From an uncultured Methylomirabilota bacterium (GTDB taxonomy: Bacteria > Methylomirabilota > Methylomirabilia > Methylomirabilales > 2-02-FULL-66-22): 64,000 nt of DNA. The stretch is from contig CAWJSJ010000002.1 in assembly GCA_963845565.1 (NCBI GenBank), forward strand, positions 1,184,001 through 1,248,000, in the 5' to 3' direction. The translations under genes and the position numbers were made by a program. The notes below the pieces were generated by a model, which saw nothing but the letters and a program-made list of their open reading frames with translations, had not been told where the DNA came from and searched no databases. How positions within the stretch are numbered: the first letter of the stretch is position 1; each line of letters opens with the position of its first letter. Shown piece by piece: positions 1 to 64,000 of this stretch.

Positions 1-120
1 TAGCGGCGATCCGGGCAGGGGCGGGGTAGCGTTCCGCGACCGTCGCTATGCAGGGATGTAGCCTGTCGGCTTGTCCGAAACGCGGCCGGCGGTCCGGCAC
101 AAGCCGGGGGAGAGAAGCCC

Positions 121-465
121 ATGATGGACGCGCAGGGTGATGCCGAGATTCCCCTCGTGAGCAAGGACGAGGCCATCGCCGAAGTGCGGCGCTGGCTGGA
201 GGTAGAGAAGATCGACCCGGAGCGGATCTTCACCGCGATGGGCGACCAGGTCGTCCGATACAAGGATCTGGTCGCCCATCTGGAGCGAGAGACGCCGGAC
301 GGGCAACTGCTCCGCTTCGCCATCTCCCGGGGCCGCGTCATGGCGAGCGAGCGCCGCCAGGCGCAGCAGGCGTTATTCCAGATTGCTTCCGCGCCGACGA
401 AACCGAGCGGTGGTGGGACGGCGCCGTCCCCCGTGGACCCCGAGGACCCCACAACCCCGGCGTGA
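121..465 (+). CDS. hypothetical protein (114 aa)
   Basis: ORF with GGGGAG RBS, GC-rich third positions, protein-like composition. Confidence 0.7.
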   Translation: MMDAQGDAEIPLVSKDEAIAEVRRWLEVEKIDPERIFTAMGDQVVRYKDLVAHLERETPDGQLLRFAISRGRVMASERRQAQQALFQIASAPTKPSGGGTAPSPVDPEDPTTPA

Positions 466-497
466 GGGCCGGCGGCGTGGCGGGCGGGAGAACGGCC

Positions 498-1551
498 ATG
501 GCAACGACGCTGAAGGACGTGCTGGACCGGTTGACCGTGGAAGGGGAACTCTACGAACGGTTGCCCGACCACCGTGTCCGTTGCTACGCCTGCGGGCATC
601 GCTGTCTCATTCCCGAGGGGCGGGACGGCGTGTGCAAGGTCCGGTTCAATCGAGGCGGGACGCTCTTCGTGCCCAGCGGGTACGTGGCGACCGCGCTGCA
701 ACTCGATCCCGTCGAGAAGAAGCCGTTCTTCCACGCGCTGCCGGGCGCGGCGGCGCTGTCCTTCGGCATGCTGGGCTGCGACTACCATTGCGGCTACTGC
801 CAGAACTGGATCACCTCCCAGGTCCTCCGCGATGGGGACGCCCTGACCCGCCCCGGCCGCGTCTCGCCGGAGGAGATCGTACGCTGCGCGGTTGAGCAGA
901 ACGCCCCCATCATCACCAGCACCTACAACGAGCCGCTCATCACCAGCGAATGGGCGGTGGCGATCTTCAAACTGGCCAAGGCCAGGGGCCTCAAGACGGC
1001 GTACGTGAGCAACGGCAACGCCACGCCTGAAGTCGTGGCGTATCTCAAGCCGTGGCTGGATCTCTACAAAGTGGACCTCAAGGGATTCGACGATGCGCAC
1101 TATCGCAAGCTGGGAGGCACGCTGCAGACCGTCCTGGACACCATCCGGTTGCTCGTCGCGGAAGGATTCTGGGTCGAGGTGGTCACGTTGGTGGTGCCGG
1201 GTTGGAACGACACCGAGGAGGAACTCCGAGGGATCGCCCGGTTTCTGGCGGGCGTGAGCCCGGACATCCCGTGGCACGTGACCGCGTTCCATCCGGATTA
1301 CCGGATGGAGGATCGGGGGTGGACGCCGGCCGCGACGCTCACGCGCGCGGCCGCGATCGGGCGGTCCGAGGGGCTCCACTTCGTCTATGCGGGGAACGCG
1401 CCCGGACGGACCGGGTCGCTGGAGAGCACCTACTGCCCGACCTGCATGACCCTGCTGGTCGAACGGGTCGGGTTCCGGGTGCTCGCCAATCAGCTTGGTG
1501 GCCGGGGCTTGCCCCCGCTGCCACACCCGGATTCCGGGGGTCTGGTCTTAG
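498..1551 (+). CDS. amrS: AmmeMemoRadiSam system radical SAM enzyme (probable 1-bp frameshift near 1508)
   Basis: CDYHCGYC radical SAM motif, DPVEKKPFFH, YNEP, PWHVTAFHPDY; family C-terminus CPRCHTRIPGVWS* lies in another frame ending at TAG 1549-1551. Confidence 0.9.
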
Positions 1552-1704
1552 CAGGCTGCTGAAAAGGCCCATCTGCGGCGTTGGCTTGCTCGGGCGCTCG
1601 CTGCGGCGTACCAAAGTACGCCTCACTCGGCCCTACGCTCGCCGCCTTGCATCTGGACCGTTTTGAGCAGCCTGGGAGAAAGCGAGTTTTTCAGCCGCCT
1701 GCTA
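1549..1704 (+). mobile_element. palindromic MITE-like repeat, copy A (core 1552-1674 plus extra TIR tail)
   Basis: CAGGCTGCTGAAAAGG...CGTTTTGAGCAGCCTG, then tail TTTTTCAGCCGCCTGCTA; homologous to four other copies in the window. Confidence 0.85.
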
Positions 1705-1783
1705 AGGGGTTTTCGCGCCGCGGTTCGCGGAGCGGTGCGCCGTTGCGTGCGATGAGCGCGCCGGTGCGTTGCCCCGCACGCCG

Positions 1784-1999
1784 TCAAGGGGTCTGGTCTT
1801 CCGCGGGACCGGGTGTGGGTTCAGAGACCGGCGCATCGGGCAGGGGTACACCGGGGGGCGCCTCGCTCCAGTCGATCGGGGGGCCGCCGCCGCCGGGAGC
1901 CTTCTCGGCCCGCCGCTCCCGCTTTTCTTTCTGTCGCGCCTGGCGCGTCACTTCCTTCCGCCGTTTTTCGCTCTTGTGCTGCCGAGATTTCCCTGGCAC
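1784..1999 (-). CDS. small basic hypothetical protein (71 aa)
   Basis: AGGAGG RBS before GTG at 1999; Lys/Arg-rich helix KRRKEVTRQARQKEKRERR followed by GPPID. Confidence 0.6.
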   Translation of the reverse strand: MPGKSRQHKSEKRRKEVTRQARQKEKRERRAEKAPGGGGPPIDWSEAPPGVPLPDAPVSEPTPGPAEDQTP

Positions 2000-2195
2000 G
2001 TGCCCTCCTGGGGGGTGGAGCCTCGTCCGCGCCCGATCGTCATGATGCCGGTGCGGGGTTTGGGCCAAAGATTTCACAGTCAGTGTATCGCAAGGATTGC
2101 ACGAACACCACTGAAACCGGGTCGGTGCAGCGATGAACAGAGCCTCACTCACGGGTCCGTCACGACCGGGCGGTCCTGGTGCGGCCCCGTACTCG

Positions 2196-3377
2196 CTACC
2201 CCGCGCGCACCTCCCGGGGCCGCCCGCACAGACGACTCCCTGCGGCAGCGAGGGCGAGCCCGACGGCCAGGACCACGTAGAGGCTGAGCAGGTCGCCGTG
2301 GGCAAGAATGAAGGTCGCCGTGACGGGCCCCAGCGCCATGCCCGCGAACCGGGCCGTGTTGATGACGCCGATGGTGCTGCCCCGGCTGCGACCCGCCACC
2401 TCGGCGAGAACGAGCGGGAAGACCCCGGCCGCGCATCCGGTCTGGGCCATCCGGATCATGGTGAAGGTCGTGACATCCGTGCCGAGCGCCAACAGGAGCT
2501 GACAGGCCGAGGCGCCGCCGGCGGCGAGCAGGATCAGGCGACCGGCGGGATAGCGGCCGGCCAGCCGGCTCCAGCCGTACGATCCGGCGGCCGAAGCCAA
2601 CCCGTACGCAAACACGATGACGCCCGCGGTGACGAGGCGCTGGGGCTCTGGAGTCCCGAAATCCCGCAGAATCGCCGGCAGGATGCTGGGGAGAAAGACG
2701 ATGTGCATGGTGGCGACGAGGGAGACTCCCCAGGCCGCCAGGACCTGCCGCCGGGGCACCGCATCGCCGCCCAGCGTTCGCGGGCGGGGCGGAATGCGCG
2801 TAAGGGCGAAATGCGAGAAGAGATAGATGCCGAAAAGGATGACCCCCGAGGCAAGGAACGCCCCGCGGAACCCCAACAGCTCCGCGCCCGCCGCCCCCAG
2901 GGGCGGACCGAAGATCTGCCCCAACGTCAGGACCGATTGATACGTTCCCAGGCGGCGGGGCAACTGTTCTTCCGAGGAGACCGCCGAGACGATGATGAGT
3001 CCGATGGTAGAGATTCCACCCAGGAATCCCTGGACGATCCGAATGGCGAGCAGGAATCGCACGTCGGTGGTGAACGCCATCAACACAACCAGGATCGCGT
3101 GGGAGATCAGGCCGCGCTCGAAGAGGGCCTTGGGGCTGTAGCGGTCAGAGAGCCCACCCCAGAACGCCGAGCCGAAGGTGGCGGTCGCCGAGGCGGCGCC
3201 CAGGATGAGCCCGGTCCAGCGCAGCGTGGCCGCCTCATCCATGGGGCTGACCGAGCGGATGTAGAAGGGCAGGAACACGAACATGAAATTGAGCGCGAAC
3301 GCGATGGAAAACTGCGCTGTACTGACGGCCAGGAAATCCCGGCCCCCTTCGCGCGCGCCGGCAGTGTTGCTGAACAT
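2196..3377 (-). CDS. MFS transporter (DHA1/MdtG-like)
   Basis: about 12 hydrophobic segments, WGGLSDRYS motif, RIVQGFLGG, GQIFGPPLG. Confidence 0.85.
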   Translation of the reverse strand: MFSNTAGAREGGRDFLAVSTAQFSIAFALNFMFVFLPFYIRSVSPMDEAATLRWTGLILGAASATATFGSAFWGGLSDRYSPKALFERGLISHAILVVLMAFTTDVRFLLAIRIVQGFLGGISTIGLIIVSAVSSEEQLPRRLGTYQSVLTLGQIFGPPLGAAGAELLGFRGAFLASGVILFGIYLFSHFALTRIPPRPRTLGGDAVPRRQVLAAWGVSLVATMHIVFLPSILPAILRDFGTPEPQRLVTAGVIVFAYGLASAAGSYGWSRLAGRYPAGRLILLAAGGASACQLLLALGTDVTTFTMIRMAQTGCAAGVFPLVLAEVAGRSRGSTIGVINTARFAGMALGPVTATFILAHGDLLSLYVVLAVGLALAAAGSRLCGRPREVRAG

Positions 3378-3587
3378 GGGCGCTCTTATACCACTCCGGC
3401 GCCGGCATGTATAGAGGTGGCGCGGCCGGCGGGGCAGCCCGTCGTACCTTCTCCAGGTTCGACTTGACACGGCTCCGGGGTGTGGGCGATGCTCCGGCAA
3501 CCGCAACGATCCCAGAGCGGGCCCAGAGCGGGGCGTCTGACCCCGCCCTCCCCGACGCGCGCCCGGCATTGTCGAGAGGAGCTATCC

Positions 3588-5147
3588 ATGCCGCACCGAA
3601 CCATCGAGGAGTTGATCGTACAGCTGGAGGAGAAGCAGCGGACGGTCTTGGCGGCCGGCGGCCCGGATCGCGTGCAGAAGCAGCATGAGGCGGGCAAGCT
3701 CACGGCGCGCGAGCGGCTGGACCGGCTGTTCGATCCGGGCTCATTCGTCGAGCTGGATATGTTCGTCGAACACCGCTGCACGACCTTCGACATGGCCAAA
3801 ACGACGGCGCCAGGGGACGGCGTGGTCACGGGCTTCGGACAGGTCAACGGCCGACTGGCCTACGCCTTTGCGCAGGACTTCACCGTGATCGGCGGTTCGC
3901 TGGGCGAGATGCACGCGGCGAAGATCTGCAAGCTGCAGGACCTGGCCATGAAGATGGGGGCCCCCATCATCGGGATCAACGATTCGGGCGGCGCCCGCAT
4001 CCAGGAGGGGGTGGATTCCCTCTACGGATATGGCTCGATCTTTTACCGGAACACGCTGGCCTCCGGGGTGATCCCCCAGATTTCCGTCCTGGTGGGACCG
4101 AGCGCGGGCGGCGCGGTGTATTCTCCGGCTCTCACTGACTTCGTGTTCATGGCGAAGGGGGCCGCCAAGATGTTCATCACCGGGCCGGACGTGATCAAGG
4201 CCGCCATCGGCGAGGAGATCTCCGCCGAGGAGCTGGGCGGCGCCATGACGCACAACCAGCTGTCGGGCAACGCTCACTTTGCGTGCGACACGGAGGAGGA
4301 GCTGTTCGAGACGCTGCGCGACCTGCTCTCCTTCCTCCCGCAAAACAACGTGGAGGACCCGCCGCGGACGGACACCGGCGACGATCCCCAGCGGACGGAC
4401 GACGGGCTGATCCCGCTGGTGCCCACCATCCCCACCAAGCCCTACGACATGCGGGATCTCATCGGCAAGGTGGTGGACCGGGGGGACTTCCTCGAGGTGC
4501 ACCGGCATTTCGCGCAGAACATCGTGGTCGGCTTTGCGCGGTTGAACGGCCAGCCCATCGGGATCGTGGCCAACCAGCCCCGCATCATGGCGGGCTGCCT
4601 GGACATCAACGCCTCGGACAAGGCGGCCCGCTTCGTCCGGTTCTGCGACGCATTCAACATCCCCCTGCTGACCGTGGTGGACGTGCCCGGCTACCTGCCG
4701 GGCTCGGCGCAGGAGTTCGGCGGGATCATCCGGCACGGGGCCAAGATGCTGTTCGCCTACTCGGAAGCGACGGTTCCCAAGGTGACGCTCATCGTCCGGA
4801 AGTCCTACGGCGGGGCCTATCTGGCCATGTGCGCCCGGCACCTGGGAGCCGACGTGGTGATCGCCTGGCCGCAGGCGGAGATCGCGGTGATGGGCCCCGA
4901 GGGGGCGGCGAACATCATCTTCCGCAAGGAGATCAAGGACGCTCCGGACCCGGCCGCCAAGCGGCAAGAGAAGATCGACGAGTATCGCCAGAACTTCGCC
5001 AACCCGTACCAGGCGGCCAGCCGTGGGTACGTGGACATGGTGATCAATCCCAAGGACACCCGGCCGACGCTGGTGAGCGCCTTTGAAATGGCGGCCACCA
5101 AGCGGGAGCAGCGGCCGCGGAAGAAGCACGGAAACATCCCCCTCTGA
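3588..5147 (+). CDS. mmdA: acyl-CoA carboxyltransferase / methylmalonyl-CoA decarboxylase alpha subunit
   Basis: GKLTARER, DSGGARIQEG, DVPGYLPG, KKHGNIPL; operon with delta, gamma and beta subunits. Confidence 0.9.
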   Translation: MPHRTIEELIVQLEEKQRTVLAAGGPDRVQKQHEAGKLTARERLDRLFDPGSFVELDMFVEHRCTTFDMAKTTAPGDGVVTGFGQVNGRLAYAFAQDFTVIGGSLGEMHAAKICKLQDLAMKMGAPIIGINDSGGARIQEGVDSLYGYGSIFYRNTLASGVIPQISVLVGPSAGGAVYSPALTDFVFMAKGAAKMFITGPDVIKAAIGEEISAEELGGAMTHNQLSGNAHFACDTEEELFETLRDLLSFLPQNNVEDPPRTDTGDDPQRTDDGLIPLVPTIPTKPYDMRDLIGKVVDRGDFLEVHRHFAQNIVVGFARLNGQPIGIVANQPRIMAGCLDINASDKAARFVRFCDAFNIPLLTVVDVPGYLPGSAQEFGGIIRHGAKMLFAYSEATVPKVTLIVRKSYGGAYLAMCARHLGADVVIAWPQAEIAVMGPEGAANIIFRKEIKDAPDPAAKRQEKIDEYRQNFANPYQAASRGYVDMVINPKDTRPTLVSAFEMAATKREQRPRKKHGNIPL

Positions 5148-5168
5148 TTCGCCGACGTCTCCACGGAG

Positions 5169-5546
5169 GTGGCGAGCATGCTGCAAGGATTCTCGGGTGG
5201 GGTCATCCTCAGCGTCGTGAACCAGACGATCGTGTTCCTGGTCCTCGGTGGGCTGGCACTCGCAATCGTCCTTGTCCAGAAATTGGTCCACCGATTCGAG
5301 TCGCGGGCCGCCGGGCCGGCCATCCGATCGGCGCCCACCCCGCCGCGTGGGCCCGCCCCTCGCCCCCCGGAGCGGAAGCCGCCTGTCGCCGCGCTGGTGG
5401 CGGCGGTGCACGCGTTTGCCGGGGCCGCACCGGGGACGTTGCGGCTCGTGGGCGTGACGCGGGTGGGCGCGGGAAGTCCATGGAAGGCAGCGGGCCGGAC
5501 GGAGGGCCTGGGGATGAACGTTTCGAACGGAGAGCGACTGGAATGA
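5169..5546 (+). CDS. mmdD: Na+-translocating decarboxylase membrane anchor (OadG/MmdD family)
   Basis: single N-terminal TM (IVFLVLGGL), Pro/Ala linker, VAALVAAV, SPWKAAGR. Confidence 0.8.
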   Translation: MASMLQGFSGGVILSVVNQTIVFLVLGGLALAIVLVQKLVHRFESRAAGPAIRSAPTPPRGPAPRPPERKPPVAALVAAVHAFAGAAPGTLRLVGVTRVGAGSPWKAAGRTEGLGMNVSNGERLE

Positions 5547-5565
5547 TCCGCGCCAGGAGGAGTGT

Positions 5566-5961
5566 ATGAAGACGTATCGCGTGACGGTGGAGGGGCAGAC
5601 CTACGAAGTGACGGTCGAAGAGGTCACCGCAGCGCCCACGTCGAGCGGCGGGGCGCGACCGACCCCGGCCGCGTCGCGGACCCCCGCGCCTGCGCCGCAG
5701 GCAGGGCCGCGGCCGGGGATCCCGCCTGTGCTCACGCTGGCCGCGGGGGAGCGCCCCGTCCCGGCGCCCATGCCCGGCAAGATCCTGGCCGTGAATGTGG
5801 TCCCGGGGGACACGGTGGCTGCGGGCGCCGTGCTGCTCATCCTGGAAGCCATGAAGATGGAAAACGACATCCTTGCGCCAGGGGACGGCAAGGTCAAGGC
5901 CGTGAAGGTGCAGAACGGGGATACGGTCAACACCGGAGACCTCATGATCGTCCTCGAGTAG
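5566..5961 (+). CDS. mmdC: biotin carboxyl carrier (gamma) subunit
   Basis: EAMKMEN biotinylation motif, YRVTVEGQTYEVTVEE N-terminus, APMPGKI. Confidence 0.92.
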   Translation: MKTYRVTVEGQTYEVTVEEVTAAPTSSGGARPTPAASRTPAPAPQAGPRPGIPPVLTLAAGERPVPAPMPGKILAVNVVPGDTVAAGAVLLILEAMKMENDILAPGDGKVKAVKVQNGDTVNTGDLMIVLE

Positions 5962-5994
5962 GATGGTCCGGCGGTTTGCCAGGAGGCGTCGCGG

Positions 5995-7113
5995 ATGGAC
6001 GTGCTCGTAAAGACCCTGCAGATCTTCACCCAGAGCGGGTACGCAGCCATGACGTGGGGCAACATCCTCATGCTGCTGGTGGGCGGGACCTTGCTCTATC
6101 TCGCCATGGCGAAGGGGTTCGAGCCGCTGCTCCTGCTCCCGATCGCCTTCGGTTCGATCCTCGTCAACCTCCCGCTGTCCGGAATCATGGACGATCATGG
6201 GTTTCTTCGCATCCTCTATTTCGGCACCGAGCACGAGATGTTCCCGATCCTGATCTTCATGGGGGTGGGGGCCATGACGGATTTCGGGCCCCTGATCGCG
6301 AACCCCAGCACCATCCTGCTGGGAGCGGCGGCCCAGTTCGGCGTCTACGTGGCCATGCTCGGAGCGATCCTGCTGGGCTTTCCGATCACGGCGGCGTCCG
6401 CGATCGGGATCATCGGTGGGGCGGACGGGCCGACCTCGATCTACCTGGCCTCCAAGATGGCGCCGGAGTACCTCGGCGCGATTGCCGTCGCCTCGTATTC
6501 GTACATGTCGCTGGTGCCCTTGATTCAACCCCCGATCATCAAGCTGCTGACCAAGCCGGCGGATCGCCGGATCATCATGGGGCAAATGCGGCCGGTCTCC
6601 CGCGTCGAGAAGATCATCTTTCCCATCGCGACCACGCTGTTGGTGAGTCTCTTGCTTCCCCCGGTGACGGCCCTGCTCGGGGCGCTGATGTTCGGGAATC
6701 TGATGCGGGAGTCGCTGGTGGTGAATCGTCTGTCCGACACGGCGCAGAATGCGATGATCAACATCGTCACGATCTGCCTCGGCCTGACCGTCGGCGGGAC
6801 CATGGGGGCGGAGCAGTTTTTGCAGCCTACCACGCTCAAGATCATCTTCCTCGGCCTGGTGGCATTCGCCTTTGGAACGGCCGGGGGAGTCGTGCTGGGC
6901 AACATCATGTGTCGGCTGTCGGGAGGGAAGATCAATCCCATGATCGGCTCGGCCGGTGTGTCGGCGGTGCCCATGGCCGCCCGCGTGGTCCACGTCCTCG
7001 GGCAGAAGGAGAATCCGGCGAATTTCCTCCTGATGCACGCCATGGGGCCCAACGTGGCCGGGGTCATCGGCACCGCCGTCGCGGCCGGAGTGTTTCTGGC
7101 GCTGCTGCGGTAG
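5995..7113 (+). CDS. mmdB: Na+-translocating decarboxylase beta subunit
   Basis: [41 protein letters not shown]. Confidence 0.95.
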
Positions 7114-7136
7114 TCATAGACGAGGGAGGGTGGACC

Positions 7137-7484
7137 ATGCCGTTTTTCCAGCTGCACGACATCCAAGAGGTTGAACTCTACAACGGCATTCGGATCCGCG
7201 CGGTCTACGGCGACAGCCTGTCCGTGTCTATTTTGGAGTTTCCCCCCTTCACGCGGATCCCGCCGCACCGGCACCCGAACGAGCAGATCGGGATCGTCGA
7301 GGAGGGGGAGATGGAGTACACCATCGGCGAACATACGATGGTCTGCCGCAAAGGCACGGCCTTCGTCATTCCGCCCAACACCACCCACTCGGCCACGGTG
7401 CTCTCGGATACACCGGCCCGCATCGTGGATGTCTTCACGCCGCCGCGCCGGATCACCGAGCAAGAGGGGTTGTGGCGGTCCTGA
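7137..7484 (+). CDS. cupin domain protein (KdgF-like)
   Basis: GGAGG RBS; HRHPNEQ...G...IPPNTTH...DVFTPPR. Confidence 0.85.
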   Translation: MPFFQLHDIQEVELYNGIRIRAVYGDSLSVSILEFPPFTRIPPHRHPNEQIGIVEEGEMEYTIGEHTMVCRKGTAFVIPPNTTHSATVLSDTPARIVDVFTPPRRITEQEGLWRS

Positions 7485-7554
7485 CCCGCGCCGCTGCGGC
7501 GAGAGGTCTGAGGCCCTCCGGCGGGCCGCCCCGTCCCTGGCGGGAGGGCAGCGG

Positions 7555-8709
7555 ATGGCCGGGATGGTTGCCGTGAGCCCCCTGCTACTTCTCTTCGCCT
7601 TGGCCTTCCTGGTTTCCGTGGACGCGCGCATCCTGGCTCCGGTCCTCCCGTCCATCGCGTCTTCGCTCCAATCGACGCCGGGCACCGTCGGTCTGGCAAT
7701 GACCAGCTACGCGCTCAGCTACGGAACCGGGCAACTCGCCTATGGGCCGCTCTCGGACCGGTTGGGGAGGATCGCCGTGGTACGCGCGGCCGGCCTCGGC
7801 TTCGTCTTCTGTAGCGTCCTGTCGGCCGTGGCGCAGACTCCTGCGCAATTCATCGCCTTTCGGCTCTTGGCGGGCGTTTTCGCCGGGGCGGTGATCCCCC
7901 TGACACTGGTGTACATCGGCGACACGGTGGAGTACGCGCGCCGCCAAACCATGATCGGTCGCTTCTCGGTCGTCTCCTCGTTGGCCCTGGCGCTGTCGGC
8001 GTCGATCGGAGGAGCGATTGCCCATTTCGTCTCCTGGCGGGTGATGCTCTCCGGGTATGGCCTGTTGGCGCTGCTCCCGGTCGGCCTGATGTGGAGACTC
8101 GGGCCGCAACGGCCGCCCACCCCGCCCGCGACCACCGCCCGTTTCGGCGACTTCCTCCGCGACGGCCGCGCCCAGATGGTGTATCTGGCGGTGTTCCTGG
8201 AGGGTGCGTTGATGTGGGGCGGCATGACGTATCTCGGCGCCTTCGGCGTCCAGCGGTACGGTCTGGATCAGTTCTCGGTCGGCCTGCTACTGGCCCTCTT
8301 TGGTGTGGGCATCATGCTGGGGGGCGCCCTCATGGCGTGGATCCGGCGGCGCTGGTCGGAGAACGGACTGGCCGCAGGCGGGGGCGGCCTCATGGCGGCG
8401 GCGTTCCTGCTCCTGGTGCCCCGGTGGGGTGTGGCGGTCTTCGCCGGGAGCCTGTTCGTGATGGGGGTGGGGTTCGTGTGCCTCCATACGACCCTCCAGT
8501 TGCGCGGCACGGAAATCAGTCCGGCCGCGCGCGGCAAGGCCTTCGCCCTCTTTGCCTTTAGTCTGTTCGTCGGGATCGCCGCCGGCACGGCGGCGCTCGG
8601 CCTGCTGGTCGATGCAGGTCGGTACGAGCTGTTGTTCGTTGTGGCCGGCCTCGGTTTGGTTGCCGTCGGGCTGGCCACGGCCGCCGCCGGTCGTCGCCAA
8701 CACGGCTGA
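7555..8709 (+). CDS. MFS transporter
   Basis: YGPLSDRLGR motif, about 12 TM segments. Confidence 0.85.
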   Translation: MAGMVAVSPLLLLFALAFLVSVDARILAPVLPSIASSLQSTPGTVGLAMTSYALSYGTGQLAYGPLSDRLGRIAVVRAAGLGFVFCSVLSAVAQTPAQFIAFRLLAGVFAGAVIPLTLVYIGDTVEYARRQTMIGRFSVVSSLALALSASIGGAIAHFVSWRVMLSGYGLLALLPVGLMWRLGPQRPPTPPATTARFGDFLRDGRAQMVYLAVFLEGALMWGGMTYLGAFGVQRYGLDQFSVGLLLALFGVGIMLGGALMAWIRRRWSENGLAAGGGGLMAAAFLLLVPRWGVAVFAGSLFVMGVGFVCLHTTLQLRGTEISPAARGKAFALFAFSLFVGIAAGTAALGLLVDAGRYELLFVVAGLGLVAVGLATAAAGRRQHG

Positions 8710-8789
8710 GTCCGCCCGCCGCACGCTTCGGTCTTGACATGCACCGCCACGCTGAGCCATCCTGCACACCGACTTTCACGGAGACGCGC

Positions 8790-9278
8790 ATGATCCCGCA
8801 GCACGTCGCCGCATGCCTCGCTGCCCATGGCCTGCAGGCCATCGAGTTTTCGCCCGGCACCACGGCCACGGCCGAGCTGGCCGCGCGGCAGCTCGGAGTC
8901 CAGGTGGGGCAGATCGCCAAGTCGCTGCTGTTCGTCGGAAAGGATGGGCGACGTGCCATGCTGCTCTGCCCCGGCGACCGCAAGGCGTCCTCTGCGAAGC
9001 TCAAGGCCGCGCTCGGGGTCAAGACCAGGATGACTCGGCCTGACGAGACGCTCGCCGCCACCGGATTCGAGCCGGGCGGGGTCTGCCCGTTCGGCATCGA
9101 TGGCAGCATCCTGGTCTTGGTGGACGCCGGGCTCCGTCAATACGCGACGATCTATCCCGCGGCGGGGACGAGCGCCTCGGGGGTCCCGATGACCTTCGAC
9201 CAGCTCATCGAGATCACGGGCGGGCGGCCAGGGGATTTCACGGTGGCCGGGGGGACGGGCGGGGAGATGGCAGGATGA
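8790..9278 (+). CDS. YbaK/EbsC aminoacyl-tRNA editing family protein
   Basis: QIAKSLLF, TGFEPGGVCPFG, PAAG. Confidence 0.9.
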   Translation: MIPQHVAACLAAHGLQAIEFSPGTTATAELAARQLGVQVGQIAKSLLFVGKDGRRAMLLCPGDRKASSAKLKAALGVKTRMTRPDETLAATGFEPGGVCPFGIDGSILVLVDAGLRQYATIYPAAGTSASGVPMTFDQLIEITGGRPGDFTVAGGTGGEMAG

Positions 9279-10303
9279 GTCTAATGATCGGCCTTGGGGA
9301 CAGACCGCTCACGGTGGCGGTGGCCGGCGCGGGATACATCAGCCAGTTCCACCTCGCCGGCTGGAAGGATCTGCCGCAGGTCGAGGTCGTCGCGGTCTGC
9401 GATTCCGTGATCGAAAAGGCTCGGGGCCGTGCGGAGCGGTTCGGCGTGCCGCGGGTGTATGCCGACTTCAGCGAGATGCTGGAGCGCGAGCGACCGGATG
9501 CCGTGGACATCGCGACGTCCGTGGCCACGCATGCACCACTCACCCGGATCGCCGCGGATCGCGGTGTTCATGTGATGGTCCAGAAGCCAATGACTCCCAC
9601 GGTGGGAGAGGGCGAGGCACTGGTCCGGGACGTGGACGGGCGGATCCGGGTCATGGTCCACGAGAACTTCCGGTTCCGGCCGCACTACGTGGCGGTCCAG
9701 GATTGGTTGGCGGCGGGTCGGATCGGGGAGATCCGGCACGCCCGCTTGACCGTACGCAGCTCGGGGTTCGCGCCCGTGGCCGGGGGAACGCCCCCGATCC
9801 TGGTGCGACAACCGTACCTCCAGGCGTTTCCCCGCCTCCTGATATTCGAGGCACTGATCCACCATCTGGACGTCTTGCGGTCGCTGTTGGGACCGTTGAC
9901 GGTGACATCGGCGACGTTGTCCAGGATCAATCCCACCCTGACCGGCGAAGACGTGGCGACGATTGAACTGCGCGGGCAGGCCGGCACGGTCGCGGTCCTG
10001 GACGGGAATTTCTCGGCGCCCGGCTATCCCGTCGTACCGGTGGACCGACTGGAGATCGTGGGCACGCACGCAACCTTGCTCTACGACGTCACCCGCCTGG
10101 GCCTGGTTGGGGTTTCTGAGCCCGCGCTCGCCTTCGACCCGGCCGGAACCTACCAGAAGTGCTTCACCGAGGCCATCCGGCACTTTGTGCGCGGCCTCCG
10201 CACCGGCGAGCCATTTGCCACCGAAGCCCGAGACAATCTGGAAGTTCTCCGTTTGGTGGAGGCCTGCTATGCGGCGGCGGGGCGTCCAGGGTTGAGCGCA
10301 TGA
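9275..10303 (+). CDS. Gfo/Idh/MocA family NAD(P)-dependent sugar oxidoreductase
   Basis: GAGYIS, QKP, VHENFRFRP, IHHLD. Confidence 0.9.
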   Translation: MSLMIGLGDRPLTVAVAGAGYISQFHLAGWKDLPQVEVVAVCDSVIEKARGRAERFGVPRVYADFSEMLERERPDAVDIATSVATHAPLTRIAADRGVHVMVQKPMTPTVGEGEALVRDVDGRIRVMVHENFRFRPHYVAVQDWLAAGRIGEIRHARLTVRSSGFAPVAGGTPPILVRQPYLQAFPRLLIFEALIHHLDVLRSLLGPLTVTSATLSRINPTLTGEDVATIELRGQAGTVAVLDGNFSAPGYPVVPVDRLEIVGTHATLLYDVTRLGLVGVSEPALAFDPAGTYQKCFTEAIRHFVRGLRTGEPFATEARDNLEVLRLVEACYAAAGRPGLSA

Positions 10304-11343
10304 CGATTGACCGATTCATCGCCGAGCAGCCGGAGATTCTAGAGGCGATCCTGGCGGAGGTGCCGGGGCAGCTCAGCGTGCTCGGTCCGATCGCCTCCGG
10401 CGGCCCCATCTATCTGGTAGGGTCCGGGACCTCCATGAACGCCCTGGTGGCGGTGGAGGCGCTCTTTGACCGCCTGGTCCCCGCGGGCGCGCGCATCCGC
10501 GGCCCGCTGGCGTTTCTGGCGGAGATGGACCGGGTGCGCAAGCGGAAAGGGCTTGCGATCATCCTGTCCCAGACCGGGAGCAGCACCACAACGGTGGAGG
10601 CGGTCCGGCGCGCCCGGGATCGTGGGATGCGGACGGTGACGCTGACGGCGGTGCGGCACAGCCCCATCGGTCACGTGTCCGACGAGCTGGTCGTCATACC
10701 GGTGGGTCCCGAGCCGGTCGGCCCCAAGACCAAAGGTTACACGGCGAGCCTGCTGACATTGATGCTCCTGGCGCGGTCACTGGCCGGAGAGCGGTTGGAG
10801 CCGAACGGCTTCACGACCGACCTCTCTCAGCTCATTGCCTACGCCCGTGGCGCAGTGGCCGAGCTGGCCGAGACGTGCGAGGGTGCCGACTTCTGCATGG
10901 CCATGGGACAGGATCGGCACTATGCGACCGCCCTGGAGGGATCCCTGAAGCTCTCGGAGATGAGCGGCGTCGCCGCCGCGGCGTTCGATACCGAGGAAGC
11001 CTTCCATGGTCGGTTCCACGGATTAGGGATGTTCAGCGTTGCCCTCTTTGTCGCCGCCACAACCACCCAGCACGAGATGGCTACCACGGGCGCCACGGTC
11101 CTGTCCGACCTCGGCGTCAAGGCTCGGATCCTGAACCTGGCAGAGACCCTACCCGGACCGCACGATCTTCCGCTGCCGTGGCCCGCGACGAACCGGTGCC
11201 CGGAGCTCGACCTCATCAGCGCCATCGTGCCGTTCCAGCTCCTGGCGTGCGAGCTGGCCAAGCGGAAGGGACTGACGCCGGAACGGATGCGGTATCCGGA
11301 TCTGTCCCATCGCCTGCGGATCAAGACCGGGTCGGCGCCATGA
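10300..11343 (+). CDS. SIS-domain sugar-phosphate isomerase/deglycase (GlmS/FrlB-like)
   Basis: GSGTSMNA, SQTGSS, TKGYT, EGSLKLSE, EEAFHG; ATGA overlap with upstream gene. Confidence 0.85.
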   Translation: MTIDRFIAEQPEILEAILAEVPGQLSVLGPIASGGPIYLVGSGTSMNALVAVEALFDRLVPAGARIRGPLAFLAEMDRVRKRKGLAIILSQTGSSTTTVEAVRRARDRGMRTVTLTAVRHSPIGHVSDELVVIPVGPEPVGPKTKGYTASLLTLMLLARSLAGERLEPNGFTTDLSQLIAYARGAVAELAETCEGADFCMAMGQDRHYATALEGSLKLSEMSGVAAAAFDTEEAFHGRFHGLGMFSVALFVAATTTQHEMATTGATVLSDLGVKARILNLAETLPGPHDLPLPWPATNRCPELDLISAIVPFQLLACELAKRKGLTPERMRYPDLSHRLRIKTGSAP

Positions 11344-11563
11344 GCGCCCTGCTCGGCATCGATTTCGGCGGTACTGGGACGCCGTCTCGGCGGCGGATGT
11401 CTTTCGGTTGGCGGCGCAGGACGACCGGGCCACCGAGGCGGCGATGGAGGGGGTTGCCCGGAGCCTCGCGCAGGCCTTCGGCATCATGATCAACCTCTTG
11501 AACCTGGAAGCGTGTATCATCGGCGCCGCCGCGATGGCGGCTGGCCGGATCGGATCATCGTAG
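11340..11563 (+). pseudogene. ROK family sugar kinase remnant with two internal deletions
   Basis: MSALLGIDFGGT joined out of frame to DVFRLAAQDD...LAQAFGIMINLLNLEACIIG, then directly GAAAMAAG...*. Confidence 0.8.
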
Positions 11564-11674
11564 GCGTGGTTGCCGGAGGAGACAAACGAGGCGCCCGTCG
11601 CACCGCAGGCGTGTCGCAGGTCATCGGGTGCGCCGGTGGAACGAGAAAAGCATTACACGAGAGGGGGAGACGCC

Positions 11675-12022
11675 ATGCCGTTCTACGATTTGAAGGAAGT
11701 TCAGGAGCTTCCGCTGGTCAACGGAATCACGATCAAGGCGATCTACGGGAGCAACGTGTCGGTATCATTCCTGGAGTTCCCCGCCTACTCGACGATTCCC
11801 CCGCACGCCCATCCGAATGAGCAAATAGGCATCGTCACCGAAGGGGCGCTGCATTACACCATCAATGGGGAAAGCCGGCTCTGTCCGGCGGGTACGGCGT
11901 TCGTCATCCCGCCGAATGCGGTGCATTCCGCCACCGTGGTGTCGGACCAACCCGCGAAGCTGGTCGACATCTTCGCACCGCCGCGGAACATCATGGAGCC
12001 GTTGAGATTCACTGGTCGATAG
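11675..12022 (+). CDS. cupin domain protein (paralog of 7137-7484)
   Basis: GGGGAG RBS; HAHPNEQ, IPPNAVH, DIFAPPR. Confidence 0.88.
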   Translation: MPFYDLKEVQELPLVNGITIKAIYGSNVSVSFLEFPAYSTIPPHAHPNEQIGIVTEGALHYTINGESRLCPAGTAFVIPPNAVHSATVVSDQPAKLVDIFAPPRNIMEPLRFTGR

Positions 12023-12137
12023 CGCCTCCCTTCGACCAGGAGACGCAACGTTTGCCTGGCAAGCCACCATTCCGTGTATGGTTCTTGTGATTCAATAATT
12101 GCTCGGCTATCTGCGACCGGCGGCTGGAACGGGTGGA

Positions 12138-12178
12138 AACACAACACCCGGCTCTGTGCGAGAGCCGGGTGTTGTGTT
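12138..12178. terminator. perfect 18-bp hairpin between convergent genes
   Basis: AACACAACACCCGGCTCT-gtgcg-AGAGCCGGGTGTTGTGTT. Confidence 0.65.
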
Positions 12179-12215
12179 CTGCGGCAGACCGCACGTCCGA
12201 ATCGGCCTCGGGTTA

Positions 12216-13040
12216 TTATCGTTCGCCCGTCTTTCGAGTCAGGTGCGGCCCGAGGCACTGCATCGCCACTTCCACGTCCGCGATGAAGCTCGTTCGCACG
12301 TTGCCCTCGATGGCCAGTTTGCCCTGGTAGCCCACCTCGTCAAGCATCCCGATGATCGCGCCGAAGTCAAGGGCCCCGAAGCCGGGGAAATGCCGGTTGT
12401 TATCCGAGAGGTGGAAGGAGCCAAAGCACGCCTGGTGTGCAGAGATCGCCTGCCTCATATTCGACTCTTCGATGTTCATGTGGAACGTGTCCGGGAGGAT
12501 CCAAACGAACGGACTACCTGCGCGGCGGGCGATGTCCCAGGTGTCGGCCAGGCTGTGGCCGACCGGCGACTCGTAGCGGTTCACCGCCTCGATGAGCAGG
12601 GGAGTCTTGAGCCGGTCGGCGATCGGCGCCAACTCTACCACGGATGCGGCCAAGCGTTCCCGCGCCCCAGGCCCGCTGTCCTGAGGAGCGCCCTTGAGGT
12701 ACCCGGCGATCACCCCTGCGCCGAACTCGTGTGCGAATTCCAGGAAGCGTATGGTGCGACCGATCGCCTCCTTGCGGCGCGCCTCATCCGACGTCGCCAG
12801 CGAGAGGTTAAAGGTCTTGGCGGTGAGACCGGAGGCAAACATCGAGAGAACCAGGCCGAACTCGGCCAGGTAGGCCTTGAGCCGACGGGGCTCCACAGTG
12901 TCCGGATCGGAGATGTTCAACTCCACGCCGTCGAACCCTAGCCGTCGAAGCGTCTCGAGGTTCCGGCGAAACTCTGCATCCGCCAGGTAATCCTCCGGCA
13001 GCCGCGTCTGGATGGCTAAGAAGTACCGATAGTGTCCCAT
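12216..13040 (-). CDS. iolO: sugar phosphate isomerase/epimerase, IolO-like (5-keto-L-gluconate epimerase)
   Basis: xylose-isomerase-like TIM barrel motifs EAVNRYE, DTFHMNIEE, HLSDNNRHFPG; directly downstream of iolN. Confidence 0.65.
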   Translation of the reverse strand: MGHYRYFLAIQTRLPEDYLADAEFRRNLETLRRLGFDGVELNISDPDTVEPRRLKAYLAEFGLVLSMFASGLTAKTFNLSLATSDEARRKEAIGRTIRFLEFAHEFGAGVIAGYLKGAPQDSGPGARERLAASVVELAPIADRLKTPLLIEAVNRYESPVGHSLADTWDIARRAGSPFVWILPDTFHMNIEESNMRQAISAHQACFGSFHLSDNNRHFPGFGALDFGAIIGMLDEVGYQGKLAIEGNVRTSFIADVEVAMQCLGPHLTRKTGER

Positions 13041-13054
13041 CGCGCCTCCGGCCA

Positions 13055-13118
13055 AGCGCTCAGCGCTCAGCGGTCAGCCAAGATCAAGAACATAGCGCAT
13101 GAAACCGAAAACGGAAGA
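13055..13118. repeat. short tandem repeat patch (AGCGCTC x2, AGCGGTC; GAAACC-like hexamers)
   Basis: direct reading of the iolN-iolO spacer. Confidence 0.55.
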
Positions 13119-13175
13119 GGGGCAGAGAGCCGCATGCCCTAGTGCTCCCCCTCATCCGTGCTCCATTGCGGTTCT

Positions 13176-14144
13176 TCAGAACGGCCAGTGCAGACTGTAA
13201 ATGCTCCGGCCGCCGGGGGCGAAGGGGCCCTTGAGGACCGCCTCGATCTCTTCCTTGGGCCGCATGGTCACCTCTTCGATGGGCGGCAGCTTCCCCGGTG
13301 GGAAGGTCCTCTTGATGTCGTCGTGAAGCTTCACCATGTAGTCCAGGAGGGCGCGGACCCCCGGATAGGCCTTCTCGGCGGTCGCCTTGCTGGCTTTGCC
13401 CACCACGCCGGGCTGATAAGCGGCGATCTCCATGGGGCCGCAGCCCACTTGTCCGTACCAGGCGATGGCCCGGTGGAGGAGGTTGCCCGCCTTGTCGATG
13501 TGGCCATCCGGCAGGTAGCCGCGGGGCTCGGTGTCCACCACGTCTTCCATGTGCATGAACTCGGGGAAGAGGGCGAGCGACCAGGAGGTCTCCACCTCGT
13601 CCGCATGGATGAAGGGCGTATCCCACGGGCCGCCGTCTTTGGTGGTCTTGAAGTGCTCCTGGATGGCATGGTACCAGTTCAGGTTGATGAAGATCCCGGG
13701 TACCTGAAACGTCTTGGCGAACTGGTGGATGGCGGTCGGGATCACATATTCCTGGCCGTGACCGTTGAGCAGGATCTGTTTCCGGAAGCCCATGTTCCAG
13801 AGGCCGACCATGATCGCCTTGAGCTGGCCGATGAAGATCTCCTCGGGCACGATGATCGTCCCAGGCATCCCCATGTGGTGGTAGGGGTGCGAGCCGTACC
13901 AGACGGGCTGGGCCACCGTGCAGCCCACTTTCTTTGCCACGGCCTCGGCCATCCGGGTCACCAGGAAGGTGTCCTCGCCGATGCAAGCGTGGGGCCCATG
14001 AGCCTCGGTGGACCCGATCGGTACGATGATGATGTCGTTCTGCTTCAGGCGCGCGTCGATCTGCTTCCAGGTCATGTTCTGCAGATAGATCTGGTCGGCA
14101 GACTCCATGTGGCCGCCTTTCGGGGGCAACGTCCACTCACTCAC
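13176..14144 (-). CDS. iolN: 3-dehydro-scyllo-inosose hydrolase (creatininase family)
   Basis: AAGGAGG + GTG; GSTEAHG, GEDTFLVTRMAE, HPYHHMGMPGT, NGHGQE, PFIHADEVETSWSLALFPEFM match remembered Thermotoga IolN. Confidence 0.88.
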   Translation of the reverse strand: MSEWTLPPKGGHMESADQIYLQNMTWKQIDARLKQNDIIIVPIGSTEAHGPHACIGEDTFLVTRMAEAVAKKVGCTVAQPVWYGSHPYHHMGMPGTIIVPEEIFIGQLKAIMVGLWNMGFRKQILLNGHGQEYVIPTAIHQFAKTFQVPGIFINLNWYHAIQEHFKTTKDGGPWDTPFIHADEVETSWSLALFPEFMHMEDVVDTEPRGYLPDGHIDKAGNLLHRAIAWYGQVGCGPMEIAAYQPGVVGKASKATAEKAYPGVRALLDYMVKLHDDIKRTFPPGKLPPIEEVTMRPKEEIEAVLKGPFAPGGRSIYSLHWPF

Positions 14145-14161
14145 GGTAGACCTCCTTATAA

Positions 14162-14319
14162 GGACAGGGACAACGACAGGGGCAGGGATTGAGAATTCCG
14201 GCGCCCGGCGCCTGCCCTCTCCTTGTGCTTTTTGTGGCTCCTCGGCTCTTGGCTCTACGCTCTCGACACCAGGCTCTCGGCACTCAATCCATCTTGATCC
14301 CGAACTTCTTGAACTTCTC
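14162..14319. repeat. mosaic of degenerate 6-, 9- and 7-bp tandem repeats
   Basis: GGACAG/GGACAA/CGACAG/GGGCAG; TTGTGCTTT/TTGTGGCTC; CTCGGCT/CTTGGCT/CTACGCT/CTCGACA/CCAGGCT/CTCGGCA; GAACTTCTT/GAACTTCTC. Confidence 0.7.
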
Positions 14320-14343
14320 CTTTCGCATGCTCCTGAGGCAGGA

Positions 14344-15465
14344 CTACCGTGGCCCCACCAGCGGCAACCCATACACCGACTTCCAGCCGGGGCTCATGGG
14401 CTCCTGGAGGTACGGGGCCAGCTCCTCGGGGATCGCGCAGCGTCGTCTTCTCGATGGGCGGGAGCTTGCCCGGCGGGGAAGGCGGCCAGGATCTCGTCCT
14501 GGACCAGGGTCAGGTAGCGCAGGATGGCCACCAGGGGCCGCTTGGCCTTCTGGGCGGTCGGCATGGGTGGCCTTGCCGACCACGCCCTTCCGGGGTGCCC
14601 TTGATCTCGATGGCGAAGTGGCCCTCGCCCTCGCTCCAGCGGTGGGGCCGGGTGTACATGTCCACCGAGGTGTCGAAGTGGCCGCCGGGCAGGAACTGGA
14701 CCGACTCGGTGTCCACGGCCTAGGTCATGTCCACCATCTCGGGGAAGAGGTAGCAGCGAGAGCGAGGTCTCCGACTCGTCGGCGTGGATGAAGGGGGTGT
14801 CGTACTCGCCGCCCTTCTCCTTGGTGCGGAAGAACTCGCGCACCGCCCGGTGCCAGTCCATCACCCGGAAGATGCCCGGGAGCTGGTAGCGCTTGCAGAA
14901 CTCCTGCAGGGCCGACTCCAGCATCCAGAGGTGGCCGTGGTTGTTGACGATAGATCTGCTTGCGGAAGCCGTCGTTCCACAGCCCCAGCATCACGTCGAT
15001 CAGCAGCTCCCGCACCACTTCTTCCCGCAGGATGACGGTGCCGGGCATGCCCAGGTGGTGGTAGGGGTGGCCGCCGTAGTTGAAGGGCGGCAGCGCCAGG
15101 TTGATCGGGGCGCCGCGCTTGGCCGTGTAGCGGCGCACGCCCTCGCAGATCATGCTGACGTACAGGGTGTCCGCCGCGCTCACCATGTGCTGGCCGTGGT
15201 TCTCGGTGCAGCCCACCGGGATCAGGACGATGTCGTTCTTGCGCCGGTTGGCCTCCACCTGGTGGCGGACGGTGGTCTGGATGTAGGAGCCGGGCTTGGC
15301 CCACTCGCAGCCGGCGGCGGGGAAGCCGTACTCGGCGAGCCAGGCGTCGATCTGGGCGTCGCTGGCCTCCCAGATCTCCTTCTTCATGCGCCCGACGGCG
15401 TTGTCTTCGAAGAACAGGTCGGGCTGCTTGGTGGCGAGGAGCCCTTGGGGGGTTGGGATGCTCAT
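14344..15465 (-). CDS. second IolN-like creatininase-family hydrolase, broken by several frameshifts
   Basis: GCTENHG, HPYHHLGMPGT, GLWNDGFRKQI, PFIHADESETS and the C-terminus EPMSPGWKSVY are spread over four ORF-track entries. Confidence 0.8.
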
Positions 15466-15518
15466 GGGATCTCTCCTTCTTCCGTACGATCTATTATCGA
15501 GCCCTCCGGATCGGCAGA

Positions 15519-16690
15519 CTAGCGCGGCTTCACCAGGATCTTGCCGTCGCTGCGGCTGCCGGACTGCTTGATCGCCTCCACCACGGTGTCGAGGCTGAAG
15601 CGGGCGGTGATGATCTTCCGGTTGTCGACGGCGCCGCTGGCCATCAGGCGGATGACGTTGGGGAAGATCTCGTCGCCGGAGTGGCCCTGGGAGCCGAAGA
15701 ACTGCGCGTGGCGGACCTGGAACTGATCCAGATAGACGGGGACCCGATCCGCGGCGCGGCCGACCTGGGCGATCTTGCCGTTGACCGCCATCGAGCGCTC
15801 CATCTCGGGGAAGGTCAGGGTCGGGACCCCCGCCGCCTCGAGGTGGAAGTTCGCCCCGTCGCCGTGCGTGAGCTCCATCACCACGTCCGACGGCCGCGTC
15901 TTCTGCTTGGTGAGGGCGACGGGTCATAGACGTAGTCGGCGCCCATGGCGGTGCAGAGCGCGCGCCGTTCGGGCACGGTCTCGAAGGCGATCAGCTTGGC
16001 GGCGCCCGCCGCCTTGATCATGGCGATGGCGGAGAGGCCGATGCAGCCCCCGCCGTACACCACGGCGTAGGCGCCCGGCTTGAAGCCGCCGCCCCGGATG
16101 AAGACGGCGTTGTAGGCGACGCAGGTCGGCTCCACGGTGGCGCCCAGCTCGTACACGATGTCGGGGTCGGGATACCGCTCCAAGAGGGTATCGAGCTTCC
16201 AGCAGTACTTGCTGCCGATGGCGAGATACTCGGCGAAGGCGCCGTCGATGGTGAAGCCGATCTCTTCGAGGCGTTCGCACTGGTTCGGATAGCCGTTCCG
16301 GCAGGGGGTGCACTCGCCGCACCAGATCATCTCCTCGGCGGTCACCATGTCGCCCACCTTCAGGTCGCGGACCTCGTTACCCACCTCCTGCACGACGCCG
16401 GAGAACTCGTGGCCGGTGGCGCAGGGGAGCTTCATCAGGCCGGGGTACATCACGTAGCCCTGGGCGTCGGTCTCGTACATGTGGATGTCCGAGCCGCACA
16501 CGCCGCAGGCCTTCACCTTGAGGAGGACCTCCTTGGGGCCGATCTTGGGGACCGGCACCTCGCGCACGGCCAAGGTCGGCGCCTTGTAGACGCTGTTGCC
16601 CGTGACGGCCTTGCCCGTCTGCTTCTCGAACTCGCTGACCACGTAGCCGGCCTTCGGCTCCCACTTCGCATCCAGTACCAACGCCTTCAT
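15519..16690 (-). CDS. iolM: scyllo-inosose 3-dehydrogenase (Zn-dependent MDR), frameshifted near 15885-15925
   Basis: MKALVLDAKWEPK, CGVCGSD, GHE, EEMIWCGECTPCRNGYPNQC, GSQGHSG; adjacent to iolN. Confidence 0.85.
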
Positions 16691-16818
16691 GATGTTCCTC
16701 CTTCCCGCCCTCGGGGGCGGACGCATGACCCGGGGAGATCGATCCTACCCCCTACTTTCCTCGCCAGGGGCGATTGCTGTCAAGGGGGGAGTGGCAGCGC
16801 GCGAACTTTGTGTTCTTT

Positions 16819-16838
16819 GCGTAACGTTAACGCTAACA
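16819..16838. promoter_or_regulatory. LacI-family operator-like palindrome(s)
   Basis: GCGTAACGTTAACGCTAACA (reverse TGTTAGCGTTAACG) in the divergent iolM / iolE-like gap. Confidence 0.55.
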
Positions 16839-17025
16839 GTAAGAGACCCATGAGTGCTTTCCGTCGTGAGGGCACGGGCAGGGAGGTCTTGCGCCGCGCC
16901 GCTACTTCGGCTACCCTGTACCACTCATGACCAGCCCGCCGAGGCGGGCTGGGCGGTCTCTGACAACCGAGCGCACGGGCTGTTGCGCGGACCGCCGGGG
17001 GACAACGCGTGGGGGAGGGGAACGC

Positions 17026-17907
17026 ATGATACGGGTGGCCACGGCGCCGATGAACTGGAACAGTGATGACTTGCCGGACCTTCGGCCGCCGGTCCCGATC
17101 GAGCAGGTGCTAGCGGAGATGGTCGACGCAGGCTATGAAGGGACGGAGTACGGAGCGGGGTTGCCGGCCGACCCAACCGCGCTCACGGCGCTGCTCGCGA
17201 GATATGGGTTGGCCTTGGCGTCGAACTTCTGCTGGATCTCCCTGGAGGACCGCGGCGCCCACGAACGGGAGATCGCCCAGGCGCTGGCGGTTGCCCGGAC
17301 CCTGTCGGCCATGCGGGTGCAGGAGCTGATTCTGGGCCTGCGGGGCAGTCCCGAGCGCATCGCCCTCGCCGGGCGGGTTCCCACCGACGGAAGCGCCGGC
17401 CTTTCGGAGTCACAGTGGCGGACCCTGGCGGACGGCATCCACGCCTTGGCCGCGGCATGCGAACCGCTCGGCGTGCGGCTAGCGGTCCATCCGCATGCGG
17501 GGTCGTACGTGGAAACCCGGGAAGAGCTGGACAGGCTGCTCCATGGTACCAACCCCCGGGCCCTCGGCCTGTGCGTGGATGCCGGGCACCTGGTGTACGG
17601 CGGGGCCGATCCGGTGGAGGTCGTGAAGACGTTCGGCTCGCGCGTCCGGTACGTACACATCAAGGACGTGAATCCCGGCGTCCTCGCCGAGTGTCAGGCG
17701 AAGGGGATCGGCTTCCTGGACGCGCTGCAGCGGTACATCTTCTGTGGACTCGGCAAGGGGAGTGTGGATTTGGCCGGGTTCGTGGAAGGGCTGCGGCAGG
17801 CGGCGTTCGCCGGCTGGATGGTCATCGAAGAGGACACGTCGCCTGATCCGCCGTTGACGGCCGCCCGGCGCAATCGGCGCTATCTTCAGGAAATTTTCGG
17901 GATTTGA
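17026..17907 (+). CDS. IolE-like (myo-inosose-2 dehydratase family) TIM-barrel protein
   Basis: ATAPMNWNSDD, GYEGTE, HPHAGSYVET, DAGHL, VHIKDV, WMVIEED. Confidence 0.75.
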   Translation: MIRVATAPMNWNSDDLPDLRPPVPIEQVLAEMVDAGYEGTEYGAGLPADPTALTALLARYGLALASNFCWISLEDRGAHEREIAQALAVARTLSAMRVQELILGLRGSPERIALAGRVPTDGSAGLSESQWRTLADGIHALAAACEPLGVRLAVHPHAGSYVETREELDRLLHGTNPRALGLCVDAGHLVYGGADPVEVVKTFGSRVRYVHIKDVNPGVLAECQAKGIGFLDALQRYIFCGLGKGSVDLAGFVEGLRQAAFAGWMVIEEDTSPDPPLTAARRNRRYLQEIFGI

Positions 17908-18009
17908 CCGGTGGAATGAACACCGTTGAACCGGCAATGACCACAGAGGGAGTGCGTCGCCGTCCCTCTCGCCGGTCGTTTCTGCCATCTTCCACGGAAG
18001 GAGGTTCGC

Positions 18010-18870
18010 ATGCCCATTGATTCGGCCCTGAAACGGGAACTGCAAGAAAAGGCGGTCCAGGTACGGAAGCTCATCCTGGAAGCGGTCCACACCGCGGGGG
18101 CGGGCCACATCGGGGGTCCCCTGTCCATGGTCGAGACCGCCGTGGCCCTGTACTTCAAGATGCTGCGCGTGGATCCCAAGAACCCGCAGTGGCCGGACCG
18201 GGATCGGTTCGTCCTCTCCAAGGGCCACTCCAGCATCGCCCTGTACGCCACGCTTGCCCTCAGGGGGTATTTCCCCGTGGAAGAGGTCTTTACGTTCGAC
18301 GCCATCAACTCGCGCATGCAGGGCCACCCGGACATGACCAAGACCCCGGGGATCGACATGGCCTCCGGTTCGCTGGGGACCGGCGCCAGCCCGCCGCTGG
18401 GGATGGCCCTGGCCGCCAAGCGCCTGAAGAAGAATTTCCACACGTGGGTGCTCCTGGGTGACGGCGAGATCCAGGAGGGGCAGGTCTGGGAGATGGCGTG
18501 GGCGGCCAGCTACTACAAGGTGGACAATCTCACCGCCATCGTGGACTACAACAAGGTCCAGCAATTCGGCTTCCCCAAGGACGGGAACCTCAAGCACCGG
18601 ATCAATCCGCTGACTCAGGTGCCGGAGAAGTGGCGCGCGTTCGGCTGGAACGTGCTGGACGTGGACGGGCACGACTTCGACGTCTTGGTCCCGGCGATGG
18701 AGGAGGCCAAAGCCACCCGCGGGCGGCCCACTTGCATCATCGCGAACACCATCAAAGGGAAAGGGGTCTCCTTCATGGAAGGAGACTACAACTGGCACGC
18801 CAAGGTGCCGAACAAAGACGAACTGGCCAAGGCCCTTGCCGAACTGGAGGCGCAGCGGCCGCGCGCCTGA
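18010..18870 (+). CDS. transketolase, N-terminal (TPP-binding) subunit
   Basis: GHIGGPLS, DRFVLSKGH, GDGEIQEG, TIKGKGVSFME, WH. Confidence 0.92.
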   Translation: MPIDSALKRELQEKAVQVRKLILEAVHTAGAGHIGGPLSMVETAVALYFKMLRVDPKNPQWPDRDRFVLSKGHSSIALYATLALRGYFPVEEVFTFDAINSRMQGHPDMTKTPGIDMASGSLGTGASPPLGMALAAKRLKKNFHTWVLLGDGEIQEGQVWEMAWAASYYKVDNLTAIVDYNKVQQFGFPKDGNLKHRINPLTQVPEKWRAFGWNVLDVDGHDFDVLVPAMEEAKATRGRPTCIIANTIKGKGVSFMEGDYNWHAKVPNKDELAKALAELEAQRPRA

Positions 18871-18958
18871 TGGGTTTCCGATCATCGCGGGAATGGTTCC
18901 GTGATCACGACCTGTCGCGAGCGCAGCGCCCGCCCCTCTGGGCATACGGAGGATCCTG

Positions 18959-19900
18959 ATGGGTAAAACGATCGAGATGCGAGTGGCCTGGGGCGATGCC
19001 CTGTTGGAACTCACCAAGACCCACCCCAACGTCATGGTTTTGGACGCGGACCTGGCCAGTTCCACCATGGCGCAGACGGTGGCCTACGAAGCGCCGGAGT
19101 TCTTCCTGAACCTGGGAATCGCCGAGCAGAACATGATGGGCGTGGCCGCCGGGATGGCCACCGTGGGCCTCGTCCCGTGGCTGAGCAGCTTCGCCTGCTT
19201 CCTCGCCAATCGGGCCTTGGACCAGTTGCGCGTGACCGTGGCCCAGCCCAAACTCAATGTCAAGCTGGGCGGTTCCTATAGCGGCATCCTGACGGCGAAG
19301 ACGGGCAAGACCCATATCGACGTGGAGGATATCGCCATCATGCGGGCGATGCCCAACATGGTGGTGGTGGCGCCGGCGGATGGTGTGGAATGTCGCCTGG
19401 CAACCCTGGCCCTCACCGACATGCCCGGGCCGGCGTATCTGCGACTCACGCGCGACGCCACCCCCGTGATCTTCGGCGAGGACTACAAATTCGTCTTCGG
19501 CAAGGTGGTGACGCTCCGCGAGGGGACGGATGTGACCATTTTCGGAACCGGCGTGCAGAGTGTCCGCGCCCTGGAGGCTTGCGATCTTTTGGCGCAGGAG
19601 GGGATCAGCGCTCACCTGGTGCACGTCCACACGCTGAAGCCGATTGACGTGGAGGGAATCGTTGCGGCGGCGAAGAAGACCGGCCGGGTTCTCACCACCG
19701 AAGACCACAACATCATCGGGGGTCTGGGCGGGGCGGTGGCCGAAGTCCTCGGGCAGCACGCCCCCACGCCGATGAAGATCCACGGAATCCAGGACTGCTA
19801 CGGGGAATCCGGCCCGAACGATGCCATCCTGGAGAAGTACGGGATGACGGCGAAACACGTCGCGCAAGCGGCCAAAGCCCTCTTGAAACGCGCGTACTGA
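18959..19900 (+). CDS. transketolase, C-terminal subunit
   Basis: DADLASST, GIAEQNM, GPAYLRL, TLKPID, EDHNIIGGLG. Confidence 0.92.
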   Translation: MGKTIEMRVAWGDALLELTKTHPNVMVLDADLASSTMAQTVAYEAPEFFLNLGIAEQNMMGVAAGMATVGLVPWLSSFACFLANRALDQLRVTVAQPKLNVKLGGSYSGILTAKTGKTHIDVEDIAIMRAMPNMVVVAPADGVECRLATLALTDMPGPAYLRLTRDATPVIFGEDYKFVFGKVVTLREGTDVTIFGTGVQSVRALEACDLLAQEGISAHLVHVHTLKPIDVEGIVAAAKKTGRVLTTEDHNIIGGLGGAVAEVLGQHAPTPMKIHGIQDCYGESGPNDAILEKYGMTAKHVAQAAKALLKRAY

Positions 19901-20043
19901 AAACGTCCGGTCGGTCCCGGGCGACCCGCCACGCCCCGCGGCGCGGGCCGCCCGGGACGCCGGCTTGACATTCCGGCGGCGGTTGCGCACCATACCTCTG
20001 AATCCCCTGGCAGGCACGGGGGCCTCTCCTGCGCAGTCCGAGG

Positions 20044-21216
20044 ATGAGTCCGATGCTTGTGAGATTTCATGGAGTGCGAGGATCCAATCCCACCTGCGAC
20101 GTGCGGACCTGGCATTACGGGGGCAATACCCCGTGCGTCGAGGTCGAGACGCCGGTAGGACATCGGATCGTCTTGGATGGCGGTACCGGCGTCAGATCGC
20201 TGAGCCGCGGGCCGGGCTGGGGGCCCGACGCCGTACCGGTCCATGCATCGTGGCTGATCTCGCATTATCACTGGGACCACATCCAGGGGCTTCCGTTCTT
20301 CCCGCCGCTCTACGAATCGCGAAATCGGTTCGTGTTCTACGGACTTCAACCCGATGGCGGCGGAGGAATGGAGGCGGCGCTCCAAGGCCAGATGTTGCGG
20401 CCCTATTTCCCCGTGAACATGTCTCTGTTGGCTGCGGCGCGGGCCTTCACCGTGGTGGAACCCGGAAGCCGCTGGCGGGTCGAGGACGCCAACGTCGAGG
20501 CCGTTCCGCTCAATCATCCGCAGGGCTGCCTTGGTTTCCGGATCGAGACGCCCCATGGCGTGGTCGCGTACGCGACCGACAACGAACCGGGCAATCCCAA
20601 GGGGGACGATGCGGTCCGGTATCTGGCGCGAGGGGCGGACCTGTTGATCTACGATGCGCAATACTCCCCGGCCATGCTCCGGCAGCGTCACGGCTGGGGG
20701 CATAGCTCCTGGCTGGAAGGGGTGGCCGTCGCCAAGAGCGCGGGCGCGCGGACCCTCGTCCTTTTTCACCACGATCCGGATTCGGACGATGCGGCGGTGG
20801 GGCGATTTGTGCAGATGGCCCGTGAGAAGTGGCCGGAGACGTGGGGGGCCGCAGAGGGGCTCCAGGCCACCGTCCGGACGCCCGCCGTCACCTTCGAGAG
20901 CACCAGCCCCCGCGTCGGTCCCCGGGTGACCACGCGGCTTCCCGTCCGCGTGCGCGGGCGACGGGCGGACGGGTCCGCCATGGATGCCGAAGGATTCCTG
21001 GTCAATCTGACTTTGACCGGGACATACGTGGTGGTTCCGGACACTCCGGAACTCAGCTCCGAGGTCGAGGTGACTCTCCTCGAATCCGATCAGGTGGCCG
21101 CGGCCATGCCCGGCCATGTCGTCCGGGTGGACACCGATCCCGAAACCGGGCTCCCCGGTGTGGGGATCGTGTTCCGGGTGGACGACCAGGTCCGGCGTTT
21201 CACGGTCCGGAAGTAA
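20044..21216 (+). CDS. MBL-fold metallo-hydrolase with C-terminal PilZ-like domain
   Basis: GVRGS, YGGNTPC, SHYHWDHIQG, LIYDAQY, WGHSS, FHHDP; C-terminal PRVGPRV...NLTLTG. Confidence 0.85.
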   Translation: MSPMLVRFHGVRGSNPTCDVRTWHYGGNTPCVEVETPVGHRIVLDGGTGVRSLSRGPGWGPDAVPVHASWLISHYHWDHIQGLPFFPPLYESRNRFVFYGLQPDGGGGMEAALQGQMLRPYFPVNMSLLAAARAFTVVEPGSRWRVEDANVEAVPLNHPQGCLGFRIETPHGVVAYATDNEPGNPKGDDAVRYLARGADLLIYDAQYSPAMLRQRHGWGHSSWLEGVAVAKSAGARTLVLFHHDPDSDDAAVGRFVQMAREKWPETWGAAEGLQATVRTPAVTFESTSPRVGPRVTTRLPVRVRGRRADGSAMDAEGFLVNLTLTGTYVVVPDTPELSSEVEVTLLESDQVAAAMPGHVVRVDTDPETGLPGVGIVFRVDDQVRRFTVRK

Positions 21217-21333
21217 AGGCGGAGAGCGGTAAGGTACAGGACGCAGGGGCGATCGCGGAATAGCCATGGCCGGCCCGTCCGAGGAATGCGCACTTCACAC
21301 AGCGGTGCGTCCTTCCGGCGGGCCGTTCTGCCG

Positions 21334-21487
21334 TAGCAGGATGCTAAGAACTCACTCTACCACAGGCTGCTCAAAAAGGTCCAGATGCCAGGCGGTGCGC
21401 TGAAGCCCGAGCGAGACGTACTAGAGGTACGTCGCAGCGAGTGGCAAGGCACACCAACGCCGCAGATGGGCCTTTTTCAGCAGGCTG
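21334..21487 (-). mobile_element. palindromic MITE-like repeat, copy B (with extra TIR tail)
   Basis: reverse-strand homolog of 1549-1704; supplies the TGA stop of dhaL. Confidence 0.85.
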
Positions 21488-22121
21488 TCGTCAGATATTC
21501 CACGGCCGACTTCCACATCAGAAAGAACGAGGTGGCGCCGGGATCCTGGTGCCCCACGCTGCGCTCGGCGATCCAAGCCGCCCGCCCCATCTTCGCCTTC
21601 ATCGGAATGGTAGCCTGAAGGCCCGCCTCGGCCGCGGCCAGGGACCGCCGGAGCGCCTCGGGGAGCGGCAGCCCCGCGGCCGCCGCGGCCTGCAGGGCCG
21701 TCACGGTCGGGGCCAGGGCGTCCAGGACTGTCTTGTCGCCGAGCTGCGCCTTGCCCCGCTCCTGGATCCCGGTCAGGGCTGCCGCCAGCATCGTGGCCAG
21801 GTCGGCGAGGCCGATCTCGTACTTGCCCTTGGCCTCGCGCCCCGCCCGCATGCACGCGGTGGCGAGCAGCGCGCCGATGGTCGAGGCGGCGGTGCCGTTG
21901 AACGTCAGGCCGCTCTTGGTGAGGATGGTGCCGATGTCTTGATCTCGCAGGGAGTCCAAGACCTTCCGGACGGCCCCGAACCCGATGGTCATGGTGACCC
22001 CCTGGTCCCCGTCGCCCATGGCGCCGTCCAGCTCGCAGAGATAGTCCTTCTGGGCTTCCATGTCCGTCGCCATCTTCTCCAGGATGGCGAGCAGGTCGGC
22101 GGTCGTGATCGTGGCGCGCAT
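21477..22121 (-). CDS. dhaL: dihydroxyacetone/erythrulose kinase L subunit
   Basis: LDGAMGDGDQG, GKAQLGDKTVLDAL, GRA, GHQDPGATS. Confidence 0.9.
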   Translation of the reverse strand: MRATITTADLLAILEKMATDMEAQKDYLCELDGAMGDGDQGVTMTIGFGAVRKVLDSLRDQDIGTILTKSGLTFNGTAASTIGALLATACMRAGREAKGKYEIGLADLATMLAAALTGIQERGKAQLGDKTVLDALAPTVTALQAAAAAGLPLPEALRRSLAAAEAGLQATIPMKAKMGRAAWIAERSVGHQDPGATSFFLMWKSAVEYLTTAC

Positions 22122-22122
22122 A

Positions 22123-23126
22123 TCACACCAACTCAACAAAGGGTGTGGACGCGGGGGCGTCGAGGAGCGTCTTCAGCTCGGCGTCCAGCTTGCACAGGCT
22201 CACCGAGGCGCCGGCCATCTCCATGGAGGTCGCGTACTCGCCGATGTAGGGCCGGTAGATCTTGATGCCCGCGGCCGGTCAGGATCTGGTGGACCTTCCG
22301 GTACATCGACGTAGAGCTCCTCCTTCGGGGTGGCGCCCAGGCCGTTCACCAGGACCGATACCTCATCCCCCTTCGCCAGATCCATGTCCGCCAGGATCGT
22401 CTCCATCAGGTTGGCGGTGATCTTGTCGGCGGGCTCGAGCTTGCCGCGGCGAACCCCCGGTTCGCCGTGGATGCCCATGCCGATCTCCATCTCGTCGTCG
22501 CCGATGGTGAAGGTCGGGCGGCCCGCGGCGGGCACGGTGCAGGGCGAGAGGGCCACGCCCATGGAGCGGGTGTTGGCGATGGCCTTCTCGGCGATGCGCT
22601 TCACCTCGGCGAGCGGCGCCTTGGTCTCGGCCTTGGCCCCCGTCAGCTTGTAGGCGTAGAAGATCCCGGCCACGCCTCGTCGCTTGGCTTCCTGGCCCTT
22701 GGGGGCGGAGGCCACGTCGTCGGCGGCCAGGACCGTCTCGACCTGGATGCCCTCGGCCTCGGCCATCTCGGCGGCCATGCCGAAGTTCAGCACGTCCCCC
22801 TGATAGTTGCCGAACAGGTAGAGGACGCCGGCGCCCCCGTTGATCGCCTGGGTCGCGGCCAGCATCTGGTCGACGGTGGGGGAGGAGAAGACGTTGCCGA
22901 TGGAGCAGCCGTCCACGAGGCCCTTGCCGACGTAGCCCATGAAGACGGGCAGGTGGCCGGAGCCGCCGCCGGTGGCGATGCCGACCTTGCCCTTGATCGG
23001 GGCGTCGGCCCGGATCACGGCGCGCTTGTCGGCGCCCACCAGCTTGAGCTTGTCGGGGTGGGCCAGGATGATGCCGTCCAGCATCTCGTCCACGAAGGCG
23101 AACGGATCGTTGATGATCTTCTTCAC
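22123..23126 (-). CDS. dhaK: dihydroxyacetone/erythrulose kinase K subunit (frameshifts near 22280-22310)
   Basis: MKKIINDP, GGGSGHLP, GMGIHGEPG, NGLGATP; C-terminus SMEMAGAS...APASTPF in another frame. Confidence 0.88.
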
Positions 23127-23289
23127 GGGAGGCCTCCTTTGCGCGAGAGTTCAACGACGAACACGGCCAGGTTCCCTTCGACCACGGGCCACGGGTCTCT
23201 ATTGCAGTACCGTCAGCCGCATCATGACCCGCAAGTTACGCACAGAACAAGGCGCGACTCCAACGACAGGTGTCGCGCGCCTGATCCGG

Positions 23290-24138
23290 TTAGTCCTTGG
23301 GGTAGTCCGCGCCTAGACTCGTCTGTTGCCAGGTGTCGATTTCTTCGAGCTTCTCCGTCAAGCTCTTGCGCACGGTGTCAAGTCCCATGGCGCCGAGGAC
23401 GAGATGCCGCGGCGGCTTTTCCGCCTGCACTGCCTTGACGATGGCGGCAGCCGCGCGGACGGGGTCGCCGGGCTGCGTGCCGCTCGCGCCGGCCAGCGTC
23501 CGGAGTCGGACATTCACCGTGGATTCGTAGTCGCTGGACCGACTCAGGTTCTGCCGGAGCGACCGCCCCGCAAAGTCCGTGCGAAACGGGCCGGGCTCGA
23601 CGCACATGACGTGGATTCCGAGGGGGCCGACCTCTTTCGCGAGCGCGTCGGACAGCCCCTCGACCGCGTGCTTGGTCGCCGAGTAATAGCCCGAGCCGGG
23701 GAACCCGACGAACCCGGCGACCGATGAGATGTTGACGATGTGCCCCCGCCGGCGCGCCCGCATGCCGGGTAGCACGGCGCGAGTCATGGCGGCAAGCCCG
23801 AAGACGTTGGCTTCGAACAGGGCGCGGACGGCCACGTCCTCACCCTCTTCGACCGAGGACTGGTAGCCGTAGCCGGCGTTATTCACGAGGACATCGATAG
23901 ACCCGAAACGGCCCACCGTTGCTTGCACAGCCGCCGCGATTTGTGCCGGCTTGGTCACATCGAGCGCAAGCGCCAAGCCGCGCCCATCATGGCTGGCCAC
24001 CAGCCCGGCGACCTGGCTGGGGTCGCGTGCCGTCACCGCGGCGCGCCACCCCCGCTCGAGCACGAGCGTCGCGAGCGCCCGGCCGAAGCCACTCGAACAG
24101 CCCGTGATGAACCATACCGGGACGTGCTCTGATCCCAT
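23290..24138 (-). CDS. short-chain dehydrogenase/reductase
   Basis: TGCSSGFG, NNAG, YSATK, EPGPFRT. Confidence 0.92.
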   Translation of the reverse strand: MGSEHVPVWFITGCSSGFGRALATLVLERGWRAAVTARDPSQVAGLVASHDGRGLALALDVTKPAQIAAAVQATVGRFGSIDVLVNNAGYGYQSSVEEGEDVAVRALFEANVFGLAAMTRAVLPGMRARRRGHIVNISSVAGFVGFPGSGYYSATKHAVEGLSDALAKEVGPLGIHVMCVEPGPFRTDFAGRSLRQNLSRSSDYESTVNVRLRTLAGASGTQPGDPVRAAAAIVKAVQAEKPPRHLVLGAMGLDTVRKSLTEKLEEIDTWQQTSLGADYPKD

Positions 24139-25086
24139 GGCTGCCCCCTCTTCTGAAAACCTCGTTGACCGAGCCGCGTTTGCGTTCGGTATCTTATCAT
24201 GTCCTCTGAACTGTTCAAGGGTGCTGTCGGTCCGCGCCGAGTCCCTGCCCCGACACTCATCGCCTACGTGGTTGGAGGTCACGCCCAAACGCGCTGTCCT
24301 AGTCGTATCGAGGGATGACTTCGTTTTCTGGTCCCGCTCCAGCCAATCCGCGTTTCGTTCCTGCGCGTTCTTCCGGCATGGTACTCCAGTCCCAGGCGGC
24401 TCTCTGGTTAAGCGGACAGCGTCCAGGGCCGTCGCTACCAAACAGCAACGCGGCATCCGGCTTGGCCGCGGCGTATGGGTCCCGCGCGACGCCGTGACGG
24501 GAGTGGTAATCCTCTCGAACCGGTGCGATTTCGCTATTGTCCTTGGCAGACCACGTGCCTACCGCGGCAGAACCGGAAGACGAGTCTGAAGGAGACCGGG
24601 GGATCACTTTGCGCGATGGCAGACCCGACGGGAGTGGGACAAATTTCCGTTATAGAAAAGGGGGGGAATGTAAAAGGGGATCCGGCGTGACCGTGTCCGT
24701 TGCCGTCGGTCTCCGGGACCGCGCCCGGGGACTCTCTCATAACCCATCGTCGTGGTGCCATCCGGTCGTTGCGCTGCCTTGCGGGACCCACCCGGCCGTG
24801 TCCGGGCTGCTGAGAGCGGGACCGGGGTCCGCACACCCCTCGACCGGAGCGCCGGGCGGACCCTGATACTGGCCGGCTGCACCCACCGCAAAGCGAACTG
24901 AATTCGTTGCCGAGGCGGGAGGTGTTCGGTACATGCCGAGCGAAATGTGCACCACGGAACCGGAAGGATCGGCCACCCATGAGCGAGGCCCGGATTGAGG
25001 AAGCGTGGCCAGTCGGCCGACTCACACGTCCGGGGAAACGAATCCCCCTGCGACGCGGCAGGACGAATCCTCAGGTGTGTTTCTCT

Positions 25087-26025
25087 CTATCCCGGCTGCA
25101 CCTCAGCCTTCAACTTCCTCTTCAGCCGCTCGGGGTGGCACACGACGTAACACTTGGAACAGGCGTTGTAAGTAAAGGCCCCCCGGTATGCGCGGTCCCA
25201 TGGGAAACGCTTGTCACCCGCCAAGAGGAACTCCTCCCGCACCCGCTCGGCATCATCCTCTTCATCGAAGGCCGGCATGGGGACATCGGAAAGCCCGTAG
25301 CAATGATCGTCCATCACCAACCCGCCGCACGCCCATTGGCAGCGGGCATATGACAGCCAGCCGTACCGGTATTCCTTGCCCGCCATGGTCATGACCCGAT
25401 CACGGTCGGGCCGGATGGCCTGGACGGGGCAGATGGACTCGCACGGGCGGGGACAGCCGGCGCACGGATCCTCGTCAAGCATCGGGTCCGGCTCCAAAGG
25501 CGCGGCGGTCACCACGGTGATCAACTGGACGGCGCCACCATATTCCGGGGTCACCAGAAATCCGCCGCGACCCAGGCGCCCCAGCCCCGACGCCATGGCC
25601 ACGTGTCGGTGTGAAATCTCCCCCACGCCCTTCTCCTGGTAGTAATATTGGTTCGCCGGCACCGGGAGGCTGATGTAGCCCAGATCTTCCAGATAATTGG
25701 CCAGGTCCAGCGCCATGTCGTCCAGCCGCGCCTTGGGCTCCAGCCCGGCGAAGCGAGAAAAGGGCATCGGGCTGACCCCCCGGAGATGGAGCTGCTGCAC
25801 GCCGCGGTTGATCCGATAGGCCATGGAAACCAAGCTCTTGGCCTCGGGAAGCAGCCGGCGCGGGTGCAGGTCGGGCGGCGCGCCGTCCATGCGCTCGATG
25901 GGGGCGATCCCCACCAGATGGGCGCCCAGCGCCCGCGCCTTGTCTTTGACCTCCCGGGTGAGGAGGTCCTGGGGAGGCCGCAGGAGATCCTTGATCGGCG
26001 CTCCGCCACCACGCTCTGTGCTCAT
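25087..26025 (-). CDS. QueG/reductive-dehalogenase-like 4Fe-4S (putative corrinoid) protein
   Basis: GAHLVGIA, SHRHVAMASGLG, TPEYG, CAGCPRPCESICP, CSKCYVVC. Confidence 0.75.
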   Translation of the reverse strand: MSTERGGGAPIKDLLRPPQDLLTREVKDKARALGAHLVGIAPIERMDGAPPDLHPRRLLPEAKSLVSMAYRINRGVQQLHLRGVSPMPFSRFAGLEPKARLDDMALDLANYLEDLGYISLPVPANQYYYQEKGVGEISHRHVAMASGLGRLGRGGFLVTPEYGGAVQLITVVTAAPLEPDPMLDEDPCAGCPRPCESICPVQAIRPDRDRVMTMAGKEYRYGWLSYARCQWACGGLVMDDHCYGLSDVPMPAFDEEDDAERVREEFLLAGDKRFPWDRAYRGAFTYNACSKCYVVCHPERLKRKLKAEVQPG

Positions 26026-26055
26026 CTTGTCCTCGCGTTCCTCGGATTGCGCAGG

Positions 26056-26730
26056 TTAGACAATCTCGGCACTCCGCCCGCGCGCCACCATGTGCTGCGC
26101 CTTATGCCCGATCCGCTGTCCGAGAACACGAGCGGATTTCAGGGCGGCCAACTGATACTCGACGGGGTTGTACATGCTGAGCCCCGCCCGCTCCAGCAAG
26201 CCGTACTGGGCGACAACCCCGCTGTATTCGCAGGCCTCCAAAGAATCCTCGCAACCCACACAGGGACTCGCGCCCGCAGCGGTCACGCGGCCCAGCGCGT
26301 TTATCCCGTTGTTCCGCATGAACTGGAGCAGCGCGTCGGCCAGCGTGCCGGCCAGCTCCGGGTTCGCGCCGACGACCACGGCCGCCCCCACCTTGCCTCG
26401 GGTAAGCTGGCGATGATGGCGAAGCGACCAGAACCGCTCCATCAGTATCTTGGTGGAGGCGTCGATCATCCCGGAAAAGGCCCACCCGCCGATCACGAGG
26501 GCGGTCGCATCAAGGATCTTGTCGCTGAGACCCTTCCAGTCGTCCTCGATGGTACAGACGTTATCAGTCCGGCAGGCGTTGCAGGCCTTGCACGGGCGGA
26601 TCTCCAGTGCGTGCAAGTGCACCAGTTCGTGTGACAGGCGGGAGGCGGACAAGACCTCCTGGACGAGCGTGTCCACCTTTCCCCCCTTCTGGGGCGAGGC
26701 GCTGATCCCCAGCACCTTCGGCTTCATCAT
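26056..26730 (-). CDS. flavodoxin-fold iron-sulfur flavoprotein (NADPH-dependent FMN reductase family)
   Basis: GISASPQKGG, CKACNAC...C..DD, KILMERF; GAGGAG RBS. Confidence 0.85.
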   Translation of the reverse strand: MMKPKVLGISASPQKGGKVDTLVQEVLSASRLSHELVHLHALEIRPCKACNACRTDNVCTIEDDWKGLSDKILDATALVIGGWAFSGMIDASTKILMERFWSLRHHRQLTRGKVGAAVVVGANPELAGTLADALLQFMRNNGINALGRVTAAGASPCVGCEDSLEACEYSGVVAQYGLLERAGLSMYNPVEYQLAALKSARVLGQRIGHKAQHMVARGRSAEIV

Positions 26731-27141
26731 CTTTCTCCTCTCGCCAGGCCGCACACAGCGAAGGCCCCCGGGGGGTTGAACAGGGAAAGGCTCTTCGGGT
26801 GAGGCTCTGCCGGACGCACTTCACGCGGCCTCACGCAGGAGCCGCGGGGTAAAGTAGACCATATCGAGGGTCTGGCCGTCAAGGGCCGGAGGGGGTCGGC
26901 CCTGGTTGTAAGAGGTGAAGGAGCGCGCCAGGCACCGATGGGATTTGGCCACAGATTCGAGATGTTGCGAGAGGGTGGCACATAGTGAAATTGGACGCGC
27001 CCCCCACGCGCTCCGCTCCGGCTGTTATTCGCCCCACTGACGTTCGCGGCCTTTCACACTTGACCGAACGCACACCCGTGGCTTCGCCATTGCGGGAATC
27101 CCCGACGAGCCGTGCGGGAGCCGTCGGGGGCGCGCAAATCT

Positions 27142-27580
27142 CTACCCCTTGAAGAAGAACGTGGCCGGATGCGAGGTGTACGGAGACCGCAGGTGTTGGG
27201 CGTGGGTCTGGCGAGCAGGGATATTCCCCATATTGTTTTTCGCAAGCCGTACGCCCATGAAGGCCGGCGCGAGGCCGACCGTCCCGATGACCCAGCATTC
27301 TTCGCAGATGATCTTCCAATTCTCCTGGGCGATCTCCACGCGCTCGGGCTGTTTCTTTCCGGCGGCCGACCGGAACAGCTCCGTGGCGCGGACCACTTCC
27401 GGGACCACCGGTTTCTTGCCCTCGGCGCCGTTCGTCGCATACCAGCATGCGAACGGCATGCCGAGATGCGTATCCATCGGGATCGGATCCACCGGCAGCA
27501 CCAGGCGCGAGAAGAGGTAGATGTTCTCCGAGCCGGTGACGGACCAGAGCAGGATGTGATGCTCGAGGTTATGCGACTCC
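27142..27580 (-). pseudogene. 3' remnant of a family-5 ABC substrate-binding protein
   Basis: C-terminal-like segment WYATNGAEGKKP...ERVEIAQENWKI...WVIGTVG...NNMGNIP...HPATFFFK with no N-terminus or RBS. Confidence 0.65.
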
Positions 27581-27675
27581 TGCCAGGTTTCCTCGCCGCT
27601 GATCGTCGGTGGGGCGACCTGCCGTGGCGGCTAGGGACGCCTAGGTCGCCGGCCGCCGCCGTTTCCTGGTTCCTC

Positions 27676-28563
27676 CTACAGCAGGCCGGTTGCCTGTAAT
27701 GCTGCCCGGATGAGCGGCTTCCGCTCCGCGCTGGTGGGCGGCATGGGGGGCCGGGGCAGCCCGGCGGGGCGCCCGGTCAGCTCCATGCAGTACTTGACGT
27801 TGGCCGGCAGGTTGTCGGTGAAGATGGCGTTCCAGAGCGGCAGCAGCTTCTCGTGCAGCGCCCGACCCCGTGCGTGGTCGCCGTTCTGCACGGCGTCCCA
27901 CATCTCCATGTACAGCGTCGGTACGGCGGAGAGCATGGCGGCGATGGCTCCGTGCGAGCCGAGGACGAAGGACGGGTACATGAGGGCGTCCACAGCGCTC
28001 ATGATTCGGCCGCGATTGCCGAGCAGGATGAGGAGATCCGCCAGCATCTTCATATCGCCGGCGCTCTGCTTGACGCCGATGACTCCCTCCACGTTGTCGA
28101 TGATTCGGGTGAGGAGCTGGGGGGAGAGATAGCACCACGGCACGACGTTGTAAATCAGGATGGGGAGCCCGGTCCCCTTCGCCAGCGCCTCGAAGTGCTT
28201 GAGCATAGTGTCGTCGTCGGGCCGAAAGAGGTAGTGGGGGGGCGTGATCTGGAGCGCTGCCACGCCGAGATCCTTGACCGCCAGGCCGCGCTCGATGGCC
28301 AAGGCGGTGCTGTCGGTGATGATGCCGGTGATGACGGGGATGCGGCCCTTGGCCTCCTTGACAACGATTTCCGTGATGCGGCGGGTCTCCGCCGTGGTCA
28401 GAGTGTGCCCCTCGCCCGTGCTGCCGCAAATGGCCACGCCGTGGACCTTGGCGACGTCGAACATGTAATGCGCGTCGGCCTGGAGGGCGGCCTCGTCGAT
28501 CGTGCCATCAGCACGGAACGGGGTCGTCATGGGAGGAACAATACCGAAGATATGCTCGTACAT
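27676..28563 (-). CDS. dihydrodipicolinate synthase / NAL-family lyase
   Basis: TTPF, GSTGEG, PPHY, IYNV, GVKQS. Confidence 0.9.
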   Translation of the reverse strand: MYEHIFGIVPPMTTPFRADGTIDEAALQADAHYMFDVAKVHGVAICGSTGEGHTLTTAETRRITEIVVKEAKGRIPVITGIITDSTALAIERGLAVKDLGVAALQITPPHYLFRPDDDTMLKHFEALAKGTGLPILIYNVVPWCYLSPQLLTRIIDNVEGVIGVKQSAGDMKMLADLLILLGNRGRIMSAVDALMYPSFVLGSHGAIAAMLSAVPTLYMEMWDAVQNGDHARGRALHEKLLPLWNAIFTDNLPANVKYCMELTGRPAGLPRPPMPPTSAERKPLIRAALQATGLL

Positions 28564-28660
28564 GCCGTCTCCTTTCGTCGAGTCGGGGCTGAAGCGGATC
28601 CGTCCCGTCGGGTCGCAGCCCCGTCATGCCCAGGCGGGAACGCATCGAGAACTCGGTGTG

Positions 28661-29488
28661 CTACCTCCCTGCGTAGCCAAGCCGCGCCGAGAGCTTGGCG
28701 GCGGCCTCTCGGACCAGGGCCGCAAGGGTCGGAATCCGGTCCTTCGGGATGCGGGTGGCAGGACCCGACACGCTCAATGAGGCAACGACCCGGCCAGAGT
28801 GATCGCGGATGGGAACTGCCACGCAACGGACGTCGGGCTGGTGCTCCATGTTGTCCACGGCGTAGCCCTGGGCCCGGACCTGGGCGAGTTCCCTGCGCAG
28901 CCGCTCCGGATCGGTGATTGTCTGTCGAGTATGTTTCGCCAATCCCAGCCGACATACGTGTTCCACCGTACTGTCCGGTTGATGCGCAAGGAGGGCCTTT
29001 CCCACCCCGGTACAGTAGGCGGGCGCGCCCTTGCCGATGGTGATGTTCGATGCGAGGCCGTGCGGCGAGTCCATCTTCTCGATAGAGACGACCTGGGAGC
29101 CGTCGAACACGCCGAGGTGTACCGTCTCGCCGGTCTCGCGCACCAATTCCTCGATACAGGGCAGGGCTTCGCGATGGACCTCCAGGTTGGCGAGGACCAT
29201 GCTCCCCAACTCCAGGAGTTTGAGCCCCAACCGGTAGAGATCTCGATCCCCTTCCTGCTCCACGATTCCAACCGTCCGCAGGGTGGTGAGGATGCGGTGG
29301 GCCGTGCTGAGCGGGAGTCCAACCTTGCGTGCGATGTCGGTGAGGGGAAGCCGCGGCTCCTGGAGCGAGAAACACTCCAAGACGCGAATCGCTTTGCGGA
29401 GGGATTTGAGGCCCTCGGCGCCGGACTCCTGTGCGGGAACGCGCTGTGTTGCCCGCCCCGCGATCCGTTGTGGGATCATCCGGCCCAT
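28661..29488 (-). CDS. IclR family transcriptional regulator (start uncertain)
   Basis: HTH LTDIARKVGLPLSTAHRIL, TGETVHL, YCTGVGKALLA, GYAVD, CVAVPI. Confidence 0.9.
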   Translation of the reverse strand: MGRMIPQRIAGRATQRVPAQESGAEGLKSLRKAIRVLECFSLQEPRLPLTDIARKVGLPLSTAHRILTTLRTVGIVEQEGDRDLYRLGLKLLELGSMVLANLEVHREALPCIEELVRETGETVHLGVFDGSQVVSIEKMDSPHGLASNITIGKGAPAYCTGVGKALLAHQPDSTVEHVCRLGLAKHTRQTITDPERLRRELAQVRAQGYAVDNMEHQPDVRCVAVPIRDHSGRVVASLSVSGPATRIPKDRIPTLAALVREAAAKLSARLGYAGR

Positions 29489-29561
29489 GCCTCTTAGTCT
29501 CCGAAGTGCGGCGTCTGCGTCAGCACGGCGACAGCAACAGGGCGTCAGGGAGAAAACTGGT

Positions 29562-29625
29562 TTCCGTATAGTGGAAGTCACTTCCTATATATGAAACATA
29601 CACGAACACACGAGGGGTGTGTCAA
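29562..29625 (-). promoter_or_regulatory. tandem IclR-type operators with TTGACA promoter
   Basis: TTCCGTATAGTGGAA and TTCCTATATATGAAA; minus-strand TTGACA at 29620-29625. Confidence 0.55.
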
Positions 29626-29838
29626 GCGCTTTGTAGCTTTGGGATCGGCTGCCATTGCGTACCGTCGTTTTTCCCGCGTGCTCCGGCCTCGTCCGCGGAC
29701 GGGGCCTCTTGCCGGCTTGCGAAACCGGGCGTCTTGGGTGAGAATGGCGACCTGCCGACGCGAATCGGGGCTGTCGGCGTGGACGGAAGGCGGGTTGCCC
29801 CGGCGCCGCTGTGCCGTGCAGGAAACGCAGGAGGCCGT

Positions 29839-31422
29839 ATGACCCCCAGTCCCGTGACGCCGGAGATTCAAGTCTCTCCCGCTCCCTATCAGGTTCCACA
29901 AGCATTCAGTCTGGTGATCTTTGGTGCGTCGGGAGACCTCACGCGGCGCAAGCTGTTCCCCGCACTCTACGCGCTGGCACACGACAACCTGTTGCCCGAA
30001 CGTTTCGCGGTGGTCGGGTTTGCCCGCCGCGAGAAGAGCCACGAGGCCTTCCGGGCGGAGATCCGCGCCGCCGTCGATGAGTTCTCGCGGCTGCGGCCCG
30101 CACGGCCGGAGATCTGGGACCGGCTGGCCCAGGGCATCTATTACGTGCCGGCAGCCTTTGAGGACCCGGCCGGGTACGCGGCGCTGGGTAAGCAGTTGGC
30201 CGAGGTGGAGGCGCGGTACGGGACCTGCGGGAACCGCATGTACTACCTGGCCACGCCGCCGGCGAGCTACACGACGGTGGTGGCTCAACTCGGGGCGGCG
30301 AAGCTCGTCAGCGAGCCCTGGCCGGAACTGTCGAGCCCCGACTGGCCGTGCTGGAGCCGCGTCATCGTGGAGAAGCCGTTCGGCCACGACCTGGCCACGG
30401 CGGTTGCGCTGAACGCGGAGATCCACAAGGTCTTCCACGAGACGCAGGTCTATCGGATCGATCACTACCTGGGGAAGGAGACGGTCCAGAACATCCTTAC
30501 CTTCCGCTTCGGCAACAGCATCTTCGAGCCGCTCTGGAATCGGCGGTACGTGGATCACGTGCAGCTCCTGGTCGGCGAGGACCTGGGCGTGGAGGGGCGC
30601 GGCGGGTACTACGACACGGCGGGCGCGATGCGGGATATGGTGCAGAACCACATGCTCCAGCTCCTGTCCCTGGTCGCCATGGAGCCGCCGGCGACGTTCG
30701 ACGCCGAGGCGGTACGGGACGAGAAAGTCAAGGTGTTGCGCGCGATCCGGCCGATGGACGCCGCACGGGTGGCCGACGCGGCGGTGCGCGGGCAGTATGT
30801 CCGCGGGACGCTGCGGGGCAAGCGCGTGGCCGCCTATGCGGACGAGCCACGCGTGGCCGAGGACACCACCACTGAAACTTACGCCGCCCTCCGGTTGGAG
30901 GTGGACAACTGGCGCTGGGCCGGCGTGCCCTTCTACCTGCGGACGGGAAAGGCGCTGCCGAAACAGGTCACGGAGGTGACGATCCAGTACCGGCGGCCTC
31001 CGCTTCGCCTCTTCGAACACGCTCCGCATCCGGGCCACCATCCGGGGGACGAAATCGAGCCCAATCGTCTGACCCTGCGGATCCAGCCCGACGAGGGGAT
31101 CTCCCTTCGCGTGGGGCTGAAGCCGCCGGGTCCGCGCATCAGCCTGGTCCCCGCCCGCCTCGGCTTCGCCTACCGGGATACCTTCGGCGTGGACCCTACC
31201 GAGGCCTATGAACGCCTGCTGCTGGACTGCATGCTGGGGGACTCGACGCTCTTCATCCGTCGGGACGAAGTGGAGACGGCTTGGGGCCTGGTGACACCGA
31301 TCCTGCAGGCGTGGGAGGCCGCCGGCCGCGACGGGCTGGCGTACTACCCGGCGGGGAACTGGGGCCCGACCGAGGCGGAGCGCTTTATTCAGGCGACCGG
31401 ACGCGCGTGGGTGAATCCGTAA
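29839..31422 (+). CDS. zwf: glucose-6-phosphate 1-dehydrogenase
   Basis: GASGDLT, EKPFG, RIDHYLGKE, DMVQNH, WAGVPFYLRTGK. Confidence 0.97.
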   Translation: MTPSPVTPEIQVSPAPYQVPQAFSLVIFGASGDLTRRKLFPALYALAHDNLLPERFAVVGFARREKSHEAFRAEIRAAVDEFSRLRPARPEIWDRLAQGIYYVPAAFEDPAGYAALGKQLAEVEARYGTCGNRMYYLATPPASYTTVVAQLGAAKLVSEPWPELSSPDWPCWSRVIVEKPFGHDLATAVALNAEIHKVFHETQVYRIDHYLGKETVQNILTFRFGNSIFEPLWNRRYVDHVQLLVGEDLGVEGRGGYYDTAGAMRDMVQNHMLQLLSLVAMEPPATFDAEAVRDEKVKVLRAIRPMDAARVADAAVRGQYVRGTLRGKRVAAYADEPRVAEDTTTETYAALRLEVDNWRWAGVPFYLRTGKALPKQVTEVTIQYRRPPLRLFEHAPHPGHHPGDEIEPNRLTLRIQPDEGISLRVGLKPPGPRISLVPARLGFAYRDTFGVDPTEAYERLLLDCMLGDSTLFIRRDEVETAWGLVTPILQAWEAAGRDGLAYYPAGNWGPTEAERFIQATGRAWVNP

Positions 31423-31502
31423 CGGGGTGGCGACCCTGACCCTACCGCCCCTGTCATTCACGATGCTGGCAGGCAGGTAAGACCAAGGGAGGGGAGCGCG
31501 GC

Positions 31503-32408
31503 GTGGACGCCAACCGGATCAGGGGCATTGCGCTGGTCCTCGCGGCGTCGGCTCTCTGGGGCGCCAGCGGCCCGTTGACGAAGATTCTCCGGCTGGACGG
31601 ATTCGACATCACTGACATCCTCGCGTGGCGATACCTCATCGGCTTCCTGAGTCTGACGGCCTTTTCAACTGTGCTGTCGAAGCCTCCCACCTTTCGGATC
31701 GGCTCCGCTCGGTTCAAGGCCGCCATCGTCATGGCCCTCTGTATCTTCGGGGTCAACGCGGCCTTCACGTGGAGCAATTTCTTCACGACGGTGGCCAACG
31801 CCATCGCCCTCAGCTTCACGGCGCCGCTCTTTGCCGCCGTCCTGGCCTGGATATTCCTCGGGGAGAAGGTCCGGGCATCTCACCAGGCGGCCATCGGCAT
31901 CGGGTTTGCCGGCGTCTGCATCTTCGTGTTCGGCGCGTACACCGGGGATGCGGAAACGCCGACGGCTCTCTCGCCAAACATCCCCTTGGGCAATGGCCTT
32001 GCGTTGCTTTCCGGGTTGCTGTTCGGCTGGTACTTTGTGATCGCCCGGAAGTTCGCGCAGCGGGATGGCGAGGTGATGGCAGGCACCATCTGGCAGTTCC
32101 TCATTCTCTCCATTCTGTTACTTCCACTGATGCCGCTCACGCTCTTCAAGGGGATCGCCGGTGTCGGCTATCTGCACCTAGTGGTATATAGCGCGTTGTG
32201 TACCGCCGCTCCCATTCTGATGCTGAACCTGTCCGGCCTGTACCTCAAGGCGCATGAGACCAGTATCCTGGCGCTGTCCGAGGTGCCCTTTTCCATCCTC
32301 ATCGGCATACTCATGGTGCGTGAATTCCCGTCCCTGCTATCGTGGACCGGCGTGGTTTTCATCCTGGCGGCCGGGTTCCTGGCAGCCATCAGACAGGGAC
32401 AGGGTTGA
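31503..32408 (+). CDS. DMT/EamA family transporter
   Basis: about 10 TM segments, two EamA-like repeats, FTAPLF...FLGEK. Confidence 0.85.
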   Translation: MDANRIRGIALVLAASALWGASGPLTKILRLDGFDITDILAWRYLIGFLSLTAFSTVLSKPPTFRIGSARFKAAIVMALCIFGVNAAFTWSNFFTTVANAIALSFTAPLFAAVLAWIFLGEKVRASHQAAIGIGFAGVCIFVFGAYTGDAETPTALSPNIPLGNGLALLSGLLFGWYFVIARKFAQRDGEVMAGTIWQFLILSILLLPLMPLTLFKGIAGVGYLHLVVYSALCTAAPILMLNLSGLYLKAHETSILALSEVPFSILIGILMVREFPSLLSWTGVVFILAAGFLAAIRQGQG

Positions 32409-32539
32409 TGCGCCATGCGGGGAGGGGGAGCGAGCGGCAGCAGGTCTGCGCCGCCTTTCCCGGCGTCCGTTTGGTGCGAAAGGCAATCGTCACGCACGGA
32501 TTCTGCTTGACGGGTCAGTGTGACGTGTGAGATTTGTTA

Positions 32540-32551
32540 ATTGTTGACAAT
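32540..32551. promoter_or_regulatory. GntR(FadR)-type operator-like palindrome
   Basis: ATTGTTGACAAT upstream of a GntR gene. Confidence 0.5.
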
Positions 32552-32680
32552 GCGCTTGGCGGCCTCGGCGGCCCTACTCTCGGGTCAGACCCTTCACGCG
32601 CCCCAAACCGCACCCGCGTTTTCCTGCGCACGTCCAGCGCAGGGCGCCCACGAATCGGAAGCCTCCTGCAGGAGTCTTCG

Positions 32681-33454
32681 ATGCCCGGGACGGTTCAGCG
32701 ATTGCGCCGGCTTCCGGCCGACCCTTCACCTCCAACCCTGGGGGGGCCGCTTTCCTTTCGCACACTCCCTGAACAGGTCGTCGCCAGGTTGCGTCATGCC
32801 ATCGTCACGGGGAAACTGCGCCCGGGTACCCGTCTTGTCGAAATGCGGATTGCAGAGCAAATGCAAACGAGCCGTGGTCCGGTTCGGGAGGCGATTGGCC
32901 TGCTCGAACGTGAGGGCCTAGTGGTTAAGGTCCCGCATCGAGGCGCATGCGTTCTGGAATTCGACCCACGGCTACTTCGGGAAGCGGCGAGCCTGCGGGG
33001 GAGATTGGAGGAGTTCGCGGTCTCCCTGGTGGTCCCACGCCTCGGGGCGGACGATCTGGCGCGACTGGAGTCGCTGGTACAGGGGATGGAGGACGCCGCA
33101 CGTCGCCACGCGGTCCAGGAATTCAATAACCTGGATTACCGATTCCACGACGCGATATTCCAGATAGCCGGCCACCACATCCTGCATGACGTCTGGCGCA
33201 GTATGCAGCGCAGGTTCCGCATCTTTCTCGCCTCGACGAACGCGATCAATCGGAATCTGAAGATGGTGGCTCAACGACATCGGGCCATATTGGTCGCTCT
33301 GGCGTCGCGCAAGCCGGCGGATGGTCGCCGAGCCATCCGGGGGCACTTTGCCTGGGTGGAGAAGGAGTTGGTGTTTCTCCTGGGTGCGCATGAGCCCCCC
33401 GAGCGCATGGGGCGCAGTCGGCGAAAGCGCAGCGCGCCGCAGGGCTCAGAGTAG
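32681..33454 (+). CDS. GntR family regulator (FCD domain)
   Basis: LRPGTRLVE...SRGPVREA...LEREGLV, FHDAI. Confidence 0.9.
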   Translation: MPGTVQRLRRLPADPSPPTLGGPLSFRTLPEQVVARLRHAIVTGKLRPGTRLVEMRIAEQMQTSRGPVREAIGLLEREGLVVKVPHRGACVLEFDPRLLREAASLRGRLEEFAVSLVVPRLGADDLARLESLVQGMEDAARRHAVQEFNNLDYRFHDAIFQIAGHHILHDVWRSMQRRFRIFLASTNAINRNLKMVAQRHRAILVALASRKPADGRRAIRGHFAWVEKELVFLLGAHEPPERMGRSRRKRSAPQGSE

Positions 33455-33595
33455 AGCGTTCGTGCCTCCGACCGGCCGCAACCTCACACGCGGGTGTCCT
33501 GGCCGTTCCCGGAGGCGTGTCTGCCGGCTGAATCCGACGGGAGATTCGGCTGTGTGGCGTCGTGCAGTGCCTGTCTGTTGAAAGGGGGATCCGAC

Positions 33596-34660
33596 ATGAG
33601 CAGGAAACGAGGAGTGGGAGTTGCTGTTGTCGCGCTGGTGATCGGTGTCGGCTTGATGTTCGGGGGGGCGGCGTGGGCCGGGCAACCCACGGTGGTGAAG
33701 GGCGGCCACCTGGAGATTCCCGGCAGCGGCCATGACGACCACTGGCAGGTCTTTGCGAATTTCGTGAATGAGACGAGCGGCGGTCGCCTGAAGGTCGAGG
33801 TCCATCCGGGCGGCCAGCTCGGCGGCGACTCGCGGCAGCTCTTCGAGTCGGTCAAGCTGGGTGTCAATCCCATCGGCCAAGGGGACGAGGGGGCGATGGG
33901 GAGTTTCTACCCGGCGCTCATGATTCTAGCCGTCCCCTACCTCATCCCGAATGAAGACGTGGGCTTCCGTTTCTACCAGAGCGCGTTTTTTACCAAGCTG
34001 AACGAAGGGTTGATCAAGCAGCAAGGCGTGCGGATGCTGTCGGCCGCATCCTTCGGCTTCCGCTGCTTTACCAACAATAAGAAGCCGATCAAGACCGTGG
34101 ACGACCTGAAAGGGATCAAGATGCGCGTCCAGCAGAACCCGCTCTACATGACAATGGTGCGCTCGATGGGCGGCTCTCCCACGCCGATATCCTGGGGCGA
34201 GCTGTACGGCGCATTGCAGCAGGGTGTGGTAGACGGCCAGGAGAATCCTCTGGGCGTCATCTACGACACCAAATTTTACGAGGTCCAGAAGTACGCCACC
34301 GTTGACAACCACGTCCTGGGTACCAACATGATCCTGGCCAACGAGAAGTGGTTCCAGGGCCTTCCGGCCGATTTGCGCCATATTCTGCTCACCGGCGCCA
34401 AGATGGGTGCCGTCGCGGAGAACGGGAAGCGCATGTTTGAAGCGCGGGTGACCATGGTTGACGCGCTGCGCAAGAAGGGCATGGAAGTGTACGTGCCGAC
34501 CCCGGCCGAAGTGGCGACGTTCCGCAAAGCGAGCCAGGGGCCGGTGTTGGAGTGGCTGGCAAAGCAGCCCGGCGTCGGGAAGGATTTGATCGATGGGGCC
34601 ATCAAAGCGGTCAAGGATGCCGAGACTGCCATTGCTCGCGAGGCGAATCCGGTGAAGTAG
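33596..34660 (+). CDS. dctP: TRAP transporter substrate-binding protein
   Basis: signal peptide, GGQLGGD, DLKGIKMRV, ALQQGVVDGQENP. Confidence 0.93.
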   Translation: MSRKRGVGVAVVALVIGVGLMFGGAAWAGQPTVVKGGHLEIPGSGHDDHWQVFANFVNETSGGRLKVEVHPGGQLGGDSRQLFESVKLGVNPIGQGDEGAMGSFYPALMILAVPYLIPNEDVGFRFYQSAFFTKLNEGLIKQQGVRMLSAASFGFRCFTNNKKPIKTVDDLKGIKMRVQQNPLYMTMVRSMGGSPTPISWGELYGALQQGVVDGQENPLGVIYDTKFYEVQKYATVDNHVLGTNMILANEKWFQGLPADLRHILLTGAKMGAVAENGKRMFEARVTMVDALRKKGMEVYVPTPAEVATFRKASQGPVLEWLAKQPGVGKDLIDGAIKAVKDAETAIAREANPVK

Positions 34661-34751
34661 CGCCGCCGACGTAAGTCGAGGCCCGGACGGCGGCGTGCGA
34701 GCGCGCATGCATTGCCGCCCGGGCCTCGGCGCCATCAAGGAGAACCCTGCG

Positions 34752-35255
34752 ATGCATGCACTTATCCGGGGCGCGGATCGCGCCCTTTACTGGTTCATCG
34801 TCCTGCAGGTCGCCGCCATGACCACGGTGGTCGTCCTGCAGGTCTTCAACCGATATGTCGTGAACTACGTGTTCGGCTGGGAAGAGGAGACCGCCCGGTA
34901 CCTGATGGTGTGGTCCTCGTTCCTGGCGGCGGCCTACGCGCTGCGAGAGGGAGAGCAGTTAGGCATGGAGTTCGTCATCAAGCGGCTGCCCGTCGTGGGG
35001 CAGCGGGCGCTGCGGACCCTGTGCCATCTGCTCGTGATGGCGTTCCTGAGCGTGGTGGCGTACCAGGGGCTCTTTGTCATGATGCCCCAACAGCTCGACC
35101 AGGTGTCACCGTCTCTCGGCATCACCATGGCCATCCCGTACGCGGCGATCCCGATCTCTGCGCTGATGTTGCTCGCCGTGGAGGTTCTGCTGCTCTGGCG
35201 AGAGTGGCACGGGAGGCCAATCACCCCGCCGTCCGCTGTTCCGCTCGAACTCTAG
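34752..35255 (+). CDS. dctQ: TRAP transporter small permease
   Basis: QVFNRY, WEEETARYLMVW, 4 TM. Confidence 0.9.
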   Translation: MHALIRGADRALYWFIVLQVAAMTTVVVLQVFNRYVVNYVFGWEEETARYLMVWSSFLAAAYALREGEQLGMEFVIKRLPVVGQRALRTLCHLLVMAFLSVVAYQGLFVMMPQQLDQVSPSLGITMAIPYAAIPISALMLLAVEVLLLWREWHGRPITPPSAVPLEL

Positions 35256-35270
35256 GAGGAGCCTGCGTCC

Positions 35271-36554
35271 ATGGTGCTCCAGACAATCACCGGGCTGTTC
35301 GTTCTGACGATGATCTCCGGCATGCCGGTTGCGCTCGCCATCGGGGTCACGGCCCTGGGAGGCGTTCTGGTCATGCAGGGGATTCCGCTGGTGGTGATCC
35401 CCCAGAAAATGTTCATCGGCACCGATGCCTTTCCCCTCCTCGCCATCCCCCTCTTCATTCTGGGCGGAGACCTGATGCTGCGAGGGGAGATCACCAAGGG
35501 GCTCCTACGTTTTGCCGATCTGATGGTTGGACGGATTCGCGGCGGGCTGGCCCACGCGACGATCTTTTCGTGCATGGTTTTCGCCGGCATCACTGGGTCG
35601 GCGGTGGCGGACGCCTCGGCCATCGGCTCCGTGATGATTCCCGCCATGCACTCCGCCGGCTATCCCAAGAACTATGCCGCCGCCGTCACCGCGTCGGCCT
35701 CCATCATGGGCCCCATCATCCCTCCAAGCCTGGTGATGGTCTTCTTCTCGCTGGTCACGGGCGCGTCTGTGGGCGGCCTCTTCATGGGCGGCGTGGTTCC
35801 AGGCATCCTCATCGCCGGCTCCCTGATGACCATCAACTACTTCATCAGCCGGAAGCACGGGTACCAGAAGCGCGAGACGTCGTATAGCTGGCCCGAGACC
35901 ATCAAGATCTGTCGGGATTCCATTTTGGTCTTGCTCATGCCCGTGATCATCGTGGGGGGAATCCTGGGCGGCATCTTCACGGCGACCGAGGCGGCCGGCG
36001 TGGGCGTGGTGTACGCGCTGGTCGTCGGGTTCCTGGTCCTGCGTACACTGAGGCTTCGCGACCTTCCCGAGATGTTGATGAATACCGCCAAGGTCACCTC
36101 GGTGGTCCTGCTGCTGCTGGCCACCACCAACGTGCTCAGCTGGATCGTGACGATGCAGAACGTACCACAGACGGCTTTGGCGTTCTTTACGAGCATCTCA
36201 AAAGACCCCCGCGTCTTCCTGCTTCTCTTCAATGCGTTGCTGCTCGTGACGGGATGCGTCATCGACACGGCCCCGGCCATTTTCCTGCTGGTGCCGATCT
36301 TCGCTCCCGTGGTCAAAGGTTATGGGATCGATCTCATTCACTTCGGCGTTCTGGTCACGGTGAACCTGTGTATCGGCCTGCTCACGCCGCCGGTGGGCTC
36401 CTGCATCTTCATCGCGAGCAGCCTAGCGAAGATCTCCATCGAAGAGCTTCTGAAACCTCTCTGGCCGTTTCTGATCGCAGAGATTGTGATCCTCTTGCTA
36501 ATCACGTACGTCCCGGCCACGGTGATGTTCCTTCCGCGGCTCCTGGGGTACTAG
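35271..36554 (+). CDS. dctM: TRAP transporter large permease
   Basis: LLAIPLFIL, GSAVAD, IIPPS, FTATEAA, LLTPPVG. Confidence 0.95.
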   Translation: MVLQTITGLFVLTMISGMPVALAIGVTALGGVLVMQGIPLVVIPQKMFIGTDAFPLLAIPLFILGGDLMLRGEITKGLLRFADLMVGRIRGGLAHATIFSCMVFAGITGSAVADASAIGSVMIPAMHSAGYPKNYAAAVTASASIMGPIIPPSLVMVFFSLVTGASVGGLFMGGVVPGILIAGSLMTINYFISRKHGYQKRETSYSWPETIKICRDSILVLLMPVIIVGGILGGIFTATEAAGVGVVYALVVGFLVLRTLRLRDLPEMLMNTAKVTSVVLLLLATTNVLSWIVTMQNVPQTALAFFTSISKDPRVFLLLFNALLLVTGCVIDTAPAIFLLVPIFAPVVKGYGIDLIHFGVLVTVNLCIGLLTPPVGSCIFIASSLAKISIEELLKPLWPFLIAEIVILLLITYVPATVMFLPRLLGY

Positions 36555-36610
36555 GCGCCGGCACCCGCCGGCTTGGCGCGTCGCGACTTCTGGATAGGAT
36601 GAGGAGTGCC

Positions 36611-37943
36611 ATGGACAACGCCACGAGTAAGAGCGAGGCCCTGTTCGATTTTGCCAGTCGATACATGGTGGCGGGGGTGTCAGGGTCGGCGCGGTTCAAC
36701 GCGGCCCTGGGGCGGCCCCTGTACCTGAGCCACGGCGACGGCTGTCGGCTCTACGACGTGGATGGGCGGGTGTACCTGGACTACAACCTGTCGCACGGCG
36801 CGACCTTTCTGGGCCATAACCATCCGGGGATCCGGAAAGCCATCGAGCAGGCCCTGGACATGGGCGTGATCTGCGCCTACGAGACGGAGCACCACAGCCG
36901 CCTGGCGGAATTGCTGTGTCGGACCGTGCCCTGCGCGGAGCAGATCCGGTTCGCCAATTCCGGCTCCGAGGCGACGCTGGCCGCTATCCGGGTGGCCCGT
37001 GCTGTGACGGGCCGGCAGAAGATTCTGAAGTTCGAGGGACACTTCCACGGGCTGCACGACTACGTGGTGTGGAACGCGCACGGTCCGGCCCGCGACACGC
37101 TGCCGACCTATCCCTATGTACCGCCACAGGTCGAATCGGCCGGCATCCCGCCGCAGATCGCCGACTTCGTGGTCGTCGTGCCCTGGAACGACCCGGAGGC
37201 GTTTGCTCAGGCCATGCGCGAGCACGGCTCCGAGCTGGCCGCGGTCATCTGCGAGCCGGTCAACTACAATTCCGGTTGTATCCCACCGCAGCCAGGGATG
37301 CTGGAGTTGCTCCGGAAGTTGACGACGCAGCACGGCGCGCTGCTCATCTTCGACGAGGTCCTGAGCTCCTTCCGCATGGCGGCGGGCGGTGCGCAGGAAT
37401 ACTACAAGGTGACGCCCGACCTGTGCACGCTGGCCAAGGCGGTGGCCAATGGCCTGCCGCTGGCGGTGGTGGCTGGTCGGAGAGAATACATGCAGGTGTT
37501 GAGTCCCCTGGGCCCCGCGGCGCATTCCGGGACCTATTCCGGCCATCTCTTCGCGGTCCTGGCGGCCCTCGCGTCGTTGGGGGAGATCACCCGGCCAGGG
37601 TTCTACGACCGGATCTTCGCGAACGCCGACCGACTCTACGCGGGGCTGACCGCGCTCTTCACCAGGCACGGCGTCCCGGCCCGGGTGCAGGGTCTCGGGG
37701 CCCGCTTCGGGATCTACTTCGGCGTCACCACCGAGGTCGCGAATTACCAGGATGCGGCCCGGATCGACGGTGACCTGGGTCTCCGCTTCATCCGGGCCTG
37801 CTTCGAGCGCGGGGTGTACTTCCACAACTACGGGAAGTTGGCGCTAGGTCACCATGGCTTCTCGGCCGCGCACACGCCGGCGGATATCGACGACACGCTT
37901 GAATCGAGTCGAGGATGCCCTCAAGGCGATGCGGACCGCCTGA
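36611..37943 (+). CDS. class-III PLP aminotransferase (GSA aminomutase-like), 1-bp frameshift near 37900
   Basis: NSGSEAT, KFEGHFHG, LIFDEV, LAKAVANG, HSGTYSG; natural end LNRVEDALKAMRTA* in another frame. Confidence 0.88.
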
Positions 37944-38133
37944 GAGGCGATCTGCGAGGGGGGCCGAGCAAGCGCGAGTTTGGCTTGACACCCCCCAGGC
38001 AGCCGATGCACATTACGCATCGGGCATCACGCGCTCGTCGCGCCCCACCTCTGCCGAGCGAAGTGTCCATCGCGCGCTGATCACCTCTGCGGGCCAGGTA
38101 TCGTGGCCAGCTCGACGTCAAGGAGCATATTCC

Positions 38134-39147
38134 ATGAGCACGCCGACGCGCATTTTTACCGAAGTGGACTACGAGAAGGATGGGAAGCAGGTCGGTTGGC
38201 TGCATCTCCCCTATTCGGTGACCCGTTCCGCCTACGGCAACATCGCCATACCCGTAGCGGTGATCAAGAACGGCGCCGGCCCCAGCGTCCTGCTCATGGC
38301 GGGGAATCACGGGGACGAGTACGAGGGGCAGGTCGGCCTCTGCAAGCTGATCCGGGCACTCGAACCGAAAGACGTTCGTGGCCGGGTCATCGCCGTTCCG
38401 GGAATCAACCTCCCCGCGGCCTTGGCCGGGGCTCGGGTGTCGCCCATCGACAACGTGAACTTCAACCGCGCCTTCCCCGGCGACCCGAACGGAACGCCCA
38501 CCTACGCGATTGCGCACTACGTCGACACTGTCCTCTTTCCCATGGTCAGCTTGTTCCTCGACCTGCACTCGGGGGGCTCCTCGCTCGATTACATCCCGTT
38601 TGTCTCGATGCGAACGAGCGGCGACGCGGCACTGGACGCCCGCGCGATGGCGGCGCTCAAGGCATTCGGGGCTCCGGTCAGCATGGTGTGGGCGCACACC
38701 CTGGACTCGGGATTCGCACAGACGGCGGCGCTCCGACGCGGCCTGGTGAGCCTGGGTGGGGAGTTCGGCGGCGGCGGTTCGGTGTCGCTGGACGGTCTGC
38801 GGATCGTCGAGCGTGGGCTCCGGCGATTCCTGGTCCATGCCGGGTGCATGGCCCCGGAATCGCTGCCGCCGGAATCGCTGCCGGCAACCCGTGTCGTGGA
38901 AGTGCGCAACCGCGACTACTTTGTGCTGGCCCCCGACGCCGGCCTGTTCGAGCCGTTCGTCGAGCTCGGGGAGACGGTCGAGGTCGGGCGGCCCTGCGGT
39001 CAGGTGCACTTCGTGGACAACCCCGGGCGAGAACCCGTGGCGGTTCGGTTCCGCGCGACAGGGACCGTGATCAGCAAGCGGCACTTCGGCCGGGTGGAAC
39101 GGGGCGATTGCGTGGCGCACTTGGCCACCGACTGGGCAGGCTGCTGA
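38134..39147 (+). CDS. succinylglutamate desuccinylase/aspartoacylase family (DoeB-like deacylase)
   Basis: AGNHGDEYEG, NFNRAFPG, DLHSGG, EFGGGG. Confidence 0.9.
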   Translation: MSTPTRIFTEVDYEKDGKQVGWLHLPYSVTRSAYGNIAIPVAVIKNGAGPSVLLMAGNHGDEYEGQVGLCKLIRALEPKDVRGRVIAVPGINLPAALAGARVSPIDNVNFNRAFPGDPNGTPTYAIAHYVDTVLFPMVSLFLDLHSGGSSLDYIPFVSMRTSGDAALDARAMAALKAFGAPVSMVWAHTLDSGFAQTAALRRGLVSLGGEFGGGGSVSLDGLRIVERGLRRFLVHAGCMAPESLPPESLPATRVVEVRNRDYFVLAPDAGLFEPFVELGETVEVGRPCGQVHFVDNPGREPVAVRFRATGTVISKRHFGRVERGDCVAHLATDWAGC

Positions 39148-39261
39148 AAAAGGCCCATCTGCGGCGTTGGCCCGCCTCGGCACTCGCTGCGACGTACCTC
39201 CAGTACGTCTCGCTCGGCCTTCGGCGAGCCGCCTTGCATCTGGACCTTTTTGAGCAGCCTG
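39137..39261 (+). mobile_element. palindromic MITE-like repeat, copy C
   Basis: CAGGCTGCTGAAAAAGGCCC...GGACCTTTTTGAGCAGCCTG; supplies the TGA stop of the upstream gene. Confidence 0.88.
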
Positions 39262-39400
39262 CTCGACCTCGGTGGCAGGCCAGGCATTTGGAGCCGTTCG
39301 GGGCGCTTGCGCGCCATCCCGTCGATGACGGATGCGGACAGATCGGCCAGGTGCGCCGGCCTGCGGACGTGAACCCAGCCACAGACAGAGGGAGGGACCC

Positions 39401-40960
39401 ATGGAGCTGACACGACGGGAACTGCTGGTCCTCGGCGGCGCCGCCGGCGCCGCGACCCTGTTGAGCGTTCCGGCCCAGGCCCAGAAGCGCGGCGGGGACG
39501 TCATCGTGGGAACCATCTCTGCCCCCCCGACCACCGACGCGCAAACCACCTCTGCGGAGGTCGCCCGCAACATCAGTCTGCACTGGATCGAGACCCTGTA
39601 CGCGCGCGACGAGAATGGGAACCCCATCCCCGACCTTGCCCAGAAGTGCGATATCTCGGCGGACGGCAAGACCTACACCTTCACACTCCGACAGGGCGTG
39701 CGGTTCCACAACGGCCAGGAGATGACGGCCCAGGACGTCAAGGCCTCGATGGAACGGTACGGAAAGGTGGGCGGCAGCGCCGCCATCATGCGGTCGGTGG
39801 ACTCCATCACGCCCGCGAGCAAGTACGTGGTCCGGGTTGTACTAAAGACGCCGGTCCCCGGCTTCATCGACCAGATCAGTTCGCCGCGGGCCCCACTGGG
39901 GATCATGCCGGCCAGCGAGGGGGACAAGGACCGGAACAAGATCAGCCATATCGGCACCGGACCGTACCAGTTCATGGAGTTCAAGCCGGACAGCCACGTT
40001 CTGTTGAAGCGCTTCGACGGCTACACCCCCAACACCAACTACACCAGGCGCGACGGCTTCAGCGGCAAGAAGACCGCCTACTTCAACACCGTGACGTTTC
40101 GGCACATTCCAGAGGGCGGCGCCCGCGCCGCCGCACTCGAGACCGGCGAGATCCAGGCCGTGGACATGCTGCCTCCGCCGACCGCCGATCGCCTGAAGGG
40201 TAACAGGAATATCAAGATCTACCCGGTCATGCCCTGGGCTTTCCAGACCATCATGATCAATGCCGCCTGGGGGCCGACCGCCCATCAGAAAGTTCGGCAG
40301 GCTATTCAAGCGACGCTGGACTGCGAAGAGACCATGGCCATCGCCAGCGAAGGCCTCTATCGGCTGACGCATGGCTGGCAGCATCCGGGGACCACATACT
40401 TCGCGGGCGACATCGGCAAGGAGTTCTACAACCAGAAAAACGCCGCGAAGGCAAAGCAGCTCCTGCAAGAGGCGGGATACAAAGGGGAGGAGATCGTCTT
40501 CCTGACCGACAGCAACTACAAGAATCACCACGAGACGGCCGTGGTGGCAAGCGAGCAGCTCAAGAAGGCCGGGATGAACGTCCGCCTCAACGTCACCGAC
40601 TGGCCGACGGCGTTCAACGCCCGGCTGAAGCCGGAGGGCTGGAATTTGTGGGCCCTCGGGTTCGGCATCGAGCCGTATGAGGGGCCGTACACGGTGGCGG
40701 GCTACTTCACGAGCGAGTACGGCGGCAAGGGCGTTCAGCACACGTCCGATCCCGAGCTCGCGCGGGCCGACGCCGCCCTCAATACCTCGCTGAAGGTGGA
40801 GGACCGGATCAAGGCCTTCGCGGACTTCCAGAAGCGATTCTTCGAATTCGTGCCGGGCATCAAGGTCGGCGATCTCGGGCGATATCAGGCCACCCGGGCG
40901 AACGTGGCCGGCTACGCCCCCGGCCGGATTCCGCGGATGTGGGACTGCTGGTTCGAATAG
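39401..40960 (+). CDS. ABC transporter family-5 substrate-binding protein, Tat signal
   Basis: LTRRELL twin-arginine signal; PDLA, YTFTLRQGVRFHNG, IGTGPY. Confidence 0.92.
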   Translation: MELTRRELLVLGGAAGAATLLSVPAQAQKRGGDVIVGTISAPPTTDAQTTSAEVARNISLHWIETLYARDENGNPIPDLAQKCDISADGKTYTFTLRQGVRFHNGQEMTAQDVKASMERYGKVGGSAAIMRSVDSITPASKYVVRVVLKTPVPGFIDQISSPRAPLGIMPASEGDKDRNKISHIGTGPYQFMEFKPDSHVLLKRFDGYTPNTNYTRRDGFSGKKTAYFNTVTFRHIPEGGARAAALETGEIQAVDMLPPPTADRLKGNRNIKIYPVMPWAFQTIMINAAWGPTAHQKVRQAIQATLDCEETMAIASEGLYRLTHGWQHPGTTYFAGDIGKEFYNQKNAAKAKQLLQEAGYKGEEIVFLTDSNYKNHHETAVVASEQLKKAGMNVRLNVTDWPTAFNARLKPEGWNLWALGFGIEPYEGPYTVAGYFTSEYGGKGVQHTSDPELARADAALNTSLKVEDRIKAFADFQKRFFEFVPGIKVGDLGRYQATRANVAGYAPGRIPRMWDCWFE

Positions 40961-41048
40961 GCCGCTGCGACTGCTCACGGCGCGGAGGGGGCCGCATCGG
41001 CCCTCCCTCCGCGCACGCTCTTTCTCGGTGGTTCCCGCGGAGTCCGGC

Positions 41049-41993
41049 ATGGGCCGTTACCTGGTGTACCGGCTGCTCAGCGCCATCCCGATCCTGCTGA
41101 TCGTATCCCTGGTCTCGTTCCTGATCATCTTTCTCGTTCCTGGGGACCCCGCTTCGGAGATCGCCGGCCCGGGCGCGTCCGCCGACGAGGTGGCCCGCAT
41201 CCGCCAGTCCCTGGGCCTGGACCAGCACGTGGGCATCCAGATGCTGACCTGGTACCAGCGGCTCCTCCAAGGAGATCTGGGGCAATCAATCCTCTTGCAT
41301 CGCAGCGTGACCACCGCCATCCTCGAGCGCGCTCCCGTGACCCTGTCGCTCGCCTGCCTGGCCCTCGTGCTCTCGCTTGGACCGGCCCTCGTCCTGGGCG
41401 TCGTGGCCGCCGTCAGGCAGAACACCTGGGTCGATCAGTCCGCCATGACGATGGCGCTGCTGGGTCTCTCCCTGCCCGACTTCTGGGTGGGATTGGTGAT
41501 GATCTATCTCTTCGCGGTCTTGCTGGGATGGTTTCCGACCGGGGGATACGTGGAGCTGAGCAAGGGGATGTGGCCGTGGCTGCGGAGCCTGATCATGCCC
41601 GCGGCGGCGCTCGGCCTGGCCCAACTTGGGCTCCTGGCCCGGATCACCAGGGCCACCATGCTGGAGGTACTGCGGCAGGATTATGTCCGGACCGCGCGCG
41701 CCAAGGGCGCGCCCGAGCGGCACGTGATCGGCCGGCACGCCCTGGCGAACACGTTGATTCCCGTCGTCACGGTCATCGGCATCACCGTCGGCATCCTGCT
41801 CGGCGGGGCCGTGGTCGTGGAGTCGGTCTTCGCCCTGCCCGGCGTGGGCCGCTTGATCATCGGCGCCATTCTGCGGCGGGATTATCCGGTCATCCAGGGC
41901 GGCCTCCTGCTGACGGCCTCGATCTACGTCTTCGTCAACATCATGGTGGACATCCTGTACGCCTGGCTGGATCCGCGGGTGCGCTATGAGTGA
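41049..41993 (+). CDS. ABC peptide/nickel-type permease (OppB/DppB-like)
   Basis: PGDPA, GDLGQS, DYVRTARAKG, RDYPVIQG, DPRVR. Confidence 0.93.
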   Translation: MGRYLVYRLLSAIPILLIVSLVSFLIIFLVPGDPASEIAGPGASADEVARIRQSLGLDQHVGIQMLTWYQRLLQGDLGQSILLHRSVTTAILERAPVTLSLACLALVLSLGPALVLGVVAAVRQNTWVDQSAMTMALLGLSLPDFWVGLVMIYLFAVLLGWFPTGGYVELSKGMWPWLRSLIMPAAALGLAQLGLLARITRATMLEVLRQDYVRTARAKGAPERHVIGRHALANTLIPVVTVIGITVGILLGGAVVVESVFALPGVGRLIIGAILRRDYPVIQGGLLLTASIYVFVNIMVDILYAWLDPRVRYE

Positions 41994-42880
41994 GCCTCGG
42001 ACTCGAGGGGGCCGAGCGAGACGGCGCGGGCCGGGGGCGAAACCCGGCCTGGAAGACCTGGCGTCGCCTGCGGCGTCACCGGCTGTTCATGACAGGGTTG
42101 ATCCTCTTCGGTCTCGTGGTCGTAATCGCGCTGGCCGCGGGTCTGCTGGCTCCCCATTCCCCGAATCAGAACAATTTCCGCTATCGTCTGGGTGCGCCGA
42201 CGGGAACCTATCTGCTCGGCACCGACGGTTTCGGCCGGGACGTCCTCAGCCGGGTCCTGCATGGGGCCCGGGTGTCGCTGCGGATCGGCCTGATGGTGGT
42301 GGTTCTGAACGGCATTCTCGGCACGCTCATCGGCTCGACCGCCGGGTATTTCCGGCGGCTGGACAACGTGATCATGCGACTCATGGACGGCCTGATGGCG
42401 TTTCCCGCCATCCTGCTGGCGATTGCGCTGGTCGCCACGCTCGGCGCCTCGGAGATCAACGTGGTGCTGGCACTCACCGTCGCCTACGCGCCGCGAACGG
42501 CACGGATTGTGCGCGCGTCGGTGCTCGTCATCCGCGAGATGGAGTATGTCCAGGCCGCCATCGCGACCGGGGCCGGATATCTCCGGATCCTCTTTCGCCA
42601 TATCCTGACGAACAGCATGGCGCCGCTGATCGTCCAGCTCACGTTCATTTTCGCGGTGTCGGTCCTGGCGGAGGCGGTCTTGAGCTTCATCGGCGTCGGA
42701 CCGCCGCCGCCGACCCCCACCTGGGGCAACATCATTGCGGATGGCCGGAACTATATCCGGGAAGCCCCCTGGATTTCTTTGCTCCCGGGAATCGCCATCG
42801 CGGTGACCGTCCTGGGCCTGAACCTGCTGGGGGACGGGCTGCGCGATGTGCTCGATCCGCGGATGCGGGTCGAGCGATAG
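41990..42880 (+). CDS. ABC peptide/nickel-type permease (OppC/DppC-like)
   Basis: LGTDGFGRDVLSR, EYVQAA, PTWG, GDGLRDVLDPR. Confidence 0.93.
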   Translation: MSLGLEGAERDGAGRGRNPAWKTWRRLRRHRLFMTGLILFGLVVVIALAAGLLAPHSPNQNNFRYRLGAPTGTYLLGTDGFGRDVLSRVLHGARVSLRIGLMVVVLNGILGTLIGSTAGYFRRLDNVIMRLMDGLMAFPAILLAIALVATLGASEINVVLALTVAYAPRTARIVRASVLVIREMEYVQAAIATGAGYLRILFRHILTNSMAPLIVQLTFIFAVSVLAEAVLSFIGVGPPPPTPTWGNIIADGRNYIREAPWISLLPGIAIAVTVLGLNLLGDGLRDVLDPRMRVER

Positions 42881-43003
42881 TCGGCTGCTGAAAAACGCCC
42901 ATCTTCGGCGTTGGCTTGCTCGGGCATTCGCTGCGGCGTACCAATAGTACGCCACTCGGCGCTTCACGCTCCGCCTTGCATCTGGGCCTTTTTGAGCAGC
43001 CTG
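42881..43003 (+). mobile_element. palindromic MITE-like repeat, copy D
   Basis: TCGGCTGCTGAAAAACGCCC...GGGCCTTTTTGAGCAGCCTG, starting immediately after a TAG. Confidence 0.88.
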
Positions 43004-43040
43004 TTGGGGATTTCATTCTGCGATCTTGACGAGGTGACAC

Positions 43041-44003
43041 ATGACTGAATCGACCAATCGTTCTATCGTGCTCGTGGCGATGGGCGGACACGCGTTCATG
43101 CAGCGGGGTGAGGTCGGGGATGTCCGCGACCATGAGCGGAACGCCGTGGCGATCTGCGGCTCGCTCATGACGCTGGTCGAGCGGAATTACAACCTCGTGA
43201 TCACGCACGGGAACGGCCCCCAGGTCGGAAACCTGCTTCTCCAGAACGAGTTGACACGGGACAGCGTCCCCTCCATGCCGCTGGACGTCCTGGTCGCCAA
43301 CACCGAGGGGTTCCTGGGCTACGTCCTCCAGCAGGCTCTCCTCAACCACCTGCGCCGGCGCGAGATGAAGCGGTACGTCGTGACGATGATCACCCAAGTG
43401 TTGGTGGAGCGGGACGACCCCGCTTTTCAGAATCCGTCCAAACCCATCGGCCCCTTTCTGACGAAGGAGGAAGCCGAGGAGCGCCGGGATCGGCTGGGCT
43501 GGAAGATCTTGGAGGATGCCGGGAGGGGCTGGCGGCGCCTGGTAGCCTCGCCCCGGCCCGTGCGGGTCGTTCAACGGCTCATGATCCAAGACTCGGCGCG
43601 CGCCGGCCACATCGTGGTGGCCTGCGGCGGGGGCGGGATCCCGATCATCCGGGATGAGAATCGCGACTACGAGGGGGTCGAGGCGGTCATCGACAAGGAC
43701 CTGACGTCTTCGGTCCTGGCGGCAGAGATCGGGGCGGAACTCCTCATCATCCTCACCGATGTCCCGCAGGTGTACATCCACTACGGCAAACCGGAACAGA
43801 AAGCGCTGGGGGCGGTGACCCTGGAAGAGATCGAGGCCTTGCAGCGGGAGGGCCACTTCGCCAAGGGGAGCATGGGACCCAAGGTGGAGGCGATCGTGAA
43901 TTTCCTCAAGGCGGGCGGCAAGCGCGGCCTGATCACCAGCCCCGCGCGGCTCGCCGACGCCATGGACGGCCGCGCCGGTACCCATTTCATCGGGAAAATC
44001 TGA
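43041..44003 (+). CDS. arcC: carbamate kinase
   Basis: THGNGPQVG, PSKPIGPF, GGGGIP, GVEAVIDKD, GSMGPKVEA. Confidence 0.95.
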   Translation: MTESTNRSIVLVAMGGHAFMQRGEVGDVRDHERNAVAICGSLMTLVERNYNLVITHGNGPQVGNLLLQNELTRDSVPSMPLDVLVANTEGFLGYVLQQALLNHLRRREMKRYVVTMITQVLVERDDPAFQNPSKPIGPFLTKEEAEERRDRLGWKILEDAGRGWRRLVASPRPVRVVQRLMIQDSARAGHIVVACGGGGIPIIRDENRDYEGVEAVIDKDLTSSVLAAEIGAELLIILTDVPQVYIHYGKPEQKALGAVTLEEIEALQREGHFAKGSMGPKVEAIVNFLKAGGKRGLITSPARLADAMDGRAGTHFIGKI

Positions 44004-44143
44004 CGCCGAAATTCCATCGGTGACGGGCAGACGGTCACGGGGAAGGAAAGCAACGGTCGGCAGACGCGGGCGGGCCAGCGCGTGCGCAGGATCGGCAGGG
44101 CTGAGCGCTAGGGTCGGTAGGCGGCGGGTCGATTTCCACGTAT

Positions 44144-44182
44144 CGACCAAGGGGCGGCTCCAGCGGAGCCGCCCCTTGGTCG
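44144..44182 (+). terminator. 18-bp hairpin downstream of arcC
   Basis: CGACCAAGGGGCGGCTCC-agc-GGAGCCGCCCCTTGGTCG then TTT. Confidence 0.6.
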
Positions 44183-44394
44183 TTTGGTCGCGGTTCGGCC
44201 GGGTAAACCGGATCGGGCGGTCTCCTCGCGCGGGCCGTTCCAGATGTGCGCGCCACGCGGATCCTTCAGCGGCGTGCCTGGCGGACGCATGCGGGGACCC
44301 CGCGCTGGGGGCGAACGGCGAACGCCTGACGGCTCTGATTGTTCCAGCCGGCCCATAGGAAGTACCACTGACTGAACCACTGGCCGAAACCCCG

Positions 44395-44453
44395 TTGACA
44401 GGGACGGCCCGTTCATGGTCCCATTACACACTAGGATTGTATACAGGATACAG
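44395..44453 (+). promoter_or_regulatory. sigma70-like promoter with GntR operator-like site
   Basis: TTGACA at 44395; TTGTATACAGGATACAG. Confidence 0.5.
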
Positions 44454-44493
44454 AAACGGGATGGGCGGTGACCGCCCGACAAGGTTAGTGCGA

Positions 44494-45258
44494 ATGCAAT
44501 TCTCCGCATTCAGCCGGGGAAAGTCGGTTCGCCAGTTGGCGTACGAGACCCTCTACCGGGCGATCTGCACGGGGGAACTCACGGCGGGCACGCGGTTGGT
44601 GGAAGAGGAGCTCGCCGAGCAGATGCACATCAGCCGGACTCCCATCCGCGAGGCGCTCCGACGGTTGGAATCGGAGGGACTGATCGCCCACGCGCACGGA
44701 AAGGGGGCCAGCGTCGTCGGTTTCAATCGCGATGACGTGATTGAGCTGTATTCGATCCGCGAAGCGTTGGAGGCATTGGCGATTCATCACACCATCCGGC
44801 ACGTCACCAGAGAAGAGATCACCCAACTCAATGCCATCGTCGATAAGATGCGCTCGAATCTTCACAGCAAGGATGTGAGTGCACATTTCGAGTGCAATCA
44901 GAAATTCAACGACCTGTTGATCGAGACCTGCAAGATGCCGAGACTGATTCGGCTCATCAACACCTATCGTGAGCATCTCCACCATTTCCGCTACGCGGCC
45001 ATGGGCAAGCACGAAGCCAGAATGCTGGAGGCGTTTCGAGAGCACGAGCAGATTCTGCGCGCCATCATCGCGAAAGACGCTGAGAAGGCCGATTCCCTGG
45101 TGAGACAGCACCTGCAAGCGGCGAAGCGCGCGTACACCTCGGGAAACTGCCCAGCGGAAAGCGCGGGTGTGCGATATCGCACGCCGCAGAAGGCCCCTGA
45201 CGTGCCCGCTCCCCAAGGCCTTCGCGGGGGCGGTGAGACCGTTTCTCGGAAAGTGTAA
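44494..45258 (+). CDS. GntR family regulator (FCD domain)
   Basis: GTRLVEEELAEQMHISRTPIREALRRLESEGL, EHEQIL. Confidence 0.92.
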   Translation: MQFSAFSRGKSVRQLAYETLYRAICTGELTAGTRLVEEELAEQMHISRTPIREALRRLESEGLIAHAHGKGASVVGFNRDDVIELYSIREALEALAIHHTIRHVTREEITQLNAIVDKMRSNLHSKDVSAHFECNQKFNDLLIETCKMPRLIRLINTYREHLHHFRYAAMGKHEARMLEAFREHEQILRAIIAKDAEKADSLVRQHLQAAKRAYTSGNCPAESAGVRYRTPQKAPDVPAPQGLRGGGETVSRKV

Positions 45259-45400
45259 TCTGGGCCCGGTACGACGCTGGCCGTTCGGGATGGTGGAAGC
45301 CAGATTCCCGCCGTGCAGGTCCAAGGGCGGCTCGAGAACAGGGCGGTCTCAGCATGCCACACCCTGATTGTCCCGACTACCTCAACAAGGAGGAACACGC

Positions 45401-46381
45401 ATGAAGACGAATGGGTGGTTGCTGCTCGCGGTTGTTGCGGGGGTGTTGGCTTTACAGGGGCCCGTGGACGCGGCCTGGGAGCCCAAGGGGCAGATGGAAT
45501 GCATCGCCCCCTCGAACCCCGGCGGAGGCTGGGATGCTATCTGCCGCACGACGGCCGCCGTCCTCCAGAAAACCGGTATCACCAAGGAAACCATGTACGT
45601 TACCAACATGCCGGGAGGCAGTGGCGCGGTGGCCATCGCCAACGTCATCACCAAGCGGAAGGGGGATACCAACCTGCTGGTGGCCGCCTCCAACGCCCTC
45701 ACGCTCACCATCGCCATGAAGCGGACCGCTCACACTTTCAACGATGTCATTCCGCTGGCACAGGTCGGTGCCGAGATCGGCGGGTTCTTCGTCAAGGCCG
45801 ACTCCAAGTACAAGACCCTCGCCGATCTCGTGACCGCCCTCAAGAAGGACCCGAAAGCCGCGACCTTCGCGGGCGGCTCGGCCCCGGGAAGCCTGGACCA
45901 TATCAAGGCCGCCGTGTTTGCCAAGGCGATCGGCGTGGACGCGACGAAGGTGGCGTACGTGCCGTTCCAGGGTGGTGGGGAGGCGATGACCTCTCTCCTG
46001 GGGGGGCACACGGACGTCGCCGCCATCGACCTCTCGGAAGCTGCGGGCCAACTTGAGGCCGGAAAGGTCCGGTGCCTGGGCCTCTTGTCCGAGAAGCGTT
46101 CCACCAAGTTTAAGGACATCCCCACCACCTTCGAGCAGAACGTCAAGGTTGCCTTCCCCATCTGGCGCGGACTCTACATGGCGCCGGGCGTGCCGGCGGA
46201 GGCGGTGGCGTTCTGGTCCGGCGCGATCCAGAAGATGGTGGCCAGCAAGGAGTGGGACGCCAACCGTGAGCGGCTGGGTTGGGAGCCGACGTACAAGTTC
46301 GGCGACGACATCGTGAAGTTCGTGAAGGACGAGACGGCCACCATGCAATCACTGCTGAAGGAGCTCGGCTTCCTAAAGTAG
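45401..46381 (+). CDS. tctC: tripartite tricarboxylate transporter substrate-binding protein
   Basis: AAGGAGG RBS, PSNPGGGWD, NMPGGSG, PFQGGGEA, WRG. Confidence 0.93.
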   Translation: MKTNGWLLLAVVAGVLALQGPVDAAWEPKGQMECIAPSNPGGGWDAICRTTAAVLQKTGITKETMYVTNMPGGSGAVAIANVITKRKGDTNLLVAASNALTLTIAMKRTAHTFNDVIPLAQVGAEIGGFFVKADSKYKTLADLVTALKKDPKAATFAGGSAPGSLDHIKAAVFAKAIGVDATKVAYVPFQGGGEAMTSLLGGHTDVAAIDLSEAAGQLEAGKVRCLGLLSEKRSTKFKDIPTTFEQNVKVAFPIWRGLYMAPGVPAEAVAFWSGAIQKMVASKEWDANRERLGWEPTYKFGDDIVKFVKDETATMQSLLKELGFLK

Positions 46382-46485
46382 GTCGAGCTGGCGGCCCCCC
46401 GGCACTATGCCTTTCTGGGGGTCAAACGTATCCTATGTCCGTCTCCGCGTCGTCGCGAGCGTCGCGGCGGCGCGGAGACGGCAAC

Positions 46486-47034
46486 GTGAGGGTGACTCTC
46501 GTGAGCGCTTCCGTGAAGGGCAGGAGACGCAACCGCCTCGAAGGGCTGGCCATCCTCTTAGTGGCCGGTGGTTATCTGTGGGAAGCCCACAACGTCCCCG
46601 ATCTTTTTCAAATGCCCGGCGTGCCAGGACCGACGACATTTCCGTACCTTTTGGGGATTGTCTTCGCATTCGCCGGCCTGTGGCTGCTCGTCTCGCCTGC
46701 CGACCTTTTGGCCCACCGGCGGCAGCCGGCGGCAGAAGGCCGTGCGGAGGAACGCCCAACCCCCGCAAAGGGTCTCTGGACGCGGCTCACCACCGACTGG
46801 CACTTTTACACCATGTGGATCGTGGTCGTGGGCTACCTTGCTTTCATGCCGTTCGTCGGCTTCCCGGTGGCGACATTCGTCCTGCTGGCCGTGTTCACGT
46901 TCCTCCTGGGGGAAGCGCGCTGGTGGGTCATCGTGGGTCTCGCCCTCGTGGTGACGACGGTAATTCACCTCGGGTTCGCCAAGGGACTGAACGTCCGGCT
47001 GCCGCTCGGCGTGCTGGAATCGCTGTTGAAGTGA
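46486..47034 (+). CDS. tctB: tripartite tricarboxylate transporter small membrane protein
   Basis: GPTTFP, 4 TM, LNVRLPLG; start uncertain. Confidence 0.85.
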   Translation: MRVTLVSASVKGRRRNRLEGLAILLVAGGYLWEAHNVPDLFQMPGVPGPTTFPYLLGIVFAFAGLWLLVSPADLLAHRRQPAAEGRAEERPTPAKGLWTRLTTDWHFYTMWIVVVGYLAFMPFVGFPVATFVLLAVFTFLLGEARWWVIVGLALVVTTVIHLGFAKGLNVRLPLGVLESLLK

Positions 47035-47111
47035 CCGAGCCGACCCTGACGCACGCTCGACCGCTCTCGGTGCGACGCCTCAACCGCGACTAAGGTGAAG
47101 GAGTAGCCCCC

Positions 47112-48623
47112 ATGTTCGAGTATCTCCTGAGCGGGTTTGCGGTGGCCCTCCAGCCCATGAACCTGTTGATCGCCTTGGTGGGATGTTTGGTGGGGACGCT
47201 GATCGGCGTTCTTCCAGGTCTGGGACCGACGGCCACCCTCGCCATGCTGATTCCCTTGGTTTTTAGTATGCCCCCGGCGACCGCCCTGATCCTGCTCACA
47301 TCGGTGTACTACGGGTCCATGTACGGAGGTTCCACCACTTCGATCCTGGTGAACATCCCGGGGGAGTCCGCCTCGGTCATCACCTGCCTGGACGGCAACA
47401 AGATGGCGCTGCAGGGCCGGGCGGGACCGGCCCTGGCCATCGCCGCCATCGGGTCGTTCATCGCCGGGACTTTTGCCGTTCTTGTGCTTACTCTGGTGGG
47501 CGCCCCGGTGGCCGGCTACGCCCTTCACTTCGGCCCCGCGGAATTCTTTGCCCTGATGGTCTTCGGGTTGTCCACGGTAGCGAGCCTGACCGGCACCAAT
47601 GTCGTCAAGTCCGTGATCACGACCTGCTTCGGCCTGATGATTGCCACGGTCGGCATCGACCTCGTTTCCGGCGCCCCCCGGTATACCTTCGGCAATCCCT
47701 TCCTCCAGGACGGCATCGACTTCGTGGTGGTGGCCATCGGGATGTTCGCGTTCACCGAGGTCATCGTCACGGCCATCGAAGTACGCGAGGGGACCCGGGC
47801 GGAGATCATCAAGGCGGAGCGCATCTGGCTCAGCTGGGAGGAGTTCAAGTACAGCGTGCCGTCTATCTCGCGGGGAACCGTGTTCGGCTTTCTGGTGGGG
47901 ATGCTCCCTGGAGCCGGTGCCACGCTGTCCACGTTCATTGCCTATAACCTGGAAAAGCGGATCTGCAAGCATCCCGAACGACTTGGTACAGGAGACATCC
48001 GAGGGGTGGCCTGCCCCGAGGCGGCCAACAACGCGGCCAGCGGGGCCTCCCTGGTTCCCCTGCTCACCCTGGGACTGCCGGGCGGCGGTGCCACCGCAGT
48101 CATGCTGGGCGCCCTGATGATGCTGGACATCACTCCAGGCCCGCTGCTCTTCCAGAAGCACGGGGCCATGGTCTGGGCGTTGATCGCCAGTATGTATGTG
48201 GGCAACGCCCTGCTCCTCATCCTCAACTGGCCTCTGGTGAACGTCTTCGCCCGCGTGATGTCAGTGCCGGCCAAGTACCTGATGCCCATCGTTTTGGTGA
48301 TCTCCACCATCGGGGTCTGGTCGCTGTCCTACAGCTCGGTGGACCTGCTTCTCGCCGCGGGCGCTGGCATGCTCGGCTATTACCTCCGCCGGAACAAGTA
48401 TCCCATCGAGCCACTCATTCTGGGTCTCATCCTCGGGGGGCGGATGGAGCAGGCCTACCGGCAGGCGCTCATCATCTCCAAGGGAAGCAATTTCATCTTC
48501 TTCACGAAACCGATCTCGCTCACCTTGCTTGTGGGCGCAGTGCTATTCCTGTTCCTGCCGACGCTCCTGGCCAAGGCGAAGCAGTTCCAGTCGGCCCGGG
48601 CAGCGAGCGAGGGGGCGGCGTAA
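47112..48623 (+). CDS. tctA: tripartite tricarboxylate transporter permease
   Basis: [37 protein letters not shown]. Confidence 0.95.
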
Positions 48624-48673
48624 CTGGTTGTGGGCGTCGGCGCGTGCGCCGAGACGGGTGACGCGAGGGTTCG

Positions 48674-49681
48674 ATGACGGGAGCGGTTCCCCTGCTGTCA
48701 GAGCGCGATCGCCTCGAGGCGCGCAAGCTCATCGAATCGGAGGGGCTGCGATTCGAGACCGACGCCGACGACATCGTGGGGCTCTACGACGGAGAGCGCT
48801 TGGTCGCCACCGGCTCACGGGCAGGGTACGTGCTCAAGATGCTGGCGATCGCCCCCAGCCAGCAGGGGGGGGACGCGCTGGGAGAACTCGTCACGCTGCT
48901 CATGCAGCGGGGCATGGATGCAGGGCATGAGACGTTTTTCGTCTACACCCGCCCCGAGCACGCTCCATCCTTCGAACGACTCAATTTCCGACTCCTCGTC
49001 ACGCACGGCACGGCAGCTCTCTTGGAGATCGGCCTCGGGATCAGGGAATACCTCGACACGCACCGAACGCTGGTGCGTCCCGGACGAAACGGCGCCATCG
49101 TCGTCAACGGTAATCCCTTCACGCTGGGACACCTGCACCTCGCAGAGACGGCCGCCCGGCGGGTGGATCACCTGTATCTCTTCGTGGTGCACGAAGATCG
49201 GTCCGTGTTCCCGTTCGCCGCGCGCCTTCGTCTGGCGCGGGAGGCGACGGCGCACCTCCCGAACGTATTGGTGCTCGAGACGTCGCGGTATGCGGTCAGC
49301 GCCGGCACGTTCCCGTCGTACTTCCTCAAGCGGCTCGACGACGCGGCCTTGCTCCAAATGCAGTTCGATGTGCGGCTTTTCGGCTCCGTGCTTGCGCCGC
49401 CGTTCTCGGTGCGGGCGCGTTTCGTGGGGGACGAGCCGTACTGCGCGACGACGGCCGCGTACAACCGCACGATGGCGGAAGTGCTGAGCGAGTACGAAAT
49501 CACGTGGACGCAGATTCCGCGGCTGGCACACGGCGGCGCGGCCATCAGCGCCAGCCGCGTGCGGGAGTGCCTGGGCCGCCGCGACCTCGATCGCGTGGCG
49601 TCATGGGTGCCTCCGGCAACCATGACATTCCTCCGCTCCCGAGAGGGTGAGGCCATCGCGCAGCGCCTGGCGGACTCCTAG
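48674..49681 (+). CDS. citC: [citrate (pro-3S)-lyase] ligase
   Basis: GNAT-like N-terminus, NGNPFTLGH, TFPSYFLK, RFVGDEP, ISASRVR. Confidence 0.92.
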   Translation: MTGAVPLLSERDRLEARKLIESEGLRFETDADDIVGLYDGERLVATGSRAGYVLKMLAIAPSQQGGDALGELVTLLMQRGMDAGHETFFVYTRPEHAPSFERLNFRLLVTHGTAALLEIGLGIREYLDTHRTLVRPGRNGAIVVNGNPFTLGHLHLAETAARRVDHLYLFVVHEDRSVFPFAARLRLAREATAHLPNVLVLETSRYAVSAGTFPSYFLKRLDDAALLQMQFDVRLFGSVLAPPFSVRARFVGDEPYCATTAAYNRTMAEVLSEYEITWTQIPRLAHGGAAISASRVRECLGRRDLDRVASWVPPATMTFLRSREGEAIAQRLADS

Positions 49682-49700
49682 GAGGAGAGTCGCTCTTACC

Positions 49701-49826
49701 CAGGTTGCTCAAAAAGGCCCAGATGCAAGGCGGAACGTGATCCGAGGGCCGAGGCGTACTGAGTCCGTACGCCGCAGGACCGCGGGAGCGTTCCAGCGCA
49801 GCAGATGGGCGCTTTTGAGCAGCCTG
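49701..49826 (-). mobile_element. palindromic MITE-like repeat, copy E (most divergent)
   Basis: CAGGTTGCTCAAAAAGGCCCAGATGC...GCAGATGGGCGCTTTTGAGCAGCCTG between citC and citD. Confidence 0.85.
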
Positions 49827-49840
49827 AAGGACGGTAGCCG

Positions 49841-50104
49841 ATGCAGATCAAACGAAAAGCCACCGCGGGGACGTCCCAGTCGAGCGATCTCATGGTCGTC
49901 GTCGAGCCGTCGGACACCCTGCGGATCGAAATCGAGTCGACCGTCAAGAAGCAGTACGAACACCTGATCCGCGCCCGGATCCAGGAGCCGCTGGCACGCC
50001 TGGGGGTCACCGCCGCGCGGATCAGGGTGAACGACCGCGGGGCGCTGGACTACGCCATCGACGCGCGCGTCGAAGCGGCCCTGCGCCGGGCGGCGGAGGA
50101 ATAG
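49841..50104 (+). CDS. citD: citrate lyase acyl carrier protein (gamma)
   Basis: AGTSQSSD prosthetic-group Ser motif, DRGALD. Confidence 0.93.
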   Translation: MQIKRKATAGTSQSSDLMVVVEPSDTLRIEIESTVKKQYEHLIRARIQEPLARLGVTAARIRVNDRGALDYAIDARVEAALRRAAEE

Positions 50105-50107
50105 ACC

Positions 50108-50578
50108 GTGGACAAGCTGCGATATCGTGAGTGCCAGCAGAGCCGGCGCTTCATCATCACCGTCCCGCCCGGCGCCAAGCTGGTGGAGGAACTCCGGGGT
50201 TTTGCGCGCGCCGTGGAGTTGACGATGGCCGCCATGGTGTCCGCGGTGGGTTCGATCCGCAACCTCACATTCACGGACATTCAAATGGGGGCCCACCTTC
50301 CGATCACGGAGCCGCGCCTCCGCCACCACCAGGTCGAAGGGCCGCTGGGACTGCTCGGCATCGAAGGCAACCTGGTGGCAAGTGACGGAGGGGAGGTGGC
50401 CGCTCACCTCCACATCATTGCCGCGAAATCCTCGGGCGAGGTCATCGGAGGAGGTCTGGTCGAGGCGGAGGTTTTCGCCTCGTGCGAGATCGTGCTCACG
50501 GAGTATGTGGTCGAAGGCGTCGAGCGCCATCACTCGACCGTGAGCGGGGTTGACACGCTCACCTTCCAAGAGACGTGA
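50108..50578 (+). CDS. PPC/DUF296 domain protein
   Basis: SAVGSI, GNL, HLH, VIGG, FASCEIVL. Confidence 0.8.
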   Translation: MDKLRYRECQQSRRFIITVPPGAKLVEELRGFARAVELTMAAMVSAVGSIRNLTFTDIQMGAHLPITEPRLRHHQVEGPLGLLGIEGNLVASDGGEVAAHLHIIAAKSSGEVIGGGLVEAEVFASCEIVLTEYVVEGVERHHSTVSGVDTLTFQET

Positions 50579-50580
50579 CT

Positions 50581-51504
50581 ATGCAGACAGAGATGCGGCT
50601 TCGGCGGTCGCTGTTGTACGTGCCCGGGAACATGCCGGGCATGCTGCAGAACATCCCGGTGTTCGACGCGGACGTCGTGGTGATCGATCTGGAAGACGCC
50701 GTGCCGCTCTCCGAGAAGGACGCCGGGAGGATTCTCGCGCGCAACTTCCTGCGGCTGTCGCGGGACCGGCGCAATGAGCTGTACGTGCGGATTAACCCGC
50801 TGGACACCCCCTACGCGATGGCGGACCTGGCGGAGATCCTGCCGGCCCTCCCCGACGGGATACGCCTGCCGAAGGCCGACCACCCGGACGTGGTCGAACG
50901 CCTCGACACCATGCTGACCGAGCACGAAGAGCAGCTAGGGATCGAAGTCGGGTCCTTCAAGATCCTCCCCTCCATCGAGAGCGCCACCGGGCTCCTGCAC
51001 TGCGTGGAAACCGCCACGGCATCGAGCCGTCTGGTGGCTTTGGCGTTCGGCGCCGAGGACTACACGGCGTCCATGGAGATCGACCGGACCAAGACCGGGG
51101 AGGAGCTTTTCCATGCACGCACTCTGGTCGCGTGGGCGGCCAAGGCCGCGGGTCTGCAGGTCATCGACTCGATCTTCCCCGACGCGAACGATATGGATGG
51201 GCTCCGGGCGGAGACCGAGCTGGTCAAGCGCCTCGGCTACACGGGCAAGTCCTTGGTGAATCCTCGCCAGATCGAAGTCGTCCACGAGGTCTTTCGCCCC
51301 AAGCCCGAGGAAGTGGCGCATGCGCTCGAAGTCATGGAGGCCATCCAGCGGGCGCGGGAGATGGGCACGGGGGTCATCTCGCTGCGGGGCAGGATGGTCG
51401 ATGCCCCGGTGGTGAAAAGGGCGGCCCGCACGCTCAAGACGGCGGTGGCGTTCGGCATGATCGAGTACGAGCTGACCGACGAGGTGATCCATGGCACGAA
51501 ATAG
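50581..51504 (+). CDS. citE: citrate lyase beta subunit (citryl-ACP lyase)
   Basis: RRSLLYVPG, DLEDAV, VRIN, FGAEDY, GRMVDAPV. Confidence 0.93.
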   Translation: MQTEMRLRRSLLYVPGNMPGMLQNIPVFDADVVVIDLEDAVPLSEKDAGRILARNFLRLSRDRRNELYVRINPLDTPYAMADLAEILPALPDGIRLPKADHPDVVERLDTMLTEHEEQLGIEVGSFKILPSIESATGLLHCVETATASSRLVALAFGAEDYTASMEIDRTKTGEELFHARTLVAWAAKAAGLQVIDSIFPDANDMDGLRAETELVKRLGYTGKSLVNPRQIEVVHEVFRPKPEEVAHALEVMEAIQRAREMGTGVISLRGRMVDAPVVKRAARTLKTAVAFGMIEYELTDEVIHGTK

Positions 51505-53029
51505 CCTCGGCCGAGAGATCCCCGAACGGTGGCACGGGAGACGGCTCGATCCCTACCGAGATCCCTGGTCGAGGAAGCCCGACGTGGACCGCGCCACACG
51601 CCCGCTGGTGCGCCGCAATCCCGGCGAGGGCAAGCTCCTGTCGTCGCTCCGCGAGGCCATCGAGAAGTGCGAGCCCCACGACGGTATGACGATTGCGACG
51701 CACCACCATCTGCGGAACGGCGATGTGCTGCTCAATCTGCTGGTCAAGGAGTTGGACGCCCTCGGGATCCGGGACGTGGGCATCGCCTCCAGCTCGGTCC
51801 ACCCCGTGCACGCGGAGTTGATCCCGTACATCCGCAAGGGGGTAGTCACGCGCATCGAGACCGGGGTCAACGGACTGATCGGGGAACTGGCGAGCAAGGG
51901 CGAACTGGAATGCCCAATCGTGGTCCGAAGCCACGGCGGGCGCGCCCGGTCGCTCGTCACGGGCGAGGTGGTGGTCGACGCCGCCTTCATTGCGGCCCCA
52001 TGCTGCGATCTGACGGGCAACCTCAACGGTATGCGCGGCCCATCGGCCTGCGGCAGCCTCGGCTACGCGTATACCGACGCGCGCTACGCGCGGAAGGTCG
52101 TTGCGGTCACCGACAACCTGGTTCGCTACCCGGCGGCGCCCGTCAGCATCTCACAGAGCGACGTGGACTGGGTGGTCCGGATCGACACACTAGGCGACCC
52201 CAAGAAGATCGTCTCGACGACCACGCGCATCACCCGCGATCCGGCCGGCCTCCAGATCGCCCGGTACGCCGCGGAGGTCATCGACGCCGCCGGCCTCCTG
52301 CGGGACGACTTCTCGTTCCAGACGGGGTCGGGCGGGATCTCCCTGGCTGTGGCCGACAACGTCAAGCGGAAGATGGCCGAGAAGAAGATCAAGGGAAGCT
52401 TCGGCTGCGGGGGCATCACCGGCTACTTCGTGGACATGCTCGAGGAAGGCTTTTTCGACACCTTGTTCGATGTGCAATGCTTCGATCTGCGCGCGGTGGA
52501 GTCCATCGGGCGAAACCTGAACCACCGCGAAATCAGCGCCGACCTGTACGCCAACCCGTTCAATCGCGGGTCGGTGGTCAACATGCTGGACTGCGTGATC
52601 CTCTCGGCCACCGAGATCGACGTCGACTTCAACGTCAACGTCAACACCGAGTCCAGCGGCCTTCTGCTGCACAACACCGGCGGCCACTGCGATACGGCGG
52701 CGGGGGCCAAACTTGCCATCGTGGTGGCGCCGAGCATCCGCGGTCGCCTGCCCATCATCCGAGAGTCGGTCACGAGCATCACCACACCGGGCGAGACGGT
52801 GGACGTGGTCGTGACCGAGCGGGGCATCGCCGTCGCCGATCGCCATCCGGAGCTGATCAAGGAACTCCTCCGTCGGAGGCTTCCGGTCAAGGATATCCGC
52901 CAGCTCCATGCGGACATCTGCGCCATCACAGGGGTCCCTCAGCCGATCGAGTTCGCGGACAAGATCGTCGCCGTCATCGAGTATCGGGACGGCTCTATCA
53001 TCGATGTCGTGCGCCAGATCAGGGAATGA
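51491..53029 (+). CDS. citF: citrate lyase alpha subunit (ACP transferase)
   Basis: HHHLRNGD, RSHGGR, CGSLGY, FQTGSGG, GGHCDTAAG, TPGETVDV. Confidence 0.95.
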   Translation: MARNSLGREIPERWHGRRLDPYRDPWSRKPDVDRATRPLVRRNPGEGKLLSSLREAIEKCEPHDGMTIATHHHLRNGDVLLNLLVKELDALGIRDVGIASSSVHPVHAELIPYIRKGVVTRIETGVNGLIGELASKGELECPIVVRSHGGRARSLVTGEVVVDAAFIAAPCCDLTGNLNGMRGPSACGSLGYAYTDARYARKVVAVTDNLVRYPAAPVSISQSDVDWVVRIDTLGDPKKIVSTTTRITRDPAGLQIARYAAEVIDAAGLLRDDFSFQTGSGGISLAVADNVKRKMAEKKIKGSFGCGGITGYFVDMLEEGFFDTLFDVQCFDLRAVESIGRNLNHREISADLYANPFNRGSVVNMLDCVILSATEIDVDFNVNVNTESSGLLLHNTGGHCDTAAGAKLAIVVAPSIRGRLPIIRESVTSITTPGETVDVVVTERGIAVADRHPELIKELLRRRLPVKDIRQLHADICAITGVPQPIEFADKIVAVIEYRDGSIIDVVRQIRE

Positions 53030-53522
53030 CTATCTTGCCGCGCGCGACGCGCGGCACGAGCACGTCCTCGCCGCGTGCCGACTGGCTCGCGAGATGCGAG
53101 CGGGCGCGGTTATCGTCGTGAGCGTGAATATCCCCGGGCCGGACAAAAATCGTCCGGGGTTGGAGACGCTGGTACGGCGAAGCGCGGCCGCGCTCCATGC
53201 CGGCGGGGTGCACCAGACGGCGACGGTGGCCGGCACCGACCTCCTCGGCCCGTATCGAGTCCTCGTCGCGTCCGAACCGGCTTCGAAGGTCAAGACGGTG
53301 ACGGTTGCGCTGGAACGGGAGCTACCGGGGGGGCGGGTGCTGGATCTGGACGTCCTGACGTCCGATGGCGAGCCCGTGGACCGACGGAGCCTCGGACTCG
53401 AGCCGCGGTGCTGTTATGTGTGTGATCGACCGGCCCGCGAGTGCATCCTGCTCGCCCGACATCCCCTTGCGGAGCTTCTCGCCGCGGTGGATTCCCATCT
53501 CGCCTTGGCCCACGCTCCGTAA
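53026..53522 (+). CDS. citX: apo-citrate lyase phosphoribosyl-dephospho-CoA transferase (1-bp shift just after ATG)
   Basis: LAARDAR, NIPGPDK, GRVLDLDV, PRCCYVCDRPARECI; adding one C gives ATG ACT ATC CTT GCC. Confidence 0.85.
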
Positions 53523-54360
53523 GCTGGCGCGAAGCCTTGCGCTTGGCGCACGTCGCGAGCTGGATCTCACACCCAAGCCGGGGTTGGTGGACCGCGACGA
53601 CAACGGGTCCCATCCCGACCTGACCTACGCCCAGATGCGCGCCTCGGTACGCCTGCTGCCGGAATACTACGCCGACCTGATCGCGCGACTTCGAGCCGGT
53701 TCCCCTTTTGCCTCCTGCATTGAAGCCGGGCGTCTGGCCGAGGCCAGAATGCTCGCCCGGGTGGGCGGCAATACCCATCGGGGCTATATTTTTCTCTCGG
53801 GACTGACGCTCGTCGCGACACACCGAGCGCAGGGCGTGCTCGGACGGCTGGGAAGCGCCGTGGCCGACGCGGCCAAGGAATTCTTCTGCGCCGCGCCGAT
53901 GGGGAACTCGCACGGCAGCCGGGCAAGCCACGCCTTCGGCGTCGGCGGAATCCGCCGGGAAGCCGAGGTCGGGCTCCCCTCGGTGTTCGAGGCGGCGTGG
54001 CCCTGCTATGCGAGTAGCCTGCAGCGGGACGGAGATCGGACGCGGGCCGAGTACTACGCCATGGCCTCGCTGATGCAGCGCCTCGAGGATACGACCGCGC
54101 TCCACCGCTGCGGGCCGGCGGGTCTCGACCGCGTCCGGGCAGACGGCCGGGAGCTTCAGACGCTGCTGGATGGAGGGAGCGACCCGCGCGCGTTTCTCCG
54201 ACTGCGCAATGCAGCGTATCGACGGGTGGGGCTGACGATGGGGGGCGTGGCCGACTGCCTGGCCCTCACCATGGCATTGCAGCACTGCTTCGGCGGAGGA
54301 CCAGCGCTCAGAAGACCCGCCGCCGCGAGCGAACGGCCAGGTGTGGCATCCGACAGGTAG
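53500..54360 (+). CDS. citG: triphosphoribosyl-dephospho-CoA synthase (start unresolved)
   Basis: ELDLTPKPGLVD, NTHRGYIF, GGIRRE, DTTALHRCG, GGVAD. Confidence 0.88.
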   Translation, partial: SPWPTLRKLARSLALGARRELDLTPKPGLVDRDDNGSHPDLTYAQMRASVRLLPEYYADLIARLRAGSPFASCIEAGRLAEARMLARVGGNTHRGYIFLSGLTLVATHRAQGVLGRLGSAVADAAKEFFCAAPMGNSHGSRASHAFGVGGIRREAEVGLPSVFEAAWPCYASSLQRDGDRTRAEYYAMASLMQRLEDTTALHRCGPAGLDRVRADGRELQTLLDGGSDPRAFLRLRNAAYRRVGLTMGGVADCLALTMALQHCFGGGPALRRPAAASERPGVASDR

Positions 54361-54374
54361 CGCGCAGAATTCTC

Positions 54375-55232
54375 CTACCCCTTCACCGCCCCCCGCGCCA
54401 GCCCTTCCACGTAGAACCGCTGCAGGAACAGGTACAGGACAATCGTCGGGAGGCTTCCGATGAGGGAGGCGGCCGTCAGCATCGGCCACTGGATCACGAA
54501 TTCGCCGACGAGGAACGCAACCGCCAGGGTCACGGTTCGCTTCTCGTCGATGGACACGAGACAGAGGGCCCAGAGCAGGTCCTGCCAGGCGAGCAGGAAC
54601 GCGAAGAGCAGTGTCGAGACGGTGCCCGGGACTGCGACCGGGCAGATAATCCGAAAAAAGATCTGGAGCCGCGAGGCGCCATCCACCAGACCGGCCTCGT
54701 CCAGTTCCTTGGGAATGGAATCGAAATAACCCTTGGACATCCATGCGGCGAACGGCAAGCAGATCGTCACATAGGCGATGATCAACCCGGTGAGCGTATT
54801 GTATAGGTCGAGTGCCGCAAGGATCTGGAAGTAGGGGCCGATGACCAAGACGCCCGAGATCATCTGGGTTGCCAAGAAGAACGCGAGCAGGCTGGTCCGG
54901 CCACGGAACTGGAAGCGGGAAAATCCGTACCCGGCCAGGGCGCCCACCACTGTCGAGAGAACAGCGGTCACGCCCGAGACCACCATGCTGTTCCAGAAGT
55001 AGAGCGCGAAGGGCTTCAGCGTCCACATCTCGCTGTACGCTTGGAGCGTGAACTGCTTCGGGATCAAGCGTACGGGCAGGCTCAACGCCTCCGCCTCGCT
55101 CTTGAAGGAGGTGGAAAGCATGAAGACGAAGGGAAAGATCGCGAACGCAGCGCACAGGGCGAGAAGACTGTAGGAGACCACGGCGTCAACCCGCCGCTCC
55201 CGTTGCTCGGATGACAACGTCGTGCTCTTCAT
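54375..55232 (-). CDS. carbohydrate ABC permease (CUT1)
   Basis: IPKELDEAGLVDGA EAA loop. Confidence 0.92.
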   Translation of the reverse strand: MKSTTLSSEQRERRVDAVVSYSLLALCAAFAIFPFVFMLSTSFKSEAEALSLPVRLIPKQFTLQAYSEMWTLKPFALYFWNSMVVSGVTAVLSTVVGALAGYGFSRFQFRGRTSLLAFFLATQMISGVLVIGPYFQILAALDLYNTLTGLIIAYVTICLPFAAWMSKGYFDSIPKELDEAGLVDGASRLQIFFRIICPVAVPGTVSTLLFAFLLAWQDLLWALCLVSIDEKRTVTLAVAFLVGEFVIQWPMLTAASLIGSLPTIVLYLFLQRFYVEGLARGAVKG

Positions 55233-56104
55233 CGCTCCCTCCCCACGAGAATGATGTAGGGCAGGCTTAAGATGAAGAGGACCACGCTCATGAGAATGGC
55301 CATGGCCGAGGCATATTCGAAAGTGAAGAACTGAAAGTAGGTCTTGTACACCAAGGTAGAGAGGACCTCGGTCAAGGTCCCAGGACCGCCGCCTGTCATG
55401 GCGACGACCAGGGCGAACCGACGGAACTCCCAGACCATGTCCAGTGCCAGGGCGATGATGATGATGGTACTGAGGCCGGGAAGCGTGATGTGAAAGAACC
55501 GCCTCAGCTTCCCCGCCCCGTCCACGGCGGCCGCCTCGTACAGTTCTCGGGGAATGGCCATGAGTCCCGCCAGGAGCATCACCATCACCAGGGGATAGCC
55601 GCGCCACACATTGGCGATGATCACGGACGGGAAGGCGAGAGTAGGGCTGGAGAGCCACTGGAACTCGGCGGGAAAGCTCGGGAGAATCATGCGGATCAGC
55701 GGGTTCATCGCGCCGTGGATGGGGTTCAGGACCCAGCGAAAAAGGATACCGGCCACCACGTCGGGGATCGTCCAGGGGATGAGAGCCACCAGTCGGAAGA
55801 ACGTCTGGCCGGGGAGCGCCTGGTTCAGCGCAAGCGCCAGGCCGAGACCCAGGACGAAATGACCGGCCAGGCTCCAGGCGACGAAGGCAACGGTGTTCTT
55901 GAAGGTCTGCCACAGCACCGGGTCGCGGAACGCCTTCTGATAATGGGTCAGAGTGAGGTTCCAGCCGCTGCCCCCTTCGGGGGTGATGCTCGCCTTGAGG
56001 GTGATGAACGCCGGGAAAATCAGGACGGCAGCCAGCATCAATGTGGCAGGCAAGACGAAGAAGTACCCGAGGTGGCGATCGTGCCAGGCATGGCCTGAAC
56101 GCAT
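55229..56104 (-). CDS. carbohydrate ABC permease (CUT1)
   Basis: IPRELYEAAAVDGA, MTGGGP. Confidence 0.92.
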   Translation of the reverse strand: MRSGHAWHDRHLGYFFVLPATLMLAAVLIFPAFITLKASITPEGGSGWNLTLTHYQKAFRDPVLWQTFKNTVAFVAWSLAGHFVLGLGLALALNQALPGQTFFRLVALIPWTIPDVVAGILFRWVLNPIHGAMNPLIRMILPSFPAEFQWLSSPTLAFPSVIIANVWRGYPLVMVMLLAGLMAIPRELYEAAAVDGAGKLRRFFHITLPGLSTIIIIALALDMVWEFRRFALVVAMTGGGPGTLTEVLSTLVYKTYFQFFTFEYASAMAILMSVVLFILSLPYIILVGRER

Positions 56105-56125
56105 CGTAAGCTCCCGCCATCAGAC

Positions 56126-56165
56126 AACGAGCCAGGGGGGAAGAATTATTCCCCCCTGGCTCGTT
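56126..56165 (-). terminator. 17-bp hairpin after the SBP gene (terminator or mRNA stabiliser)
   Basis: AACGAGCCAGGGGGGAA...TTCCCCCCTGGCTCGTT. Confidence 0.6.
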
Positions 56166-56189
56166 CGGAGTCAACAGGGAAGGGAACGA

Positions 56190-57476
56190 TTACTGACCGC
56201 TGAGGGTTCGATTGGCCGACGCGTGGGCGTCTTTCAGGGCCTGCTCGGGAGTCTTCTGGCCCGAGAACGCCTCTTGCACAGCCGTGATCACGGCGTCACC
56301 GATCTTCGGCCATTCGGGAATCCGCGGCTCGAGCTTCGCGAACGGGGCCTGGGCCGAATAGACCTTGGCGAACTTGTCATTCTGCATCGCGGGACCGTTC
56401 TTGACGTCCAGCCGCGCGGATAGGACGGCGGCGATCTGGAAGTTCCGCAGCTGGATGTCGTGGCCGTACCAGTACTTGTACACCTTCCAGGCCGCCTCGG
56501 GGTTCTTGGTGGAGGCGCTGATGACGCGCATCCCGTACTCGGCCGCGGTCACCTTCTTCTTGGGGCCCGCCGGGACCGGCACAGCGGTCAGCGTCTCGGT
56601 CACCTTCATGTTGGGGTTGATGGCCTGTACGATCTTCCACGCCTGGGGCACCGAGATGTTCATGGAAACCTTCTCATGCGCGACCTGCGTCCGGACCTCC
56701 TGCGCCCCTTGTTCGATCACGCCCGGCGGCACCACCTTGTGCTTGGTGAACAGCTCCACGTAGAACTTGAAGCCCTCGAGAAATTCCGGGGTGTCCATGG
56801 CAGAGCGCTTGCCGTCCGCCGTGAGGAACTCGCCGCCCGCGCCCCAGATGAACGGGTTGAGGCGCATGAAGAGGCCCTCCTGGCGGGCGCCGATGAGGCC
56901 GATGCCGTACCGGGAGCCGGTCGTCAGTTTCTTGGAGTACTCCACGAGCTGATCCCACGTGGCTGGCGGTTTGGTGGGATCCAGCCCGACCTCCCTGTAG
57001 TGATTCATGTTAATGAGCATCCCCATGGGGTTCACGAAGTCGGGGAGGCAGTAGATCTTCCCCTTGTACTTGCAAACCTCCAGGGCGGCCTGGTCGTACT
57101 GGGCGAGGAACTTCTGGCCGCCTTCTTTCTCGATGAAGGGGTCGAGGGCCAAGAGGTAGCCCCGCTCCGCGAACATGGGGATGGGCCGGTGCTGGAAGTG
57201 CGCGATATCGGCGGCTGCCTTGGCCTGCGAGGTGGCCGTGTAGACGGTCTCCTTGTCGGCGTAGCGGCTCTCGTCGCGGACGACCTCGATCCCGGGGTTC
57301 GCCTTGTTGAAATCATCCTTGAACGCATCCAGAGCATTGACCCAGGGCTTCTCGCCCCAGTGCCAGGTCTGGAACCGGATCTTGACGTTTTCCCCCGCCG
57401 CCGCCGGGCTGGCGATCACAACGGCGAACCCAAGGATCAGCGCCCCGACGATCCACCGTCGACTACGACGTGCCAT
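56190..57476 (-). CDS. carbohydrate ABC substrate-binding protein
   Basis: signal peptide, FNKANPGIEV, PPATWDQL, NPEAAW, KTPEQALKD; AGGAGG RBS. Confidence 0.92.
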   Translation of the reverse strand: MARRSRRWIVGALILGFAVVIASPAAAGENVKIRFQTWHWGEKPWVNALDAFKDDFNKANPGIEVVRDESRYADKETVYTATSQAKAAADIAHFQHRPIPMFAERGYLLALDPFIEKEGGQKFLAQYDQAALEVCKYKGKIYCLPDFVNPMGMLINMNHYREVGLDPTKPPATWDQLVEYSKKLTTGSRYGIGLIGARQEGLFMRLNPFIWGAGGEFLTADGKRSAMDTPEFLEGFKFYVELFTKHKVVPPGVIEQGAQEVRTQVAHEKVSMNISVPQAWKIVQAINPNMKVTETLTAVPVPAGPKKKVTAAEYGMRVISASTKNPEAAWKVYKYWYGHDIQLRNFQIAAVLSARLDVKNGPAMQNDKFAKVYSAQAPFAKLEPRIPEWPKIGDAVITAVQEAFSGQKTPEQALKDAHASANRTLSGQ

Positions 57477-57713
57477 GACACACCTCCTGTTTCGCTGAGA
57501 TATCATTTCCACACGCGGGCGCGACCTGCGCCCATCCGATTCGAGCATCTGAGAGATACCGCTTTCGGTTCCAGGCTGTCAAGCCAATCCGCAGGGGCAG
57601 GCATCTGATGCCCACCCTGGCGGACCATACGCGCCGTCACTCCCGCATCCCAGAGACGGACGCGCCCTCGCGACGGCAATGGCCACGTCGGCCGCTCGTT
57701 CCGAAATTATCGC

Positions 57714-57780
57714 TTGACAGCGGCAAAGCGTCCGAGGTACCAATTCTCCACAATGTAAACATAGTTCCATATGTGGAACT
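57714..57780 (+). promoter_or_regulatory. TTGACA promoter and IclR-type operators
   Basis: AGTTCCATATGTGGAACT palindrome preceded by weaker TTCTCCACAATGTAAAC. Confidence 0.6.
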
Positions 57781-57836
57781 GTGTCGCCGCGCGATCCGCG
57801 ACGTCTCGCTCGACCCGGACACGGGAGCCCACCGTC

Positions 57837-58675
57837 ATGAGCAGTGTCGTCAAGGTCTTCCACATCCTCGAGACCATCGTCTCCCACCAGGAGCGCGGCC
57901 TGGCCTATTCCGAGGTGGTGGCCAAGACGCAACTGCCCAAGGCTACCACCCATCGGGTCCTCAAGTCCTTGGTCGAGATGGGGTACGTCCGGTTCAACGC
58001 CGAGGCCGGGCGGTACTCCGGCGACCTCAAGCTGGCGTTGCTTGGCTCCGCGGTGACGTCCCACTTCACGCTGAAGGATTTCGTCCGGCCGCACCTCCGC
58101 GCGCTGCAGGCCGAGACCGGGCATACCTGCAATCTCGGCGTCCTCGACGGGGATGCCGGGGTCTATCTGGACAAGCTCGAATCGCCCGAGGCGTTCCGCG
58201 TCCGGCTCTATTCCGACATCGGAAAGCGGTTTCCGCTCCATTGCACGGGTATGGGGAAGATCCTGTTGGCGGGGATGCGCCCGGCGGAGGCGAGCAGGAT
58301 TCTCGCGCGCCGGCTCAAGGTGTTCACGCCCCACACCATCACCGATCCGGTCACGCTCAAGCGCGAACTGGATCGGGTGCGACGCTGCGGGTATGCACTG
58401 GATCGGGAAGAGATCACGCGCGGGAATCGTGTGCATCGCGGCGCCGATCCGGAATCCGGATGGGGAGACGGTGGCGGCCATCAGCGTCGCGTTTCCCGTC
58501 TATATCAGCCGCGAGCGCGGAATGCGCGACGACATTCGTGTCCGTGACCAGATGTGCGACCGCGATCACGGCGGCGCTCCAGGGATCGGGGGCGTCGGCC
58601 CACGGTCGGGCGGTAGCGCACGACCAGTCGGACCGCGCGTCAACCGCAGCACGGCTGATCCGGCGCCCCGGGTGA
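57837..58675 (+). CDS. IclR family regulator (frameshifts near 58425 and 58540)
   Basis: HTH LPKATTHRVL, HCTGMGKILLA, GYALDREE; CIAAPI...AAISV continue in another frame. Confidence 0.85.
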
Positions 58676-58863
58676 GTGTTCGGGAGGATAGCGCGGGAAA
58701 CGGTCTGCGGTGTTCGTACACCGCAGCGAGGCCGTTCGGCGACATGGTGGCGGCCGGCGGATTCGGGCTCGCGAGTTGCGTGGTCGAGGGGAATCAACCG
58801 CCCCGGTTTCGACGGATGCCGGGGCTCTCAGTGGCTCGAACGCAAGAGCCAAAGGAGGCAGCG

Positions 58864-59232
58864 ATGGCCGAGGACAAGCCGAAATACTATTACCGGATCA
58901 AGGATGTGCCGCTGGTGCCGCTCACCGAGAAGGTCGGGACCCGGTTCATCAAGGGGGACAACGTTCTACTGAGCTTCATCGAGCAGCCTCCGGGGGCGAC
59001 GTTCGCGATCCACAGCCATCCGGTGGAGCAGATCCTGGTGATCCTGGAGGGCTCGGAGGAGCACGTCTGCGGGGACCAGAAGTTCCTGATGCAGGCGGGC
59101 GACGTGTGTATTCATCCCGCCAACGTACCCCATGGGGGAAGCACGCCGACGGGGTTCAAGGGGATCGACATCTTCATCCCGCCGCGGGCGGACTACCTGG
59201 AACTGATGAAGAAGCACGGTCTGCTCAAGTAA
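58864..59232 (+). CDS. cupin domain protein (KdgF-like)
   Basis: AAGGAGG RBS; HSHPVEQ, PANVPH, DIFIPPRADY. Confidence 0.88.
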   Translation: MAEDKPKYYYRIKDVPLVPLTEKVGTRFIKGDNVLLSFIEQPPGATFAIHSHPVEQILVILEGSEEHVCGDQKFLMQAGDVCIHPANVPHGGSTPTGFKGIDIFIPPRADYLELMKKHGLLK

Positions 59233-59280
59233 GCCGTTGTCAAAGAATTAGTTGAGCGGAGACATTCCGAAACGGCATAA

Positions 59281-59331
59281 GGAGCCGTAACGAAATAGAA
59301 AGAGATGTCTAGGTTATTTCGTAACGGCTCC
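59281..59331. mobile_element. 51-bp miniature inverted-repeat element with TAA target duplication
   Basis: TAA|GGAGCCGTAACGAAATA...TATTTCGTAACGGCTCC|TAA. Confidence 0.65.
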
Positions 59332-59380
59332 TAACGGACACGACGGCTGGAAGTCATCACGCACACAGGAGGCAGGCGTC

Positions 59381-60379
59381 ATGAAGACGGGTATGCGGAT
59401 TGCGGTCGTGGTGGGGCTGGCGCTCGCCCTTGGCCTCTGGGCCGGCGGCGCCCAGGCGCAAATGACGATGAAGTTCGCCCATTTCGCGGACGAAGGCCAT
59501 CCGGGCCATCTGGCCGCTAAACAGTTTTCCGCCGCCGTGGAGCAGCGGACCAAGGGGCAGATCAAGATCCAGATCTTCCCCAACAACGCGCTCGGCGCGC
59601 CGCCGGAGCAGGCCGAGCAGGTGAAGATGGGCGTCACGGACATGGGGCTGCCCACCCAGGGCCAGTTCGACAAGTGGATCAAGGCCTTTGGCGTGGTGAT
59701 GCTTCCGTTCGCCTATGACGACTGGGATCACGTGCATCGGACGTTGGACGGCCCCTGCTTCGACTGGTTCAAGCAACTGGCCGAAAAGGAGGGGTTCATC
59801 CTCCTGTCCAACTGGGAGTACGGCTTCCGGAACCTGACCAACAACAAGCGGCCCATCAACACGCCCGACGATGTGAAGGGGTTGAAGATCCGGGTTCCGC
59901 CCGAGATGCAGATGACAGCCGCCTTCCAGGCCATGGGGGCGGTCACCGCCACCATCGCCTTCCCTGAAGTGTACATGGCTCTGGCGCAGGGTGTGGCGGA
60001 CGGCCAAGAGAACCCCATCTCGGTCATCTACTTCATGAAGTTCTACGAGGTCCAGAAGCACCTGGCCGTCACGCGGCACATCTACAACAACATGATCCAC
60101 ACCATCAGCGCCAAGACCTGGGCCAAGCTCACCCCCGAGCAAAAGACCATCTTCCAGGAGGAGAGCACAAAGGCCGGGGCGTGGATGCGCCAGCAGGTGG
60201 TCGCTCAGGAGGAGGACCTGATCAAGAAGATGCAGGCGGCAGGAACGCAGGTGACCCGCCCCAACCTGGCCCTGTTCCGCGCGGCCATGAAGCCGGCCTA
60301 CGACAAGATCTCGGCCTATGCGGGTCAGGAAAACGCCAAGAGGTTCCTTGAGTACGTGGAGGCGGCCCGGAAGAAGTAG
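59381..60379 (+). CDS. dctP: TRAP substrate-binding protein
   Basis: signal peptide, YGFRNLTNNKRPI, GLKIRVP, GVADGQENP. Confidence 0.94.
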   Translation: MKTGMRIAVVVGLALALGLWAGGAQAQMTMKFAHFADEGHPGHLAAKQFSAAVEQRTKGQIKIQIFPNNALGAPPEQAEQVKMGVTDMGLPTQGQFDKWIKAFGVVMLPFAYDDWDHVHRTLDGPCFDWFKQLAEKEGFILLSNWEYGFRNLTNNKRPINTPDDVKGLKIRVPPEMQMTAAFQAMGAVTATIAFPEVYMALAQGVADGQENPISVIYFMKFYEVQKHLAVTRHIYNNMIHTISAKTWAKLTPEQKTIFQEESTKAGAWMRQQVVAQEEDLIKKMQAAGTQVTRPNLALFRAAMKPAYDKISAYAGQENAKRFLEYVEAARKK

Positions 60380-60413
60380 GCCGAAAGGGTTTCAGGCGAG
60401 GAGCGCGAGATTG

Positions 60414-61706
60414 ATGGTCACCGGTGCGATATTCGGGCTGCTGGTCCTACTGATGTTCTTGGGGGTTCCCATCGCGGTCAGCATGGCGCTGACAGCCATT
60501 CTGAGCTTTCTGATGCTGGGGGGCCCCGATTTACTCGTGATGGTTCCACAGCGAATGTACTCCGGGACAACCAGTTTCACGCTCCTTGCCATTCCCTTCT
60601 TTATTCTAGCCGGAAACCTGATGAACACGGGGGGAATCACGGTCCGCCTGATCCATTTCGCGCAGTGCCTGGTGGGGCATATCCGTGGGGGATTGGGTCA
60701 CGTGACCGTGGTGACCAACATGATCATGGCCGGGATGTCCGGCGCGGCCGTGGCGGATGCCGTCGGCACCGGGAACATCCTGATCCCGGCCATGGAGAAG
60801 GCCGGCTATCCGCGGGTGTTCTCGGCGGCACTGGTAGGCGCGGCGGCCACCATCGGCCCCATCATCCCACCCAGCATTCCCTTCGTGATCTTCGGCAGCA
60901 TGACTGGCACCTCGGTCGGCCGGCTGTTTCTGGGTGGCTTCCTGCCCGGGGTCCTGATGGGACTCCTCCTGATGATCACGGTGGCCATCCTTTCGAAGAA
61001 GCGCGGATATCCGCGGGAACGGCGCGCGACGCTTGGAGAGTTGGCGTGGGCCACGGTCCATGCGGCGCCCGCATGGGGCTCGCCGCTCATCATCATCGGG
61101 GGGATTCTGGCCGGCATCTTCACCCCCACAGAGGCGGCGGCCGTGGCAAGCATCTACGCGCTTCTGGTTGGCATGTTCGTCTATCGTGAGATCCGTCTGG
61201 CGGATCTTCCCCGGATCCTGTGGGAGACCGTTCGGAACTCCGTCCAGGTGATGTTCATCATCGCGTCCGCCAGCGTCTTCGGCTGGCTGCTGATCCAGCA
61301 GCAGGTGCCCACAAAAGTCGTCGAGGGATTGACGGCCCTGACGAATGAGCCCTGGCTGGTGCTCCTGATCGTCAATCTCATCCTGCTCCTGCTGGGCTGC
61401 TTCATGGAGGGGATCGCCATCATGCTGCTCACCATCCCCGTCTTCATGCCCCTGGTGGCGCGCGTGGGGGTGGATCCGGTGCACTTCGGGGTCCTGATGT
61501 CGCTGAACCTGATGATCGGCCTGCTTACCCCGCCGGTCGGGATGTGTCTGTACGCCGTTTCGAGCATCAGCAAGGTGCCGATCTGGCCGTTGGCGCGGGA
61601 ACTGGGGCCCTACATTGTGGCGCTCCTGGTCTGTCTGGGCCTGATCACCTATTTCCCCTGGATCGTCGTCTGGATCCCGAACCTGGTCATGGGGGCGTCG
61701 CGATGA
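60414..61706 (+). CDS. dctM: TRAP large permease
   Basis: LLAIPFFILAGNLM, IIPPSIP, FTPTEAA, LLTPPVG. Confidence 0.94.
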   Translation: MVTGAIFGLLVLLMFLGVPIAVSMALTAILSFLMLGGPDLLVMVPQRMYSGTTSFTLLAIPFFILAGNLMNTGGITVRLIHFAQCLVGHIRGGLGHVTVVTNMIMAGMSGAAVADAVGTGNILIPAMEKAGYPRVFSAALVGAAATIGPIIPPSIPFVIFGSMTGTSVGRLFLGGFLPGVLMGLLLMITVAILSKKRGYPRERRATLGELAWATVHAAPAWGSPLIIIGGILAGIFTPTEAAAVASIYALLVGMFVYREIRLADLPRILWETVRNSVQVMFIIASASVFGWLLIQQQVPTKVVEGLTALTNEPWLVLLIVNLILLLLGCFMEGIAIMLLTIPVFMPLVARVGVDPVHFGVLMSLNLMIGLLTPPVGMCLYAVSSISKVPIWPLARELGPYIVALLVCLGLITYFPWIVVWIPNLVMGASR

Positions 61707-62236
61707 GCCACGCAGCTAAGGCGTTGGGCGACAGCGGAGCGGCCCGGGCAGACCGTGCCCTGGATGCCGGCATGCGCTGGATGAGTTCCATCTGCCTGGT
61801 GATACTGCTTGCCATCGTGTCTCTCATGGTCCTCGTCCGGTTTTTCCCGGTCATGGCCCTGGGATGGGAAGACGAAGTGGTGGAACTGGCGTTTGCGTGG
61901 ATGATCTTCCTGGGCTCGGCCGCGGTCTGGCGGCGCCACGAGCACATCGTCATCGATTTCATTCCCCAGGCGCTGGCGGGTTCCCGGGCGGGCAGCGTGC
62001 TGGAGGTGGTCGTCGGTGCCCTGGTACTCGCCTTCCTGGGTGTGTACACCTGGTACGGCTGGCTCCTTACCATCCAGTCGCAGGGAAACACCTCACCGAT
62101 GCTCGTGCTGCCCAAGCCGCTCTGGTACGCAGCGGTTCCGGTGTCGGGACTTGTGATGATCGGGTACACGGTGGCTCGTCTGTGGCCAGTCATCGGGGCG
62201 TCCAGCGGAAAACGGGGGACACGCGAGGCGCGATGA
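61703..62236 (+). CDS. dctQ: TRAP small permease
   Basis: WEDEVVEL...WMIFLG...HI, SPML. Confidence 0.9.
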   Translation: MSHAAKALGDSGAARADRALDAGMRWMSSICLVILLAIVSLMVLVRFFPVMALGWEDEVVELAFAWMIFLGSAAVWRRHEHIVIDFIPQALAGSRAGSVLEVVVGALVLAFLGVYTWYGWLLTIQSQGNTSPMLVLPKPLWYAAVPVSGLVMIGYTVARLWPVIGASSGKRGTREAR

Positions 62237-62453
62237 AACCGGCGACGACCCGCGGCGCCTGAGCACCGACGGGAGGTCGGCGCGGCTCCGGAATAGGTTC
62301 TTGGTCTCGTACAAAGCGGAGAATGGCATAACCGATTCCCGGTCACCTGTGCCACGCTACGGACGAACCGATGAAGCCCGGGCAGGAGAGAGTCTGGAGA
62401 GTGGAGTGCATGCCGGAGACACGAGGTCTGGAGCGAATCGAAAGGAGGCAGTC

Positions 62454-63425
62454 ATGATGCGGAAGATCGGGTTCTTGGTGGTGGCCGTGCTCGCTGTGGC
62501 GCTTCTGGTCCCGGCGCCGGCGAAGGCGGCGTTCCCTGAGCGCGACATCACTCTGATCGTGCCGTGGGCGGCGGGGGGCGGGACGGACACGTTGGCCCGC
62601 ACACTGGTGAAGAACGGGAAGAAGTACTTCGGGGTCAACATCAACGTGCAGAACGTGACCGGCGGGACCGGCGTGATCGGCATGAACCAGGTGGCCCGGG
62701 CCAAGGCGGACGGCTACACGGTTGCCGTGATCACGTTCAACCTGAGCACCTACCGGCTGCTCGGGCAGTCTGAGTTGTCCTATCGCGACTTCGACCTCAT
62801 CGCCCTGCTCAACCGTAGCATCGCGGGCCTCACGGTGAAGGCCGACTCCCAGTTCAAGACCCTGAAGGACCTTGTGGATTACGCCAAGGCGAACCCAGGA
62901 GTGGTGACGGTAGGCCATTCGGGGCCGGCCGGCGCCTGGCATCTGGCGGCTGTGGCCATTGCCCAAGATCAAGGCCTGAAGTTTACCCTCGTCCCCTTTG
63001 ACGGCGCGGCGCCGACTCGCACGGCCCTGGTGGGAGGGCACATCACGGTCTGCTCCAGCGGGATGGATGAGGTGCTCCAGTTCTACCAGACCAAGCAGGT
63101 GCGGATCCTGGCGGCCAACGCCCCGAACCGACACCCGGCCTTCCCGGACGTGCCGACGATGGCGGAGGCGGGGTTCCCAATCAAGAATATGATCTTCGAC
63201 TGGCGCGGTCTAGCCACCGCCAAGGGGACGCCGCCCGAGGCCCTGAAGGTCCTGCGCGAGGGCTTCCAGAAGGCCGCGGAGGACCCGGAGTACATCGCCC
63301 TGATGGACAAGCTGGCCCTGCCGCGGACCTTCCTGGGGTCCGACAAGTTCGAGGAGTTCCTGGCTGGTATGGAAAAGAGCCTGGAGCCGACGCTGGACTT
63401 GGTCGGCCTGCTGAAGAAGAAGTAG
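62454..63425 (+). CDS. tctC: tripartite tricarboxylate transporter (Bug) substrate-binding protein
   Basis: FPERDITLIVPWAAGGGTD, ADGYT, PDVPT, WRG. Confidence 0.92.
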   Translation: MMRKIGFLVVAVLAVALLVPAPAKAAFPERDITLIVPWAAGGGTDTLARTLVKNGKKYFGVNINVQNVTGGTGVIGMNQVARAKADGYTVAVITFNLSTYRLLGQSELSYRDFDLIALLNRSIAGLTVKADSQFKTLKDLVDYAKANPGVVTVGHSGPAGAWHLAAVAIAQDQGLKFTLVPFDGAAPTRTALVGGHITVCSSGMDEVLQFYQTKQVRILAANAPNRHPAFPDVPTMAEAGFPIKNMIFDWRGLATAKGTPPEALKVLREGFQKAAEDPEYIALMDKLALPRTFLGSDKFEEFLAGMEKSLEPTLDLVGLLKKK

Positions 63426-63509
63426 CCCCTGTCCTCCCGGTTGGGTCCGGAGGCGCCCCGCGGCCGACGGTCGCGGGGCGCCCTATGCCTGGCCAGGAAT
63501 GGAGTCGGC

Positions 63510-63971
63510 ATGCCGCTCGTATCCATGAAGAAGGTCGACATCATCTCTGCGCTCTGCGTCATTCCCATCTGCGTTTACGTCTTCTATGAATCCGGACGGT
63601 GGCCGATTCTCCCCGACCTGGGCAATCCGGCTTGGATCCCGCGCGGGGTGGCGGCCGTGTTGCTTGGGGCCGCGCTGCTCTTGCTGGGCAAAGCGCTCAC
63701 GGGTCGCTCGCTCACCCTGCCGGGGCGGCTGGAGGGGGCGGACCGCGCTCGCGTCCTCTCGGTCGCTGCCCTGACCGGCGTTTACGTGGTGATCATCGAG
63801 CGCCTGGGATTCATGACGGCGACCGCCCCCTACCTGTTTGGTTTTAGCCTGGCCCTGGGCGAGCGGCGCTGGTCGCGTCTGATCCTCTTTGCCGTGGTGG
63901 TACCAGTGACGACGTATGTCGTCTTCGATCGTTTGCTCAACGTGCCACTCCCGCGCGGCCTGTTCCGCTAG
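63510..63971 (+). CDS. tctB: tripartite tricarboxylate transporter small membrane protein
   Basis: 4 TM, LNVPLPRG; follows tctC; an ATG at 63993 probably starts tctA. Confidence 0.85.
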   Translation: MPLVSMKKVDIISALCVIPICVYVFYESGRWPILPDLGNPAWIPRGVAAVLLGAALLLLGKALTGRSLTLPGRLEGADRARVLSVAALTGVYVVIIERLGFMTATAPYLFGFSLALGERRWSRLILFAVVVPVTTYVVFDRLLNVPLPRGLFR

Positions 63972-64000
63972 CGGGGCGGGAGAGTCTGACTCATGGTCGA

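Follow-up and report, generated by a model that had tools for sequence, protein, structure and literature searches.

The dispersed repeat found in the 64,000-nucleotide stretch analyzed here (the window) is an IS5-type MITE and, as an element at gene ends, is ordinary; what is new is that at sites shared with a close relative its interior is swapped between family variants and hairpin modules of about 20 nt are gained or lost, and that this interior is also found with different arms in deltaproteobacteria. The reading we favor, with a probability of roughly 0.6, is that of a non-autonomous MITE of about 152 bp that has IS5-type ends, targets YTAR, and likely depends on an IS5-family transposase acting in trans; its interior is likely gene-converted in place and likely kept folded as single-stranded DNA (ssDNA).

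Five copies (A to E) had been predicted from the window sequence, and all five were recovered at the same positions and on the same strands by blastn with copy A as the query (E 1e-37 to 7e-22; Table 1). The apical stems were as described (GGCGTAC/GTACGCC in A, D, and E; GACGTAC/GTACGTC in B and C), as were the middle stems of B, C, and E, with one G.T in B and one C.A mismatch in C. Three copies carry the stop codon of the adjoining gene: (i) TGA at 1560-1562, inside the core of copy A, is the stop of a radical SAM gene; (ii) TGA at 21477-21479 (minus strand) of copy B terminates dhaL; and (iii) TGA at 39145-39147 of copy C is the stop of a doeB-like deacetylase gene. Copy E lies between citC (stop 49679-49681) and a purine-rich stretch 14 nt before citD (49841). 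The outer terminal repeat was barely or not recognizable in copies C, D, and E. The host genes of the window have no common function, and no dedicated neighbor gene was found: the window neighbors, as well as a cluster of four copies at another locus (L321), looked ordinary. In sequencing data, contigs of an RNA run (X16) join the upstream gene to copy C and copy C to the next gene; these are strandless, may be DNA, and were given no weight. Among the matches listed from DNA runs, no piece spanned a whole copy plus both flanks.

Table 1. Coordinates of the repeat copies and associated features in the window.
Feature	Position	Strand	Remarks
Copy A left target-site 4-mer TTAG	1548..1551	+	right counterpart CTAA at 1702-1705
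Copy A hairpin core	1552..1674	+	left arm (IS5 right-end type repeat), interior, inner inverted arm copy
Copy A tail	1675..1701	+	outer terminal repeat at end, 1 mismatch of 15; intact
Copy B core	21363..21487	-	present in the close relative, interior differences compensated
Copy B tail	21337..21362	-	worn; outer repeat 3 mismatches of 15, then CTAC
Copy C core	39137..39261	+	tail not recognizable
TAG stop of ABC permease gene	42878..42880	+	abuts copy D directly
Copy D core	42881..43003	+	decayed tail; in the close relative with a different apical region
Copy E core	49701..49826	-	reversed relative to citrate lyase operon; absent in the close relative

A genome-wide search of the source genome (G000) identified 197 full copies, confirming the high copy number foreseen from the window; these are non-coding and about 150-210 bp long, tail included. 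In order, the element consists of a left arm, an interior of about 65 nt, an inner inverted copy of the arm, and a 27-nt tail closed by the outer repeat, such that a 125-nt hairpin core is followed by 26-27 nt with a second inverted repeat at its end (about 152 bp in all). Of the two terminal inverted repeats in the original prediction, the left is real, while the right is internal, the true right repeat being the one that closes the tail. This outer repeat was recognizable with at most 4 mismatches in 91 of 197 copies (3/197 in the control search), and was placed at +26/27 in 80 of those 91. The inner inverted repeat was also found not to be perfect, as 183/197 copies retain a G.G mismatch where it pairs with the left arm. 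Since no two of the 197 cores are identical (highest identity 96.8%), there has been no recent burst. When the terminal repeat was searched loosely outside the copies of the source genome, 150 nt were inspected at each of 60 sites; a few were shortened or refilled derivatives, and no IS was recognized at these sites. Across phyla, core length was 120-128 nt in 98 distinct N-free cores from 117 loci, tail length varied widely (about 14-87 nt), and the same G.G mismatch and core length recurred in copies from several phyla.

Comparison of the ends with IS5-type candidates bore out the proposal of a non-autonomous element. The 15-bp terminal repeats are common to IS5 elements of the same genus, being located on 1335-1340-bp IS elements of G020 and G019, as well as at one IS end in G014 and both ends in G028. 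The protein of those IS elements passes NCBIfam NF033581 (transpos_IS5_4) with 264-266 bits (cut-off 140). The tail end of the MITE is mostly like the IS left end (T in 35/55), and the core start like the IS right end (C in 191/197). All 26 flanks of 13 IS elements are YTAR, with both 4-mers identical in 11/13; the MITE is likewise flanked by YTAR on both sides, its left and right 4-mers being identical in only 8/62 copies, weakly above shuffle (mean 4.0, p 0.03). Mobility had also been suggested and is supported by element-free orthologous sites in the close relative (G009): the element was missing at 24 of 53 source-genome sites and, in the reverse comparison, 5/36 sites of the relative were element-free in the source genome, with 1.2 Mb of the ~5.9 Mb of the relative covered. 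Most of the 24 sites are not clean and a few are; a single target 4-mer was left at C2:1369221, C2:2477151, L162:18172, and copy A (CTGA), whereas at the site of copy C the relative has an extra gene in place of the element. Because the outer ends match congeneric IS5 elements and a relative is without the element at orthologous sites, we consider the family an IS5-type MITE. Only 1/197 cores is followed directly by YTAR, thus the core does not insert alone in this genome.

As originally noted, the window is without a transposase, none being detected among 76 ORFs scanned (16 against NCBIfam, 60 against Pfam). The source genome as a whole, with an assembly that is 98.7% complete, had no match to DUF772 (PF05598) or DDE_Tnp_1 (PF01609), and DUF772 was also not found in the copy-rich genomes G002, G012, G013, and G022. 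Transposase domains are present in congeners; G020 has 13 DUF772 matches, yet no match to the core pattern, and among the genomes compared copy number does not follow IS5 presence. A resident cognate transposase is not required for an old MITE, and a passing IS5 could supply the enzyme in trans.

The fate of individual copies was examined in 29 orthologous pairs from the source genome and the close relative. At shared sites the interior was found to differ by whole family variants while the tail and flanks stayed orthologous: the best source-genome match was the true ortholog for 15/29 tails versus 5/29 interiors (median rank 1 versus 43). Interiors of orthologs differed by 0.12-0.28, near the paralog level of 0.14-0.36, compared with 0.04-0.05 for the arms; the divergence of the tails was close to that of ordinary intergenic DNA (0.23 versus 0.22), and the arms evolve at one-fifth the rate of the intergenic DNA nearby. 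Gains and losses of ~20-nt hairpin modules with GNA loops fell at exact positions, and in one case a TTCGAA repeat had taken the place of the interior. Private arm variants were common to both orthologs while the interiors differed. Among the source-genome copies taken by themselves, almost every combination of interior subtype, arm variant, and module is represented. Overall, copies likely exchange sequence and so rewrite their interiors in place, and the two conserved arms may serve to anchor such copy-to-copy conversion.

The interior also exists without IS5 arms, so that IS5 does not account for its origin. The apical motif was located at 30 sites in four deltaproteobacteria-titled genomes; IS5-type arms flank it on both sides at 10 of these and on neither side at 17. 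One genome (G177) has two arm types with the same inserted module (L393 and L413), and a survey of 31 DUF772 loci did not yield an IS for the second type of arm. A second module, TCCGCC-loop-GGCGGA, occupies the left site in G003 and G011 and is also found in tRNA-like copies beside small GIY-YIG genes at L366, L373, and L384. These observations, together with the Geobacter metallireducens repeats Gmet_R1001-1024 (which, by eye, have the interior and no IS5 arms in the published alignment), the constancy of core length while the tail varies, and the independence of copy number from IS5 presence, would fit a doubtful but tenable alternative, in which the hairpin interior would be the basic unit, serving as a REPIN/SRM-like ssDNA substrate edited and spread by its own nuclease or recombinase, with IS ends as vehicles acquired repeatedly. 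Candidate enzymes do not favor it. The core was absent from 24 small GIY-YIG gene loci (second module type in 3, partial likeness in 2) and from the ~3-kb loci of 35 RAYT-like genes, where one module was detected, in L336 only. The sole small GIY-YIG gene of the source genome is accompanied by partial likeness to the main module, in a 10-mer that occurs 313 times outside the elements, and in this genome the core does not insert by itself. DUF559 was not found in the source genome, and the 83-aa protein P0001 had a Pfam GIY-YIG match only. A RAYT with the same ends, suggested earlier as a partner, was rejected: five Y1 genes of the source genome were all below the NF047646 cut-off, the four inspected having unrelated TIRYT-kind ends of their own (GGGGAC type), and in relatives no core was found near 30 RAYT-like loci. 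Since the interior is likely rewritten in place and turns up within the ends of other elements in distant bacteria, it may be a persistent hairpin carried along by transposon ends. A more speculative extension, which we hold as tentative, is that of layered ssDNA hairpins in at least four phyla, in which an old ~85-nt foldback with various IS ends undergoes cassette-like rewriting between its arms and its loops take up hairpins of 15-30 nt that replace 5-7 bases, driven by GIY-YIG (Ssn-like) or HUH nucleases.

The position of the copies relative to genes was found to be highly constrained. In 97/197 copies the last base of a stop codon immediately precedes the core, and in 28 further copies the stop is a TGA inside the arm; the two orientations number 97 versus 14. 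Orientation tracks transcription, not replichore: convergent sites were evenly split (18 versus 17), and no replication-strand bias was seen among the source-genome copies. Such docking and orientation, the slow change of the arms, and the orientation-dependent mRNA effects of ERIC described for Yersinia in PMC2229807, where ERIC and Correia are given a role in the decay of mRNA, could suggest a domesticated ERIC/Correia-like element that is co-transcribed after the stop and whose fold in the mRNA governs message stability or termination. We regard this as unlikely, as (i) the transcribed strand is the weaker-folding one; (ii) 24/53 sites are not common to the close relative; (iii) the host genes share no function; and (iv) Rfam gave no family at the gathering threshold, with 0 matches in the window and, in 7 loci, 6 weak unrelated matches (E 0.17-2.8). 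In particular, the minus strand folds better in 179/197 copies as RNA and 186/197 as DNA, and the better-folding strand is the non-transcribed one at most sites (132 versus 28); thus, the original 3'-UTR RNA reading is weakened. For the IS5-type MITE, insertion into YTAR at gene ends would spare the gene, because YTAR contains TAG/TAA, and copies oriented so that the mRNA lacks the more stable fold may survive best.

Folding and covariation were analyzed for the copies as RNA and as DNA. Copies A and C fold better than 200/200 dinucleotide shuffles on both strands and as either nucleic acid. Paired changes, on which the claim of selection had been based, exceed chance: (i) a tree count gave 78 same-branch paired co-changes versus 14.6 expected (8-14 when the structure was slid); (ii) at least two Watson-Crick types were present at 23/43 pairs of the source-genome alignment (9-15 when slid; at most 15 in 500 shuffles); and (iii) the arms of orthologs had 11 double Watson-Crick changes versus 1.4 expected. 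In a strict all-pairs covariation test, 1/45 pairs passed in the source genome and 3/44 across phyla; 2 pairs lying outside the structure also passed. As copy exchange inflates the number of independent events and the strict test keeps 1 pair, covariation is weakened as proof of selection. The wobble counts were mixed, with G-C pairs favoring the minus strand (85 versus 50) and A-T pairs the plus strand (22 versus 13). GNA loops of the type seen here are specially stable in DNA; the module triloops were GNA in 48/65 and of the reverse form TNC in 1. The fold is probably preserved in DNA of the minus strand, which would display the purine-rich internal loops together with the C(GNA)G loops of the modules. 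Alternatively, there may be no selection on the fold, one arm being copied onto the other by template switching and spread by conversion; the left-arm G10 has changed to the pairing C in 11/197 copies with the partner base never changing correspondingly, and the strict test is nearly empty, but this is improbable, since copying would erase mismatches and loops and the G.G pair (183/197) and internal loops persist, the former recurring across phyla together with the core length. It is very improbable that the interior swaps arose as errors in assembling or polishing the genome of the relative: its copies are nearer consensus in 24/29 pairs, a pattern that polishing errors could also give, its modules are fewer (8/53 versus 91/197 copies), and 1-base indels occur in its assembly, yet mosaic combinations exist within the source genome alone, several pairs are near-identical end to end, which argues against blanket smoothing, private arm variants are shared by orthologs with different interiors, and a third assembly of site B (L389, covering right arm and tail only; the one true ortholog, cut inside the element, in a metagenome scan that also gave a chance match, L388) differs from both.

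These results bear on the identity and mobility mechanism of a Geobacter repeat unexplained since 2009, and place its interior family in Nitrospirota, deltaproteobacteria, Firmicutes-titled, and Methylomirabilota genomes. They also provide evidence, at individual sites, that a dispersed bacterial repeat is rewritten from copy to copy, which is reportedly an old proposal for REP sequences made in a 1988 review cited in PMC3733652. The precise appearance and disappearance of tiny hairpins at fixed loops specifies the substrates and products by which the enzyme may be found and, if the layered-hairpin reading is true, would represent a natural, site-specific, scar-defined DNA editing activity. 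Furthermore, covariation of this kind can mislead searches for structured RNAs.

Among known systems, literature searches gave no match for MITE with Methylomirabilis or for MITE with Nitrospira and IS5 (supplementary MITE catalogues may hold the family), and nothing pertinent on GIY-YIG hairpins of this kind in what was mostly open-access text. The MITE Chunjie from Geobacter uraniireducens, as summarized in the consulted parts of two reviews (PMC3184786, PMC10969869), is likewise a deltaproteobacterial MITE with a stable fold but is another family, of 178-235 bp with 21-bp repeats, a 9-bp duplication, and an A+T-rich sequence. ERIC (127 bp) and Correia/NEMIS, as described in the accessible text of Delihas 2008 (PMC2229807), share with the present element its size, end-to-end stem, gene-adjacent position, and dependence on orientation, and are set apart by description in having TA termini instead of YTAR. 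Short, strand-specific, tagged hairpins in many copies are also a feature of REP/REPIN-RAYT (PMC3733652, PMC6006769) and Ssn NTS/SRM (PMC11893778) systems in the text available; the GTAC-tagged module is built like REP/SRM hairpins, and REP ends often supply a stop codon, while 'GTAC' is absent from the main text of both REP papers and no RAYT or Ssn-like gene was flanked by the core or main module at the loci examined. Closest in the interior are Gmet_R1001-R1024 of Geobacter metallireducens, termed 'predicted short RNA elements' by Aklujkar et al. 2009 (PMC2700814); they are intergenic, similar in length, and share the apical palindrome and, by eye, the flanking interior motifs; the Geobacter palindrome GRCGTAGCGCTGCTACGCC is exact in 3/8 listed copies of the present element in G002, the window copies having the GTAC form. 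Their ends differ, being without IS5 arms in the alignment compared by eye, and the text available gives no mobility, structure test, or mechanism. Thus, 'undescribed', as the family had been proposed to be, holds in part only: the interior is already in print for Geobacter, as an unexplained repeat family without IS5 ends. With the IS5 family (NF033581) and MITEs derived from IS ends, the element shares 15-bp terminal repeats, a YTAR 4-bp duplication, empty sites, and the lack of coding capacity; it differs in the extra inverted copy of its end, 27 nt inside, which makes the foldback, and in an interior that is without visible likeness to the IS ends inspected, is exchanged between copies, and is common to other arm types.

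All five copies placed in the window by the original prediction (A to E; Table) were present, and the stems named for them were found. When the 5.36-Mb source genome (G000) was searched with nhmmer, using a five-copy profile and two iterations, 209 repeat loci were identified, of which 197 were full-length, in keeping with the high genome-wide copy number that had been proposed. The cores (left arm, interior, and inner inverted copy of the arm) were of stepped length: 105 of 123-127 nt, 65 of 139-148, 23 of 163-167, 1 of 184, and 3 others. The 197 include a few mis-extended copies, tandem or partial, and 6 named loci were removed from the 125-nt class, leaving 101 aligned. The right-hand repeat, previously taken as the terminus of the element, proved to be internal; beyond it lies a weakly conserved tail of 26-27 nt, at whose far end the left end recurs once more in inverted orientation (recognized at ≤4 mismatches in 91 of 197 copies vs 3 in the control). 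YTAR-like 4-mers flank the element on either side. At core position 2, on the stop-codon junction, A had recurrently changed to C (32 of the 197 copies), with no matching change in the pairing partner. The density of full copies was very uneven along the genome, and shortened derivatives were observed that retain the ends or tail with the interior mostly gone.

Positions of the repeat copies and associated features (G000 contigs unless stated)
Feature	Position	Strand	Remark
Copy A	window 1552-1674	+	absent from G009
Copy B	window 21363-21487	-	present in G009
Copy C	window 39137-39261	+	absent from G009
Copy D	window 42881-43003	+	present in G009
Copy E	window 49701-49826	-	absent from G009
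Two tandem creatininase-family genes	window 13176-15465	-	second matches about half of profile
Site of copy C	window 39136-39296		~290-aa ORF in G009, C6:151984-152896
Shortened derivatives	C5:205357, C2:2639172, C2:1633719, C2:1604203		
Low-density 200-kb bin	C1:800000-1000000		0 full copies
High-density 200-kb bin	C2:1400000-1600000		17 full copies
Heptamer-like repeats (TTCGAA/GCTGATA type)	C2:334414, C2:2204076, C5:748848, C5:737696, C2:1604885		within or beside arms/ends; interior replaced
Other multicopy families with module (at least three)	C1:284989, C1:784678, C1:1078146		~20 more sites
Small GIY-YIG gene	L362:1418-1800 (C2:~609900-610280)		within duplicated tRNA-like sequence
Y1 (HUH) transposase-like genes, ~350 aa	C3:54130, C1:43672, C2:1922155, C2:558266 (L001-L004), C2:327301 (L195)		L003 appears frameshifted

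A DUF772 search of 41 genomes identified insertion sequences of 1335-1340 bp with terminal repeats of identical type in G020 and G019, together with both ends in G028 and one in G014. Their transposase scored above the NF033581 cut-off (IS5 family), and the 13 matching elements had YTAR in every flank, with an exact 4-bp duplication in 11. The tail of the repeat resembles the left end of these insertion sequences and the start of its core the right end; a cognate IS5-type transposase was not found in G000 with two profiles. Mobility, also predicted originally, was borne out by empty sites in a close relative, G009, over 1.2 Mb (about one fifth of the genome) with sites matched through their flanks. 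The element was present at 29 and absent at 24 of the 53 G000 sites with both flanks located in G009, while 31 of 36 G009 sites were occupied in G000 and 5 were not. A single in-register target 4-mer was found at four empty sites, copy A among them, and further indels at most others. Where G000 has copy C, G009 has an ORF that we take to be nitrilase-like; judging from the two sequences, gene loss and copy C appear to coincide. We consider it very probable that the element is a real, mobile IS5-type MITE.

Of 31 shared sites, 29 were used, after one tandem mis-pairing and one foreign interior were dropped. The nearest G000 copy was the true ortholog at 15 of the 29 when judged by the tail and at 5 when judged by the interior (median rank 1 vs 43). 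In the ortholog alignments, most pairs of which were inspected, whole interior variants were swapped with private arm variants retained, and hairpin modules of ~20 nt were gained or lost at exact positions. The locus C2:2204076 has a TTCGAA repeat between the arms in G000 and a normal interior in G009. Within G000 alone, subtypes, arm variants, and modules occurred in nearly all combinations. The simplest reading, we infer, is gene conversion between copies, which would be anchored in the two arms and rewrite the interior. The G009 copy lay nearer the consensus at 24 of the 29 sites, so a polishing artefact in that assembly, though improbable, may account for the interior differences. Independent drift was rejected as their source, as it would not bring a paralog nearer than the ortholog.

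Folding of copies A and C outperformed 200 of 200 shuffles on either strand. The consensus forms one long irregular hairpin on each strand. The minus-strand fold is the more stable, has A-/G-rich internal loops (2009 of 2724 bases), and lies on the strand that is not transcribed at most sites; wobble counts favored neither strand consistently. Covariation had been proposed as a sign of selection, and this stood in part. Same-branch changes in paired columns numbered 78 vs 14.6 expected (8-14 with partners slid), 10 of 43 pairs reached p < 0.01 in the same-branch co-change test, at least two Watson-Crick types occurred in 23 of 43 pairs (at most 15 in controls), and the arms of orthologous copies had 11 double changes vs 1.4 expected. 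Under a stricter G-test of all pairs, with a null derived from the tree, a single pair passed in G000, and across phyla 3 pairs within the structure did. Since exchange between copies causes one old change to be counted as several, the 78 co-changes are inflated; the hairpin pairing is maintained, with the number of independent events uncertain.

Based on approximate gene calls, both neighboring genes ran in the direction of the element at 132 of the 197 sites; the pair was convergent at 35, opposed to the element at 28, and divergent at 2. In 97 copies the upstream stop codon directly abutted the core, and in 28 (including A, B, and C) it was the TGA inside the left arm, such that the element supplies the final codons; the tail end met a stop codon in only 14. 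Many reversed copies, E included, begin 10-17 nt ahead of a start codon. Given the symmetry of the YTAR class, docking at stops can be put down to target choice but orientation cannot; the latter tracked transcription on both replichores.

The 20-nt length steps were due to a small hairpin whose foot is of the GGGTACCC type; it takes the place of 6-7 core bases at four positions (three in the same orientation, one reversed). This module was also detected in other G000 repeat families (23 sites in one survey; 37 of 101 in another count), and the same loops hold different modules in other lineages. Read foot first, the triloops were GNA in 48 of 65 modules and TNC in 1. Since C(GNA)G loops have exceptional stability in DNA, this bias points to selection on single-stranded DNA. 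Of these other modules, TCCGCC-loop-GGCGGA was also found breaking up tRNA-like copies next to small GIY-YIG genes in three relatives, a possible lead, from sequence, toward a candidate module enzyme rather than a result. Such genes lie within duplicated tRNA-like sequences at L362, L365, L366, L373, and L384, where partial copies are broken by short hairpins in place of a few bases. The core was absent from 24 GIY-YIG and 35 RAYT-like loci. Four of the five Y1 genes were read and had GGGGAC-type inverted repeats at their bounds. At L393 and L413 (G177, deltaproteobacteria-titled), a GGGGAC-ended mini-hairpin occupies the identical right-hand loop despite two arm types.

Among congeners the element was found in 18 of 20, and it also occurred in one other family; of 151 Methylomirabilota genomes, 15 gave a match to a strict pattern, G022 with 283 matches. 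A species-genome scan, with a pattern that required the inner arm and was thus blind to arm-less forms, identified at least 117 loci, with 80 listed titles including Nitrospirota, deltaproteobacteria, Binatia, Peptococcaceae, Methylomirabilia, and others. Among these 117 loci, the core kept to 120-128 nt and tail length varied widely; 106 had the left arm, 41 the outer repeat, and 63 a stop codon directly ahead. An apical-hairpin-only pattern, applied to five of these genomes, found sites in four. Of the 30 sites read, IS5-type arms flanked the hairpin on both sides in 10 and were missing from both sides in 17; two further arm types were seen. A second arm type surrounds the same interior in deltaproteobacteria-titled genomes (L393, L397, L401, L405, L409, L412, L416, and L417), and at L409 and L417 the tail closes with an outer repeat; its parent insertion sequence was not found among 31 DUF772 loci.

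Overall, the account that combines an IS5-type MITE, conversion between copies, and a DNA-level fold has, in our estimate, a probability of about 0.6. Rfam, suggested for comparison by the original prediction, yielded no matching family, and in the literature searched (ISfinder and subscription papers aside) neither the element as an IS5 MITE nor its rewriting was described. The element is of a known kind, an IS5-type MITE, with a maintained hairpin; what makes it noteworthy is an exchangeable interior that occurs across phyla, together with the small modules that land in it. As predicted short RNA elements of Geobacter metallireducens (Gmet_R1001-R1024), Aklujkar et al. (2009; PMC2700814) printed sequences that, compared by eye, share this interior and lack the IS5-type arms. 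The Chunjie MITE is another family (PMC3184786, PMC10969869), the GGGGAC-bounded Y1 genes of G000 fit TIRYT/subclass 2.1 of PMC6006769, and the working analogues are (i) ERIC and Correia repeats, as hairpin MITEs at gene ends (PMC2229807); and (ii) REP/RAYT (PMC3733652, PMC6006769) and Ssn/SRM (PMC11893778), as strand-specific DNA hairpins.
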